Part shown: positions 1-64,000 of the stretch, in pieces | Numbering within the stretch: position 1 is the stretch's first letter | Layout: the number at the start of each line of letters is the position of its first letter | Source of the DNA: Amoebophrya sp. A120 | Taxonomy: Eukaryota; Protista; Dinoflagellata | Assembly: GCA_905178155.1 (NCBI GenBank) | Contig: CAJINV010000001.1 | Span: 3,463,675-3,527,674, forward strand | Direction: 5' to 3' | Length of the DNA: 64,000 bases | Program-made: the position numbers and the translations under genes | The notes under the pieces: generated by a model | Database searches by the model: none | The model's input: only the letters and a program-made list of their open reading frames with translations | Told to the model about the DNA's origin: nothing

Positions 1-777
1 AAAACAAAGTTGGAGAATCCAGCATACTGGCCGGGCGAAGTGCTCGCGAAGGCCGAGCGGGACGAGGGGGTGGAAGGAGAGCAGGAGGAGATTTACAACT
101 CCGAGCAGAGATTTTATCAACACGCTGGGGGAGCAGGTCATAGTCATACCACTTCTTCTGCAGTAGAAACAAATTTGAACAACTTATCATCAGCGTCGAA
201 ACTACCCGCCTGGTCCTACCTTACCGCAGTTCATGATCATGCTGATCAAGGGCATCAAGCTGTCGCTCCGCAGCATCAAGAAGACCACCTCCGGAAACAA
301 GCAGCACAAGAGACCTTGACCTCCGAAGAGGAACAACGGCAACTCCCAGTCGAGCCCTCCTCGGAGCGCACCGACTGCCCAGCTTCCTGGAACACCACCG
401 GCGGCGGAGGCGGCGTGCCGGTTTCTATCCCTGGCCGGCTGTTGAAGAGCTTTCGAAAAGGGGTGAAGCCCCCGGAGGACCTGACGTATTTTGGCAGGAA
501 GAAAAAATTCAAAATGCCCTTCCAGTACGAATACCGAACGTGGGAGGAGTACAGCAACCGCTTCGAGGAGCAGGAACAGCGGGAATTCAGGGTGCAGCTT
601 CCGCCACGGGTGCTGGAAAATCCCAAGTTCGAAACCGGGAAACCGCCGACCCTGCTGGAGCTCCGGGGGCTAGCCGCTCCGAAGCGCCGTGCGGGGGCTT
701 TGCGCGGGTTCGGGAAAGGAGTAGCGGAAGAGTCGAGGGAGATAAATAAATCCGGCACGGCGAGAAGGAGGCGGTGA
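1..777 (+). CDS. 3' part of hypothetical protein (starts upstream of window)
   Basis: Open frame from the window start to TGA 775-777, followed by an AT-richer intergenic region; no recognisable domain. Confidence 0.55.
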   Translation, partial: KTKLENPAYWPGEVLAKAERDEGVEGEQEEIYNSEQRFYQHAGGAGHSHTTSSAVETNLNNLSSASKLPAWSYLTAVHDHADQGHQAVAPQHQEDHLRKQAAQETLTSEEEQRQLPVEPSSERTDCPASWNTTGGGGGVPVSIPGRLLKSFRKGVKPPEDLTYFGRKKKFKMPFQYEYRTWEEYSNRFEEQEQREFRVQLPPRVLENPKFETGKPPTLLELRGLAAPKRRAGALRGFGKGVAEESREINKSGTARRRR

Positions 778-1300
778 CTTGCTTTATAGATACTGGATGT
801 AGTAGATCCGGATAATTCGCAGTTTCATGTATGTTTCAGATTTCGATGTTCTAAAAATGTAATTAGCTGTTTTTGATGAGAATGGTCACAATCACATTTA
901 CAGGCTCTGTTTTCACGTTTTTGTTTCCTCTTTTGTTTCGGATGAATTTGCATTGATGTTGGACGCCACGAACGACCTGTTTCTGATTTTGGACGCCACG
1001 AATGACCACATAATTTGTTGATACGCACAAGTCAACGATGAGCTACAACTTCGAAGATGTTGCCATCAATTTTCTTGTTGTGCTTTTTTTTTCGCGTAAG
1101 TCGTGCGGAGACCTACGTAGTCTGAAGCGTTTTCTTCACTCGGTGTAAAAACTCGCTGTTGTGAGCGAAGAGTGCGGATTGTGCTAGCAAGAGGTAGAAG
1201 TTGTGCCTGGGATTGAGCACAGCTTGTTATCAGTCTACTTTCGCTGCCCTGCAGTCAGATTGCAATTCGAAACCAATTCTGTACGATAAGATTTTCAAAA

Positions 1301-3567
1301 ATGTCGTTACTTGCTCGTCCGCGTCCCGTCGTCGGAAGCAGTTCCTCTTCCTCCTCGTCCAGCAGCAATGCCCATGCCACGCCCAGCTACGCGTTGCACG
1401 CGAAGCAGCAGCGCAAGAAGCTTCTTCTCCAATCCCACTTCAACGCGGAGGATGGCACCCTTGCCGCGTTGGTGGAGAACAAAAACGCGCCGGTTTGTCC
1501 CATGTGCAAGGAAACGCTCCTACCGCGGAACGCGAAGCGACTCCCCTGCGGCTGCGGCTTCCACTTTGACTGCATCGACCCCTATCTGCGGCGGGAACTG
1601 CAGCGAAGCGCCAACGTACAGCCCGTGTGTCCCACGTGCAGGAAACCCGCGGTGGAAACCGTGTCGTCGATTATCGCCAAGAGAAAGCAGAAACTGTTAG
1701 ACGACCCAGGGAGCAAGCAGCAACGTATAGATAGCATACTGAACGAGGCAATGGCAGAAGTGAAGACCTGATTAGCCTGCTTCTGGATCCTTTGATAAAG
1801 TCATGTTCAGAAAGTAAGTAGGGGAAATCCCGTTTTTTAGCGGTGTCATTCGCTTCCGAAAAAAACAGCCATGTGTGTGTCGACACCTCGCGGAAGACTT
1901 TCGCACAACTTGCGCAAATATGGCCGCGGGGAGGACTATTATCAGGAGGTCGCCGACCTCTGGGGCGAAGACCAACACGAGGCAATTTCCGAGCTGCGAC
2001 GAAAAAGAGACGCGGCGTGCAAAGAAAAAAATGCAACGGTATTGTTTCATGAATAATTACAATTGCGTATTGCGACCTATGATGTATAGTGTTTCAGTGT
2101 ATTCGCTTTTCATTACCTTCGTTCTTTCGAACAATGGTCGCACTTTCTGTATAACATCATTTTCGAACCACTTATCAGTCCGCAGACGCGCTGTTCGAAG
2201 CTCGGGACGCTGAGATTCGTGACCGTTTCAGAGATTTCGTCGAAAACGGCGAGTATGAATTTGAATTACCAGAGTTCATGAGAATGCACCAAAGTAGCAA
2301 GCGGCTCACGGAAACGGATGCAGCTGGCGGTGCGGTCCCAGAGCCGGAAATGTCCACCACAGCTTCGGAGTCCGATGGCGTGATGAGTAGCAAGATGAAG
2401 TCCTTGCGTCTGTCCAGGAAGAATAAGATTAGTGGAGAAGTCGATGCGACAAAGCCAGCAACTGAAGACCAGGGGGCTAAAATTTCGTCCAAAGCAGGTC
2501 GCGAAAGCGAAAGCAGTGTACTACTCCCTACTTCCGCAGCTACTGACCACGACCGGATGACACCGCGGAGCAGCACAAATTTGAACGCTGCTAGTTCCGC
2601 AACCGCAGCTGCTACCCGGAGGACGAGTAAGATTCTTCCACTGAGCAAGCTTGAACAGAGGTCTCGAGTGAAGGTGCCGGGGTTGAAGCTGACGCCGCGG
2701 AACGAGGTGAGGAATCAAGATTTGTTACTGTACCGCAACCCAACGAGCATCTTGCGAAGGGAAGAAGCAGCTCCTTCCGCTGCGGATGGGAAGCAGGAAA
2801 AAGAAGATGGCGAATCGTCTCGAGTCCCTGATGTTGACTCTGGTTCTTGCAACAAGGAGAACGAGCCCCAGACCTACGTCGAGGAGGAAAACAGTTCCGC
2901 CGACGCAGAAGTTTTTCAACACCGCGAGAATACCAAAGCTGAGCCCCCTGACGCTCCGGATTCTCGATCGAACCTTTTGATGAATCGACGGGAAACCGTC
3001 GACGACGGGGTGGATGTTGATGATGAGCTTGCTCTTGTTGTTGCGCCTAATATTTTTAGCGATTTAGCAACAACACCGAGGGAAACGTCGAAGATCGACA
3101 GCAAAATGCGGGTAGCGATGAACGGAATGCGCAAACCCGCAAGGCGCAAAGGCGCTTTGTCGAAGATCCACGCTGCGATGGATATCGCGAAGGAAATCGA
3201 CGCGCAGCCCACACTATCCGTTGCAAATATGTCTGGGTCTGGAAACTTGTGATGCAAGTCCGTGAACAATAAGTGCTCTGTGATGCGCCGCCAAGCATGA
3301 CAAGGTTTTTCGTGCTTCCGTGCTGCGTATTTCGCATGAGAAATTGCGCCTCTGCATGACAGGCAAGAGGACCTCTTGGTGGCCACGCAATACAGACTGC
3401 AGAGTTACGCCAGACTAGCATGACAAACGTCGCAATCTACCAGACCCAGACATATTTGCATTTGATACACACTAAGTCTGACGGCGAATCGGAGGCTGAA
3501 CGAGGGCAGAGCTACGAAGAAGACGGGCAAGAAAACGGCGGGGGTGAAATTTGCGGTGGATGATTAG
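1301..3567 (+). CDS. RING-H2 finger protein, multi-exon
   Basis: CPMC...LPCGCGFHFDCI...CPTC motif in exon 1. GT-AG intron 2039-2185 joins in frame to ORF 2278. Removing the TIR element 3215-3472 gives a C-terminus ...QPTLSLTANRRLNEGRATKKTGKKTAGVKFAVDD*. The first intron (~1770-1888) looks non-canonical. Confidence 0.65.
3215..3467. mobile_element. TIR introner/MITE copy 1 (253 bp), TSD CACAC
   Basis: Starts TATCCGTTGCAAATATGTCTGGGTCTGG, ends CCAGACCCAGACATATTTGCATTTGATA; CACAC at 3210-3214 and 3468-3472. Confidence 0.92.
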
Positions 3568-4224
3568 TCACTACTTACACTGGCTTCAAAAAGAAGCGCA
3601 GCTGATTTTGTTTCAAACAGTGTCATGGCAAGTTGTGAAGATGAAAAGGAGTTTCTGATTGTAAAATGGGTATAGCGTAGTTCACGTTCTTGAAGGATTC
3701 ATTTCTTACTGTTTTTTGCCAGCGTCAGTCTCGAAAACCCAGATAAAGCGTGTTCCCCTTCATTGCAACTCAGAAAGTGGAAAAGATGAGATGCGCAGAA
3801 CTGAACAACGACGAGGCAGTGCAGCGTCTTCCCGTGTGCGTAAGTACCACAAGAAGTGTTGCAGCGTTAGAAGCAGAAGAAATACACATAGTAGACTAAA
3901 AAGCGAAAAAAACTTGATATCTTCCTGTACACTTTCACAAAGTAGCACACAGTACACTAGGCGTGATCAATAGTCGCTCGAAATGAGCAAGCACGAACTA
4001 CACAAAACGAGATAAAAACAGAGAATGACCCGGCTGCGTGCGCGTGACCGCCGTTGAACGAGGAGCGGACTGTAGCAAGAGTAAAGAATACCGGAAGTAA
4101 AGTTTCCCTTTGGGGCCGCAGGGGCTGCCACCCTTCTACACTACTCGGCACAACTTCGCCTCAACATCATTCTCTCCGGTGACCAGATAAGAAAAACACT
4201 TCCCCCACAAAAGTTCCCGCAGCC

Positions 4225-6693
4225 ATGGTTCGCCTTTCCGTCGCCTACGGCGAGAAGCACGAGCTGGAAAAGGAACACATCCTGGTCGCCTACCATGACA
4301 AAGTCTTCTACATACGAACCGTGGACTACTACCACACCACGAAGCCGACCAAGCAAAAGGTGCCCTTTCTGTGCGATGTGGGGAGCATGAAAAACACCTA
4401 TGGGAAGCTACCGAGGATGGACCAGCTGTCAGAAATACAGCACTTGATCAACGTATATTCAAAATTATGATAATTTTTGAAGATTAGTGTACTTGTGGCT
4501 TCCAGAAAAGTTATCTTTGTGATGCAAGTACACAGCGAGCAGCTTTTGGATTTGTCACACACTAAAAATGCATTTCATCGACTTCGCTCCTCCAGATTCC
4601 CGAGAAGAAGCTCCTGGTCACTGCGGATCAATCCGGCACGGTCGTCGTCACCGAAGGGCCGCCAAAGATGGATGTGATAAGAAGGGTCTGCACGGGCAGC
4701 GAAGTGTGCGCCATGGCCTACATAGAAAGTGCGGAGTTGAAGCCGTCACCGAAAAATCATGATTTCGGAATCCCGATGCTGGTGTACGCGTATAGGAGCA
4801 TATCAGGGGTTTATGGTATAGTAGAAAGTGTTGAACAAATTTCAAGATTAATTTTGTTGTGCCGGTCGTGGCGCATTTTGATTTTTAAGTACGACAGACA
4901 GTTACTCGCGCGCCATAAGAAGCGAGCAAAGGGTTGATTTTTAAGTACGAAGGAGCAGCAGCAGCGCGGAATGTGACTGCGTGTTGCACTGAGTGAATAC
5001 ATCGGGAGAAAGATCGAAAATTATCGCATACGAACAGGCGACGGCAAGAGCCGGATCCGATTCTGGAACTTTAAAGCGAACGAGATGCTGGCGGAAATCG
5101 ATCTCCCCTCGGAGTTGAACAACATTCTCTACTGTCAGGAGGTGAACGAGGTTCTCTGCTGTTGCCGAGCGGGCAAGATATGGAGAATTTCACCCGAACC
5201 GCTCAAGGGCAGGGGACCCGGGCAACCGACCCAGGAATTTCAGCTCGTGAAAAAAGACGTCAATCCTATGGACGTGGGGGAAATCGGCGATCACATCCTG
5301 AGGCTCTGGACATCAGGTGCTTAGATAGTACCACCTTCGTGTAGTTCTATTTGATGCGCGAGTACCAGAGGAGAAAGTTCTTGTCTTTGCTCAGTTCTTG
5401 CCACGATGAAAATTTGGAATTCAAACTTTCTTCACGCACACAACAGACGCCACCAAGCAAGCGGGTTGCCTTGCAGTTTCGCAGCAGGGTAAACTTAAAA
5501 TGTGGACGCTGGCGCCGGTGTTCGGTAGCTACTTGGAAGTCGACTGTCTCTACCACGTCGGGAACTGCACCAAAGCCGCCTTTCTGCACTACAAGAGAAC
5601 CAACCCATTATCGGTCACCGCGGAGGAGCAAAAGCGGTGCGAGCTCGAGGACGGGGACATGCTGATCATCGGCGGGGACGAACAAATTTCTTTCGTCAAC
5701 CCATACGACCTATCAAATGTAAAAATGTCTGGGTCTGGAAGGTTGGAACTTGTGATGCTAACTTTGGACTCTAAAAAATTCTGTATTGCATGACCAGCAA
5801 GAGGAGTCCGGTTTGTGCTACGCGTGGAGGGCATTTGTCATGCGAAATAAGCATCAGGAAGGCCTCTGAAAATCTGTGATGCTAGGGCTTCCATGGCAGA
5901 CATTATGCGTCATGCAAAAACAGCATAACAAATTTCGGATTCTTCCAGACCCAGACATTTTTACATTTGATACGACCTGGAAAAACCGTGCATGCGCCGC
6001 CTCGACTTCCGAGAAGGCGTCAGTTCGCTCACGCAGTGGAGGAACTTAGTGATGGTGGGGACGAAGTGCGGGTTGATAATCGGTATGACGAGCTAGTGGT
6101 GATGCAGATGTACTTAGTAGTTGCGTAGTATGATCCTTGTGGCTTTTTCTTCTAGGTGCAAAAATTGCAAGTAAGTAAGCTAACTGCCAAAAGAGCAGGA
6201 GGTCATCGTCCATTGTGAAGCAAAAACGCAGATGAAGTTGTTCCACCGTAAATGTTGAAAATCAGGCATCGACCCGTTTTCCGGGGTGCATCAGCTGAAG
6301 TTGCAGCTTGGGGTGAACGCGCCCATTGAGCAATTAGTCGGGGGCGTCGACGTTCTGCGGGCTGTGAACAGCCGGGGACGACTCGCAGTCTGGGCCTTGA
6401 AAGGCATCGACGTCGTCAGACTCGTGGAGCTCGAAGCAGAAAGCTGCGGCGTCTACAATGTTGGTACGGATGATCATATGTTCGGGCGGTGCGTGTTTAT
6501 TGTCACTAACTACCCAGAGCACGACGGAATTATGTATGATGTTGCCGTAGTTCATGGTAAATGCAAGAAAAAAAACGCGAAATATTAAACTCATCGTCCA
6601 GGTTCTTCTCAACTCCCCGCGGGCCACAATCACATCGGAGCGGGACCGCTAGAGGTCCACAGGCGCTTCGAAAAAGGACAAGACCGCTACTGA
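4225..6693 (+). CDS. WD40/beta-propeller-like protein, multi-exon
   Basis: Exon peptides LLVTADQSGTVVV, GDGKSRIRFWN, GKIWRI, GKLKMWT, GRLAVWAL resemble WD-repeat strands; 3' end approximate. Confidence 0.55.
5711..5972. mobile_element. TIR introner/MITE copy 2 (262 bp), TSD CGACC
   Basis: Perfect TIRs TATCAAATGTAAAAATGTCTGGGTCTGGAAG / CTTCCAGACCCAGACATTTTTACATTTGATA; CGACC at 5706-5710 and 5973-5977; removal gives NPYDLEKPCMRRLDF. Confidence 0.95.
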
Positions 6694-8488
6694 GCTGTTT
6701 TCGCTTGTTTTTTACAGTCAGGCGCTCCGATGATCACGAAAATTTACAATATGCAAAAAGTTAAAGTGATTTTGATGTCTAAACAGCGGGCTTCTTGTTG
6801 ACACTCGAATGAGCTCGCTTTACCTAACGCAAAAATGTTTGATGAATACGATCAATAGTCAGGATCCTATGAATCCGGATCCTGCTCTAGCTGAATATTT
6901 TCGAAATTAACTAAATTGGTTCAGAAAAATGCAGTTTGAGACGAAGACGCATCATTTCCACACCTTATGTATCCACTTATTGTAAGCGACTCTACGCCGG
7001 TTTCACATGAAAAATGCACTTTATTCCAACCTTTGTAACATGAAATCTTCTAGCACATCAATACGCCTCTCCCCCCCTACTAGGAACATGATCAAATGTG
7101 ATCTTCGCTGTGTATTATGAAAGCCGACTTCTGCTGTTTTGATGACCCATGTGTACAATGAGATTTTGTGTATGATATAAGAACAAGAAATCGGATAATT
7201 CTCTCTATCATGCAGGGCGCGAGGTAGTTGTAGCTTTAGAATTTACGAAAGAAAAACCTACCTGCAAAATAAAGCCGGCGCATCGGGCAGAGAAGATAAA
7301 GTAATTCTCAACCTGCTATGCCCGGCCAACTACCTCGACCTGCTGAAAGCTTTTTGGAACGCCCCGCGCTGAGAACGTCGAGAAAGAAAAGGAACCTCGA
7401 CGGAATCTGTTCCTCTCCACTTCGCGTTTCTCGCGGTTGTGTTGTATGAATGTATTCGCGGCGTGGTGTGGTCCAGGATGCGACTCCGTACACCACGTCG
7501 CATTCGTGCTACCCCGCGTGAAGATGATGATCCCAGCGATCATCACTCCGCAGCTTCTAGGCGATGTAAATAAAAAATGCTGAAATGTCGATGTCGAGCT
7601 GGTTTTTATCAGGTTTTCGCAAAGAGCACACGGTCGGTCTATTAAATGTTGCACACGGGTTGATGTTGATGTTGAAAGCAAGGTGCTTCAAAAAAAGGAA
7701 GATCAAATTGCTCGCGTGAAGACGGTGATCTTTTGCCAACATTTGGGAGAGACCAAGGAAAAATAAACGCATAAATGCCTAAGTACCGATATTAACACCG
7801 AGGGAAGTAGAGTGCTTTTTCGGGGTGACGCTTGTGACGCTTTTGATCTTCGGCTTTCCATTCGATGATTGAATCTCTTGCGTGCATGCATGTTGCCACA
7901 ACACTTCTTCTGAACAGCACTCGTGAACAAAAATCGAAAACGGTCGTTTTCGGCGAGCTAGATTTTCTTTTTTGAAGTAACTACCAGTACAAGCATGAAC
8001 AAACAATTTGCACGAAAAGATGTCGTGGTTTGTTTCGCGCAAAGTGGTGCGTTGTGGTTTTTAGAAATTATAGCAACATTCGAGTTTTTTCGCGGATTAC
8101 AACTTCACAACAGCAGGCACCTCTCAACGACGAGAAAGAAATATTTCTACCCCGAATGAAAGACTATTCTACCCAAATTTCCCTTCTCTTTACGACAAAG
8201 ATACAACATATGTTTAGCCATGAACAAAAGTTTTTTTCGCTGAATAGTACTTCGCAAATATGGAACTGGTCTTCATTCCTCGGTGTGCTCCTTCAAAGCT
8301 GCTGCACTCCTTCCTGAAGGGTTCTTCCACTCGCCGGCGTGGACCGTTCTTGGGACGATAAGGGTTTCGACGAAGAAGTGGTGCGACTTTATTTGGACGT
8401 CAGCACACGCACATAGGAAAGAAATCGCCAAATTACTTACACGCGCCGCCGGCACATCACCTTCACCACCTTTTCTTTCCTTTCCATC

Positions 8489-11400
8489 ATGTCGCTGGAC
8501 CCGACGGCGCCGAAATCGAGTGAGCAGCCCGCCGCACCACCCCCGGTACAGAAGATCGCCCCGATCTTCGGCAAAGCCGGCTCTTCCAGCGCAGCGGTGG
8601 CCGCCCAACAGCAAAGCTCGGGTTCCAATAACGTAGCGCAACCGGCGGAGCCACGGCGTCCGCATCACCAGCATCATCATGGGCGCAAGGGAGGTGGACA
8701 TCATCACCGGCGTAACAAGCACCACCATGGGAACAACAACCATGGTCACGGGCCACGTCACGGCCACGGTCACCATCGTAACCACCACAAAACCGCTGCG
8801 CAAAAGGAGAAGGAAAAGGAGCGCGAGGAGCGACGGAAAGCGGCAATCGAAAAACGGGAGAAGGAAGAGGCGGCCAAATCGCTGGTGTATTTTCAGCTCG
8901 TCGCGGAGGTGGGATCGAAACAGTCCGGGCGGGAGCAGGTGACTTTCGAGGGGCCAGAAGTAAACATCGAGGTGCTCCGGGAGCTGATCGCGGAAAAAAA
9001 GAAGATGCTAGCCGTAGATGTGGACATTTTGCACAAGGACGACAACCAACCGTACGGAAACCTGTTTTTTCATCATGTTTTGCTTCTCTAGTACAACACA
9101 TGGAATTTTTTTAGGAATAGCGAGTACAGTCAAGAATTCGTTGCAATGTAAATACAGAACTTCTGCTGCAGCTTCGAGTGAGATTTTTTACCGAATGTTG
9201 ATAAATCAATGGAAGTAGTTTGATTCGATAAAGATATTGATCCTCTGTTTGTGCGATCACTGCGGCATTATCATTAAGTTCTACTGACTTCCCTCTGACG
9301 ATGGATGATTGAAACGGGCCGTCGCTGCGGTTCCAGTCAATCGACCCTCTCCGCGTGCGTTCTTCATCCGCCTTCTTCTTTCAGTTTCAACTTTGTGAGA
9401 ATGAACTGAACTAAATACTTACAAGCAACATACTGCTCTGCTCTGTATTTTACACTCTGCACTTTTTTGTATACGATGCTGCGACGTGGGAAGCCGGATC
9501 TGGCGTTTGCTTGGGCATACTGACCCAGCGTTCTCGTCGACGGGCAAGGAATCAATTGCTGCGACTACTGCCGAACCCACTGCCTCCAGGGACAAGCAAT
9601 TCGGCCGATCATTTTGTGACCAGCTGCTGATCTTCCGCGTGCACAGGACCTATTCGAACCGGGTGGCGGGAAGTAGGAGTCAGTGCGGGCTGTCACTGCA
9701 GTATCTAAAGAAAGACAAGTGTGGTCCCCATTCCGGCTGGAACTCTCTTTTAGTGTGGTTCTTGCAAAAAAGCCAGCTTTCCAGCTAGCTATTCCCTATT
9801 CCAAAAACACCATCAGCAAACATTTCTCAGACAGGAGCGAGCCAAAACAAGCTCTTGTCAGGGACCGGACTGCTTTCGCTTGATTTACCGATTCTGGTAG
9901 AAATACTGCGAAAGTTGTTCTTAGATCATCAGTGGTACCAGATCTGGCTATCAGTCGCGGGAGCTGATCTACAACACGATACTGACTATAGATACAGTAC
10001 CACGACGCACATCCAAAGTCAGTCCATTGTCGGTTAGTGATCCGTGCTATCACACTTTGGCTACACGTGATCTGTGCTTGTACCTGGTGCTTCCTGGTCT
10101 GTGCAACTACTCGGTGGTGCATTCGCGTGACAGGACGCCAACGCATAGGCATAAACGTGACAGTCGTCCGTTTCGTTGACTAGACAGCAAATGGTGAATC
10201 GTCCTCTCTTCTAAAAATCGTTTCCTGTTTTGCTTGTCTTCGTATGTCAGATGCGAAATCTTGTGCATTCTTTTCACGAGGTCGTAGTGTTTTTTTGAAA
10301 AACCTACCGCAGAAAAGTACAAGAAACTACGTACAGGATTTTTTGCATTCGTCGCGTTGACGATGTGGCTCTCGTTGTGAGCCGTTTGCAATTTGCACTT
10401 ATGCACGGGAGGAGAGCCTGTATCGCACACCGTCACGCATCTTAAATGATTCGCAAATGAACTGACTCTCTTTTTCCCTTGCCGTTGGTTTGGTGTTGAC
10501 GTTTTTTGTATTGAAGGGCGCATGTTTATGCACATCTTTCACTTTCTTACACCTACTTCACGACATTCTCACATTTTTCAAATTGAGCAAGAAAGCAAAA
10601 TGCAAAAATGCTGGGTACAGGGGAAAAATGGTTCCGCGCGTGCAGCTGACTGCCAGCGCGCTGACGGCCAGATACGGATCTCTGAAGAAAAAACATCACT
10701 ATCTTCACTCCAGCATACTAAAAGGGGAACGCAACAACTCAACCACTTGATATAGTCGCTGCAATTTAATATTAGGGCAGGGCTCCACAACTCTTGGTCT
10801 TGGGGCCGCCCCTGCGTGCGCGTCCTCCTGCATCGAACTGCGGCAAGAAATCCATCCCATTTATTTTGCGACACTGCCCGCCTCCCATCCGCGAAATGTT
10901 TGAAAACAAAACAGGTACCCCAACGACATTAATATACCCTCGAAAACCTTTGTATGGGTGAAGCGACGACCGACTTTGAAGTCCCGAATTCAGATCATCG
11001 AGTCCGAGGCGGCTTCACGGGACTACAAGCCAACCCCCCAGTCGCCCTCCTCGGGCGAAGAAGAACCGAGTTTCCAGCAGGACAAGCAGTTCCTGCCCGA
11101 GCAGTGGCCCGCGGAGTTTTTGTGCCCGCGGTGCGAACAGCCGCTCGAAAATGCGGTCTTTCAGCGCTGCTGTCGCTCCATCGTCTGCGAGAAATGCGGC
11201 GTCGAAGATCCGAACGGGAACTGCCTCCTGTGCAAGGACATGTGGGAGGGCGCGGTGCCAGACATTATGATGCGAGGAGTGGTACAGATTGTGGTTATAT
11301 TCTTTCTTTGATGATGATTTGCGTTTATAGTCGATACTGATTGCCGCGCCCACATGTTGCATTGATTATCGTTCGTTGTATGCAATGAGAATGAACCACG

Positions 11401-13099
11401 ATGAAGGAATGAGTGTGACTTCGGATAGGAAAAAGAGAAGCTAAAGAACATTCGACAGAGGATATGAAATGACCCATAATTTTTGATCAACTTTTCCCAG
11501 CTTTCTTCCCTCCGGCGCGAGTGGTACTACCTGGCAAAAGACGGTCCGCCGCCCGAGGAGCTCGCCATGAGCCCGGTTGACGACGATGACGAGGAGCCCT
11601 CGCAGCCCAAGCTTCCCCTCGAGGATCAAGCCGAGATCAGCCCAATAGAGAAGGACAAGAGCCCGATGATTTTACAAGTTGGAGAATTCGAGGAAAATCA
11701 ACCGACAGCAGACGACCCATTCCACATTCCGGAACCGATCAGCACGGGGGGTGGGAATAAATCACCACCGACACGGCGGCCGGGGGAGAAGGCGACCTCC
11801 GAGAACAAGGCGACTGCATCTACAACTTCCGAACAACAGCCGCAACAACCGCAGCCGAAGCTCTCCGCGTCCGCCGCGCTCGCCGCGAAGTACGCCGCAG
11901 AGGAGGCGAAGAAGGCAGAGAGGGCGAAAAGGAAGAAGCTCCGAGCGGCCAAGTCGGACGCGCAGGCTGCTGGTGCGCTTAACGGCACAGCAGCCGGTTC
12001 GCAGGGCCCCTCGCCGGCGTTGTCCGTTAGTGTCCTGTCGGGAAGCAGCCCGCCCGTGCAGCCATTGGTTGCGCCTCCAGGGGTGGTTGTTCCTCCTGTC
12101 ACGACTCCTGCTGCTGTAGTAGTACCCGCATCCGCGTCTTCATCTGCGATGGATCATGTTGGTGTCGTGCAGCAACAAACCACTGCTTCGTTGGCTGTCG
12201 GAAAGACCGCTGCGAGTAGTAGTTCCAGCAGCTCGAGCCCAGTCATGTCTGCTTCTACTGGTGGACCGCAACTGCAAGCTCCTGTAATGAAATCAATGAA
12301 AAAGAGGATTGGGCTCGCGGGAGTCGGGCAAGCCGCGGTAGTGCGAAGTAGCCCGAGGGTATCTCCTGTGCGGCCGAAGATATCACCGCAGAGGACCGCC
12401 GCGATGGTGGCAGCAGGAAGTATGCAGGAGCCGGGGACAGGCACAGGCACAGGCTCGGCCCCCGCTCTTGTGGTTGCGCCGATATTACAACATCAAGGGG
12501 GTGCGGCGAGCACGGTGGGCTTATCGAGCAGTAGCTCGGCAGTTTTAACAAGCGAAAAGCCTCCTGCTGCAGCAGTAGAAGTACCGGCACCGAGCGGAAG
12601 CGGAGCTGCGACTTCCTCTGCCATGAAAACAATAACTCCATCTGATGCAACTGTGGGCAATAACAAATCCTCCGCAGCACCAGAAACCACAAACGCGGAC
12701 AGTACCTCGAGCGGTGATCCTTCTTTTGCGAAAATAGTAAACCCAACAACTGCAGCAACCTCCTTGGCCAAAACCACTACGACGAGCGCGTCCACCACCG
12801 GCGAAGCTCAAACTGCCATGACGACCGCTGCTTCGACAACGGCAACAGGAACAGGAACATCAGCTGCAGCTTCCTCGTCGACAGGAGCAACTGGCGCGAA
12901 GAAGGCGAAAAAGTTCCAAGTGATCGATGGGGTCGAGTACATAAAAACGAACGTTGGGCTCGTGCCCAGATCCGTGTACGAGCAGGCCTGGGCAGCGCAC
13001 GGCGCCGGAAACAAGACGGCCGGAACAAAGAAGAAAAGAAAACGAGAGCCGGACGAAGCGGATGACAAGGAAGGCGCAAAACAAATCAAGGGGGAATAG
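8489..13099 (+). CDS. RBBP6/Mpe1-like protein (DWNN ubiquitin-like domain + RING/U-box, low-complexity tail)
   Basis: LVYFQL...VTFEGPEVNIEVLRELIAEKKKM...NQP|YPNDINIPSKTFVWVKRRP across GT-AG intron 9052-10914 matches DWNN; PAEFLCPRC...CCRSIVCEKC...CLLC RING follows. Confidence 0.75.
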
Positions 13100-13695
13100 A
13101 AACTCTCAATTGTAGTTTTCGGTTCGTGCTTCCGCGGACACCGACACTTTTCTCTTTTCGCGACAAATGTCTTGTGTCATAAGAAAAGATACTTGGAAAG
13201 GGAATGGGAGTCGTAGTACTTACTCCTTGGGGATATTAAAAAGGCCTCTCTAACCGCTCTGAATGTACTGACCATGCGAGCCAAGAGGCCCAGAGTTAAA
13301 CACAGATATCATTATCACCCAAGTGAGCTTGCGCAGCTGAAGTGTAGGTCGGGCTCAAACGGGAGGACCTTTGTTTTGAAGGAAATTGATGTTCTAGTGG
13401 GATAGTTAGTCCCGATGTGGGCTGAAGAAAACTTCTTCTGGCAGTGTATAACCGATCATCATCCCTGAAAAGCAAAGCAGATAGAAAAAGGTGCTGCGGA
13501 GAGAGTGAGAGAAATGAAAGTTTTGGCGCGTACTTTTTTGTTCATTTCTTGAAGTGGCTTGTAGACTTACGTTTCGGTGTATTGGATATCGAATGTTTTG
13601 TTGAAATTCTTGAGAGCGCAGTTTAAAGGAGCAGATTTTTTGAAATGTAATGCTAGAAAAGCCCTGAAATTCACGAAGGTCAAAAATCATCCAAA

Positions 13696-16600
13696 ATGCC
13701 GGAGCTCTCTGCCGAATCGCTGAGAAAGATTACCTTGGTGCAGCGCCAACGGGCCGAACTGAGCGCGCTAATTGACTGGGGCACGAAGCCGGAGGAGTAT
13801 CTGCGGGAACGTCTTACCGCCCCGTGGAAGGGCGGGGCCAGCTTCTTCTGTTGTTTCGGGATTCTGCTTGCCGGGAGCGTGTTTGCGCAATTACATCACA
13901 AGTATGAAGAGCGGCGACTCGCCGCGAAGAGAGAGCAAGCTGCCGGGGCGTTGGAGCCGTTTGGAACACATGCACAGCCGAGGGAGTCCGCTGTGCTAGC
14001 GACGGTGAGATTTTGCATATTCAATGTCTTCCTTCCGGCGTTGTTCTTGCGCCACTTGTGGCGACTCGACGTAGGTCAGGACAGCGTCGTGCAGAAGTAT
14101 TCGTGGCTGTCGCCGACAGTCCACATTGTGTGGATTTGCCTAACCTGGGTCCTCGTCCGGGAACGGCGACGGAGCTGCCACGAGCACTACAGCAGAGAGC
14201 ACGAGCAGTGGCGGAGTACTTGTCTTCATAATAGGAAGTTACGATTTTTCCACTGTTGCTTGTAATGCATGTTCATCATTCTACTCCATCAATTCGTGCG
14301 AAGAATGCGTTCATTGAGATGAGAAGGAGCCTTCAAAAAAGCACTACTCGGCAAAAGTATTGCAATACAGCCCACTTCGCGGTCGAAAACTCGGATTTCC
14401 TTGTCCAAGAAAGCTGGGAGTGGCCGGCGCACCGCGAGCATGCAGTGGGAGATGATTACAATGACCCTAGTACAACAAGAAAAATGCGAGGACCGTCGCG
14501 GGAATTCCAGTACACAACAGGAGTTCCGCCCTTTATTCCCCTCGAACCTGCTGCGCAGCGACCATCCGAAGAGCCGATGGGGTCTCCGGAGTGCGATGTA
14601 GAGGACCTTTCTGCCGAGGACGATTACGATCTGGAGTCGCCACCGTTGGGTTCGCCTCCGCTCGGCAACGGCACCGACCACCCACACCACGTCCAAGTGA
14701 ATAGCAGCACGGGGATTGTCGTGTCGGGGGAGATGCAGCTCCAGAACCCAGGCGGAATGAATATCTTGCAGGCCAACAGGAGGAGTGACGAAAATAGAAC
14801 AACATCGTCCAGCAGTAGTTGTACTAGCAGTTCGACTACCGGTGATCGTAATTTTCGAAACGCAAACAGCAATTTTACTTCCGGCTCTACACATCGAACT
14901 TCTTCCAGTCCGAAGACCAAGATCACTCCTCCGAGTGCAGCGCGCATTGCAAATTTCGTCACGGGCGGGAAGCTGAAACAGCCGGCAACGCCGTCTACCC
15001 GAAGTGCCGAGACGACTTTGTTTTACGAGCACTCGCCTGACTCGTCCGCAAGGACGGAAGCCAGCAGCGTCCTCGAGTGGCAGAACGAAAGCGAGGACAC
15101 CAGTGGGGTATTGATACGAACAGCGGTTTATGTTTGTGTGAGTTTGTTGATTTGATGTCGAGCTCTCGGTATTTAACAGGATCGATTAGGTTACTTACAA
15201 GCATTTTTCTTCTTTCATCTGAATCGCAAGATTTGATGCACGGCGCGGCTCACGCAAAAGCTATTGCATGAAAAATTTCTGACCACAGCAAAGTCCCTCG
15301 GACCTGGACGAGCAAGACTTAATCACGGGCGCGCTCGAGGAAAAGAGGGGGTTCCTGGGCATCTTTTTCGACAAATTCAAGCGGGTAATATTGCCGTCCT
15401 TTTTCCTCACGAGCTCGTCGACGTCGCGGAACAGTCCGAACGCGGATCTGCATCGGCAGGCGCCTCCCCCGGACGAAGATGGTTCTACTTTTCACCTACG
15501 AACAAGCTCGTTCTCTCCTTCGTCCGGTGTCGCGCAGGCGATTTTGCCCAATGAGAAACCTTGCAAGATGAATTATGGGCAACAAGCTGCATCGGCTTCT
15601 AGCCGTGGCGCGTTGATGCGTGCTCCTGTTACAACCTACCCCGGCAGGGCCGCGGCGGGTAATATTCACAGCAGCAGCAACAGCAGTAGTAGTAGCCAAG
15701 CTCAGAACTACAAGCCCTGTTTATTGCCGCAGAGCAGTAGTTGCACCAAAACGTCGCGGATCTTGAGCTACGAGGACATGACTTCCTTCGAAGACGGATG
15801 GCTCTTGCTCATGTGCAACGGCTGCATGATTTCTTTCCTGTTCCCGGTGATCGCAGACGCGTTCGGGGTCGAGGCAATCAGAAAATTGATCTGGTGGGAT
15901 GTCACCGGGAACGCTTGGGTTTGCCAATTCGGACTCTTCATCTTCGCCGCGGTGTATTCTTCTGCGAGTGCGAATAGTGTCATTTCTGCTGGCGCAGCTT
16001 TCCCGGCAGGAACATCGTCGAGCTCTGGCAGGACCACAGGTTCGAAGGACCACGGCCGAATCTCTTGCTCTTCACAACTCCGTGGATCTTCTTCCGCGAC
16101 CCGTTGCGGCAGTTTCTCCCTTGTCGTTTCAAACAGACAGGGACAACCACCCCACCACGAGCAACAACCGCACTTCTACACAAGTAGTACGCAGCACCAG
16201 CAGCTCCCCATCGACGGCTGTCCGAGCCGACACATCGTCCCCTCGTCGCGGAAGAAGCATTTGAAGGTTCCACCTAGTAGTACAAGTCGCGACGACAGCG
16301 AGGAGGATAATATGCTCGATCAGGGGAAGATAAACGGCCAGAAAGTAAGTAGACCTCGAAGACACACTGTGGATCTAATCTCTGCGTTGGACGTGGAGGA
16401 CGGCGAGGAACCGTACGCCGGAATCCCGCTAGAGGACATGCTCGCGACGGACCCGTTGTCCGCGAGATTTGCGGGATATCACCTGCCCGTGGGCGGCGGC
16501 AAGGGAACGAGCAGATCGCACCCGTCTTTGACCTCCTACGGCTGCTTCTCGTCTTCGTTGCCGGAAAGGGAGCAGGAGTCCTGGGGACGGAGTAGTACTA

Positions 16601-17651
16601 GTTCCAGTAGGTGGTCCTGGCTTGTTTCGTGGCTGTTGCCAACAAGCTGGCTGGAAACGCGCGGCGGGCCGTCGGGAATAGTCGGGGACTACTACGACAG
16701 CTTCGCGGATGCACACCCAGCAAAGCCGTTCGGTGTCCCGAGCAAGAGACTGTGGTCGCAGAGCAGGCGGGTGGAAGACGATGTGCTATTCGGGTATAAT
16801 TTTTCTTCGATTTGTTTGCTACAATCATTGCGAAAAGTGTACGTGGTATGGCAATGCAACTTCAACTTGTACTTGTTTTCGGCGCTCGTCGTGTCCTGCA
16901 GGTAGGCAATTTTACGACGCTTGGCCGTTGCCCTGTTGTTTGATAAAAACAAGTTTGAGAAAACAAATCCTTTAGATTCGGGCAACACACACGCATTACC
17001 ACCGGACAAGTCCTCTATGGATGGATATCGTTCCAAGCGCGGCAGTTTGGGATCTGTTGCTACGAGCTCTACAAACTCTCTTTCGGCAGAGTGGTCGATG
17101 TCGTGCTTCGCAGCGACACGATGCAACGACTGCGCGCACACGCACACACGGTGTTTCTCCAACCAATTTTGGGGGCCATCGTGCTCGGCTGCGTGCTCAA
17201 CGCGTGCGGGGCGAGAATGTCGCCGGACATGGAGAGAATTTTGGAAGTAATCGCCTCGCCATTTCAATTTTCGCTCTACTTTTTATCCGGAGCGAAGGCG
17301 GATTTGTTCGGCGGCATGCAAAATTCGTCGGGAGGCGGGTACTATTCCAAAAATGGGAGGAAGTTGCTCGTCGCCGCCTTCGCAATCCGCACGACGGTTG
17401 TGCTTGTTTTAGCCGCGGGATTGCTCTCGTTCTACGACGCGAATGTTAGGACCTTAGCAATTTTGGCGATCTTGTCGCCGCCATCCAGTTACGGCATCCT
17501 GCTCATTGATTTGTTCAAGTTCCCGAGCTTTTTCGGGCCCCTGACCGTGGCCTTTTGGTCGTTCGAAATGCTTTTGTTAACTTCATTACAAAACTTACTG
17601 GTGTCCAACTACGTAGTAAATGCGCCAGCAGCCGTCGTGTCGAGTAGGTGA
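13696..17651 (+). CDS. Auxin efflux carrier (AEC/PIN/PILS)-family membrane transporter with long low-complexity loops, multi-exon
   Basis: FNVFLPALFL, CNGCMISFLFPVIADAFG, QPILGAIVLGCVLNACG, IASPFQFSLYFLSG and LAILSPPSS match the order of AEC-family helices. Confidence 0.6.
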
Positions 17652-18606
17652 CGCGAAAGTCTGAAAATCAAGTAAATGCTCAATTAGAGAACGTTTCGGT
17701 TGCGATCTTCGTTCTTGAGAAGTAGTTTCGCAAATGTTAATATCGCAAGGGCGTGAGGGCTGCTTTTCAAGCTGAAGGACGTTTTGAAAACAGCCAGTAG
17801 GAGCTTCGCCTTGTATGATTCCATGATAGACTGAGTCACATCAACACAACCTCTTGTTTCCTTTTGAATGTTTGCATCCGACGAGATAGAATCCATCTTC
17901 CAAGAAAGCTTTAATGTCAGAAACAGGTCAGCACTGTTGAATTCGACGTTAATATTGCGAGCGCGCAAGGTATGCTGATAAGCATTTTAATGCAGCAGTA
18001 ACGAACAGGATCAGGATGAAAAAGTAAAAGAAAATAAATGCGAGATGAAAAGAACATCGCCCATGATCGCGTGTCTCAAGCAGGATACACCATCGGCAAA
18101 TTCGTGTTGTCCTTTTCGAGCCCGTGCGTAAAAACGCGGTCGTGTTGTTGAGTATCCCTGTGCGCGAACAAAGTTTCCTGACTCACCGTGCGGCCTGAGC
18201 GTGAGTGGCCTGCATGAGTATTCTGGAGAGTCGCTAGTCTGTGCTCCATCGACCAACGACAATGCGGAACATGTAAAATAAGTACTCCACCAAAATAGAA
18301 AGGGCCGTCGGTCGCCCGGTAAATGTACCTTTGCATCCCCCTTGATACTATTTGTGGCCCTCCTGCGGGTAGTCGTAGGGCTAGAGAATGTGGGATCGGC
18401 TCTTCGGAGGAGCTTCTTCCGCTCCCTCAAAGGAGACGCCGGCGGGCGGAGACTTTGCTGCCAAAATTCAGCATTTACTCGGGGGAACTGGTGGCCAGCC
18501 GCCGCGCCAGTTTTCGAATGGCAGGAGCCCGATTCCAGCTGTACAGGCAGCTCCGGGTACTACTTAGATCTTCGAAGATCATGCTTCATGGGGCTACACT
18601 AGTACC

Positions 18607-21600
18607 GTGGGTCACTGTAATTCGTGTTCGTTCGAATGTGTGAGGGTCTGCTCAGAGGTCTATGATGTCCTCCCAGCTCGGTATCTATTGTTCATCTTCA
18701 TCACATCAGGTTTCACGCCGAACTTTCTGGATTCCGTTCTTGTGCCACCGCCTGCGGGGGATAACGAGCCACCGAGAAGAAGTGCGGCAACCGCAACGCT
18801 ACCCCAGCGAGAGGAAGATGCACCGCTCTCCAGATCAAGTGCTATCTCTTTCCAGCCACCTGTCATGATGCAGCCGCGCGAGCACTCACTGTTGCGTTCA
18901 TCAAGAACAAATCCTGGTCTCACAACTCTCGTTGCACCAGCGATGCCGCGAGCACCTCCGATTCTAAGTACTGCGACAAGTTTGGCAAATACAGGAGCAG
19001 GAGCAACGGATCATTTACAACTTCGTGCAGCAACTACTACACCGATCGGCACTCGCGCGGAGCCAATTTTTGCGTCTAGGGGCTTTGGAGAGGAGGGGGA
19101 TGACTCCGCCGACCACACACGGAGCGGGCTGCCGGCTCATATCACAACTGTGAGCTCCTACAGTCGCACGCCCACGCAAGCGGGGGCGAACTCGCATCTG
19201 CGGTCGGCGGACCGCTTCCGGGGAGGGCGAAGTGGGGCAGCTGCCAGTGCGCCTTGGCTTGGGACCACCGAGTCGGGCAACGACGCGGGCGGCGGGCCTT
19301 TGCTCTTTTACCCCGCGACGAGGTCCACTAGTAGCAGTACACCGCACCAACAGCTGCTGCAACCACAACCAGGGAAGATAATATCAAGTACAACGACACC
19401 ACTGTTCGTCTCCAATACAACTACGTGGAAAAATTATACAGCTGGATCTATTTCTGCAGTAAGCGCCGCGACACCAACACCGCTAGAAGCCGAAACCGCT
19501 CCGCTCCTGACCCAGTCGACCCGCGCGATGAGCTACATGCGGCTGCCTTCACCCCGGAAGGCGAGCTTGTCGCCGCGGAAGGTTGCTCCTCCCTTGTCTG
19601 CCCGGTCGGCGCGAGGAGACCACCCCTCGATCGTGATCTGCGAGCAAGGATCAATCTTGCCTGAGACCGCAGCGTCGAAGGCAACCGGCTGTCCGACGCC
19701 ACCGCCCGCGAGCCCCAGCCTGGTGAAGTTTTCGGAGCTGTCGGCCGAGAGAAACAAGCGGCGTGTGGTGGCGTTTCGGGTGGAACAGAAGGTCGGCAAT
19801 GAGAGCTCGAGCGGTTCTTGTTCCGCCGCGTCACCGACTTCTAGAGGTGCGAACGTTCATCGGCGAAAGGATTTTGACTTCCAGCGAGAGTCCGTCGCTC
19901 TTTCTTCCGCCGTCGCAAGTCCGACCGGAGGAGGTTCAGTGGTCACGAAGATGAATCCAGTTACTTCCACTTCGAGCCCCGCAGTGCATTTCTCGGTAGA
20001 CGCGGATGAAGATGACTCGGGGAGTGTTTTCGCCGATGGCTCCCCCGCTTCGGTGAGACAGAAACAGAGGATGCTTGCTGCAACTAGTACAACATCCTCA
20101 TCCGGTAATATAACATCGTCGGCATCAGCGTCGTCGTCTCGTCGGCCGATTGCGTATCGCTCCTCGCCACAAAAACTGGTCATCCCGGGGCTAAGTCCGC
20201 AAAAAACCAATTACCACCACGGATTTGCAGATGCGTCCTGCTCACCACCAGGCTTCGAGAGACAGAAAGACGAAGGAGAAATGTTGAAACCTTCCGGAGC
20301 TGCAACGGGCGCGGTAACTGCAAAGGTGAGCAGCCAGACTCCTGCTGGTGCTGCTGCTGCGAGCACAAATGAGAAAAGCACACAGCGGCCGCAGTACCTG
20401 AAGCAGCTGGACGCAATATCGCGCGTGATTCCCTCAGCGCGCAAAAACTCGCCAGTGGTGCGGCGCAACAAGTTTTTGTCCGAGTCCCCGCCTTTGAAGA
20501 AAAGCGAGCCGACAGTGCGGGAAGCTGCAAACAAGAATGAAGCACGGCAGCGGCAGGAGACGCCTGCGGAGCCAGAGCCGCGTGTGGTGAATAAAGGAAT
20601 TACAACTTCAGCAGGAAGTAGTAGTGAAATTGAACCAACTGCAGCCAAATTTGTAACAAGAGCGCCCTCAACTTCCTCTTGCACCTCGTTCGGTGAAGCC
20701 TACCGGTTTTCCCGCGGCGCGCTCCTGGCGCCAACCACCAGCAGTCCCATGAAGCGAATCTTATCCACCGGACGAACGGTTTCTATTTCACCAACAAAAT
20801 CCGCGGACGAGGACAATAACCCCTCCCCTGTCGTGCAGTGCACCTATGAGGGAGAGGATAGTGATAGCGAATCTCCACGTGTGGTCGCAATATCCGACGC
20901 GTCGCAGGCACGGGTTCTTTCGCGAGTGCTGCAAGCGCCGCTGCTGGCCCCGAAAGATGCAGTGGAGATTCCGGAGGTGGACCTCGCGGAGATGGACTTG
21001 CGCACGGTGGAAGAGGACTGGCAGGAGGAAAATTCCTTGCACGTCGCAGATCTTGATGTTCATGCGGATGACGAAGAGGAACCTTCGGCAATCCTCGAAG
21101 ATCAAGATCATTTTCCAGCAGTCGAGGAAGAGGAAATGAACGGTACAACTTCGCGAGAGCAGGACATCAAGGAGGAAGTGGATCACGTGCAAAAGCTCTT
21201 CGAAAAGATCGAAGACGTGCTGGATCGCGTGCAGGACCAGTCTGATTCTTCTTTCAATTTCGGCAAAGCTTGTTTTGCGCAGGAGGACGACGAGGTGTAC
21301 GAATCAGGTCCTCCAAGTAGAACCGAAGAAGTTGTGGCGTCAGAGGTGGTCGATAGAAGTTGTAAACCCGTGGAGCTTTTGACGAAGCTCGTGGAGTCCT
21401 GTGAGTTGACGCGCGTGAGACGTCTAGGTCCAGCTGAGTTGTGTGTACCGGAATTGCAACCCACCAGGGCGGGCGTTCTATCGCCGCCCCCGGAGCTGGA
21501 AGAGGAGCTGGAAGATGCGATTGTTGTTGGAACAGAGGTTTTGGCGCAGCAAACAGCCGCCCCAGGAGCTGCAAATCAGGATGATGATGTCCTACCGGGT

Positions 21601-24600
21601 GCTGGTTTCGGCGCTGGCGCTGACAGCACGATAGTACAGTTCGAAAACCACGACCCTCTACTGTCCACGCACGTCTTCACCAGAAGTTCGCCAGTGTTTG
21701 CACCTACTTCACCCGCATTCAACAAGCAAGGAGTTTTTGCCAGTACTAGTCGCCATAGTCCTGCTGCCTACGACGCAGAGGAGGGACAAGAGCAAGAGCA
21801 GAACCAGGAAAGAACAGCGCACGAACTGAAGGACCACCGGGGGGTTTACCAAGAGAAGCAGCTTGAGTCCTCCACCTCTCAAGTACCGTTATTAACTGGA
21901 TCTTCCGGACGCGCCAGTTCGTCTTCCTCGAAAAATTCAAAATCCAGCGTGACGCGGCGGCGGATGCGCTTGCGGGTGGACAAACTCCGGTCTCCCAACC
22001 GTCGAGCCCGGCGGGCGTCGCCGTCACTCCGGAGAAAAGCGGCGCTCGACAGTGGCATCGCGACGAATTCTCACGGTAAACCAGGGAAGAAGGAAAAGTC
22101 GCCGGTATTTTTTCATAAGTAGGAAATTGCGTCATTTCTATTTCATCTTCGTAGACGGAGCGTGGGTCGTTTTTTATGTGCAAATTGCAATTGGAAATAG
22201 ATAACCGCGGCAAATTATTAACCCAACTTCTCTTCTTCTTCAAACACACAGGTGTCTATGCGGTCCGGGTGGGGTAAGCCGGAAAATCCGTTCGCGAATA
22301 TGGAGTTTTTCAGTCATTCCGCGGGTTCGCCGAAACCTTCTTCAAGCCTCATCTCTCCGTCGGACGGGTCGATCGTGTGTGACGGAAACCTTCTCCCTGC
22401 CATACCGCCGACCCCAACGCCGCAGAAGTACGAAGAGTATGATTTGTCAGCACGTTTTATTTCCAGCGAAGGGCCGCATCAAAGCTCGTCGGACACCGTG
22501 ATTCAAGTTCGAGAGCAACAAATTGATGTCGCAGGAGACGTCGTAGTTCGTGAGAAGCAGCAAACCTCCGCAGTGACAAGTGAACCCGGGGACAAATCGG
22601 GGTTCTATACTGCTCGGACCCCAGAGGAGGCGGAGGCGGAGACATATTTCGGGGCGGACGCCCTAGCGAGCCTCGAACCGGAAATAGCGGAACTCTTTTC
22701 CCTCGCCCCCGACGCATCGGAAGCCCGCGTGCTGCTCGAGCAGCGACCCGACACGCCGAAAACCATCTCGCGAATACCAAAGCCGTCAGCGCCGGTCTCG
22801 GCAGAGAAGCCGCCCTTTCAACGCGCCAACAAGTACTACAAACCAGAACCAGGAGCAGCTGTCAAGATGCAGCCTTCTGCAGTGCAACTATCGACGAACT
22901 CAGATCTGGACGTGGTACCAATGGCGTCCGTAGTGTCACCAGCAGTTGAGCAGCGCACAGCTTCGGCGTCTAGCAGCTACGGTTGGATATCAGCTGACCG
23001 ACACAACGACGAGTTGATACGGTCGGCGCAGGACAGCTTATCTGCCGTGATGGAGGATGTGGCGAAACCGAGGATGGTACCGTCGAAGAGCACAGAAGTA
23101 GCAGATGCGGCGAGTACTAAGGCAAATGTGCAGGAGTCTGTTGCGACAGCGAACGAAATAACCTTCGCGGAGCACTTCGGTTTGGATCCAGAGCCGGCAC
23201 CCGACGCTGTCTTGGGATCAGCAGGCTGGCGAAGTAGGTCTGTTTCAGGCGATATTAGCGGGAAAGGAAGTAAAGCGCACTCGTTGAGTACCGCCGCAGG
23301 TTCAGAAAACGCCACCCCAGCGGTCTCAATCGAGCAGAGCAACCTTGTGGCCCGCACAACAACTTCGCGCGAGGAGCAGCCAATCTTTCCGCAACTGAAC
23401 TACACCGAGCCGGGAGTCTCTCTCCAGGATGCCTTTGCTAAAAAGTTCTCCGGGCACTTCGAGCGCAGCAAAGCGCGTGCAGAGGCGCGGGCGGAGCGGG
23501 CGGCAAAGCGAGCGGAGAAGGAAGCTGAGGAGGAGCGGGAGAAAGCGAGACGGGCTGAGGCGCTTCGGAAAGCGCAGGCGCTTGCCTTGAAGCAGGAGGC
23601 TGCGAGGGGCAGAGCACGCAGCATGACCGCTTCGGGCGAGGAGAGTGCGAAGTCACAACCTGGTGGTAGCTTTTCGGCCTCGACGTCCAAGAACGGAAGA
23701 AACAGCGCCAGCTCGACCGCGTCAGATCAAGCGAAAAAGAAAACTGCGCCGGGCAGCGGTTCTACGAGCACGAGAAAAGACCACCACCGCGGCGGAGGTG
23801 GAGCTACTACGCGAGCTGCTGCTCCCTTTGCCGGCACGACGACTAATGGCGGGCAAAAGCAGCAGGCCACGACTTTCCTTCCTCCATCCAGGCTGGCGAC
23901 GAGTCAATCCGCGAAGGAAATAATCGGAGAAGAGGAGAACCTCAGAAACAAGGATGTTGAACAACAAGCACCGACGTCAAGTAAAACTAAGCCAAAAAAC
24001 AAGAACCGCTACAACTTTTTCGAGGGGCTGGTTTCGGCGTCTCCGTCTGAGGAAGAGATTTCTGGGCGGCCAGGGCGACTGCGATCGCAGCAAAGGAAAA
24101 AACTCGGGAGCAGCACCGGCATTGTTGACGAAGAGCAGAAGTGTCTCGACGAGGAGAGAAGTAGCAAACTATCCAACAAGAAATCTGCTACGTCCAAATC
24201 TTCTCTCTCCGTCAGTAGCAGTCGAGAGACGACACCGCGCGTTGCGCGATCCGCGTCGAGTCGCGCCAAGTTGAGCGGAAAACCTCCGCCACCCCCTGCA
24301 TTTTCGGCGAAAGCACAAATCGCTAGGACGAATCATGTCACAACCACTGCTGAACAAGAAGGATGTCGATCGTTATCGGAACACGTAGGAGATGAACAGC
24401 AACCCTCGTCTTCACTCCAGCAGACCGCGGACAGAATCAATGAGAAAGCCGCACCAGCAACAAGCGGAAAAAGTGCTATGGAGTTTTCGGAGAAGCAGTT
24501 TTTGGCCGCTCTGAAAAATTCTCCAATGTTGCAGAATCTGACGAAAAGTGGTAACGACGATTGCCTGCTCTGCAACAAAAGTGATGTGGAGATGGGTCTG

Positions 24601-24714
24601 CATTTCTGCATGGACTGCGAAAACAAAATGTACGAGGACATCAAGGACAACTTTGCGGAGAAAATGCACCTGATGATGAACAAGAGCAACACATCAAAAC
24701 GCAAGGCTGATTAG
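18607..24714 (+). CDS. Large (~2000 aa) S/T/A-rich low-complexity protein with coiled coil and C-terminal CxxC...CxxC
   Basis: ORFs 18607-22122 and 22252-24714 joined in frame by GT-AG intron 22105-22251; true start uncertain. Confidence 0.65.
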
Positions 24715-25238
24715 ACGAGCACATCAACGGTTCTTGTTGATGCTTGTTTATGAAGATTGATAAAGAATCGCTACGGTTTCAGTTTCAAGTTTAGTTTCAA
24801 ACTAGTACACGCTCGCAGTTTCCGCTGCATTCTGCGTCCCACGAAAAAATCACGATCAATTGCGAAGAAGTCAAGGCCATTGGCCAAGCTTGTTGGTGAG
24901 CTGTTCTATTTCGAACTCGTGTTTCAAGTTACGACAAGGACAAAGTCTTTCAGATTCGCCGAGTGTCGCCGGTATTAAGTAGCTAGGTGTGTCACTAACA
25001 AGGGTGGAGCGCTATCATACATAGATCCAATCGTGATGGTTCTTCGTGCTCGATTTTCGTTCGAGAATTTGTCAAGACAACCAGCGGGGGAGAGGATCTT
25101 CTGAGAGGCTTGTTATTGTTCGTTCAGGAAGAGGACACGCAGAGCACGAACTTGTTGAAGTTGGATCAGACAGGAATCTACAGAAAGCCGGTAAGTAGTT
25201 GTCCTTGTACTTCTTACAAGGAACAAGACGCACAAAAA

Positions 25239-26059
25239 ATGAACCACCCCCGATTTCATAGTATGCGGGAGGACGGGAACCGTTCGGCTTCGCAGCAACG
25301 AACGACCTCGAGCTCCTCCCAAGGTCGATTTTCACGGAGTAATAGCATGACCGTGCTGACCAGGCCGGAGGCAGACCCACGGAACTGGTTTCTCTCGAGC
25401 CAGCGGAAGGAGTACAACCTCACGGGAAAGACAAGAAAGGAAAGGGAACAGTTCCAGAGTATACCGGCGGTGCCGACCAACAATTTTACACCCGAAAGCA
25501 CATGTACTAAAATGTCAATGTCGACCTTGATGTTGAATTTTTGGGTTGACTGGTCGCGCTCAACATCGTCCAGTTTGCTTTTGGGTTTTAGTCGGAGCAG
25601 CTTCACTTTGGTGTGCTGGGAGAGAATTTTCTACCCTCGCATTGGGAGTAGAGCGCACTTGCTTCATAAACATGCAAAATCTTTTTATCACAGATGGCGT
25701 GGACCCACAAGCGAAGGTGAAGAGCCAACTTTCCGGCCTCGATGCGTGTTTCAATGATACGGTGCGACACATAAACGACTTTTACTTCCGCCCTTACGTC
25801 CGTCAAGATTTCACGCGGAGCGCACTGGTAGGAAGTCTTGCTTTTCATTAAGCAGAGCCTTTCTACTATGACAAAAAAAAATAATTTCCAGTGGCACTTG
25901 AAGGCAACATCCATGCTTGAATCGACTTGTAGGAAGAAAGTCTTAGAAGGAGGACCTCGAATAAATAAATGAATCTTTCAGGTGCAGAGCCACGAACCCC
26001 AGCGGCAGCGGGAATACATGCCAACAGCGGGCACGAAGTCCCATTATCCGCGAAGATGA
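25239..26059 (+). CDS. Small hypothetical protein, about 3 exons
   Basis: GC-richer coding-like blocks 25239-25490, 25693-25828 and 25982-26059 separated by AT-rich intron-like stretches. Confidence 0.45.
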
Positions 26060-26940
26060 GTCAAGTCTATCAAGTTTTTGCTGGCATGCAAGATTTTCTA
26101 CTACCATCCAGGTTTGAACTTCAGATCCATGTACAATTGCCCAGGTAAAGTGTTAATCTTTGAATGGCCAAACCGAATGTAAGAATGTTGTTGCGTGGAG
26201 GTCCAATGAGCATCTTGGCGTCCCGAAAGAGGAAAGAGGGCAATCATGTCCTGGTTTGCACCATAGAAGGGCAACAGCGAACTTGTTCGAGCGACCACCT
26301 AGACTAGAGAAAAAGAGCCACACGAAGACGGCCCACTAAGGCAAGCGAACAATCAAATCCGCATCGTGATGCTGTATACATAATAGCACTGCGTGCAGCC
26401 CTGAAGTTGTCGATCTGTATCATCACAGGAGCAGACGTTGGGTACTATATCATGCCGTCGCGTAGTCGCTGCCGTTCGGAAGTTGAAGTTCCAGAAGTCG
26501 TTTTTTTATATGCGCCGCAGCCACTTGCACTTCCCTGCATTTCTTTGTAAAACGTGCCTTCTCGTCGACATGAGTCGTTTTCGTCACCACTCGTTCTTTT
26601 GGTTTCTTTTCTTTCCTGATTGTCGTGTCGTTCCAAACCGCGCGATGGGTTCCTGTCGTTCGCAACGTGACATTTTACAAAACAAGAATGTGTGCTCGTC
26701 GTAAAAATCGTTCTGCTTCGTGCTTTCTTGGCTGTGGCGGTTTCGATGGTCTTTTAAAATGCGGATGGGAAGAACAAGACAAACATTCAGGATTCAGTCT
26801 GAGGACCTTTCGTTGTAACTAGGTTTCCATACAGCCAGTACTTGACGAAGCTCAGTCGGTTGTGCAGCAACTCTTGGAAGCAAGAGATAAATCGCTCTAA
26901 GAAAACGCCAGCCCATTTTGCCCTTCCGTCGTTGGGAAGG

Positions 26941-27922
26941 ATGAAAAGACTCATGACCGTTTGCGCGCTGGCGGAAGCCGCTATTCTTGTCGGCGGAGCG
27001 CGGCAGAAGCAGAAGGCGACCAGAGTGAAAAAGTTGCGCGGACGAAAGGCAGAGAAGGCTCCTGGCACTCGTCCTGAAGGGCGGAAAGAGTGTCCAGAAG
27101 AAATCCCGATCATGAGTGGTAACATTGAACTGATATCCCGCTGGAAATAATTTTCATCCCTGAGAGCAGACACAGTTCGACTTTGAGGCCATTATACTTA
27201 CTTGCTGCAGCCCCTAGAAGCTGTTAATGCGTGGTACGTAGATACAGGATTAGGGAAGATAAAAATAACATGCAGCATTATCATGCGCTGCAAATTTGTA
27301 AAAGGACAGCAAGACGCACAGTCAGACGCAGTTTTGTCCTTTGCATTGATTTGCCGACCAACCGGCTTCGCGTGAAGAATCTCACGAGAGGACGTATTTT
27401 GTGTACTAGTGCTTCCGTGCGAAAATGGATGAATAGTTTCGATTACGCATGATCGACAGGAAGAGTACGATGCTTACTTCTTTGTCCGTTGCTCGGGATG
27501 GAGCATTGTTTTCAATTGGATACCACAACTGGGATTTTAGAAAATGCGACAAGAACGGGGATAATTGTACGAGGCGTTCTATCAATTTCGACACCGGACT
27601 GACTGAAGAAGGGAAGCATGGATCGGGCGAATTGGATTGTTGGAATAACGGGAAGATGGATCTGTGCAAAGAAAACGAGGTGTGCTGCAGGCACTGGCCT
27701 CCCTTTGTGCATGGCTCCAACCAGGATGAGTGCCCCACTGTTAAGCCCTTGCACGTCACACAAACTGGGCACTGGGGCGACCTCAACAAGCACCGCTGCA
27801 TCAGTAAGTGCTACGCAAAAAAGATCTGCCGGAGCCTGGACATTGTAGCATACAAGTTGCAAGTTTGGACGGAAGACGGAAGCGACTATGTCATGGAGCC
27901 TGCCCTGGACCCGGCCTGCTAA
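26941..27922 (+). CDS. Small secreted Cys-rich protein, 2 exons
   Basis: Hydrophobic leader MKRLMTVCALAEAAILVGG, basic pro-like segment, Cys-rich exon in ORF 27449-27922; junction approximate. Confidence 0.55.
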
Positions 27923-28824
27923 AACCGCGAGGCGAGCAGCTTTTTTTGTTGCTTCCGACGCAACGAGTTAAAATAAACTGGCGCAGCCACAGTTTCGAGC
28001 TGTTCTCTTTCGATCAATTCGTTTTTGCTCATACTTTCATCCTCATTTCGAAAAGCTTCACATCGATCTACCCGTCTTCAGAATTGCTTATTTCCAAAAA
28101 TTCCGTTCCCGTTCGTGAAAGGTTACCCATACATAGCAAACGCCCTGAGTTAGACTTACTCACTGAAAATTTTCTTTAGCTAGTCAGAATTTTTCCACTT
28201 TCCACTTCCACCCAGCTACTCTTTTCCCCAAGTTGACGTAGACTACTTACTCCTGTTTCAACGATAAAACGGCACTTTTCTGCGAATGTTGGAAAGAACT
28301 TCCTGCACACAAAATCTTTTTTGGAACCGTTCGGCTTCGCAGCAACGACGACCTCGAGCTAAGAACGCAACCATGTCCTGGCTTTTACCGTCCGTGTGTC
28401 TCTGCGAGGTTCCACGCGTGTTATTCTCGCGCTAGTGCACGCGATTTTCGAAGCAATTAACTTGAATGCGCAGAACATTTTTGGATGTACAACTCGATCA
28501 ATCTGATTACAACAACCCGCACGGTGTAGATGCTGATATCTGGCACCATCAACGGATCCTTTGCTGAACCAGTTCAGTAGATAGCAACGCTTAGAATTGT
28601 GTTTGTGCATTTTTTCATGCAACATGTTTTCAGTGTATTCTCTTCCTGATAACCAATGCCTAAGATGATAAATCAATCTGAATCTGCAGCGAACATACTG
28701 TTGGAATTTTTTTGGAATTTCGTTCATCTAAGTAGCTGCTTCGAGATGCCAAAATAGTATACAACTGAGTAATGGTGTAGATTACTATTTGTTAGGGTGA
28801 ATTCTGTATCTGTACTGAAACGAC

Positions 28825-30321
28825 ATGGCGGCCGCCGTCGCAAGCGGGATGTCCACAGTAGTGGAGTTTCGCGCAGGTATTTATTTGTTTAGAAGTCGTT
28901 TTGTCATCTGCCAAGATAGAATAACGTTTGGATTTTTCTGGGGACATGCTCGCCGTCACTTTGGATGAATTTGTCAAACAAGAGAGACCACAACTTTCTG
29001 CGTTTGTTCACAGGTAAGATGAATTGGGACGGGCGGATGTGCACAGCGGACAAGCGAAAGGGGAAAGTTCAACTTGTGAAGGACGCGGAAGATTTGCACC
29101 ACGTGCTGTGGTGGGACCGGGACAAAAACGAGAAAATTGACGATTACGTCGTCGTGCAGGATGCGTACCTGGAGCGGGTTAGAAAATGCACCACTGGCCG
29201 CGTGTAAGATAGAACTACCTTTTCATTCATGCAGGATTTTTCCATGATAGTTTAAGTTTATTGAACTTGAACCAGTAGGGGTGGCGTCAAGCATCAGTTT
29301 CTGCTTGTCTTTGCAGAGTTTTATTCGAAATTGGTGTCCTCGAACAGGCAGAATCATGATCATCCACCCTTTGACTTTCATACAGGTACGTCCTAAAATA
29401 CACGTCATCGTCCGTGCGGGTGTTTTTCTGGATGCAGGAGCCAAAGGACGATAAGGACGACGAGCTGATAAAGAAATTCAACACGACAATAGGCACGGAA
29501 ATACCACTAGCGACGCAGATCGCCGCGACCATCCCGCAGCCCGCGACTTCCAGCGCGATGGCAGCCACCGCCGCCGTCCCGGCCGCCGCACCCCCCGCCA
29601 ACCAGGCGGCACTGCAGGCGCAACTGCTGGCCTTGCTGCAGAACGCAGGGGGCCAGCTGCAAAATGTGGATCAATCCAGGGTACTAGTTGGTTTTCGTGC
29701 TACACGTGTAGGTGAGTAAAGGGGATGAAGTAGATGAAAAATTAATTTCCTGATTTTTAGGCAGCTAGACTCGTTATTTCAAAGGAACCAAAGAAACACC
29801 ATCAAAAGAGCCACACGACATGATGATGAGCTGGAATCATAAATTTCTCACACACTTGCAAAACATCGACAACAGAAATCACGGGTAACCCTGAACTCCA
29901 TGCTGAAAGCCGATGTGCTTCTTACATTAGCGGAAGACAGTGAGGCGCTCGCAGAGCTAAAAACGCATATGCCCAAGGATCAGCAGGAAGACCAGGACGT
30001 CATAGGTAAATACTTGGTACTGCTTGTACTAGAGCATCCAGAGATCAAGAAGTTTCGCTTTGCCAGCTGGACCCAGACACGAAACAATTTTTATTTTTGC
30101 TTTTATTTGCCCATCCTCCAGTGTGAAAAAAAAAAACTTCAACAGATACGATGCACTCTCCGCAGCTAAAGGAGAACATGAAGGTGCTGACGCAAGCGAT
30201 ATATTCCGACCAGCTTCCTGTTCTCTTCACGATGATGGGCCTTGCACAGGGCCCAAACATGAACGAGGACCTGATGGAGACGTTGGTAAAAGCCCTTGAA
30301 GCCACCCACAAGCGGGATTGA
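28825..30321 (+). CDS. RPN13: Proteasome ubiquitin receptor Rpn13/ADRM1
   Basis: VVEFRAGKMNWDG...ADKRKGKVQL...CTTGRVYVLKY...FFWMQEP (PRU domain) across GT-AG introns; C-terminal helical UCH37-binding-like region. Confidence 0.93.
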
Positions 30322-30824
30322 TCGCTCTCTATGGAACATCATCTTGGTGCGCGCGTCACTTTACCTGGAAAGAATCAAATTAGCGACACAAAAGGAATTT
30401 TTCAAAAAGCTGAAAAATCGCCAGAGCCGAAGCGTCTGGCCAAACCGCTGCGTGTCGGGCAGCACATATGCATGTCAGAGTAAGCCTTCGCTACTTCGCT
30501 GTTCTTGCGGGATAGCAGAAGATCTTTCTAGTGTTGATCACGCTCACGAATTGACCTTCATCCGTTCGCCGAATGGATCCTGCTGATAAATATCAATCAC
30601 TTAACCGAAAGCATGATTTGGGGAGCGGTCGATAGCATTGCTTGAGCGTCTCGTCTCGAGAAATAAATGTGAATGATTTCAAAAGCAAAACACTTTCGAG
30701 TGACGTATATTACTGGAGTGGTCGGTGAGAGCTATTCGCGCCCCTGTGCCATTCTCTTCGTACCTGCATAACTGGCCTGGGGGACATACAAGATGGTCCG
30801 CGTTTTCCCGTTGGTGGTTCTTCC

Positions 30825-33800
30825 TTGTCGCCGTTGACAATCATGTTGCATTCCTCCGCGTCGCTGTTGCAGCGGCGCGAGCTCGCGGAAGCGTTCCTCC
30901 AGCTCGGGCTCGGGGTCGTCGGCAGCCCTCCCGAGCGGAAGTTGTTCGTGACCCGAGTGCTAAACGGGACATGGGCGCACAAGACGAACTGCGTCGAGGT
31001 TGGCATGGAGGTGATTTCTGTTGCAGGGACCCGAGTGGAACAATTCCAGACGGTCACCGACCTGGTGCGCGCGATACAAACCATTCGCCCTTTGGAGATA
31101 AAGTTTGGCGTGCGCGATGTGGTTGCAAAAACGGCAAATGTGGCCGCGAAAAAGAACATGTTGCTCCTGGAATGCCTCCTGCCCTCCCCGCGCTTCCGAT
31201 CGCGCGGCGCGCCAGACTTGCAGGCCATTCTCGGCGTGAAGCTCTCGGCCAAACACTGCACGGGTACTGCCTCGACCAGCAGTTCCAGCAGCAGCACTTC
31301 CGGCAGCAGGTTCGAGTTCAAGCGGCTGGTCTTGTCGGGGGTCGAACCGAACGGGTTTGCCTACAGCGAGGGCTTGCAGGTCGGGGACGAACTGTTGAAG
31401 ATTGGAAATTTGTACCTCCCAGATTACCTTCCCATGACGCTGGAGTCAGTTTCCGAGTTCCTGGACGACCGCCACCGGCCGCTGATCCTGCAGGTGCGCA
31501 GACCCTTCAAACCGGGAATGCACGAATCGCTGAAGACCCTTCCAATATCAACTGCAAGGGACGAGGAGCACGAGGAGCGTTCGGCACCGGGTGCACCAGG
31601 TGGAGTTCTACTTGATTCGCAAAAACAAGAACAAGCCTATCCCCACCGCCTGGTGCGGTTTTCCTGCAAGAAGTTTCTTCCACAGACCGCGGAGGAGCAG
31701 AAGGCCGACCAGTTCAAGATGGGCCTGCGCATGCGGCAGGCGCCACCCGTGCGTGACTGGAGCGACATAACGGTGTTGGCGGTCACCCCGGGCACCTGGG
31801 GCGCGCTGCACACCCCCGTACAGGCCGGGGACATCCTGTTTGCCGTGAACGGGAAGCGGATTGCGAACCTCGCCCGCGTATCAAATGCAAAAATGTCTGG
31901 TTCTGGAAGAATGCGCGATTTGTCATGCAGCTTTTCCGTGACCCATGGCCATGAGGTCTGGAATGCAAGACCTAGCATGACAGATTCTGTGCGATCTTTC
32001 TCATGCCTATCCTGCATGAGAAACTGCCTTCCGACTTTGTCAAAACTGGACGACTTTTGGTAATCATGCAACACAGATTTTTGCATGCTTCAGATTTAGC
32101 ATGACAAGTTGCATTCTTCCAGACCCAGACACTTTTACATTTGGCACCGCGCGGAATTTTCCGGATTGCTGGTGCAGCCGGCAAAGGTGACCGCGGAAAA
32201 GGAGAAGTTTGCGGAGCTGACGTTCCTGCGCCCCATGTCGCGCGTCGAAGTGCCGTTCCTATCAAGTGTAAAAATGTCTGGGTCTGGAAGAATGCGCGAT
32301 TTGTCATGCTTCTCTGGCATGACTCTTAAATCTGTCATGCAGGTTACCCAAGAGCCCCACTTTCCTGTCATGCAAAAACGCAGTTTGTCATGCAGAATAG
32401 GCAACACCTAGAAGCTCAGAAACTTGTCATGCTGAGCCAGCACTTATGGCTTCCTCATGATACGCCACCCAGCATCACAAGTTTCCAGACCCAGACACTT
32501 TTACATTTGATAGTTCCCGGTGGGGGCCAACTGCGTGGTCTTGGATCGGGACTACAAAGTGCGGGAGGGCGATCCTGGTCGGATGGGCAGCAGCGGTTCC
32601 GACGGCGAAGACGAGGAGGACGAGGAAGTGGAGATGCTGTGGACCCCGGAGGCCGTCGTGAAGGAGGCCGCAAAGCAGGAGGCCGCGCGGAGGTTTGCCG
32701 TTTCCGACAGTGTGCCGTCCTCGCCAGCCGCGAGAGCAGCGAAGGCGAAGAGTGCAGCGGGAGCAGCTTCGGCTTCCGGGGCAACCACCAGAGCGGATGA
32801 AGAACCAGGCGCTCCTGCACAACCAGGGCCTGCCGTCTCATCTCCTTCTGCCGGCCGGGAGCTCCTGACGGTCGCTGTCGGCGAGGACCAAAGTGGGCGA
32901 GCGGTGCACGATTTAGGTCTTTCGCTGCATCGCCTGTCGCTCCACGATCGCATCTTCGTTTCGCACGTCGAGCCGGATGCCTGGGCCCAGCGGAACGGCG
33001 TTATGAGCGGTGCCGAGGTGCTCGCGATCAGCGAATGGCAGGTGAAAGACATGTTTGCCGGCGCGATGCGGGAGAAGGAGAGCAAAGACGGGGAGGACTT
33101 GGACCCTTTTGAGGAAAAGCGGCTGGAGCGAAGATTCATCTCCGTCGACAGTTTTCTCGCGTCGCAAGTCGCGAAACGCAGACCGCTCTTCCTTAACTTC
33201 GCGTTGCCGACGTTCTACACAGTGGACGCGGAGGAAGGCGAGCGCGTCTTGGGGTTCACGCCCCTCGACATGCCGCCGAGCGCGATGTACATCGACAAAG
33301 TGGAGGAATCCGGGTCGTGGGCGGCGCAAAAGGGCGTCTCCGCCGGCGACGAGCTGTTGCAGGTGGGGGGGAAGCCGGTAGCCGACATGGTGGAAAAAGA
33401 CGACCTCTACACCGCTATGACGGAAAGACCGACGACTTTCATGTTCGCAAAGCACGACGCGTTTTTCGCGCAGCTCGCTACTGGAAAGCAGGATGCGCAC
33501 GAGATAGAGGTAGTGCCGGATAGCACAGCGCCGCTTGATGAGGAACACGACGAAGAGGCGCATCATGCTGCTGCGCGTCACCACGTGGCGGCGGCGTCGA
33601 ATAAACCAAAGCACCACCGTCCGCACCATCACAGCCACCACCCGCGGCACCACCTGCCACATCACCGTAATGTTCACCAGGTTGCCGCCGGGAAAGATGA
33701 GGAAAAGGGAGAAGGTGTCGATCCAGGGTCCCACGTGGCTGTGCAGAGGAAAGTGCACGCGGAGAAAAAGCGATCGCAAACGGGGACTGTTGCGGACCAG

Positions 33801-36800
33801 GGACTTCTAGAGTCCGCAGAGCACGAGGAGGAGGACTCGGAGTTAGAGGAAGTGCCCGAGCAGCTGCAGCCAGGGACTGCGGGGGCTGCGGCCGTGCAAC
33901 ATCCGAAGCACAGACATCCCAAGCACGTCGCACGGAAAGCTGCTGCGGGTCGTGCACCGCAGCACAAGGAATCAGCGGCCGATTCCTTACAGAAGACCGC
34001 AAGTCCTCTGCTTGTTCGAGATGAAACGAAGAAAGAGGGAGATGACGACCATGGATTTATTGAAGGAGATGTTGGTGGTCCTGCTCCTACAACTACTCGT
34101 CAAGATGAAAAAGAACCTGTAAAAAAGAAGGAGTTAGAGTTGGTCGGCGGTCTTCCCGGAATACAGTCGCGGCCACTTCCCAAACGCAGCTTTGCGCCGA
34201 TCGCGCCAAAAGCGGAAGAGCCAGCGGAAGATCAAGAAGACGACGAGTTCGAACTCGTTATTGCAGAGGGCAAGCTGGGCTGCAGCGTGGACCCGAAGCG
34301 GCACGTCGTCGTGTCTGTGGCGAAGAACGGACCGGCGGAAAAGATCGGCGTGAAGCCTGGCGACCACGTTTTGCGAGTCAATGGAGAGCTCGTGAAAAAC
34401 GTTCCCCGGAACGCCTGGTCCGGACGGCCCATCACGCTGACGCTGCGCCACGATCCCGAGGCCGTCGAGCTGCCGAAAATCAAGCGCCCGCACAAGAAGC
34501 CGAGCCGCGGTACCAGGGGCGGCCAGAACAAGGGTGGCGGTAGGGCAGCTGCGACTTTTCCCGAAACCAATGAGACGGATGAAAATCTGAAGCTAGTCGT
34601 CGTCGAGGATCCGGATCTCGGCTGCGGCATTGACCCCCAGAGCGGATTTCGCGTAGTGAGCGTCGCCGCTGGAGGGGTCGCATACCGGGCGGGGATCCGG
34701 GTCGGCGACTTCGTGGTTCGGGCGAACGGGAAAGCGCCGGTGGAACTCGAGCCCGATGCTTGGAGTTTGCGCCCGCTTCGGCTCGAGTTCGCGAGTGGAT
34801 TGATGGGTGACAGCATCAACGTCGGTACAGGACCACCTGGGAAAAAACCAGCAGTCAAGCAGGCCTCCTCTGGACCAACGCAAAGTCCTTCCGCACCCTC
34901 TGCCGCAGCCCCGGGGTCGGCGGTAGCCGCGGGGGAGTCGTACACCATCGAGATCCGCGATTCCGATATGGGTTGCGCGATTGACCCCGACGAGTTTCGT
35001 ATTCTCGAAGTGGCATCGGGGGGTGCGGCGGCCGCGCTTGGGGTTCGAGTGGGTGATGTCGTGAAGAGGATCGCGGGGAAATCGCCACAGGAGATGCCTC
35101 CCGACGTGTGGACGCAGCGGCCGTTGGAGCTGGAGGTCGAGCGCCCGAAGGACAAAGCGGTCGCGGGCGTGTCTCCGTTCAAAGTTGTTACGGAGCCAAG
35201 TCGTGAGGAGAAGGAGGACGACGGCACGTTTTCTGTGCGCGTGGTCCATCCGGACATGGGTTGTGGCATCGATCCAGACAAAAACTTCGAGGTCGTCAGC
35301 GTCGAGCGGAGGGGCACCGCCGCGAAGCACGGCGTTCGCGTAGGCGACACGGTGATCACCGCGAACGGGGTGCCGCCGGCCGATCTACCGCCAGATGATT
35401 GGGTCAAGCGACCGCTGGAATTGCAATTCCGGCGTGCGGCTGTGCCGGTCCAGGAGAAGGCTGCAGCCGGTAAAAGTACGAAAAAAGGTAAAGGCCGGGA
35501 AAAGAAAGGACAGAAAGTGACGGAAGAGCTACAACCTGTCTCAGCACCATCTGACGCACCAGCTGAGGCTGCTGTTGATACTGCGAAAGTAGAAGCACCA
35601 GCGACAGCCAATGCACCGGAGGAAGGAGTTGTAGTTGTACAACAACGACCAAAGGCAAAACCAAAACCGCCCTCCTCCGCCCCGAAGAGGCCGCCTCCGC
35701 CTGCGGAAACGAAACCACCAGCACCTCCGGATTCCAAACAGGATGAGCCTCCTGCGATAGCAGAGGAAAAGGCAGTGACCGGCTCTGTTTTCGCCAAGTC
35801 CACCGTGTTTGCGGCCAAGCCAAAGCCTCCAACGGTGTTTGGGAAGTCGCAGGTCTTTGGCACCAAAGCGAAAGCTACACCGCCCGTCTCGAAAGCGGGT
35901 ACGCCTCTTGAAGAACCGGCGCCAGACGGGATGGTTGCCTTCACGGTACAGGAGGAAGAGCTCTCCTGTGACATCGACCCGCGCACCATGAAGGTGAAGA
36001 ACATTCTCCCGGCTGGTGTTGCTGCGAGCGCCGGCGTGCAGGAAGGAGACACCATCGTGACCATCAATGGGAAAAGAATCCCCGACGTGTCCATGTCGGA
36101 CTGGGGTCGTAGGCCGCTGCGCATCGTTGTGAAACCAAGATCTTCCGCAGGAGCGCAAGTTGTAGCCGCAAGCCCGGTGCTGAAAGACAAAAAATTCTCG
36201 CAGGAGAAGAGCACCACGTTTGCCGTCACTGTGGAGGAAGCGGACATGGGCTGCGGTATCGATCCCGAGGCGGGCTTTCGGGTCGTCAGCGTAGCCCCCG
36301 ACGGCGCCGCGGCATCCGCAAATGTCAAGGTAGGCGACCGGGTTGTGGCCGTGAATGGACAGCTGCCACAGCAAGTGGACAATAACGAGTGGACCCTGAG
36401 GCCATTGGAACTCGTCTTCGATCGAGCACCTCCTACTTCACCAGAAAGGAGAGCCGAACGCGGTGGGATAGGATCCTTGTTTTCTTCCGCCTCCAAGAGG
36501 AAAGGAGATTCAAAGCCAGAGGAGAAAAAACCAGAGGCAGAACCTCCGCCACCGGTGGGTGAAGTGATTGAAAGGGTCGATCCTGCAGAAGTCACCCGCC
36601 GGGACGAATTGCTTGCGGACCTGATGGACACGGGGGATCAGTACGCTGCCGAGGTTCCGTCGAACATGCGCGGGAACCTCGGCTTCCGGCTGGACTACAG
36701 CGCTTTCCCCTTCAAAGTGCGCGGCGTCAACGCCACGGGGTGGGCCGCGAACTCGCGAGTCAACCGGGGGGACGTGCTTTTAGAAGTGCAGGTGCAGGAA

Positions 36801-39800
36801 CCCAACCCGCACTACAAGAAGAAAGCGAAGAAGCGGTTGGCCGACCGGGCGGACCGTACGGGCCGGCGGGAAACGGAACTGGGTGCCCCACCCAGTCGCA
36901 CCACCGGCGTGTTGCGCACGCTTGGCACGCCGCTGAATTTTGGCTTCAACGCAGCGGGTGCAGTGGCGGCCGCGACCGCAGCCACCGCGAGGCGCGTGGG
37001 CGTGCTGGGCAAGGCGAAAGTAAAGACAAAGGCGAAACGGAGTCTCGCGCCGATCGACCGGGGCATTGACGATCCCGATTTGGACGAGGCGGCGGAGACG
37101 CAGCAGGCCATTGCGGCACAGTTGGAGGAGGAACCGACGATAACGAAAGCGGTGTCCACGGCAGAACTGACGGAAAACAACCTCCGGGACATCCTGAACG
37201 ACCAGCGCCCCCTGACCCTGGTTTTCGCGAAGTCGACCAACACCGCAGATCTGGACACCAGTGTGACCGTGAACGAGGAGGGCGTGGTGCGGCAGCCGCC
37301 GGCCGCGCCCAAATCGCGCGCGAAGCCCGCCGCGCAAGTGATCGCGGCGCAGCAGGCCGGCGCGAAGCAGGGCAACATCGGCATGGCCTTCGGCATGCCG
37401 CCCAACGCGTTCGAGGGCATCGAAAACGTGGCAACGGCCTCGGAGGAGGAGGGCGGCACCATCAAAACCGTGCGTGTGACCGCGGAAAAAGCCGACAAGG
37501 CCCTCGGGTTCGTCCCCTTCGCGATCGCGCCCCCCGACCCGATTTTGGTGAAGCGCATCACGCCCGACACGTGGGCCGAGAAGGTCGGGCTGCAGGCCGG
37601 AGACGCGATTGTGAAGGTGGCGGGGAAGAAGGTTGCGGACTACGGCAACCGCGACGAGGTCGCGGAAGTTCTCCGGACGAAGCGGCCGCTCGACCTGGAA
37701 CTGCATCGAGATGTGCCCGAGGGTGGGGAGGCTGCGGAGTCCAGTCCGGCCGAATCCACCGAAAGCAGCGCCACCTCGGAGTCTTCGTCGTCCGTCGACG
37801 CGAACGCGCCGGACGCGCTGGCCGCGGGAAAGAAAAAGCTGCGCCGGGTCGAGGGCACGAACGCGCCTCCGCCACCCCCCAAGAGGGACCTGCCGGACAA
37901 GCTTCTGGTGCGGTCCGTCCGCGCGGGGCAGCTGCCGAAGAAGCCGAAGGGGCCCGTGGCGAAGGCGCCCGAGAACCCGATCGTCGCGAAGGTCACGGGG
38001 CTGTTCGGTGCGGGGGCCGCGCAGCCGAAAGGGCAGGTGTACAAGAAGGCGCCGAAGCACTTTTTGGCCGGAAGAGATATGGAAAGAGAGACCGAGGACG
38101 TGGACGAGCTGTCGCCTACGTCCGCGGCGGCGAATTCTAAACCTATCAACTTCGAGGTGCAGATCCCTGTCCGGAGCCTGAAGACCGCGAAGCAGCTGGG
38201 GGTCGCGAGTTGGCGGGTCGACCGCGAGCACGGGGTCTTCGTGAAGCGCTTAGACACGAGTAAGGAGAACCGGTTCGCCCTCGCCGAAGGCATCCACGTG
38301 CACGACCGGTTGATCCACGCGGGGCGGGACCAGATTCCCTCCACGGCCTTCTTCCGCCTGCTTCGGGCGCGCGCCGACGGCCACGTGTCGCAGTACCTGT
38401 GGCAGCAAGCGGAAACGACGACGTTGAAGATGCAATTCGAGAGGCCGGTGGAAACCGTCGCGGCGACCGTCACGCTGGAGGTGTTTCTCCCGGACGGGTA
38501 CGACCAGCAGACGATGTTCTCGGTGGACACGAAAACCAAATGGAAAGGCGGCTTTCCCCTGACCAATTTGCAGGAGTACGCTTTCGATCACTTGCACCTC
38601 CGTCCTGGGGACCTGCTCCACGGGATTGTGAAGAAGGACCAGAACCCCACGAGGATACCGCCCGGAGAGGAAGACGGATGGTCACACCCTGTTCCCATTG
38701 ATCAGGTAGGGGCAAACGGATTTTTTTGCTGTTTGAATACGTGTTGCTCATGCGTTTTCGTACAACCTGAACCTTACATCATTTTCATTGTGTGTCCGTG
38801 TTCCAAGATATCTGTTTCTCACTTGAGCCTTGGGAAAAAAAAACTCGCAGGTAGCGGCACGCTTCGACCGCGCCAGCGAAGTAAAGTCCGTGCGAAAAAC
38901 GATTGCTTCTTTGACCCCCTTGCGGCTGGTGGTGCAGGCGTTTCATCGGCGCAAGACCCTGTTTCTGCCGCACGCGGGTCACTTGGAGAAGATGGGCCTT
39001 ACGTTAGGCGAAAGTTCCACACGGCTGTTTGTGCTGGCGGTGCAGCCCGGTAGTTTTGCGGCAACGGCGCATGTGGAGGCCGGGATGGAGATTGTGGGCA
39101 TGAACGGTCGTGCGCTGGTGCGGTACGCTGATCTGCACGGTGCTCTTGCGTTGGGACCTGCACGCGAGGGGATGCATCAAACGATGATCATAGACGATCT
39201 GTGCGAGCACGAGCAGGAGGCCGAGAGCCGTGAACCATCAAAAACTACTTGTCGGGAAGATTATACGGTAGGAGCTGTTGAGCTGGAAGATAGAAAAGCA
39301 ACTGGTCGTTCTAACCAGTTGGAATTCGCTGCTTTCGAAAAGTTTCCTGTTCTCCGCGAGGGTTCGCACACCATGATGGAAGCGGCCATGCGCGGCGTGA
39401 CGCAGTTCCAGGGAGCCGCCGGCGACGAAGACGCAACGACGGACGAGGAGCTGCGACAGCGGAAGCAGAAGGCAGATTTCTACGGGCACGAGTACATGCC
39501 ACACCACGTGTCGCCCCGGGGTGAGCAGGGCGCGGCGGAGCAGGAAGATCGCGCGCGGGAGAAACGCGAGCGTGACCGTAAGCGGGATTTCTACCACAAC
39601 GAGCCGCAGCTTGTGCAGCGCGAAAACCAGCGGGCCGCGGACTTGCGGAGTCGCGCGCGCGTACAAGATTTGCCCGATACGGACTCCGAGCAGGAGCGGC
39701 TGCGAAGGCAAAAGCGGGATTTCTACGGCGATCCGCACGCCACGGAAGACACCGCCGCGGAAGCGCGAGAGCGCAGAGAGAAGGCGGACTACTACCGCGT

Positions 39801-40836
39801 CGGCCCTCCAAAGATGGCAGCGAAACCGCTGACCGGGGTCCGCGACATCCAGCTGGGGAAGAACAAACAAGTGTCGTTCGCAGAACAGCTCACTGCAAGC
39901 AGCGCCCGGCCGCTGAACGCGAAGCAGTTTGGTTCCGCGGCGAAATCTCCCGACGGGCCTGCTCCGGTGGTAGTTGCAGAAAAAAATGGCGGGACCACGA
40001 GTGCAGGCAAAGCCGCGAAACCGGCGTTCAAGCCCGCCGGAAGAGCCGCGCCGCCGCCCGTTCGTGGTGCACAGCAGGAACTACAGAAGGCCAGCCCGAC
40101 CGTGCAGCGGAAGCCACCCCCGAAGCCGCCACCGCGCTACGCAGAGTCCCACATCGGAGAAGATGAGCCGCCCGCTGAGGCCACGCCGGGGGCACTCGGG
40201 AACTTGGCCGGCCTAGCGTCCGGCATGGTGCAGCAGTTTGGGAACTTTGTGAAGCAAACCCCGATGGGGGTCCCCGCGGCGCTGGCGCCCGACGCCCAAG
40301 AAGGCGTTTATGACGATGAGCAGGCGCACGAGGGTGAATGGGGCGAGGACGAGGAGTACTGGGACGAGGAAGACGAACCGCCGAAACTGAATTTCACCCG
40401 GCGCAGCGACCAGGCTAAGGCGCTGCAGGCCGAAGAGATCGACGCGGAGACCGCCGCGCACGAGGAGCTCTCGGATATTCAGCTCGAGAAGGTGGCGCCG
40501 CAGGTCCCGGAGGCGGAGTTCGATTACACGAAGTACGGCTACTTTCTGGTCGCACTGGACGTAGACGTGCAGGGGGAGGACCTGGGCTTTGCCATTGCGC
40601 GGAGGCGCAACGCCGTACCAGGAACCCTGGAGTTCGCGTGCCCCCGGGTTCGCACTCTGAACGAACAGGCCTCGTGGGCGTTCGACAACCTCGTGGAGCG
40701 GGGAGACTTGGTGTTCTGGATCGGCCACTACCTCGCGCGACACTTGAGGCAAAAGGAAATTCGCGAGATGCTCGCGAACGAGCGGCCCCTGCAAATCATC
40801 TTCGCGCGGAAGCTCAGCTCGGTATGGGAAGCCTGA
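30825..40836 (+). CDS. Giant multi-PDZ-domain protein (~3100 aa)
   Basis: Many G(L/V)xxGDxxxxVNG...RPLxL PDZ-like units. ORFs 30825, 32109, 32520 and 38830 join in frame after removing two TIR elements and GT-AG intron 38706-38850; start uncertain. Confidence 0.8.
31879..32146. mobile_element. TIR introner/MITE copy 3 (268 bp), TSD CCGCG
   Basis: Same TIRs; CCGCG at 31874-31878 and 32147-32151; removal gives NLARAEFSGLLV. Confidence 0.94.
32260..32512. mobile_element. TIR introner/MITE copy 4 (253 bp), TSD GTTCC
   Basis: Same TIRs; GTTCC at 32255-32259 and 32513-32517; removal gives VEVPFPVGANCVV. Confidence 0.94.
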
Positions 40837-43306
40837 CCGTCGATGGCTGCGGGGAGGTGCGGATTCGCCTTTCTCACTACGGCACAAGCCGGAAGTGTAG
40901 CTTCGGGCCTGAATTTGAGACTTTGCTTCGACGACTTAACACTACTTACGCAGATGTACTATACTACGAATAAACTACGCAGCTTGCATTTATTTTCTCC
41001 GCGATAAAGCGAGCAATCACCTTCAGCTGCCGCTGTTGCACTTGCAGCTCAGTAACACGCCTGCGATCGGGAGAAGTGGATCTTGATGTTGGGGTGGAGC
41101 ACCTAGCGAAAGATGCGTTAGGCATTTAGGTTTTGTTTTCATGTCTTGTACTCGTGGAGCGAGCGTGCACTCGTGGAGCGTCTACTAGTAGAGTCATAAT
41201 CGAGTGACGGAGAAAGAGAGGTTTATGATTTTCCAAGGTTAGAGGGCGGCGTCGCGGAGGTATCTGGAGAGTCGTGTGCGGCGACGTTGATTGTTCGTGT
41301 AACTTGCACAGACCGCATGACCTCGTTGCTACAACGTACGCACGCAGACACCACCTATGACACTATCTGAATTTTGCTGAGCCCCCGAAAAAACTTTGCC
41401 AGGTTTGTGATTGTGATTAGCACAAGAAGTCCTCCATACGAGCCGCATTTCGTGTTGAATACAACATGTCATTCGTGCGCGTTCTCTCGCCCACAAGAAG
41501 CGGGACCGCATCACCGCGGATGCTTGCCATTTCAGAACTACAGGGAGCAAGACGGCGCGCTGAGGTTCCGCTTGCAAGCGTCGGCTCCGGCACGATTTTC
41601 CTTTTGCGCAGCATCTTTGTTGTTGTGGTTTTAGTGCTTTGTCTCGGGCTGGTCCCCCCGGTTTCCGCGACAAATGAAGCTCCGTCTTCCAAATTGCGGC
41701 GAGAGTCCATCTTATTGGATCAGGACGGCTCCGTGCAGAAGGAGACAGAAAACGTTGAGCAACATAAAGGTGCAGGAAGTACGAGGCCGTCTTCTTCATC
41801 GAGAACTTCGTTCACGCGAGGCCCGCGTGCTGCGCCAAGAGCGGAGCCTGTGTCTTCCTCCCGAACAGCACCTGGCAATCGAGGCACCTCATCATCTAGC
41901 CTGGTTTCTGCGTCCTTCTCCGGCGAGGGAATTCCCCGAACTGGTAGCGCGAGTAGCCGAGTTCAGGAGCGTTCCTCCCAGGCTGCATTTGATGCGGTAT
42001 ACATCATGCAGCATAAACTGGCAATCGCAGGCCAGATTAATGATACAGCCGGGGCAGGAGCGAGGAATTTGAGCGGGTTGAAGAATCTAGAGAACAGTCC
42101 GCTGGTGCAACCGCACGACACCCCGGCATCCCGCATGATCAAGCCGAGCGGACGCAATGAGTCTTCGCCCGTCGCGAAAGTTCCCTCGCTTTTGCCCGCG
42201 CCCTCACTCGCTCAAAAGACGAAGCGGGACGAAAATGATTGTGCTGGATATGACGATAAAGGCAACCTGCAAGCGAGCTTCCCTCTGGCGTTCGGGCGCA
42301 GTATGCTGCTCCAGCAATACTGTGGGCGCAAGGATCTATCAACCACAGTTCAGTATGGGCAGTTTTCCACCGGCACGCAAACTTGGCGAGTGAGCTATTG
42401 GCAATGGCATCCGACGGCAGTCGTTGACCGGATGTCGCAGCCGGCCATATTCAGTGGGGGCGCATACTGTCCTGGGAACGGTCTGCAAGTGTCGCGTTTG
42501 AAGGCTACGCGACTCGCTTTTAATGCCATGACTGGAATGGCAGAACTTGACGACTACGGTCCGACTTGCAGCACCTTGTGTCCAGATCGGGGTTTTCAAG
42601 ACGGAGTTGACACCGACGATCTTGCTGATCATGCTTATGATCCGAAACGCTTCACTACCAAAAGCAGATCGAGATTCAATGTTTTCGGTTTTCTCACCGC
42701 TTTGAATCCGCCGCCCGCCGCTTACTACAATGAGCAAATGGCTTCGGCTCCCGACGCGACAAGTGGAGTTCCGCAATTTCGAACGGAAACTGGTGACTCT
42801 CGCAACCCTCCGACAACCGCGAGTTGTCTTGCTGATGAAGTGATGGTTGGCGGCGGCTGTGACCGCGGTTCAAGCGGCATGGATGAATGCCTCTTGGCAG
42901 AGAATCGACCCGCGAGTTCTGGCACTGGTTGGTCCTGCGCGTACGTGTGCACAGGCAACAACGTTGAGCACAGTGTCGATGCCACGGCGGTTTGCATCGC
43001 TGCTAGCTTCTTTCAGGTTTTTTCAGGAAGTGCCGTTCCGACGTTTCGTCAAAACAGCGGCCCTGCTTTGTATTCGACAACCGGGAAGAAGTTTGGACCC
43101 AAGGTGAGCGTCGCGTGCCGTCCATCGGAGGTGATGATTGCGGCTGGGTGTGGTTACCACAATGATGCAGCACCGACAGGAGCCACCGGGTCGTACAACA
43201 CGCTACGCGGCTGGCAAAATCTGGAGCCTTTTAGCGTCACCGCCAACGAGCTGCCCGAGCTGCTGGGCGTCGAGCGACACACTGACATGAGAAGTGCAAC
43301 ATGTGT

Positions 43307-43608
43307 TATTGCAATGCACTCAGCACATGCCCCAAGATCCAATACGAACGATCCAAAGTAGATAGCACGATAGTGAAAGATGGAAATGTGATGGTGATCA
43401 CATACTGAAGATGGAGATGATGATGAGGATAAGATGCATGGTATGCACCTCATGACACGAACAGGAGTAGCCTCAATGGCTAAAGAATAAGAGCATAAAG
43501 ATACCCCCACGCTAACCACGTAGGACCTTAAGTAGGTCAATAGACATTTTGTATTTTGTTCTACCTGGATCGTATTCTTTGTTGGGTCTTGGTCTTGTTA
43601 GGTCCACA
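43307..43608 (+). repeat. 5' LTR
   Basis: TATTGCAATG...GGTCCACA; 3 substitutions counted by eye versus the 3' LTR. Confidence 0.95.
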
Positions 43609-43609
43609 G

Positions 43610-43624
43610 AGTTATGAGCCCAAC
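43610..43624 (+). promoter_or_regulatory. Primer binding site, half-tRNA(iMet) type
   Basis: AGTTATGAGCCCAAC immediately after the 5' LTR; resembles the GGTTATGRGCCC PBS of copia/Ty5/Osser. Confidence 0.8.
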
Positions 43625-43718
43625 ATCTTAAGCTTGTAAGATTTCAAGTACAATTTACACCCATAAAATATCTGTAAGTAGAACTACAGCACCCCTATCC
43701 CCGCACGAAGAGAAAGGA

Positions 43719-45671
43719 ATGTATTTCCTCGCGCTCGCGCTGAGCATCGCCGTCGCCTCCGTATTCGCCGAGTATCCCAAGGTAGCAGCAACCGCAATGG
43801 CAGGCGGGGTGCGCAACCAGACGGGTCCGAAGCACGGACGGCTGAATGCGGGCGATCGCAAGCAGCGCAACAAGCTGAAGATCGCAAGTCGAGACCAGGA
43901 GACTTCTGCTCATGAGGAACAGGATGACGAGCAGGATGAATATGTTTACGATGAAGACAATCCTGACTTCGGCGATGAGGACGAGCAGCCCTGGGAAGCC
44001 CAGGAGCACGGCGGGGGATTCCCGGTGAACGGCCTGGGGTCGAGTGACAAAAATCAGGACTATGGTGGGTCTGGCGAGCCGTTTCGCCTACGCCCAAACT
44101 CAGGAAGGATTTTTATCTCAGGAAGCCCCGGTGGGAATCCGGGTGGATCAGGATCTTTTTATAGCGGCAACCAGCAACAGGCCCAGGCACCGCAGGAGCT
44201 GGAGCTGAAAAAGTTGCCGAAGTACAAGGACCAGACTTCGCTCTTCTACCGCTGGATCAATCTTGCAATGCAGAAATACCCCGCGGACTACGAGCGTATT
44301 TTGGATGGCCTGGAGGCCCGAGTCGAAAACTCGGTCGCGTTGTCTCGGTGGATGGAAATCATCGGTCGTGATGAAATTGCGCAGATGCAAAACGCAGAGC
44401 GGAAGCTGAAAGCCGCTCGGGATGCGTACAAGGAGCAGTGGGAGCAGGGTTCGGTCGCTGCGTCGATCTTGGAAAGCTACAAGCAGCAGGCGACGCAAAA
44501 GCCCTCGAATTTCCACGACGAGTTCATGAAGCGTGCTGCGAAGGTCGACAGCACGCAGGTTCCCGTGTCCGAACAGATTCGCATTATGGAAAATAACGCG
44601 CTTGGACATCTGCAGGCCGCGATGATTATGCTGAAGCCGGGCAACATGTCCGAAGTTGCCGAAGCCGTCAGTCGTGCCGACAAACTGCACCAGAAGCAGC
44701 CACCCCAGAAGAACACTGCTGGAGCCAACGCGCAAAATGGTGGAAATCAGCAGAGTTCGTTCTACACGAACCAAAATCAGGGCCAGTGGCAGCATGGTGG
44801 TAACGGCAAGCACAATGGCGGGAAAGGCAAGGGCCGCCGCGACTTTTGGAAAAAGAAGAAAGGCAAAGGTCGCAATGGGTGCAACAACTACCGGAACAAC
44901 TATCAGAACAATGGCGGTGGTGGTTGGAACAACAACTACAACCAACCGCAACAAGGTGGTGACCAGAATTACCATGCCCAAAACGCAAACTGGAATCAAC
45001 AGCAGCAGGGCAACTGGCAGAACCAGGGCGGTGGTCAGAGTTTTGCTGTGCAGCAGCCGCAGCAACAGCACAATCAGCCGCCGCAGCAGCAGATGATGAT
45101 CGCAAACCAGCCTTGGAACCAGAACCAACAGCCGAATCAGGTGCAGTACACCAACAACCATCCGCAACAGCAGGGTGGACAGTTTTTCGGAAGTTTCGTG
45201 GTTTTGGAAAAGAAGGAGTGGAGTTTTGCTGCTAGCCAACCCACGGGCACGCAGGAACGCAACCAGGGGGTTGCTACAAAGTGGGTTCTACTGGACTCTG
45301 GGTCGAGCCGCCACTTGACGGGGGACTTGGAGCTGGTTCACGAACACCGGAATACCCATGAGGAGTTGATTACTGCTAGCGATGCCGCAGCTGTCGCTAC
45401 TGGAGTGGGAAAAATGGTCGGTCAAGGTTTCGAGTGTAAGGATACACTTTTTGTCCCCTCGCTAGGGGAAAAGACCGTTTTGTCGATGCCCAAGCTGTTA
45501 GCCGCTGGCATTTATCCGAACTTTCAGTCGGGCACCTGCATGGGATATCCGATGCAGATACGCAACGGAATTCTACAGATGCAGTTGACATTCAAACTGA
45601 ATCAGATGGCTACTGATAGTGTGCTGTTTGTAAGCATCGGGGGAACTTCGCAGCTGGCGAACATCCTCTGA
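43719..45671 (+). CDS. gag: Gag-protease of copia element
   Basis: WVLLDSGSSRHLTG copia-type aspartic protease motif, preceded by a helical capsid-like region and a basic Q/N/G-rich region. Confidence 0.88.
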   Translation: MYFLALALSIAVASVFAEYPKVAATAMAGGVRNQTGPKHGRLNAGDRKQRNKLKIASRDQETSAHEEQDDEQDEYVYDEDNPDFGDEDEQPWEAQEHGGGFPVNGLGSSDKNQDYGGSGEPFRLRPNSGRIFISGSPGGNPGGSGSFYSGNQQQAQAPQELELKKLPKYKDQTSLFYRWINLAMQKYPADYERILDGLEARVENSVALSRWMEIIGRDEIAQMQNAERKLKAARDAYKEQWEQGSVAASILESYKQQATQKPSNFHDEFMKRAAKVDSTQVPVSEQIRIMENNALGHLQAAMIMLKPGNMSEVAEAVSRADKLHQKQPPQKNTAGANAQNGGNQQSSFYTNQNQGQWQHGGNGKHNGGKGKGRRDFWKKKKGKGRNGCNNYRNNYQNNGGGGWNNNYNQPQQGGDQNYHAQNANWNQQQQGNWQNQGGGQSFAVQQPQQQHNQPPQQQMMIANQPWNQNQQPNQVQYTNNHPQQQGGQFFGSFVVLEKKEWSFAASQPTGTQERNQGVATKWVLLDSGSSRHLTGDLELVHEHRNTHEELITASDAAAVATGVGKMVGQGFECKDTLFVPSLGEKTVLSMPKLLAAGIYPNFQSGTCMGYPMQIRNGILQMQLTFKLNQMATDSVLFVSIGGTSQLANIL

Positions 45672-48600
45672 CTATCCCACTCCACGCACGACGAGTACGC
45701 CGAATTTAGGCCGTACAGCTATGATTATGCTAATTCGCCGCTAGAAATTAATATTGATAGTGAAGACCTCAGCCAAGCCATTGCATGCATAATCGCACGC
45801 ATGTCGCCCAGTTTCAGTGGAAAGACGATTTTGCTTTACAAGTTTCGGGACGAAGATACCAAGCGAAAATTGCGTATTATCGAGTGTATGGTCGGTGAAG
45901 CGATTCCAATTCTCGATGGCAATCGCGCGCAGGAGTTTGTTGATGGCGGAAACTTTAGATGCTTTGCCGCTTCGCAAACTGATAAACGGGCTCGAGAAAT
46001 GTCAAGTGCAATTTCGCAAGTTTTTGACGTTTCTGTGAATCCGGGTCCTCCTAAAAAAGATTCCTCTCCCCCCTCGCCGGCATCGGTCGATGAGAATCTG
46101 AACAAAAGTTCAGGACCATCGAAAGATCCGACGGCAGCACGCAAGAAGAAAAAGAAAAAGGGGAAGAAAGTTCTGAAGAGGGTCAAGCCTGCCCGAAAGT
46201 ATCGGAAAGGCGTTGACACCACGCTGCGCCAACCCAAGGCGGGAATCTCGTATGAGAAAATCTGCCAACTTTCTTCGCGCCTGGTCTTCCCGACATTTCA
46301 GAAACTCTGGGAGGTTGTGAAGCAGATTGATTCCTCGCCAAAGGCTCGAAAAATGGTGATTGGTTTCTGCAAACACAATCTGAACCGTCTGAAAAATTAT
46401 GCTTTTCCGCATCACACCACTGGGGGCGTGGATGGCTTGAAGTTGTCTGATTTTACATCTTCGGATACATTTTTTCCTTTGGGGAAAAAGTACGCAGCAC
46501 TACACGCGATGAATTTGCATAGTCGTGCGAGCTACACAAAGACTTTGAAGCATGTGCCCAAAGCTTCGGATGCAGTTGAATTCTTAGAAAAGGTCAGGGG
46601 ACTCGGATTGCTAGGCCGGGCCCTCTTGTGCGACCAGGGTAAGGAATTTGACAACAGCCAAGTCAGATCGTATTTGCAGCGCCATGGGATTGCTCTTTAC
46701 CTAATTCCAAAAAGTAGTTGGGTCAATGGTTCGATCGAAAGACGCCATCGCACTTTTAGAGCGGTGCTAGAAAAGCTGTATTACATTTTTGGCCAGAGTG
46801 CGTCCTTGGTTCCACTTCTTGTGGAACAAGCGACCAATGCGGTGAACATGACCCCAACTCGGGCCTTGGATGGGTTGTGCCCATACCAAGCCCAATGGGC
46901 TTTGAATCCCTACGCGCTGGAGCCTGACGATCCTGAGTCTGCTACTCTGCAGCAGGCTGAGTTGATGGTCACTAAGGATGCCACCTGTGAGGCATACAAT
47001 GCGAGATGCAAGGCCAGGGCCGAAATTGAATCTCTGAAACAGGATAAGCAATTTATCTCTAAGATGAAGAAGCTTACCGAGATGCAGAGAAATTTTTATC
47101 CTCAAGCGGATAAGATTGAAGTTGATTCTTTGGTAGATATTTTCGACAAAAACTCGCATGCCTGGCTGGGACCTGCTAAGGCTATTTACAAGCAGACTAA
47201 TGCGAACTCCGTTACGTTTGTTGTAGATCACGATGGGAATTTTAAGCGAGTGCACGCGTCGCATGTGCGACAGCATCTGACTTTTGATCAGATGAATTTT
47301 CCTCCATCGCTCCTCCGTGTTGTCAGAAAAACACACGGCGAAAAAGTACCGAAAGAAGTTGACACATCAGAGCTGGTTCCAGTTAAAGTCAAATTTGAGT
47401 CGGCGTCGAAAGATTTCCAGTACGCGAAAAAGAATGCCAAAAAGCTGAAGGTGAAACGCAGGAAAGGGCGAAAGATATTCACTTCTTGCGCCCCGTTACT
47501 GATTTCCCCTGCGAGTTCTGAGATAGATTCATCCATGGCGCCTGTGATGCATCCTTCCCAGTCTCCAAAATTAGATGATGAGCTTTTGGGCGACGACGCT
47601 TTAGGCGGTTCCGCGGAGATCGGCGGGAATCTTGGCTCGAATTCCAATTCTACAAAGAATGCGGAAGTCGAATCCCATGCCCGACCGTCAGCGCCTAAGT
47701 TACGACTCACAAAAGATTACGCCAGAGATGTCTACCGTAATCTTGAAAAGAAAGAAAGAGAAAAGCTGAGACGGATAGCGGCCAATGCTGGCCCCGTCCG
47801 GGGAGCATGGAGAGAACGCAATGAAGCCATTGCTGAAATTCGTGAAGTTATTGACTCGCAGCCCATCTATGAACACATGAAAGAGCAGCAGAGGCAGAAA
47901 GTTGCTCAAGATTTGTTTCACCAAGCAAAAATCGATCCGCTAGGGCCGATTGAAAATGATGAGTCTTGCAGCTTCGTCATTCCGTTTTTGTGTCCCGATT
48001 GGGAGGAGCACGAAGTTGCTGTTTGTTTCAAAGCAACTATTGCTTCTGCCCCTGTTAAGGAGTCGGAAGTGGAATCGCAAGCAGATTGGCAGCAAGCCAT
48101 TACGAAAGAAGTTAATGCGCATTCGCATGTTTTCAGAGTTGCTAGGCAAAAAGAGGTCGATGAATGGGTCGCGGAAGGCAATAGATTTATTCCTTGCCGC
48201 ATGATCCTCAGTGTGAAAAGAGACCAACGCAAAAAGGCTCGAATCGTGTGCCTCGGTTACATGGACTATGTTTCTAGCCACGATGAGAAATTCGCTGAAG
48301 TGCCAGACCTATGCATTTTGCGTTTGCTTGTCGCTATTGCATGCCAGAATCCAAATATTTGCATGCTGCCCGCGGATGCCCGCAATGCATTTTTGCAGTC
48401 GCGCTACCCTGTTAAAGTTTTAGTTGCTCTCGACGAGCGTCTTCAAAAACTTTTAGGCTACAAGTATGCCGTTGTTTTGTATGCGCTCAACGGTTTGCGG
48501 TTGTCTCCCAAGGCGTGGGCTGTACACCGAGACCAAAAGTTGAGTGAGCATGGCTGGGCTAGGAATCCCTGTGAGCCAACGCTTTGGCATAGACAGGATG

Positions 48601-49616
48601 TAATTTTGGTAGTGTTTGTAGACAACTTTTGGCTCTTCGGACCGCGCGCCGCTTGTGAGCAAGCGCGAAAAGATTTGGAAGAACCTCTGCGACTTTTTCT
48701 TGAAGATGTCAAAGACACTGCAACGCATCGCACTTACGATTTGTTAGGCATTGAATTGATTCAAGATAAGAAAACTGGCGATGTAACTCTATCGCAGGAC
48801 GCCTATGTGACGAAGATTTTAGAGCGGTTCGGCGGGAATATCAGTGGCAAAGCTTTGGCATGCCCTATGATAACCGCTCCAGACCCTTCGTCCGAAGAAA
48901 AGCCTGAACTTGTGAAACTCAAGCAGGAATACTGTGGCTCTTTGAATTATCTTGCTACTAGCACTCGTATGGACATCGTAGTAGCACTAAAGTTCTGTGC
49001 TAAGGCTAAGGCCACGGAAGAAACTATCACCGCGCTAAAACGCATCTTCCGATACCTACGCACGAGGAGAGTGCTGGTTTACCGAAATCGCCAGGAAACG
49101 CTCAAAGGGAAACTGACACTGAGTGTATGGACGGACAGCGATTTTGGAGCACAAGAAGGCCGCCAATCTATCAGTGGAATCGTAGTGAACGTTTGTGGAT
49201 GCCCGATATTCTGGAGGGCAATTACGCAGTCGAGTGTGGCAACGTCGGTGACAGAAGCGGAAATTGTTTCTATGACTGATGGGGCTACGACTGTGTTGCG
49301 ATTTTACTATGTCATGAACACACTACAAAACTGGCTTGGTAACTACTTTCCTATTCCGAAGATTTCTTTACCGATTTCTCTGAAGTGTGACAATCAGGGA
49401 GGTCAAAAATATGCTTTGAATCGCACTGGTACTTCAGGACGCCTGAAGCATTTAGATGTACGCGTTTGTTGTATACGCGACGTAGTGGCGAGATCACTAC
49501 TGCTACCGATATATTTTGAAAGTGCCAAAAACAAGTCCAACGGATTAACGAAGATCACCACTGGATTTGAACACTCTTCGTTTTGTGATATGAGTGGAAT
49601 TGTTGAACTTCCATAA
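45672..49616 (+). CDS. pol: Integrase-reverse transcriptase-RNase H of copia element (same frame as gag-PR; first ATG 45801)
   Basis: CDQGKEF and NGSIERRHRT (integrase); KARIVCLGY, DARNAFLQ, ALNGLRLSPKAW (RT); WTDSDFG, SVTEAE, CDNQG, KHLDVR (RNase H). Confidence 0.93.
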   Translation, partial: LSHSTHDEYAEFRPYSYDYANSPLEINIDSEDLSQAIACIIARMSPSFSGKTILLYKFRDEDTKRKLRIIECMVGEAIPILDGNRAQEFVDGGNFRCFAASQTDKRAREMSSAISQVFDVSVNPGPPKKDSSPPSPASVDENLNKSSGPSKDPTAARKKKKKKGKKVLKRVKPARKYRKGVDTTLRQPKAGISYEKICQLSSRLVFPTFQKLWEVVKQIDSSPKARKMVIGFCKHNLNRLKNYAFPHHTTGGVDGLKLSDFTSSDTFFPLGKKYAALHAMNLHSRASYTKTLKHVPKASDAVEFLEKVRGLGLLGRALLCDQGKEFDNSQVRSYLQRHGIALYLIPKSSWVNGSIERRHRTFRAVLEKLYYIFGQSASLVPLLVEQATNAVNMTPTRALDGLCPYQAQWALNPYALEPDDPESATLQQAELMVTKDATCEAYNARCKARAEIESLKQDKQFISKMKKLTEMQRNFYPQADKIEVDSLVDIFDKNSHAWLGPAKAIYKQTNANSVTFVVDHDGNFKRVHASHVRQHLTFDQMNFPPSLLRVVRKTHGEKVPKEVDTSELVPVKVKFESASKDFQYAKKNAKKLKVKRRKGRKIFTSCAPLLISPASSEIDSSMAPVMHPSQSPKLDDELLGDDALGGSAEIGGNLGSNSNSTKNAEVESHARPSAPKLRLTKDYARDVYRNLEKKEREKLRRIAANAGPVRGAWRERNEAIAEIREVIDSQPIYEHMKEQQRQKVAQDLFHQAKIDPLGPIENDESCSFVIPFLCPDWEEHEVAVCFKATIASAPVKESEVESQADWQQAITKEVNAHSHVFRVARQKEVDEWVAEGNRFIPCRMILSVKRDQRKKARIVCLGYMDYVSSHDEKFAEVPDLCILRLLVAIACQNPNICMLPADARNAFLQSRYPVKVLVALDERLQKLLGYKYAVVLYALNGLRLSPKAWAVHRDQKLSEHGWARNPCEPTLWHRQDVILVVFVDNFWLFGPRAACEQARKDLEEPLRLFLEDVKDTATHRTYDLLGIELIQDKKTGDVTLSQDAYVTKILERFGGNISGKALACPMITAPDPSSEEKPELVKLKQEYCGSLNYLATSTRMDIVVALKFCAKAKATEETITALKRIFRYLRTRRVLVYRNRQETLKGKLTLSVWTDSDFGAQEGRQSISGIVVNVCGCPIFWRAITQSSVATSVTEAEIVSMTDGATTVLRFYYVMNTLQNWLGNYFPIPKISLPISLKCDNQGGQKYALNRTGTSGRLKHLDVRVCCIRDVVARSLLLPIYFESAKNKSNGLTKITTGFEHSSFCDMSGIVELP

Positions 49617-49903
49617 AAATTTCAGGTGCTAAGACGAGAACCGGGCTGAGCTTTTCGATCGTGGGTCGTCAGGGGTTTGACGAAAACACGATGAGAATCT
49701 AGCATCTTGGATGCTAAAACCGGTTAAAAGTCAGCATATGGGGGGCAGCTCGATTAAGCCCCATAAATGCGTAATAACATCGGTTGAAGCCCTTATTTGT
49801 TTGTAGGCTTATGCGAAAAGTGTTTTTCGATTTTCCTACTGCTTTAGGCTTTGAGAAGAAAAGTTTTTACGATTTGAAAATGGATTGATATTCGATTGGA
49901 CTT

Positions 49904-49917
49904 GGAGCAGGGGAGGC
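49904..49917 (+). promoter_or_regulatory. Polypurine tract
   Basis: GGAGCAGGGGAGGC directly before the 3' LTR. Confidence 0.8.
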
Positions 49918-50219
49918 TATTGCAATGCACTCAGCACATGCCCCAAGATCCAATACGAACGATCCAAAGTAGATAGCACGATAGTGAAAGATGGAATTGT
50001 GATGGTGATCACATACTGAAGATGGAGATGATGATGAGGATAAGATGCATGGTATGCACCTCATGACACGAACAGGAGTAGCCTCAATGGCTAAAGATTA
50101 AGAGCATAAAGATACCCCCACGCTAACCACGTAGGACCTTAAGTAGGTCAATAAACATTTTGTATTTTGTTCTACCTGGATCGTATTCTTTGTTGGGTCT
50201 TGGTCTTGTTAGGTCCACA
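49918..50219 (+). repeat. 3' LTR
   Basis: Near-identical direct repeat of 43307-43608. Confidence 0.95.
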
Positions 50220-50806
50220 TGTGTCGCCAGGGTGTCCCCTGACGCAGCCGAGCTTTTAAGTAACTTTGGAGCATTCGCGCTGTGCCTCGCACCGCCAGAG
50301 GGGCCGACTTGCGCCAGTGGGTACAGTTCAGGCGCCCTCCCTCATCCCGTGTGCCCATCGGGTTACCACAGCTTTGACGCGGCAGGTTGCGCAGCAGCAG
50401 GGAGCCGTAACATTTGCAGCCCGATCAACAACTACTGCGACGCGGACAAGTGCAAAGAGGTATGCTGTATCTCGAAGGACACGACGTGCAAGCCTTGCGA
50501 AAATGGTATGCACGGCGCTCCATCTGCTTGCACGGGTCCGGGCGAGGAAAACTGTGCTTCGTGCGACGAAGGCTACATTCTCCACGGCACTGCTTGTGTT
50601 CCAGTGGCCACCCCGTACGAAAATGATTGCGCTGGCTACAACAATACCGACGGCGAGATGCAGACGACTTTTCCCCTGGCTTTTGGCCGCAGTTTGCTGC
50701 TGCAGCAGTACTGCGGGCGGAATGACAGAGTGGCTGATAACATCCGATTTGAACACGGGCAACGCACTAATCGCGTGACGTACTATCGTCCGGCTGCCGG
50801 CAGAGG

Positions 50807-52073
50807 TGTATCCAAGAAAAAAAGTGTGTTAGTGTTGCATATTTACTTGTTTTTTTGAGCAGTCGTAACAAGTTCAAGGGAGAAGCCCAAAGCTGATAGA
50901 GCCCAAGTAGGTGCTACTCCCCACTGATACAGAAATGCCATGGGCTGGAGTTAGATCCGCGCTCTTGTGTTGATCCGAGACGCACGAGGGTTGGTATGTT
51001 GTATTGGTGGGAGAGTGGTGCCGGGTCGGTGCGCTTCAAGCACGGATCCGAGTGGAAAACATGTGGCGGCGACTGCGTCGCTGCAAAAGTTTTTCACATC
51101 CCACCCTTTATAGGCCTGTAGGAGATTTGCTTACACACTCCTACTTGTTGGCCCTGTCGTCTGACCCTGACTAGGCACGTGTCCGTGCGTCCTGGGCAGT
51201 CGTTCCCACCCATGCGTCTTCGACGGGAGGATAGTTTACAGCACATCAAGCCCCTTCAGGGCATCAATGCTGCTCCCATCTTTGGTCGGCCCGTTGAGCC
51301 ACCAGCAGTTTGCCATCGCATGACTACTGAGAGCGACTCTTCCGGGGCGTGCGTTCGCGCCTCCGCATCTCTTTCCATGGGCCTGGACAGCCCATTGACA
51401 GCGATGTCGGCACCTACTTGGTCCTAGTCAGGATTCAGTCTGACAGATTTGGGATTTGCACCTTGATTATTGTTTGTGTAATGCATAAAATGCCAACACA
51501 ATCACAATCAGTCACGCCGGTCATCGTATCAGACAACCAAAGTAAGTGGCCTCTTTCCATGCGTGCGTTCACGTACTAGCCATGCATGTGCATCTGCATG
51601 ACCATGAGCATGGCAGTACGTGTGCAGTCATGCAGAGCAATTGTGGCATTCTGTTAGTCCACGTTAAGTACTTAAGTACACTAACACATTTCGTGTTTGT
51701 TTCCTGGATAGTGTGATCGGATGGTGCAATATCATTAAAATACATTCTCAGAAACTCCTGCCCTTATACTCGAACCATGTTTTAGTTAGCACTGATCGAT
51801 TTATTGTCACTGCATGAAAGCATAAGCACGGGGAGGGTATCATCTTGAAGAAGGCCACTGCTGTGCCAGTCCTGCAAGCGCGGAGCTCTGCTTCGGAATC
51901 TAAGGTGTCTTCGCCGTGGGACAAATAAGATTGACAGGTGCAGGTGGCGCTATAGTGCGAACGCGGAATAACAATAAAGTTGTGCCGTTGCCTCCTTGCA
52001 TCAACGTGCAAGAATTCTAGATTCAGGCGGTATGATATCCAGCTTCGCTTTCGCACACAATATTTGAGTATGT
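50807..52073. mobile_element. ~1.27 kb non-coding insertion, possible solo-LTR-like element
   Basis: Interrupts the second ectodomain repeat, while the first repeat is continuous here; flanked by AGAGG (50802-50806, 52074-52078); starts TG; shares a motif with the copia LTR. Confidence 0.5.
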
Positions 52074-54991
52074 AGAGGGCGGGGAGCGGTTTATTTTTTC
52101 GCGATTTTTGGCCGACGATTGTGAGTGGCGGCGCGTACTGTCCTGGAAATGGTCTGCAAGATTCCACAGTCTCTGAGTTTAGCGCCAAGCACCCAACAAT
52201 GCCTGCCTTCGTCGCATTTAATGGTAGGTCCACCATTTTCGACGGATTGGGTCCTACATACGGCACTGCGTGTGCAGACAAGGCAAATTTCAATGGAACG
52301 TACACTCCTACATACGGAGACTTCCCGTCTTGGCTCAGCAAACAATACAACGTGTTCAGTTTCGTCACGGCCTTGAATCCGCCACCGAGCTACGCACCCG
52401 CCAAGGCACCAGACGTCACGAACGAAATTGCAATGTTTCACACGAACGGCCAGCTCTCGAGGCGTTCGTCGGTTGCTCGGTGTGCTGCTGACGAAGACAT
52501 GGTAGGCGGTGGCTGCGAACTCAACTGGGGAACCTTCGGCGGTGATGTCGACAAAAATTGTCTCTTGGCAGAGAGCCTGCCGGAAAATGACAGTTCCGGT
52601 GGACACGCCTGGAGGTGCACGTACGTGTGCACGGATGCTGTTACCGACGCCGCCATGCCTAACATCACTGCCACGGTCGTTTGCTTCGCTTCCAGCTTCT
52701 TTGACGTTTTCTTAGGGAGTTCTCGTCCGACATTGCGTCATTCGACCGACAAGGCCCGGTATGTGGTTTCCGGTAGTAACAAATTCGGACCCCAGGTAGA
52801 CGTCGCGTGCGCAGCGGGAGAGGTTCTGATTGCGGCGGGATGTGCTTACTGGAATAACGCTGCGCCGCAATACACAGGTCACTACAAAAAGCTGCGTGGC
52901 TGGCGAAACAAAACAAACGGATTAGACTGTGATCCTGGCGTGTGCCCTACTAACATCAAGCCTTTCAGCCACACTGCTGAAGAGTTGCCCGAATTGCTTG
53001 GGGTCGACCGACACGCTGACATGAAGACCGCAACATGCGGCGCGAGAGTATTTAAGCACGACACGAGCCTTCTCGAGAGCTTCGGAGCAGTCGCGCTATG
53101 CCTCGCGCCACCAGAGGGGCCGACTTGCGCCAGTGGATACAAATCAGGCGCCCTCGCTCATCCTGTGTGCCCATCGGGTTACCACAACTTTGACGTGGCA
53201 GATTGCGTAGCAGCAGGGAGCCGCAACATCTGCAGCCCAACGAACAACTACTGCGACGCGGACAAGTGCAAAAAAGTATGCTGTAACCCTGCAGCAACGA
53301 CCACTCCCCCTCCCGCAGTCAACGACACAGACTCGTCAGCAAGTGAAGACATCGCCGCCAGTGCGGGCGTGGGCAACCCACTGCTCTGGGTTGGAGTCGG
53401 TGGGGGAGTCGCCGTGCTGGCTCTTCTGTCGTGGTTCCTCTCCAGCCAAGCACGCGCGCACCCCATCTTCACCCAGGGGGGTAGTGGATATTACGGCGGC
53501 TACAACCAGAACGGCGGCTACGGCGACAACTACGGTTACGGTTCGGCGGGAACTCCTGCTTGGGAAGTAGCTCAACAAAATTACCAATACGGATACGGTG
53601 GGGCGGCTCCTGGAGGGGGACAGTATCAGCAAAGCTACCAGAATTACGGTGCCTACAACGGGCAAGAATACGCGCAGTACTAAAAGCGCTACTACTGATT
53701 TGGTTTTGCGATTTCTTGGCACCACTTGGCTTCTTTTCGCAAGCGCGGCGCGGATGTTGTTCGCCATAGAAGTGAATGAGCCAAGTTCATGCCAGAGGCG
53801 GGCGGAGTTTTTGGCTCTATGCGCCTGCCAAACACGAACACCGTTGGTCGTTACTGTGAAGCTATTTTTTTTTTTACTCTGACAAACAAACGTAACCAGA
53901 CCAAAAATGTTCTGGCGTCTTAGCTCTTGAGGAATACTATCAAAAATAGTCACGCAACCGTATGATCGAGATTCAAATGCGGACGATTATCGGACTTGTG
54001 ACGGGATGAAAAACAAAAGGCAAAAAATTATTAGAGCTAAAGAAATGACAGCTTTCCATCTTCGCAGTTGTCTCTCGCGATCGCGGAGAGGTGGAGCAAT
54101 ATTTATACATGTAAGTACGTCCTTTCTTGAACAAGTACGGAAGTTGTAGTCGGTTTCTCACCTCAGATTTCTGTCGAATGTTCCGCACAATTGAAAATCA
54201 TGAAAGAAAAAAGCGTCGATCGGGATCGAGATCCAAAATATCGGACGTGCGTTGAGATCACGTCTAGTTGTTTGACAATCGAGAAGTAGATCTGTTGCGA
54301 AGTATGGACACGTAGTTTTTATTGGGGAGGACAGATTAATTAATTTTCATTCTGATGCTGAATCTGAAATGCGAGTGCCACTGATTTCTCTTCGCTCCAA
54401 AAAGGACCCCAAGCAGAGAAGCGCAGTAGCGTGTCCCCTTGAGAAGTATTGCTTTTTTATTGACGAGGAGAAAAAAACTCGTGTATTATTTAGATGTACT
54501 TGAGTACCCGATCCCGATCATGATGAATCATTGCCGCCATCCCATCCGTACTAGTCATCTTGAGGTGACATGGTAGATCAAAAAGGAAATGCGAACAAAG
54601 AGCAAGTGAGTAGTCGGAATACATCCTCAAGAACTCTTTCTCTCTCTCTTTCGGGGACACACGCTCAATGACTCGTTGCGTGAATAATTATTCATCGTTC
54701 GTGAATCTGAAAGGTGTACACTATCAATGAATCCATCTTCCGCTGCACAGACCATTTCCTTGAAGAACTCTGGAATCAATATTTATTGACAGTAACAACT
54801 GAAAGTTCCGAAGGAGAAAACCTAGGGTTTTTTGCAAGTAGTTGTCCCAGTAAGATATATGGTTTAAAGTATTTCTAACTGCTGCAAGTTCTACTTCATT
54901 ATCACATTGCGCAACTAGCGACCAAGTACAACACTTACTTATCTTTCTACCGAACTGCATCGCAAGCGACCCAAACAAGTGAAACCAAGTC

Positions 54992-57939
54992 ATGACGGAC
55001 GACTGGGAGGATGATGATTTCGAAAAGCCCGTGAAGGCGGAGGGCGCCAGCGACGACGTATCAAATGTAAAAATGTCTGGGTCTGGAAGAGTCATGCTGT
55101 TTTTGCATGACGCACAAGGTCTGGCATGGAAGCTCTAGCGTCACAGGTTTCGCGAAGCTTCCGCAATGCCTAATCCGCATGACAGATCCCCCATTTTGGT
55201 GACAGAAAGTGGGCTACTTTTGCTACCTATGCATGAGAGATTTTTCTGTGTTTTGAAATGCGCATCACAAGTTGCATTCTTCCAGACCCAGACATTTTTA
55301 CATTTGGTACGACGATGATTGGGACAAATCGGAAGACGAAGATGCATATCAAATGCAAAAATGTCTGGGTCTGGAAGAGTCAAACTTGTGATGCTGCATT
55401 TGGATGCTAAAAAAACCTGTATTGCATGACCAGCAAGAGGATTCAAATTTGGCTACGCGGAGGGGGCATTTGTCATGCTGGATGCGCATAGATAAGCGCT
55501 CAAAAAATCTGTGATGCTATGGCATACATCACAGACATCATGGATCATGGAAAATGTGCATGACAAAGCTGTGCTCTTCCAGACCCAGACATTTTTGCAT
55601 TTGATAATGCACCGAAAAAGGCGAATTGGGACGACGATGACGAGGACGATTGGGACAAGGATACCACAAAACCTGTGGAAGAGCCCGTCGCAAAACCGGC
55701 ACCCGCTCCGAAGGGGCCCGCCGCGAAGTCAAAAGAGAAAGCCGAGGTATACATAGTCATTTTGCAAGAAAGGTTTCCGTTTGGTCGCATTTAGTAGGTG
55801 AATATGAAAATGCGTTTACTACAGCTGTGAGCTCCGTGTAATTTCTTGCGTGCAAGTCGGAATGGATATGATTCAGATTCTCTCGCGGAACAAACAAAAA
55901 GATCAACTTTGTACTACACGCAAAGAACACAAGAAACTCTCAATCAGATTTACGTCCCACTAGACGACCCTATTGCGGAGAAGGCACGGCTACGGCGGCT
56001 CCAAGAGGCGGCAGACGCGGTATGCATTGCAAAAGTGTCTGGGTCTGGAAGGATGCAACTTGTCATGCTAAGTCTGGATAGTGCAATATTTGTATTGCAT
56101 GATTACCAAAAGGTGTCCACGTTTGAACAAGTTTAGCGGTAGTTTGTCATGCAGGATAGACATGCTAGAGACTTCGCAGAACCTGTTATGCTAGCTCCTG
56201 CATTGCAGACCTCATGGGGCATGGAAAATATGCATGACAGGGTTGTATGTAGTGAGGTCACCGAACGGTTCTAACCAGGGAGGTTTTTTGACATATACCC
56301 TGAAAAACGACCGGCAGTTTTCAAGCGTCCGAAAGCGTTTTTTGACATAAAAAATTTCCAATTATTAAGCTGGCGGGGCTTTGAAGTCAAACAAGCCCGG
56401 TCGAAAACTACCGATTCGCACTTGATAAAACGACCCAGGGGAACCGGCAAAAGGGGCGCCCTTCTGACGCGCCCACCGCCTTGGTTTCTGGCGGTTTGGG
56501 CCGCCCAAAAAGTGGCGCGCAAAAAACTCGCCCAAAATCAGAACAGCGAAACAGCTTGGCACGGCCGCGATTTCGGAGCATTTTGGGCGGCCGCGAAAGC
56601 GGCCGCCTTTTCGCCGGTTCCAGAGCCTGGGAAGCTTCGCAAAAAGCGCCGGAGGGAAAGATAAAAACGCGAAAAAGAAAAAGCGCCCCGGACGCGCAAA
56701 GCCAATCCGCATGCTATGGGCCCGATTTTTCTTCGCTTTTTGGGCGCCCCCCGTGGCGCCCGGATCGGCTCCATAGCATGGGGGCTGGCTTTCGGAAAGG
56801 AATTTCGGAGATTTGCCAAAAGCTGCGACGTTTATCGAGCGGCCGCAACACCGTGCGGCCTAACGTTACTCACGGCGGTATGGCGAGCCCAGAAAAAGCA
56901 AGGCCGCGGCCAAGGCGATGGCCGGCAAGAAAACGCCCACGACCTCACTACCTCCGCCCCGGCGGCTATATTTGGTATTCTTCCAGACCCAGACATATTT
57001 GCAGTTCATACGCGGCCCTGGCGGACGATTTGTTCGCGGAGTTCACGAGGAAGGACTCGTCCCCGTCGAAGGCTGTGACGAGCGGCACCACCGCCGCGGC
57101 GTCGTCCAGTTCCCCCGCGAAAAAGCAGAAGCAGGCCGAGAAACAGGTGGTCAAGGACGAATGGGACGACTTTACGCTGGACACCGCCGACAAGGTGGTG
57201 GAGGTAATGGCCAAGATCCAGGGCAAGGTAGAGGAGGTGGAGAAGAAGGCATACATGAAAGGATGCATCAACAATCTACTGACCAAGCTGCTCGTCTGTG
57301 TCGCGGACAAAATCTCCCTCAGGGAAGCACAGGATCTAGAGAAGAAAGTGAAGGAAATTATCCGCGTCAGGGTACTCTTTTATTGGTGTATTTTTTCATC
57401 AACAATGAAGCATTTTCCGCGGCCCTTGGTGAATACATAATCAACTTCTGTTTGGTTTGTAAAATTTCTGATTCTCTTTGTTGCGACAATATCTAAACTT
57501 TCTTTTAGATGGCGTTTCTGAAAAAAACAACAAACTTGACGACGAAAACAGAAAGTGGAGCAGCAGACGGCACAAGCAGCGAAGACAAAAATAAATGCAG
57601 TGAATAAGAACACGAAGTTCGATGTGGCCGGCGCGCTTGACGAGCGATACGGCTATGACGACGAAGACTGGTACATGGCATAATCAGATAATCACTTCAA
57701 AGAACCCAATTTGGTTATTCACTATTGTGTTTTGTTGCTTCTACTGTTTCAATTCACGATTGATCATGCATTCTCAGCAATCTACTGCGTCTGCTAACTT
57801 GCAATTACAAATCAACAGGGACGAAGATGAGGAGTGGGAGGGCGAAGGAGGCTACTACGACGAAAGCGGCGCCTGGGTCGAAGGGTACTACAAGGAAGAC
57901 GGAACCTGGGTTACCACGAAAACCACGCCGGCGGCCTAG
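54992..57939 (+). CDS. EIF3J: Translation initiation factor eIF3 subunit j (Hcr1)
   Basis: MTDDWEDDDF...DDWD...NWDDDD acidic Trp motifs; LDDPIAEKARLRRLQEAADAALADDLF reconstituted after removing three TIR elements and conventional introns. Confidence 0.88.
55059..55309. mobile_element. TIR introner/MITE copy 5 (251 bp), TSD CGACG
   Basis: Same TIRs; CGACG at 55054-55058 and 55310-55314; interior partly reverse-complementary to copy 2. Confidence 0.94.
55347..55606. mobile_element. TIR introner/MITE copy 6 (260 bp), TSD ATGCA
   Basis: Same TIRs; ATGCA at 55342-55346 and 55607-55611; interior co-oriented with copy 2. Confidence 0.94.
56021..57010. mobile_element. TIR introner/MITE copy 7 (990 bp including nested insert), TSD CGCGG
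   Basis: Diverged TIRs TATGCATTGCAAAAGTGTCTGGGTCTGGAAG / CTTCCAGACCCAGACATATTTGCAGTTCATA; CGCGG at 56016-56020 and 57011-57015. Confidence 0.92.
56249..56978. mobile_element. Nested ~730 bp non-autonomous element with asymmetric inverted repeats and a 3' hairpin (Helentron/Helitron2-like)
   Basis: GTAGTGAGGTC 56249-56259 and GACCTCACTAC 56941-56951, then hairpin CCGCC-CC-GGCGG; removal restores the host GTTGTAT^TCTTCCAGACC and a 260-bp length. Confidence 0.7.
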
Positions 57940-59142
57940 GGGGTGCAGCGTCATGTACTTGTATCATCTTCCGCGTTTATTTGAAGCTGCGCGTCGACGG
58001 ACGGGCTCCTTTGTAAGACGATGACGTCGAAACGGAAACCTTTGACAAACTCCTTGCGCTCCCATGAATACTTCGGTCTCATCTCGACACGACCTCGGAT
58101 TGTGCCTTTCACGACCACCTGTCGTCGCCTTTACTGACCTTTATTCCGAGGAAGGAGGGAGTTTCCACGGATGTGATTTGGTGGTGAAAAGCGTTCAGCA
58201 TCCGCATCACACGATACATCTGATCATATTCTTGACCTTCCTTTTTCTGGAATCGCTCGGGCGGTTGACTTTGATGTTGAACTACCCCTGGATGGTATTT
58301 TTAAAGCTGGTAGCACCCCCCCCATGAAGAATATCTAAAAACCTCTTCGCCCCCGAAGTAGTTTCGATTTCGCTCCTACGAAGCGCAGGTTTAAACTGCG
58401 TAAATTTGGAAGCATTTGCGCTTCGAGTCTCAGTGGCATACCTCTCCATCTCGCTGACGAGATCGAGTCAGTTACATTTAGAAAACGCTGTATGCAGCTC
58501 TTCGCATTTTCATTTTCCGTCCTGGCAGGATGTTTGTTCCGCTTAAAAGACATGATGACAGGTAGTTTTGCTGTTTTGAAACGTCCGTGCAACGTCGTCT
58601 TCCGCTTCACCGTGTGCTGATGCACACACTTTTGCGTCTTGCTGTTCGTGCTGGCCATCTCACAAGAAAGTACCGATTATGTCAGTCTAGCTAGCACTAA
58701 AGCCAGAGAGAACAGCATCGCCACTGATGCTAGAAAACGTGAATTGCGTACTAACTTGGAGCGCTAGAGATTTGGATATCACATCGTCGTGAAATAAGAA
58801 AACTAACTGCGTCGAAGCTGCTCACTCCCTCGTACATCGTAAGAGCAGGCACGGCAAATGAAAACTCGTTCATTTTTGGGGACGTCGAGCCAATCGTATC
58901 GTGCATAGGAAGAGGTATTCAGCCCAGAGCAAAAATTCTGCAAAAATACCTCCGTTCATTTTTTTCATTTGGGTACCATCCATCCCGCACCAGATTCGCA
59001 AAAACCACTCGTCCACTTGTCGTGTTTGGCACACCAACGCTACCTTCTTCTCCCAAATCACCAACCTGTAGTTTTTTTTAACTTATTTTTTGAGAATAAA
59101 GCTTCACCTGGGTAGTGAAAAGAATACGATAGAAAAAAGACC

Positions 59143-61073
59143 ATGCCGGAAGACGCACCGACAGTAACCTTCGCCGAGGGCGAGGCAGAGGAGGAGGAAG
59201 TGGCGCCGGCTGACGTGCGACCCAAGTTTATCCCAAGAGGCTACGAGAAACTCAACAAGCACATCTACAGTACTTGATATTTTACACATTTTAATAGACG
59301 TATGTCGGTCTCCTCGTCCGTGTGCGGCAACGAGCGATAAGTAAGAGCGTCATGCGCGAGCGTGCTTGTACGTGCATGACCATGAGCATGTTGTACTTGA
59401 GATGAATCATGAAAAAAACGTTTCGACCGTTGTACTTCAGTTCCAGCAACGTTATTCCATCGTTGTTCTGCAGTTCTATAGATGATTCAGCGAAGATAGA
59501 TAGCGATCTCAACGCATTCCATACAACAGGAAACATTTTCTACTCGACCTCAACGGCGGACAGCTTTCGGGATCCTATCATCTTCTCCAGCGAAACGCCG
59601 GAACTGCACCGAGACTGCCGGGGAACAAATGTGCAGGGGATCCACGACATCAACCGAAGTGGGAAGTTCAAGCCCTCCCGCGCACCGCTCTACCAGCGAT
59701 CGATGTGCGCCTACACCCAGCAGTAAGTTACTTATTTTCCCAACCCCATCAGTCAATAGAAGATTTCAGAACAAGTTCTTCTGTTTGCAAAAGATTTTCT
59801 ATACCTGCTTCGCTTCCGTTGATGGAGACCTCACTGACATAATCATGCACACGTATCACAGGAAAAATTGAAAAAGAAATAGCGGAGCCGACATGGCAGA
59901 TAATTATAATTGCGAATGAGAATGAATTGCACCACGCTGTACTAAACAAGGTTTGTCCCGCGGCCATTGGACGGCGTGCAGATAAATAAGGAGTGTTACG
60001 ACCTGTTTAAGGAAAAATGCGAGACACCCTCCACTTCAAGCGGCGGCAAGGGCGCACAGTTTCACGGTGAAACCACAACGGCTTTCTCGTACCCGAAATA
60101 CTCACGATCACAAAGCGAGAAAGCCATCGCGCCAAATTTCAAACCACAGCAGGTGAGTCATCTCCGATGGTGATTCTTTTGCATGCAGGATAGAGGACGT
60201 CGTCGTCCTGCTGGATGTGCGGTAGGGAAATTGAATGAAGATCCGGTTGGTTTGTTCTGATGCGTGTTGATTTGGAAACTAAAGTAGTTGTAGTAAAGTA
60301 CTATGCATCAATAAATCAGAATCACGACAAAACAGGCCAAGCACGTGTCCGATGAGAACAAGCTTATGGTCACGCAGTCCTTCCAGCACAAGGAATACCC
60401 ATGCCCGTCTCCTCAAGCGACGAAGAACGCCAGACCAGCTGCTTTTAAACCTGCGTATTTTTTTAGATAGCTGTTTTTATTTAACGAGAGGACACCTTGA
60501 AGTTGACCTCTACGGTTTTTCCATGGAGCAGGGTTCTTTTTCAAGATCAAGCATGCCAGTGGACTTGTATGAATATACCATTCCAGCAGAAGATGAAAAG
60601 CAGTACTCAGCGTAGTTGGAATGGGCGGATGGATAATCATCGGTCACGTTGTTCGCCACACAGGTACAAGACGCACAAGGCAGTGGGCACGATGTCGGCG
60701 AAGTCCAGTTACAACCGGGAATACCACGCGGACAAATACAACAGCGTGTGGCCGGTGAGATTCGCCAGACAAAACGCGCCGCCACCACCGGCCAGCGGCT
60801 ACACCGGTACTAGTGCTTGCTTATTTCTTGTTCTTGAAAATATGACGAAGACGAGTACTAAACTACTCGTAACGATTGGGAATCGTGAACCCAACTGAGT
60901 AGAGAACCAGTTGCAGTGTCGAAAATGTGCATATGTGAAAGCCAACGTCGGCGTGCCATTAGTTCGAAATGACGGACTTTTCAGGTAAACAACGGCTGGA
61001 TCCGGAGAGCCCGCGCAAACTGAAGGAGGAGGACTTTCACATCGGAGATGTGGTGGTTTATGGGCCGTGCTAA
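59143..61073 (+). CDS. Multi-exon protein, possibly a SAXO/Mn-motif microtubule inner protein
   Basis: Short exons with YSTSTADSF, FHGETTTAFSYPKY, SFQHKEYP and KSSYNREY motifs; GC-AG first intron ~59240-59529. Confidence 0.45.
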
Positions 61074-62184
61074 ACGAAGCTCGGTATCGATTGAAGATGG
61101 TATGCTTCAACCATGCCAGCTTCTATTCAGGTTTAATTCAGTAATACACTCTAGCAAAAAATCAGACACAGTGCGATACAACATTGTTGTATCAGCAAAT
61201 CAGACACCGTTATCATCTTTCGAACAGCCAGAACAGCTTACATTTGGTATCAGACTCGATTTGTTGAGATTGCAATTTTATCAGACAACCAACTAAAATT
61301 GTGTGGAATAGCATAAAATTATATCGGTACAGACTGTTTGTAAAAATTATCATCCTCCAGGTATCGAAAATTTCAATTTGAAAATTATTCCGAGGAAAGC
61401 AGATCTTTGTTTTTAGAACTCAGCAGCAACTAGATTTTTGATTTTCGTGGCACCAGGTCGTGGCGCTTGCAAACCGATTTCATTCAGACTATAGCAGGCT
61501 GCTAGGCATGTTGACTTTCACTATTCTTGATCTATCAAAATTACCTGTATGTTATGTATTAGGATCATCACATGATGTGATACGGACTCACGAGTGTTTC
61601 GAAAAAACTCTGCTAATAGCCGCCCAGGAGAGGACTTTTTGGACGATAGACGATTGTAACAATGTTTAGGCGATGATGGAACAAGTAGAACGGGAATCGA
61701 CATTCTATTCCAAAATTTCTATGTGTCTCGGACCGGGCAAATTTTGGGCACTGTGGGGCTATGGTGCGGAGGCAATAGATTTTTGAAATTTTTCACGAGA
61801 ATACATTACAAGCTTCTATTTTGCCTCGCGGTAAAGACAATTCGATTGTGACCAAAACGCACCAGAAGAGTATTTGTGACGCCGAGTCAAACGCACGGGA
61901 ACACAGATGATTTGTGCAAGCTTTGCTGCGTCGCTTGTCCTTCCGAAGGCACGCAGCACTTCCAACATGCGGCCCCGCTGTTCAAGTTTTCAGAAAAGAA
62001 ATTCCATTCTAGGAGGTTCGGTTTAGTTTTTTCGACAAAACAAAATCAAACTTTTTTTTCGCTGTTTTTTGTCGACCAGCATCGGGTGACCTCGTTTCGG
62101 TAGCTGATTACGTATCTCAGCCGAGATTATCCGCGTCGCTGCAGATAGAGCTGCTTTGTTTTGTCTGTTTTCTTTTTCCCGACA

Positions 62185-64000
62185 GCTCCGGCGTCAGCGG
62201 CTAACCGGGAATATCAGGGAGTGGAAAGGAGAGGCTCCGAACATGTGGTCTTCCAGGCTATCGCAGTTGATGGAACCTCCGCCGACGGCGTCTCGCGGAC
62301 GCGAAAGTGCCGGGCAAAGCCCCTTGTCACCCAACGCCTCTCGCCGTCTGCGGCGAAAGTCAGCACAGGGCGGGGCTACTCCTCGTGCCGGCGGAAGTTC
62401 TGCGAGCACCGGGTTAGTTGAGGGGCGACGTAGTGCCGCAGCGTCACCGGAAAATGGAGCCTCCGCGACGGCGGCTCAGAACGTGTCGTCTCTTCGGCAG
62501 CAATATGAGCCGGTGTGGACGGCGTTTTCCGAGTATGTGCAGAACTACTTCTCTAGTACTTCGAAGGCACGGCAGGACACTAACGGCGTAGGAGAAAAAT
62601 CCCAGGCAGTAACAGGAGAAGGCAACCGGGACTCCAAGGACAAAAACTATGTAGAGGTCGAAACGGAAAGGGAAACCGAAAGCGCAGAAGCACTGCAACG
62701 ACGGGTGGCCGAACTTGAAAGTATATATAATGTTCTTTCTCCTTCGTGTTTTCAGGAAGGAATTTAGTATGAGCTGCCAACTTGTTGACATGTATGTATA
62801 TGTTCTCACACAAAAGCTGCAAGGTTGTTGAAAGCAAGTAAATCTGACTCGTCTTCTTGCTCAAAAAAGGTGAGGTTGAGTTTCTCGGAGACACAGCCGG
62901 CGCGCTGCGGCGCACCATGGACGAAATTCATCGGGAAAAGGAAGAAATTGCGGATATCTGGGCCCGGGTGGACGAACTAATAACTGTGCGGCAGCTGCTG
63001 CCAGACCGGCCGGAATCGCCGCCACCGGACTCTCCGCGTTCGCCATGGTCCTGGGGCGGAGGGGCGAGAGCACCCTAGATATTGTAGTGGCGTCAAGATG
63101 GAGTGGATGCATCTGTCGGGAGCTCATCAACATGCGAAGAGACTTGAAAATGTGATGGCGTTCTTGGCCTGCTCACAACTTCCTGAATTTCGTGATTGGC
63201 AGTTGCATTTGCAATGATCCTAAGTAACAAGCTCGCCTTGACGTGGCAGATCAAGATCAAATTTAAAAAATTGAGTCATGATGTTCCCTTTTTGTCCTTG
63301 TAAGTTTTATCGGAGGTGAGTGTGATGAACATGAATCGCACCCGCAGCTCCTGTCATGATGGGGTTCGTTTTTCATTTTAGAACGAGCTCTTCTTCTTTG
63401 TTCCTGTTGGTTCGGATCCTAAAAATGTACTTGAGTGAGACCTGATCCTTGTTTCTCTGCGTAAAAAAGTCAGGTTTTTATTTGTCAAAAGGGAACGCTT
63501 GATCTTGATCTCCGTTGGCATTTGTTTTGATGTTTTGGCACGGCCCATTGTTCGGTTTTTCATTTTTTCGTGGCTGAGTTACTACATTTTCCGTCCCGGG
63601 AAGTCCGGATCGAAAATGACGTCTCCCAAGGAAGGACGTAAACTTGTCTCCTCTTCGCCCGCAGAGCGAAACATTACTCCGGTGTGTATGGAGAATGAGC
63701 CGGAATCTGGACACGCAGAGAACCTGGCGGAAACCATCCCCCGTGTGTTCAACACGAATTACCGAAACGAAATGCACGCCATTGAGCGCGCACGCTCCGG
63801 GTTGGGGATCGCAAACTTGAACAGCGTCGCCGCAACTGCAAACTCGTCTTCTCAGACATTGTCTGCCGCTTTCTCCACCGCGGCCCATAGAACAAACCCA
63901 ACGCCGCGCAACATGAAAGTGCCACTCCTCGAGCCCGAGGAGGAGCTGGAGGAAGGCGAGGACGAGGATGGTAATGCGGAAAGCGGTCTTTCCTGGCACG
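62185..64000 (+). CDS. Hypothetical coiled-coil protein, multi-exon, runs off the window
   Basis: Coding-like blocks 62185-62720, 62870-63075 and ~63590-64000; boundaries uncertain. Confidence 0.45.

Follow-up and report, generated by a model that had tools for sequence, protein, structure and literature searches.

Exon-embedded terminal-inverted-repeat elements of Amoebophrya sp. A120 and their probable removal from pre-mRNA outside GT-AG recognition

In a window of 64,000 nucleotides of the Amoebophrya sp. A120 genome, the whole stretch of DNA analysed here, seven TIR elements (E1 to E7) interrupt reading frames, and three of them, all in the eIF3j gene, are missing from a spliced contig together with 15 further bases, a net removal that is exact. 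These data, together with the annotated protein P0001, which equals the model in which one TSD copy is removed with each element, support the reading of the earlier note that the elements are transposon-derived introns. Removal very probably takes place at the RNA level in the cell. The note had drawn a parallel with the IR/DR introners of Amoebophrya, and this proved apt: the window is from A120 and E1–E7 are almost certainly its published introner elements. These were described among the non-canonical introns of this organism (Farhat et al., 2021, PMC7789003) and appear in a later catalogue as well (Gozashti et al., 2025, PMC12130899). With the class published for the A120 genome since 2021, the observation as such is not novel. 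The present analysis sharpens two points: the duplication is strictly 5 bp, and the signal is located in the ends.

E1 (3215–3467, 253 bp, TSD CACAC at 3210–3214 and 3468–3472) is close to the 3′ end of a plus-strand ORF without known family, and E2 (5711–5972, 262 bp, CGACC) is inside a plus-strand exon. A multi-PDZ-domain gene contains E3 (31879–32146, 268 bp, CCGCG) and E4 (32260–32512, 253 bp, GTTCC), while E5 (55059–55309, 251 bp, CGACG), E6 (55347–55606, 260 bp, ATGCA) and E7 (56021–57010, 990 bp, CGCGG) lie in eIF3j; none of the seven is assigned a strand. The positions given previously were borne out, as were the TIRs of approximately 30 bp and the distinct 5-bp TSDs, which are exact in all seven elements with no two alike (chance of exact 5-mers at all seven ∼1e-21). 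A size of 250–270 bp had been claimed for the whole set, which holds for E1–E6 (251–268 bp, pairwise identity 63–80%) and fails for E7, where a nested repeat of ∼725 bp (56246–56970, strand unassigned) has been inserted. This repeat carries a subterminal inverted repeat of 11 bp and, ahead of its end, a short hairpin rich in GC pairs being its other feature; depth puts it at ∼250–550 copies. The motif TAT-N7-AAA stands at 12 of the 14 ends, the remaining two being TGC (right end of E3) and TAC. By a rough depth ratio there are ∼8,000–10,000 related copies. Elements of the E1–E7 type thus combine TIRs, a fixed-length TSD, short non-coding interiors and high copy number, the features that define MITEs. 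An eighth element, of a different family, is located at 50809–51710; it shares the TAT ends, and its duplication has decayed.

The published A120 introners resemble these elements in organism, TAT-N7-AAA ends, IR plus 3–5-nt DR, length (∼250 bp), high copy number, RNA support and occurrence alongside GT-AG introns within a gene; PMC7789003 gives the ends as TAT, seven looser bases and then at least three A. The inverted repeats are 8–20 nt there, compared with the ∼30-bp TIRs measured here, and the DRs vary in length and place, whereas ours are strictly 5 bp and directly outside the TIR. Two supplementary families, fam12 (331 copies, 252–260 bp, TIR 33) and fam100 (256–261 bp, TIR 30), fit E1–E6-type elements by size; the TIR motif was not found as text in the supplements searched.

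All seven elements carry in-frame stops, as the earlier note had claimed. Its further statement that deletion of each element with one TSD restores the frame in seven of seven cases is of uneven weight. E5–E7 shift the frame, and the resulting model matches P0001. For E1–E4 the length of element plus TSD (258, 267, 273 and 258) is always a multiple of three, so that removal matters there for the stops only. E1 is a weak frame case, since the frame beyond its junction is open for just 31 codons and is rivalled by a second frame open for 30. At E2 the open frame is longer on the plus strand (at least 100 codons to the left and 39 to the right) than on the minus strand (38 and 40). When E3 and E4 are deleted together with one TSD copy apiece, the stop-to-stop frame at 30729–39053 (plus strand) becomes a single open frame of 2,597 codons encoding the multi-PDZ protein. 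When the E3 junction was aligned to the PDZ repeats of its own host gene, removal lengths could not be distinguished. No additional copy of the family was found elsewhere in the 64-kb window, in agreement with the claim that none is intergenic. However, plus-strand ORFs of at least 120 codons cover 65% of the window, so the location of all seven elements in coding sequence is only weakly significant from the window alone (p ∼0.05).

The eIF3j gene (PF08597; 54992–57900, plus strand) provides the most direct view of removal. Its coding exons (54992–55058, 55315–55346, 55612–55746, 55948–56020, 57016–57371, 57552–57670 and 57819 onward) are separated by E5–E7 and by three ordinary plus-strand GT-AG introns (55747–55947, 57372–57551 and 57671–57818), so that two intron types occur within one transcript. 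The spliced model is identical throughout to the annotated A120 protein P0001 (300 aa), including 100% identity over the 118-aa exon. E7 falls within the conserved stretch LQEAADA|ALADDLF, and orthologues align without gaps at its junction in three of three cases. In run X4, the relevant sequence is contig 9 (depth 124); its poly(A) end and its lack of the three GT-AG introns were the grounds for taking the run as RNA. The contig measures 1685 of 1685 nt predicted for loss of E5–E7 plus 15 bases. Between window positions 55052 and 57010 it has 240 letters, a prediction met only if 15 extra bases are lost over the three elements, and a further span agrees at 119 of 119. Among the 27 frame-keeping ways of dividing these 15 bases, only 5 + 5 + 5 gives P0001. 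The check across junctions that had been suggested previously thus comes from one assembled contig, read via the coordinates of its pieces, with the short middle exons not among the pieces listed; the joints among those listed (15 of 331) all derive from DNA repeats. Twenty reads of the raw RNA run X10 matched, all on repeats and none informative about a junction. Contig 9 and P0001 may share underlying data, and both are presumably cDNA-based. E7 is removed despite its 725-bp insert, which we counted in favour of a signal residing in the ends.

The exact length of the contig bears on whether most of each element is lost simply because the ordinary machinery splices at cryptic GT-AG sites close by. 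Every element does have frame-compatible GT..AG pairs no more than 30 bases away, many of these pairs being inside the TIRs, and E1 and E4 each have one shifted GT-AG pair of the same length that might be used. Yet no listed pair at E5–E7 has the observed length (they are 12 to 51 bases off, with the contig exact at 1685/1685), and other removal lengths break invariant RPB1 motifs at the related elements described below. We therefore regard cryptic splicing as scarcely credible.

Because the evidence is presumably cDNA-based, we also considered that the apparent introns are falsitrons, produced by RT skipping over a hairpin between direct repeats, in genes that are dead or backed by paralogues. 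The anatomy agrees with this, falsitrons being characterized in PMC8240250 by a hairpin, direct repeats of 3–16 nt and non-canonical ends, and accounting for up to 70% of cDNA reads; moreover, no paper was found joining Amoebophrya, introns and nanopore direct RNA, and the main text of PMC7789003 does not contain 'RT-PCR' or 'lariat'. Against it, the unspliced form is non-coding, with stops in all seven elements and frameshifts in E5–E7, and the same is true of an RPB1 gene interrupted by related elements. At this locus (L054, in another assembly) six elements interrupt RPB1, two of them in invariant motifs. Removal of element plus 5 scores best among k = 2–8 at all six sites, restoring DTAVKT|SETGYIQRRL and IAA|QSVGEPATQMTLNTF, a result that speaks against a pure RT artefact or dead genes. 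The exons flanking the six insertions are 73–100% identical to the nearest RPB1 (11 of 12 pieces aligned), as in a live gene. The JACKZZ01 contigs, which may belong to A120 or to a sister lineage, do not overlap the window flanks; among the matches listed, the nearest RPB1 was 74% identical (proteins of 441–2000 aa searched). The flanks of the elements in general are exon-like, and thousands of exonic copies cannot all be lethal. Skipping as the whole explanation is accordingly very unlikely, although it may inflate the spliced share.

Related elements at other loci gave further information on the ends and the target. A set of 272 elements, with interiors from at least seven families, has in common the end motif and a TSD of 5 bp; two shuffles gave none. 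An exact 5-bp TSD was present in 138 of 170 elements, with 118 distinct sequences among the 138, indicating an arbitrary target, and TA was found at 275 of 276 ends of the exact-TSD elements, a figure partly fixed by the search pattern. Orientation relative to the host was the same in 24, opposite in 18 and unclear in 17 of 59 elements. Only 4% of 136 flanks were below 45% GC, compared with 32% of the background. In one family, 240 bases were open on both sides in 28 of 103 cases for removal of element plus 5, compared with 11–13 for +3, +4, +6 and +7; by total length over all families the preference was weak (82 versus 67–69 of 253). The TIR pattern had no matches in viral contigs, and Rfam none in window positions 30000–64000. 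The earlier note had proposed using the TIR to find long transposase-coding copies, and this yielded none: with Pfam, neither three ORFs within E7 nor 18 from long spans between TIRs showed a transposase domain (0.63 Mb covered). The three longest spans, which lack a 5-bp TSD, are probably pairs of broken copies. IS3EU/GingerRoot DNA transposons (PMC10045372, PMC12730594) have similar TA..TA (TAY..RTA) termini and ∼30-bp TIRs, but membership of IS3EU was rejected on its 6-bp TSD, compared with 5 bp in A120; as no transposase was found, the likeness gives no more than a hint of what mobilises the elements.

The alternative offered in the earlier note, excision at the DNA level as for ciliate IESs or TBE transposons, in the transcribed stage or nucleus, was not supported. 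A TIR with one kept duplication is indeed the geometry of precise transposon excision, and TA..TA ends superficially resemble those of IESs. However, DNA contigs of run X1 cross the flank–TIR junctions without a break, at the depth of single-copy sequence (39.9, 43.3 and 43.7, with flanks at 41–55; contigs drop rare variants), which makes DNA excision unlikely, and the elements are also present in an estuary metagenome and another assembly. Amoebophrya is not known to have a germline–soma nuclear split, so any excision would be passed on as a loss. We consider this explanation highly improbable, although excision that is rare or confined to one stage may escape such contigs.

How the elements leave the RNA is a narrower question, for which no settled mechanism was found in the literature searched, in line with the earlier note. 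The note had also claimed that no sliding within the TSD yields GT..AG. This is correct for the plus (coding) strand, where none of seven elements has such a register, but E2 has one on the minus strand (5710–5976). At other loci a GT-AG register occurred in 7 of 123 elements (3.6% expected, p = 0.22), an AG end in 64 of 123 (47% expected, p = 0.32) and GT on the 5′ side in 64 of 123 (44% expected, p = 0.07), the last a slight excess; in a set of 125, GC-AG (3) and GT-AG (7) were near chance. On the same figures, the elements do not fit the Micromonas/Aureococcus type of U2 introner, which has a GT/GC..AG register with a splice site co-opted from the TSD. The TIRs of E1–E6 are predicted to pair with probabilities of 0.82–1.0 (z −7.3 to −8.9). 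TIR positions 4, 5 and 7 are often unpaired (0.59, 0.74 and 0.51). There was no sign of selection on RNA pairing: G-U exceeded A-C differences on the sense strand by 55 to 42 (p = 0.22), the sign was reversed under an alternative strand call (47 to 68, p = 0.06), and sense and antisense folding energies did not differ in a way that indicates RNA-level selection.

It is possible, though we lean against it, that removal is carried out by a remodelled U2-type spliceosome in which a novel factor, together with the TIR stem, stands in for U1 and the GT-AG check, as the authors of PMC7789003 suggested. According to that paper, A120 retains 83 of 89 spliceosomal proteins with U1 snRNA undetected, and IR and DR are present in 15% of its canonical introns as well. 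In Fritillaria, TIR/TSD introns are handled by the spliceosome (PMC11282704), and the slight 5′ GT excess points the same way. Set against this are the absence of fixed bases at both ends in any register, the lack of significant GT, AG or GT-AG enrichment, the occurrence of elements in both orientations, and the ordinary ends kept by the GT-AG introns of the eIF3j transcript itself.

We tentatively favour, at somewhat short of even confidence, a mechanism in which non-autonomous MITE-like TIR elements in exons are removed from pre-mRNA by a cut-and-ligate activity apart from GT-AG recognition, using a ruler from the paired ends. The paired TAT-N7-AAA ends would be recognised in either orientation, and the predicted TIR stem would bring both duplications together. 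Cutting would then occur at a fixed distance set from the stem end, leaving one TSD copy; we infer such a ruler because, whichever register is chosen, five arbitrary bases fall at one or both intron ends, and the two ends can never both be fixed in sequence. The enzyme might comprise an endonuclease and a ligase, as is suspected for the nonconventional introns of euglenids. That it is separate, rather than a remodelled spliceosome, we judge little better than an even call. A more speculative extension, which we rather doubt, is a second, non-spliceosomal mRNA splicing system reading one transposon end code (TAT-N7-AAA, in either orientation, with any interior and any 5-bp target). Such a system might be built on an integrase-like transposase that became domesticated, or on an endonuclease and ligase of the tRNA type. 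If so, insertions of a whole transposon superfamily would be harmless, even in the RNA polymerase II bridge helix.

Comparable introns are known elsewhere. According to PMC11282704 and Nomura et al. (2025, PMC12501133), euglenid nonconventional introns likewise have TIR-paired ends, TSD-like repeats and no GT-AG, occur alongside spliceosomal introns and are cut at a set distance from a motif that pairs; the Euglena signature N3CDG...CH′GN5-6 is a precedent for a ruler of this kind (PMC12501133). They belong to an unrelated lineage and use a CAG/CTG motif with a purine rule. The A120 elements end in TAT..ATA and lack that motif at a fixed spacer, and in this they differ from the euglenid type. 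For Euglena, circular products and mutational tests are on record, whereas the A120 elements are known here from sequence and assembled contigs. Non-canonical introns of Fritillaria borealis and introners of Micromonas/Aureococcus share MITE origin, TIR, TSD and seamless removal, but PMC11282704 describes them as spliceosomal, keeping preferred dinucleotides or drawing a splice site from the TSD, which in A120 is arbitrary.

The question concerns tens of thousands of A120 introns that lack GT-AG and are removed to the base. A separate enzyme, if real, would represent a new mRNA splicing chemistry and could make a scarless, sequence-independent intron usable as a tool. The duplications themselves offer a handle on the cut. 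A one-base mismatch between the two copies is present in 43 of 316 elements, so existing RNA reads can reveal the true cut register. By position in the sense direction the mismatches number 6, 5, 3, 3 and 8; as they occur at all five, no position is shown to require identity.

A scan of the window with the core of the terminal inverted repeat (TIR) returned seven left and seven right ends, which pair into seven elements, each with an exact 5-bp duplication outside the TIR: E1 (3215–3467), E2 (5711–5972), E3 (31879–32146), E4 (32260–32512), E5 (55059–55309), E6 (55347–55606) and E7 (56021–57010). The single extra match to the core has three mismatches and was put down to chance. The target duplications (TSDs) directly adjoin the TIR. 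As the earlier note had claimed, they are distinct in 7/7 cases, and in-frame stops are present in all seven elements. The size given there, 250–270 bp, holds for the six shorter elements (251–268 bp, with pairwise identities of 63–80%) but not for E7, which measures 990 bp because a nested repeat of ~725 bp lies inside it. The claimed absence of a GT...AG register is true of the plus strand (0/7), whereas E2 has one on the minus strand, the less open of the two. Frame restoration was claimed for all seven. Removal of E3 and E4, each with one TSD, yields a multi-PDZ frame of 2,597 codons; E1 is a weak case, its downstream frame closing after 31 codons and a second frame being equally open. Counted with one TSD, E1–E4 have lengths divisible by three and E5–E7 do not. 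The multi-PDZ region as a whole is very long (30729–40836).

The gene interrupted by E5–E7 encodes eIF3j (PF08597). The exon downstream of E7 matches a single protein at 100%, the annotated eIF3j P0001 labelled Amoebophrya sp. A120, and every residue of our spliced model is the same as in P0001. In A120, Farhat et al. (2021) described 29,850 introner elements, which have direct repeats of 3–5 nt and inverted repeats that start with TAT, followed by seven looser bases and then AAA (PMC7789003), an account given again in a 2024 review (PMC11453091). The published motif fits 12 of the 14 ends of E1–E7; with the A120 host, it therefore identifies them as members of a class already described, and from the genome in which it was described. 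Gozashti et al. (2025) report TIR introner families of matching size in A120, mostly with non-canonical ends (19/58 A120 rows; PMC12130899). The elements are genuine and their class is already known; in the literature covered, where subscription journals were thinly represented, we found no paper resolving the removal chemistry of Amoebophrya introners.

Four sequencing runs (X1, X4, X9 and X10) were compared with window positions 54000–62000, and the transcript evidence concerns E5–E7. In X4, judged to be RNA, contig 9 (1685 nt, depth 124) has a poly(A) end and its pieces align without mismatches. According to the coordinates of these pieces, 240 letters span window 55052 to 57010, the length predicted if one GT–AG intron, E5–E7 and 15 bases in total are gone; the prediction would be 255 with no extra bases lost, 243 with 12 and 237 with 18. 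The following gap (119) and the entire length (1685) fit as well. The 15 bases permit 27 frame-keeping splits, of which 5+5+5 is the only one to give P0001; annotation and contig may not be based on independent data. At the E7 junction the alignment is ungapped in three orthologues (45–55% identity). The lengths in this one contig agree, for E5–E7, with the expectation that transcripts cross the junctions with the elements absent, together with 15 bases. X1 has the character of a DNA run, with flanks at depth 41–55. Its contigs pass from flank into TIR at depths of 39.9, 43.3 and 43.7; the predominant form of the DNA is thus the one that keeps the element. Excision of the elements from DNA, which had been proposed by analogy with ciliate IESs, is at odds with these contigs. 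Over the elements themselves the depth climbs to 456,000, which corresponds to roughly 8,000–10,000 related copies. X10 supplied 20 reads, from repeats only. The estuary metagenome X9 contains element sequence with almost no host flank in 54000–62000, so a further wild lineage likely carries the element family.

Among metagenome_contigs the TIR pattern matched at least 146 stretches (about 420 estimated), and all 80 among the matches listed were JACKZZ01 contigs; viral contigs gave no match. These contigs derive from A120 or a sister lineage. In 142 loci, exact 5-bp TSDs flank 138/170 TIR pairs, with 118 distinct TSDs, and the GC of the flanks resembles that of exons. Removal of the element with five bases opened frames in 28/103 cases, compared with 11–13/103 for three, four, six or seven bases (paired p 4e-6 to 3e-4); by a looser measure across all families the effect is weak (82/253 vs 67–69/253). 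Interior families in these loci, of about 110, 150, 210, 260, 280 and 320 bp, resemble each other only in their first ~15 bases and in having a 5-bp TSD. A generic scan, whose pattern itself includes the TAY-N7-AAA end motif, recovered 272 elements with such ends and a 5-bp TSD; they fall into at least seven interior types, and two shuffles gave none. Ends common to at least seven interior families suggest one mobiliser or one removal code.

One of these loci, L054, encodes RPB1 (393–10906), in which six TAT..ATA elements from two interior families are mixed with GT–AG introns. Removal with five bases scores best in 6/6 of the elements inside the aligned part of RPB1; the seventh element of the locus, beyond that part, gave no signal. 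Two elements sit in invariant polymerase motifs, the bridge helix and a trigger-loop-adjacent motif, and removal with five bases restores both exactly. RPB1 in L054 is a good test gene for element removal. Skipping by reverse transcriptase, an unlikely but possible source of the apparent splicing, has the same anatomy as these elements (PMC8240250, PMC13149111), but it gives no account of how eIF3j and RPB1 get made.

With five arbitrary bases at one or both ends of the intron, no register places fixed dinucleotides at both. GT–AG registers (7/123, p 0.22), AG registers (64/123, p 0.32) and GT registers (64/123, p 0.07) are all near chance. The element ends are symmetric, with orientation the same in 24, opposite in 18 and unclear in 17 (n=59); interiors differ between elements, and E7 is still removed despite its large insert. 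The TIRs are predicted to pair, but on the sense strand nothing pointed to selection for pairing. TIR positions 4, 5 and 7 are often mismatched and the terminal three bases are kept; recognition may depend on the sequence of the element end no less than on the stem. The TSD copies differ by one base in 43/316 pairs, a mismatch being allowed at any position. We infer a cut at the RNA level, set by a ruler from the element end. As its agent a separate endonuclease–ligase, which we rate at close to an even chance, is favoured over a remodelled spliceosome, a possible but rather doubtful agent for which Fritillaria provides a spliceosomal model of such introns (PMC11282704). The more novel reading, of an additional mRNA splicing system that recognises the end code of a transposon, is possible but likewise rather doubtful. 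The closest working model is that of the Euglena nonconventional introns, with a paired motif, fixed spacers and unknown machinery (PMC12501133); their products are circular (PMC11282704).

The A120 elements are MITE-like, since they combine TIRs, a fixed TSD and high copy number with no coding. No transposase was found among the ORFs examined in E7 and the metagenome loci, nor did Farhat et al. find one in A120 (PMC7789003). Among the TIR families that Gozashti et al. describe in A120, one has homology to a Copia-like integrase (PMC12130899), which is a plausible mobiliser. IS3EU/GingerRoot elements share the TA..TA ends but have a 6-bp TSD, as opposed to 5 bp in A120; the latter falls in the range of Ginger2, the IS2 subgroup and LTR integrases (PMC10045372, PMC12730594).

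The window also holds a young Copia-type LTR retrotransposon (43307–50219) inside an ORF starting at 41421. Its LTRs (43307–43608 and 49918–50219) are 99% identical; it has integrase and RVT_2 domains, TA..CA ends and the 5-bp TSD TGTGT, and with the TSD its length is a multiple of three. An eighth TAT..ATA element, of 902 bp (50809–51710) and a different interior family, has a decayed duplication (AGGTG/GTGTG) and occupies the same gene copy, which may be a pseudogene; a paralogue at 52076–53683 has an unbroken 535-codon frame. Long ORFs lie nearly all on the plus strand, matching the unidirectional gene clusters of Amoebophrya. The nested repeat of E7 (56246–56970) has an 11-bp subterminal inverted repeat, a short GC hairpin near its end, no clear TSD and a few hundred copies, one of them (79% identical) in an RPB1 intron at about 1949–2710 of L054. 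Its layout recalls non-autonomous Helitron/Helentron elements, in resemblance only (PMC4344730).

What the first reader, a model, noticed from the sequence alone, without database searches (positions are those of the whole stretch)
5711..57010. The introner copies occur in both orientations relative to transcription
Seen: the copy 5 interior (ATGCTGTTTTTGCATGACGCA...CATGGAAGC) is the reverse complement of the 3' part of copy 2. Copy 3 is the reverse complement of copy 7, while copies 2 and 6 are co-oriented. All host genes are on +, and eIF3j carries both orientations. Inference: the removal signal is symmetric, i.e. the TIR stem that juxtaposes the two TSDs, rather than a polar branch point/polypyrimidine tract. 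That is atypical for spliceosomal introns.
Basis: partly seen in the sequence, partly recalled or inferred. Interest (0 to 1): 0.8.

Follow-up and report, generated by a model that had tools for sequence, protein, structure and literature searches.

The report
Reversible transposon introns in parasite genes
In the marine parasite Amoebophrya A120, copies of an already described hairpin-ended mobile intron sit in genes facing either way, and in one gene copies facing both ways are missing exactly from the transcript assembly, likely because the cutting signals lie in the mirror-image ends and are likely paired up in the order they are transcribed rather than by the most stable fold.

Summary
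Observation confirmed. Seven copies of one ~260-nt family (30-33-nt terminal inverted repeats, exact 5-bp duplications) lie in + strand genes, four facing one way and three the other. The genome is Amoebophrya sp. A120 (eIF3j equals CAD7923720.1), so these are the published introner elements (PMC7789003). An RNA-like contig lacks eIF3j copies 5, 6 and 7 (both orientations) to the base, with no GT-AG option. In a related assembly, 71 exonic copies split 39:32 and 40 of 41 restore the frame. It does not show that the stem is the signal. G.U and A.C mismatches are equal (53:53), and copies 5 and 6 are predicted to cross-pair at equilibrium (24 kcal/mol better), yet the 32-nt exon between them is kept. 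Best reading: a relaxed spliceosome reads the arms in transcription order (0.55). Either-orientation introners with canonical sites are known (Polarella, Aureococcus). I did not find orientation-blindness of Amoebophrya introners in print, but this scan noted it before on other DNA of this genome. Efficiency by orientation was not measurable.

The parts
3215..3467 (-). copy 1, orientation B; 5-bp duplication 3210-3214 / 3468-3472; host ORF on + (unnamed)
5711..5972 (+). copy 2, orientation A (reference orientation); duplication 5706-5710 / 5973-5977; host ORF on + (unnamed)
31879..32146 (-). copy 3, orientation B, in a multi-PDZ gene; right terminus altered at arm positions 2-3; duplication 31874-31878 / 32147-32151
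   Evidence: gene not covered by RNA contigs
32260..32512 (+). copy 4, orientation A, same PDZ gene, 113 nt after copy 3; duplication 32255-32259 / 32513-32517
54992..57939 (+). eIF3j gene (300 aa, PF08597): 3 element introns and 3 GT-AG introns (201, 180, 148 nt)
   Evidence: joints translate exactly to CAD7923720.1
55059..55309 (-). copy 5, orientation B, in eIF3j; duplication 55054-55058 / 55310-55314; 256 nt skipped in the RNA-like contig
55310..55346 (+). 37 nt between copies 5 and 6 (32 nt of net coding sequence), kept in the mRNA; enclosed by the predicted cross-paired hairpin 5R-6L
   Evidence: (I11)
55347..55606 (+). copy 6, orientation A, in eIF3j; duplication 55342-55346 / 55607-55611; 265 nt skipped
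56021..57010 (+). copy 7, orientation A, in eIF3j, enlarged by a nested insert; duplication 56016-56020 / 57011-57015; 995 nt skipped
56249..56973 (.). nested ~725-nt repeat just inside the right arm of copy 7 (11-nt inverted repeat 56249-56259 / 56941-56951, small hairpin near its end); right boundary approximate
   Evidence: (tables 3, 7)

Best explanation
These are MITE-like introner elements of Amoebophrya A120 that sit in coding exons in either orientation and, in eIF3j, are missing from the transcript contig together with exactly one 5-bp duplication; they likely inserted by a DNA transposase at random orientation and are likely cut out of the pre-mRNA by a relaxed host spliceosome that would read the first-made arm as the 5' signal and the next arm as the 3' signal, with the predicted hairpin as a transient aid. 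Shown: anatomy, both orientations at about 50:50, exact removal of three copies, no GT-AG need, frame restoration in both orientations. Inferred: transposase insertion (inverted repeats plus 5-bp duplication; no autonomous partner found); all cis-signals within the ~30-nt arms; partner choice made during transcription, since the most stable predicted fold pairs the wrong arms; two cut offsets totalling 5 nt. The 1+4 split comes from earlier AI notes and is only weakly tested here. Untested: which enzyme cuts.
For: RNA-like contig (2013 nt, 0 other letters in listed pieces) skips c5 (B, 256), c6 (A, 265), c7 (A, 995) and three GT-AG introns; the result equals the A120 protein CAD7923720.1. Removed lengths are not multiples of 3 and retained copies carry stops in all three + frames, so an intact eIF3j needs removal. 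Related assembly: 39 A: 32 B relative to host strand among 71 (binomial p 0.48); independent-flank frame test 40 of 41, A 22 of 23, B 18 of 18; 19 of 28 contigs with 2+ copies hold both orientations. The 5' and 3' arms as met by the transcript have near-identical base counts; positions 1-2 are invariant in 71 of 71 at both ends while positions 4, 5, 7 often mismatch. This is more like a sequence motif than a selected helix. Cross-pairing beats own-arm pairing by 24.2 kcal/mol for c5+c6 and 24.3 for c3+c4, and on both strands in 8 of 11 neighbour pairs elsewhere, yet the c5/c6 exon is kept. A 725-nt insert in c7 does not prevent exact removal. The host has most spliceosome proteins and U2/U4/U5/U6 but no detected U1 (PMC7789003 section 10). 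In one diverged-duplication copy (L055, orientation A) the A120 protein matches the left copy at positions 1-2, so at least 2 left bases stay exonic, as a 1+4 cut predicts.
Against: No lariat, branch point or snRNP evidence. No invariant canonical branch motif: a yUnAy with A at -10 is in only 24 of 71 copies, CTRAY in 1 of 71. Every copy folds into a strong terminal stem on both strands (z about -9), which would hide linear signals unless unwound and fits a stem-reading enzyme as well. Positions 10 and 14 do covary between arms (86 vs 66.7 and 88 vs 70.2 expected of 123), which may be subfamily history or pairing. The register test was weak: GT..AG at the 1+4 register in 4 of 71 vs 1.3 expected, p 0.045 uncorrected; L055 is one copy from another strain, and no informative B-oriented diverged copy was found. 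Equilibrium folds are predictions, and contigs drop rare isoforms, so some exon skipping could exist unseen. RNA support covers 3 of 7 copies, one contig in one run whose RNA status is a guess.
Confidence: 0.55

Rival explanations
1. The hairpin itself is the substrate: a spliceosome-independent (or dedicated) endonuclease/ligase measures from the base of the co-transcriptionally formed stem and releases a linear or circular intron, as proposed for Euglena nonconventional introns.
For: Strong terminal stems in all 7 copies on both strands; no GT-AG, no polar pyrimidine tract, no invariant branch motif; covariation at arm positions 10 and 14; U1 not detected in A120; Euglena introns with terminal repeats are proposed to be removed through hairpins and circles (PMC12501133 discussion passages; PMC11282704 passages).
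Against: G.U equals A.C on the sense strand (53:53; A copies 38:30, B copies 15:23); positions 4, 5, 7 near the stem base often mismatch, with no covariation; the most stable fold pairs the wrong arms for close neighbours, so extra kinetics are needed.
Confidence: 0.3
2. The elements are excised from DNA at some life stage (like TA-bounded ciliate IESs, recalled), so orientation does not matter and the transcript comes from an empty template; or the RNA sample's strain simply lacks these three insertions.
For: Symmetric TA...TA ends and exact loss of element plus one duplication; the DNA-like run (sample S3) and the RNA-like run X3 (sample S2) are different samples.
Against: DNA-like contigs of X5 run from unique flank into the arms of c3 and c4 at the single-copy depth of 43-44, and none of the 15 joints shown (of 45) is a whole-element skip; the X3 contig has no other letters against the window; X3 holds element-flank junctions from other loci (table 7); the published introns were called from RNA-seq of this strain.
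Confidence: 0.07
3. Reverse-transcriptase template switching across a stable hairpin flanked by direct repeats (a known cDNA artefact, recalled) creates the apparent junctions.
For: The junction geometry (hairpin plus short direct repeat, non-canonical ends) is the one such artefacts give; all RNA evidence here is assembled short-read contigs.
Against: Retained copies would put stops or frameshifts into eIF3j and into most host exons, yet coding signal continues in frame on both sides in 40 of 41 copies; a 995-nt skip is exact; cDNA skipping along the most stable fold would be expected to drop the 32-nt exon, which is kept.
Confidence: 0.04
4. Each orientation uses its own cryptic canonical GT-AG sites and branch point.
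For: GT..AG is possible at some equivalent junction in 7 of 71 copies.
Against: Exact removal lengths leave no GT-AG option for c5, c6, c7; 64 of 71 copies have none; no register is mostly GT or mostly AG.
Confidence: 0.03

Closest known systems
Introner elements (IEs) / non-canonical introns of Amoebophrya sp. A120 (Farhat et al. 2021, PMC7789003; seen: abstract, sections 10, 11, 12, 16, keyword passages, keyword passages of the one supplement held)
   Same: Same organism; inverted plus 3-5-nt direct repeats; the A120 motif TAT + 7 nt + at least three A; ~240-nt mean length; hairpin model with joined exon ends; non-GT-AG ends.
   Different: In what I read the paper does not address element orientation relative to the gene (its 'orientation' hits concern genes), leaves splice positions as variable/unknown, and does not consider cross-pairing of neighbours. 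The arms here (30-33 nt) are longer than the 8-20 nt motifs it lists. Supplementary figures (S19-S25) are images that I could not see.
Polarella glacialis ILE classes (2, 3, 6, 7, 8, 10) and Aureococcus introners (bioRxiv 10.1101/2020.10.14.339549, passages; PMC9860276, passages)
   Same: TIR/TSD DNA-transposon introners that make introns in either orientation.
   Different: Those take GT/GC/GA and AG sites from the element or the duplication, and the preprint notes a bias to one orientation; here no fixed dinucleotide is needed and the split is 39:32.
Euglenid nonconventional introns (PMC12501133 abstract and discussion passages; PMC11282704 passages)
   Same: Non-GT-AG ends, terminal inverted repeats, MITE origin proposed, hairpin thought to join the ends.
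   Different: They need a CDG/CH'G signature at fixed distances and a purine exon start, absent here; unrelated lineage; circles shown there, untested here.
Fritillarid tunicate non-canonical introns (PMC11282704 passages; PMC13326754 search listing and one keyword passage)
   Same: MITE-derived non-GT-AG introns handled by a modified spliceosome: the precedent for the best explanation.
   Different: They keep preferred end dinucleotides (AG-AC, AG-AT); here the ends depend on the random duplication.

Membership tests
Amoebophrya A120 introner elements (PMC7789003) | Lies in the A120 genome | tested here: met
   Spliced eIF3j is identical to CAD7923720.1, named Amoebophrya sp. A120
Amoebophrya A120 introner elements (PMC7789003) | Terminal inverted repeats starting TAT, 7 variable bases, 3 or more A | tested here: met
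   against section 11; the right ends of c3 and c5 deviate at positions 2-3
Amoebophrya A120 introner elements (PMC7789003) | 3-5-nt direct repeats at the exon/intron borders | tested here: met
   exact 5-bp duplication in 7 of 7; 125 of 169 paired candidates elsewhere
Amoebophrya A120 introner elements (PMC7789003) | Repeated family, removed from RNA, non-GT-AG | tested here: met
   (3 of 7 copies)
Amoebophrya A120 introner elements (PMC7789003) | Assignment to one of the 1954 published families | not tested
   family table and profiles not examined
Canonical-site introners (Aureococcus / Polarella type) | GT/GC/GA donor and AG acceptor supplied by element or duplication | tested here: not met
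   0 of 7 window copies; GT..AG 7, GA..AG 7, GC..AG 0 of 71 at any equivalent junction
Canonical-site introners (Aureococcus / Polarella type) | Intron formation in either orientation (some classes) | tested here: met
U2 spliceosomal intron | GT...AG ends | tested here: not met
U2 spliceosomal intron | Polar branch motif and pyrimidine tract | tested here: inconclusive
   no pyrimidine excess inside the 3' arm; yUnAy with A at -10 in 24 of 71 and at -3 in 54 of 71, neither invariant
U2 spliceosomal intron | Lariat intermediate and snRNP dependence | not testable with these tools
   no raw reads of this strain covered the locus
Euglenid nonconventional intron | N3-CDG ... CH'G-N5-6 signature with purine exon start | tested here: not met
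   arm sequence read directly against the abstract of PMC12501133
Euglenid nonconventional intron | Terminal RNA stem | tested here: inconclusive
   predicted for single copies but no sign of selection for pairing and a competing fold
MITE (non-autonomous TIR DNA transposon) | Short, TIRs, fixed-length TSD, non-coding, many dispersed copies | tested here: met
MITE (non-autonomous TIR DNA transposon) | Autonomous partner with a transposase sharing the TIRs | tested here: inconclusive
   12 ORFs beside unpaired arms gave no transposase family; only 183 loci were seen and no whole genome was held

The most novel reading that the evidence does not exclude
Amoebophrya A120 removes thousands of transposon copies from its mRNAs with an orientation-blind, GT-AG-free machine that is not the ordinary spliceosome reaction: it pairs each arm with the next arm made during transcription, overrides the more stable cross-fold, and cuts by a fixed 5-nt ruler, so that any new insertion of the family in either direction is born as a perfect intron. 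The copy 5/6 pair in eIF3j is a natural test of it.
Probability: 0.25. Interest if true: 0.85.

Novelty: already known. Interest (0 to 1): 0.42.

Why it matters
The elements are published, but how Amoebophrya removes its non-canonical introns (over 60% of all its introns) is stated as open in PMC7789003. Orientation-blindness confines every needed signal to about 30 nt at each end and doubles the share of insertions that are harmless, which helps explain the scale of the invasion. The oppositely oriented pair around a 32-nt exon in eIF3j separates the models: the most stable fold predicts skipping or back-splicing of that exon, while order-of-transcription reading predicts inclusion, which is what the contig and the gene model show. 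It gives a small, concrete reporter for deciding between a relaxed spliceosome and a stem-cutting enzyme.

Tried and rejected
No whole genome was held, so a genome-wide table for A120 itself was not possible; contigs behind the loci could not be extended. No RNA holder was listed as on record; raw-read runs X9-X11 laid only 9, 3 and 1 partial reads, so splicing efficiency by orientation, retention and lariats could not be measured, and contig depth is flat. The PDZ gene (copies 3, 4) had no RNA contig across the elements, and no own gene model was found (limited to 2000 aa, best hit 33% identity): no verdict for c3/c4. A generic scan for other TIR/duplication families in the window gave 27 hits against 9-14 in shuffles; it recovered only four of the seven copies through chance inner or shifted repeats and showed no clear second family. 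Rfam gave only sub-threshold hairpin matches. Search for an autonomous partner: none; the long ORF of L046 is a host gene next to a copy with a damaged right arm. Cut register from diverged duplications: 15 of 17 candidates examined, most differences synonymous or strand uncertain (the low-score strand call for L002 is probably wrong), one informative case (L055). Duplication composition gave no strong register signal. Rejected: in-frame translation of copies 1-4 (removed lengths are multiples of 3, but all three + frames hold stops); pairing of the two duplications (they are direct repeats).


Full report
What was checked. The repeat scan and an anchored search found seven copies of one family in the window: 3215-3467, 5711-5972, 31879-32146, 32260-32512, 55059-55309, 55347-55606 and 56021-57010. 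Six are 251-268 nt; the seventh is 990 nt because of a nested insert. Each has arms of about 30-33 nt and an exact 5-bp flanking duplication (7 of 7). After trimming 34 nt from each end, interiors align well on only one strand for the pairs that link the copies: c2-c5 21 same / 103 opposite, c3-c7 24/164, c2-c6 168/25, c1-c4 22/96, c3-c5 65/19, against shuffle maxima of 18-27. Some pairs (such as c1-c3, c1-c5, c2-c4, c4-c6) are uninformative on both strands, but the informative ones are consistent. Copies 2, 4, 6, 7 face one way (A), copies 1, 3, 5 the other (B); the joint alignment has 72% mean column identity. Removing each element plus one duplication opens a + strand frame in all seven, while the retained element has stops in all three + frames.

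What the genome is. One exon of the gene holding copies 5-7 is 100% identical to a 300-aa protein named Amoebophrya sp. A120 (CAD7923720.1), which hits Pfam eIF3_subunit above its cut-off. The arms start with TAT, seven variable bases and a run of A, the motif given for A120 introner elements in PMC7789003 section 11. These are therefore the published introner elements. That paper (abstract, sections 10-12 and 16, keyword passages, and keyword passages of its one held supplement) describes inverted and direct repeats, a hairpin that joins the exon ends, no detected U1, and an open mechanism. Its uses of 'orientation' that I saw concern genes, not elements; its supplementary figures are images I could not see.

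Are both orientations removed? A 2013-nt contig of run X3 skips 256 nt (copy 5, B), 265 nt (copy 6, A) and 995 nt (copy 7, A), each equal to element plus 5, and also three GT-AG introns of 201, 180 and 148 nt, with no other letters in the listed pieces. X3 is only guessed to be RNA, but it and X1 skip GT-AG introns that the X5 and X7 contigs do not skip. Joined at these joints the window translates exactly to CAD7923720.1; that model may rest on related RNA data, so it is not fully independent. No equivalent junction of any of the seven copies reads GT..AG. In the DNA-like run X5, long contigs run from unique flank into the arms of copies 3 and 4 at depth 43-44, so the filled form is the main DNA form in that sample, which is not X3's sample.

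Beyond the window. A pattern scan returned 183 loci (from 10 of 64 parts of the collection; about 790 stretches estimated), all on contigs of assembly JACKZZ01. The one gene tested there is 95% identical to its A120 counterpart, so this is likely a related strain. Pairing arms gave 169 candidates, 125 with an exact 5-bp duplication at the fixed anchor; the 44 others (diverged, indel-shifted or mis-paired) were dropped. A codon model trained on 8162 window codons called the host strand for 73 of 125; 2 lacked an orientation call, leaving 71: 39 A and 32 B relative to transcription (p 0.48; 95% interval 0.43-0.67). Stricter cuts gave 25:20, 16:12, 10:8 and 4:2. Strand calls were right in 115 of 115 called held-out windows (125 of 240 uncalled; an optimistic control, taken from long ORFs), and same-contig calls agreed in 21 of 23 pairs. 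Without any strand call, same-contig copies were co-oriented in 25 pairs and opposite in 33, and 19 of 28 contigs with two or more copies held both orientations. Where both flanks gave an independent frame, removal of element plus one duplication kept the frame in 40 of 41 (A 22 of 23, B 18 of 18); this test is blind to errors of 3 nt. GT..AG was possible at any equivalent junction in only 7 of 71. The three largest similarity clusters each held both orientations (8:6, 3:9, 5:1 for B:A). The scan pattern needed one exact arm, so the sample leans to well-kept arms.

What the signal is. Because the two arms are mirror images, the transcript meets the same 5' and 3' sequences whichever way the element faces; base counts at host-5' and host-3' arms are nearly identical. 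Orientation-blindness thus places the signals in the arms and makes the interior dispensable (pyrimidine fraction just inside the 3' arm 0.49 for A, 0.50 for B; a 725-nt insert is tolerated). It does not decide between a stem and linear motifs. Three tests bear on the stem. First, single copies fold into strong terminal stems (-120.3 and -117.6 kcal/mol, z -9.2 and -8.5), on either strand. Second, if pairing on the sense strand were selected, mismatches should be G.U more often than A.C; they are 53 and 53 in 71 copies (A 38:30, B 15:23; window 6:4). Among 123 copies the arms covary at positions 10 and 14 (86 vs 66.7, 88 vs 70.2 expected) but not at 4, 5, 7 or 15, while positions 1-2 are invariant at both ends in 71 of 71. 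Third, copies 5 and 6 face each other across 37 nt, so the most stable fold pairs 5L with 6R and 5R with 6L (-271.9 vs -247.7 kcal/mol for own-arm pairing); copies 3 and 4 behave the same (-297.9 vs -273.6). Cross-pairing is favoured on both strands in 8 of 11 neighbour pairs elsewhere, on one strand in 2 and on neither in 1, by up to 64 kcal/mol for opposite neighbours. Cutting by that fold would drop 32 coding nt and shift the frame, yet the exon is kept. So partners are likely chosen as the RNA is made, either by first-come folding or by factors that bind the arms in order. The two duplications cannot pair; any cut whose offsets total five bases restores the gene. Earlier AI notes on other pieces of this genome propose one base before and four after the element. 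My window copies cannot test this, as their duplications are intact. One diverged copy (L055, A) fits it: the A120 protein matches the left duplication at positions 1-2. The composition test was weak (4 of 71 vs 1.3 expected). Under that register the second intron base would always be U, as in GU and AU donors; no invariant branch motif was found.

Mechanism. Most likely (0.55): a DNA transposase inserts the element either way with a 5-bp duplication (inferred; no partner found), and a relaxed spliceosome reads the first arm as donor and the next as acceptor region, helped by a transient hairpin, with a fixed ruler. The precedent is the MITE-derived non-canonical introns of fritillarids (PMC11282704 passages). 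Main rival (0.3): a stem-cutting endonuclease/ligase as proposed for Euglena (PMC12501133 passages). DNA-level excision or an empty allele (0.07), cDNA template switching (0.04) and cryptic canonical sites (0.03) are unlikely; the ciliate IES and template-switching comparisons are recalled, not from a call.

Novelty. The elements are known. Either-orientation intron creation is in print for several Polarella classes and for Aureococcus, with canonical-type sites and an orientation bias (bioRxiv 10.1101/2020.10.14.339549 passages). Seven paper searches and keyword reads of PMC12130899, PMC9860276, PMC11282704, PMC11453091 and PMC13326754 showed no statement on orientation of Amoebophrya introners; the library lacks most subscription papers. 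This scan noted the same orientation-blindness on other DNA of this genome. What this window adds is a counted 39:32 split with a frame test, the equal G.U/A.C count, and the cross-pairing case in eIF3j. Verdict: real, a published class, an expected but apparently unprinted property, and useful as a test of an open mechanism. Interest 0.42.

Noticed in passing
window 56249-~56973: A ~725-nt repeat nested just inside the right arm of copy 7: 11-nt inverted repeat at its start and ~25 nt before its end, then a small G+C hairpin; about 4 nt appear duplicated around it. The layout resembles Helentron/DINE-type non-autonomous elements (recalled). Other copies show in X3 contigs; no match in the 183 loci. 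It is spliced out with its host, which would make the introner a safe landing site.
   Followed up: partly
window 41421-50217: Copia-like LTR retroelement: ORFs with integrase (rve, weak) and RVT_2 (9.8e-15) in that order, a weak Pol beta-barrel hit, and a 300-nt 99% direct repeat at 43307-43606 / 49918-50217.
   Followed up: no
window 32146 (copy 3 right end): Copy 3 has lost the otherwise invariant terminal TA at its right end and has three A.C mismatches, in a large PDZ gene not covered by the RNA contigs; whether it is still removed exactly is a test of the terminal bases.
   Followed up: partly
window 30729-~40836: Very large multi-PDZ gene (ORFs of 383, 2179 and 669 aa with PDZ hits); no close relative found.
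   Followed up: partly
window copies and L001-L183: Interiors carry several short subterminal repeats that point inward from both arms, typical of transposase-binding sites (inferred); arm positions 4-7 come in a few discrete variants whose frequency differs between the element's own left and right ends but not between host 5' and 3' ends.
   Followed up: no
window 50264-50469 / 53080-53285 and 42440-42715 / 52111-52386: Paralogous coding repeats (206 nt at 90%; shorter 79-82% matches) between ORFs flanking the retroelement, suggesting a local gene duplication.
   Followed up: no
X5 depth over 31505-32707: Summed contig depth over the elements is thousands of times the flank depth of about 44; the tool warns this is no copy number, but it fits a very large family.
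   Followed up: no
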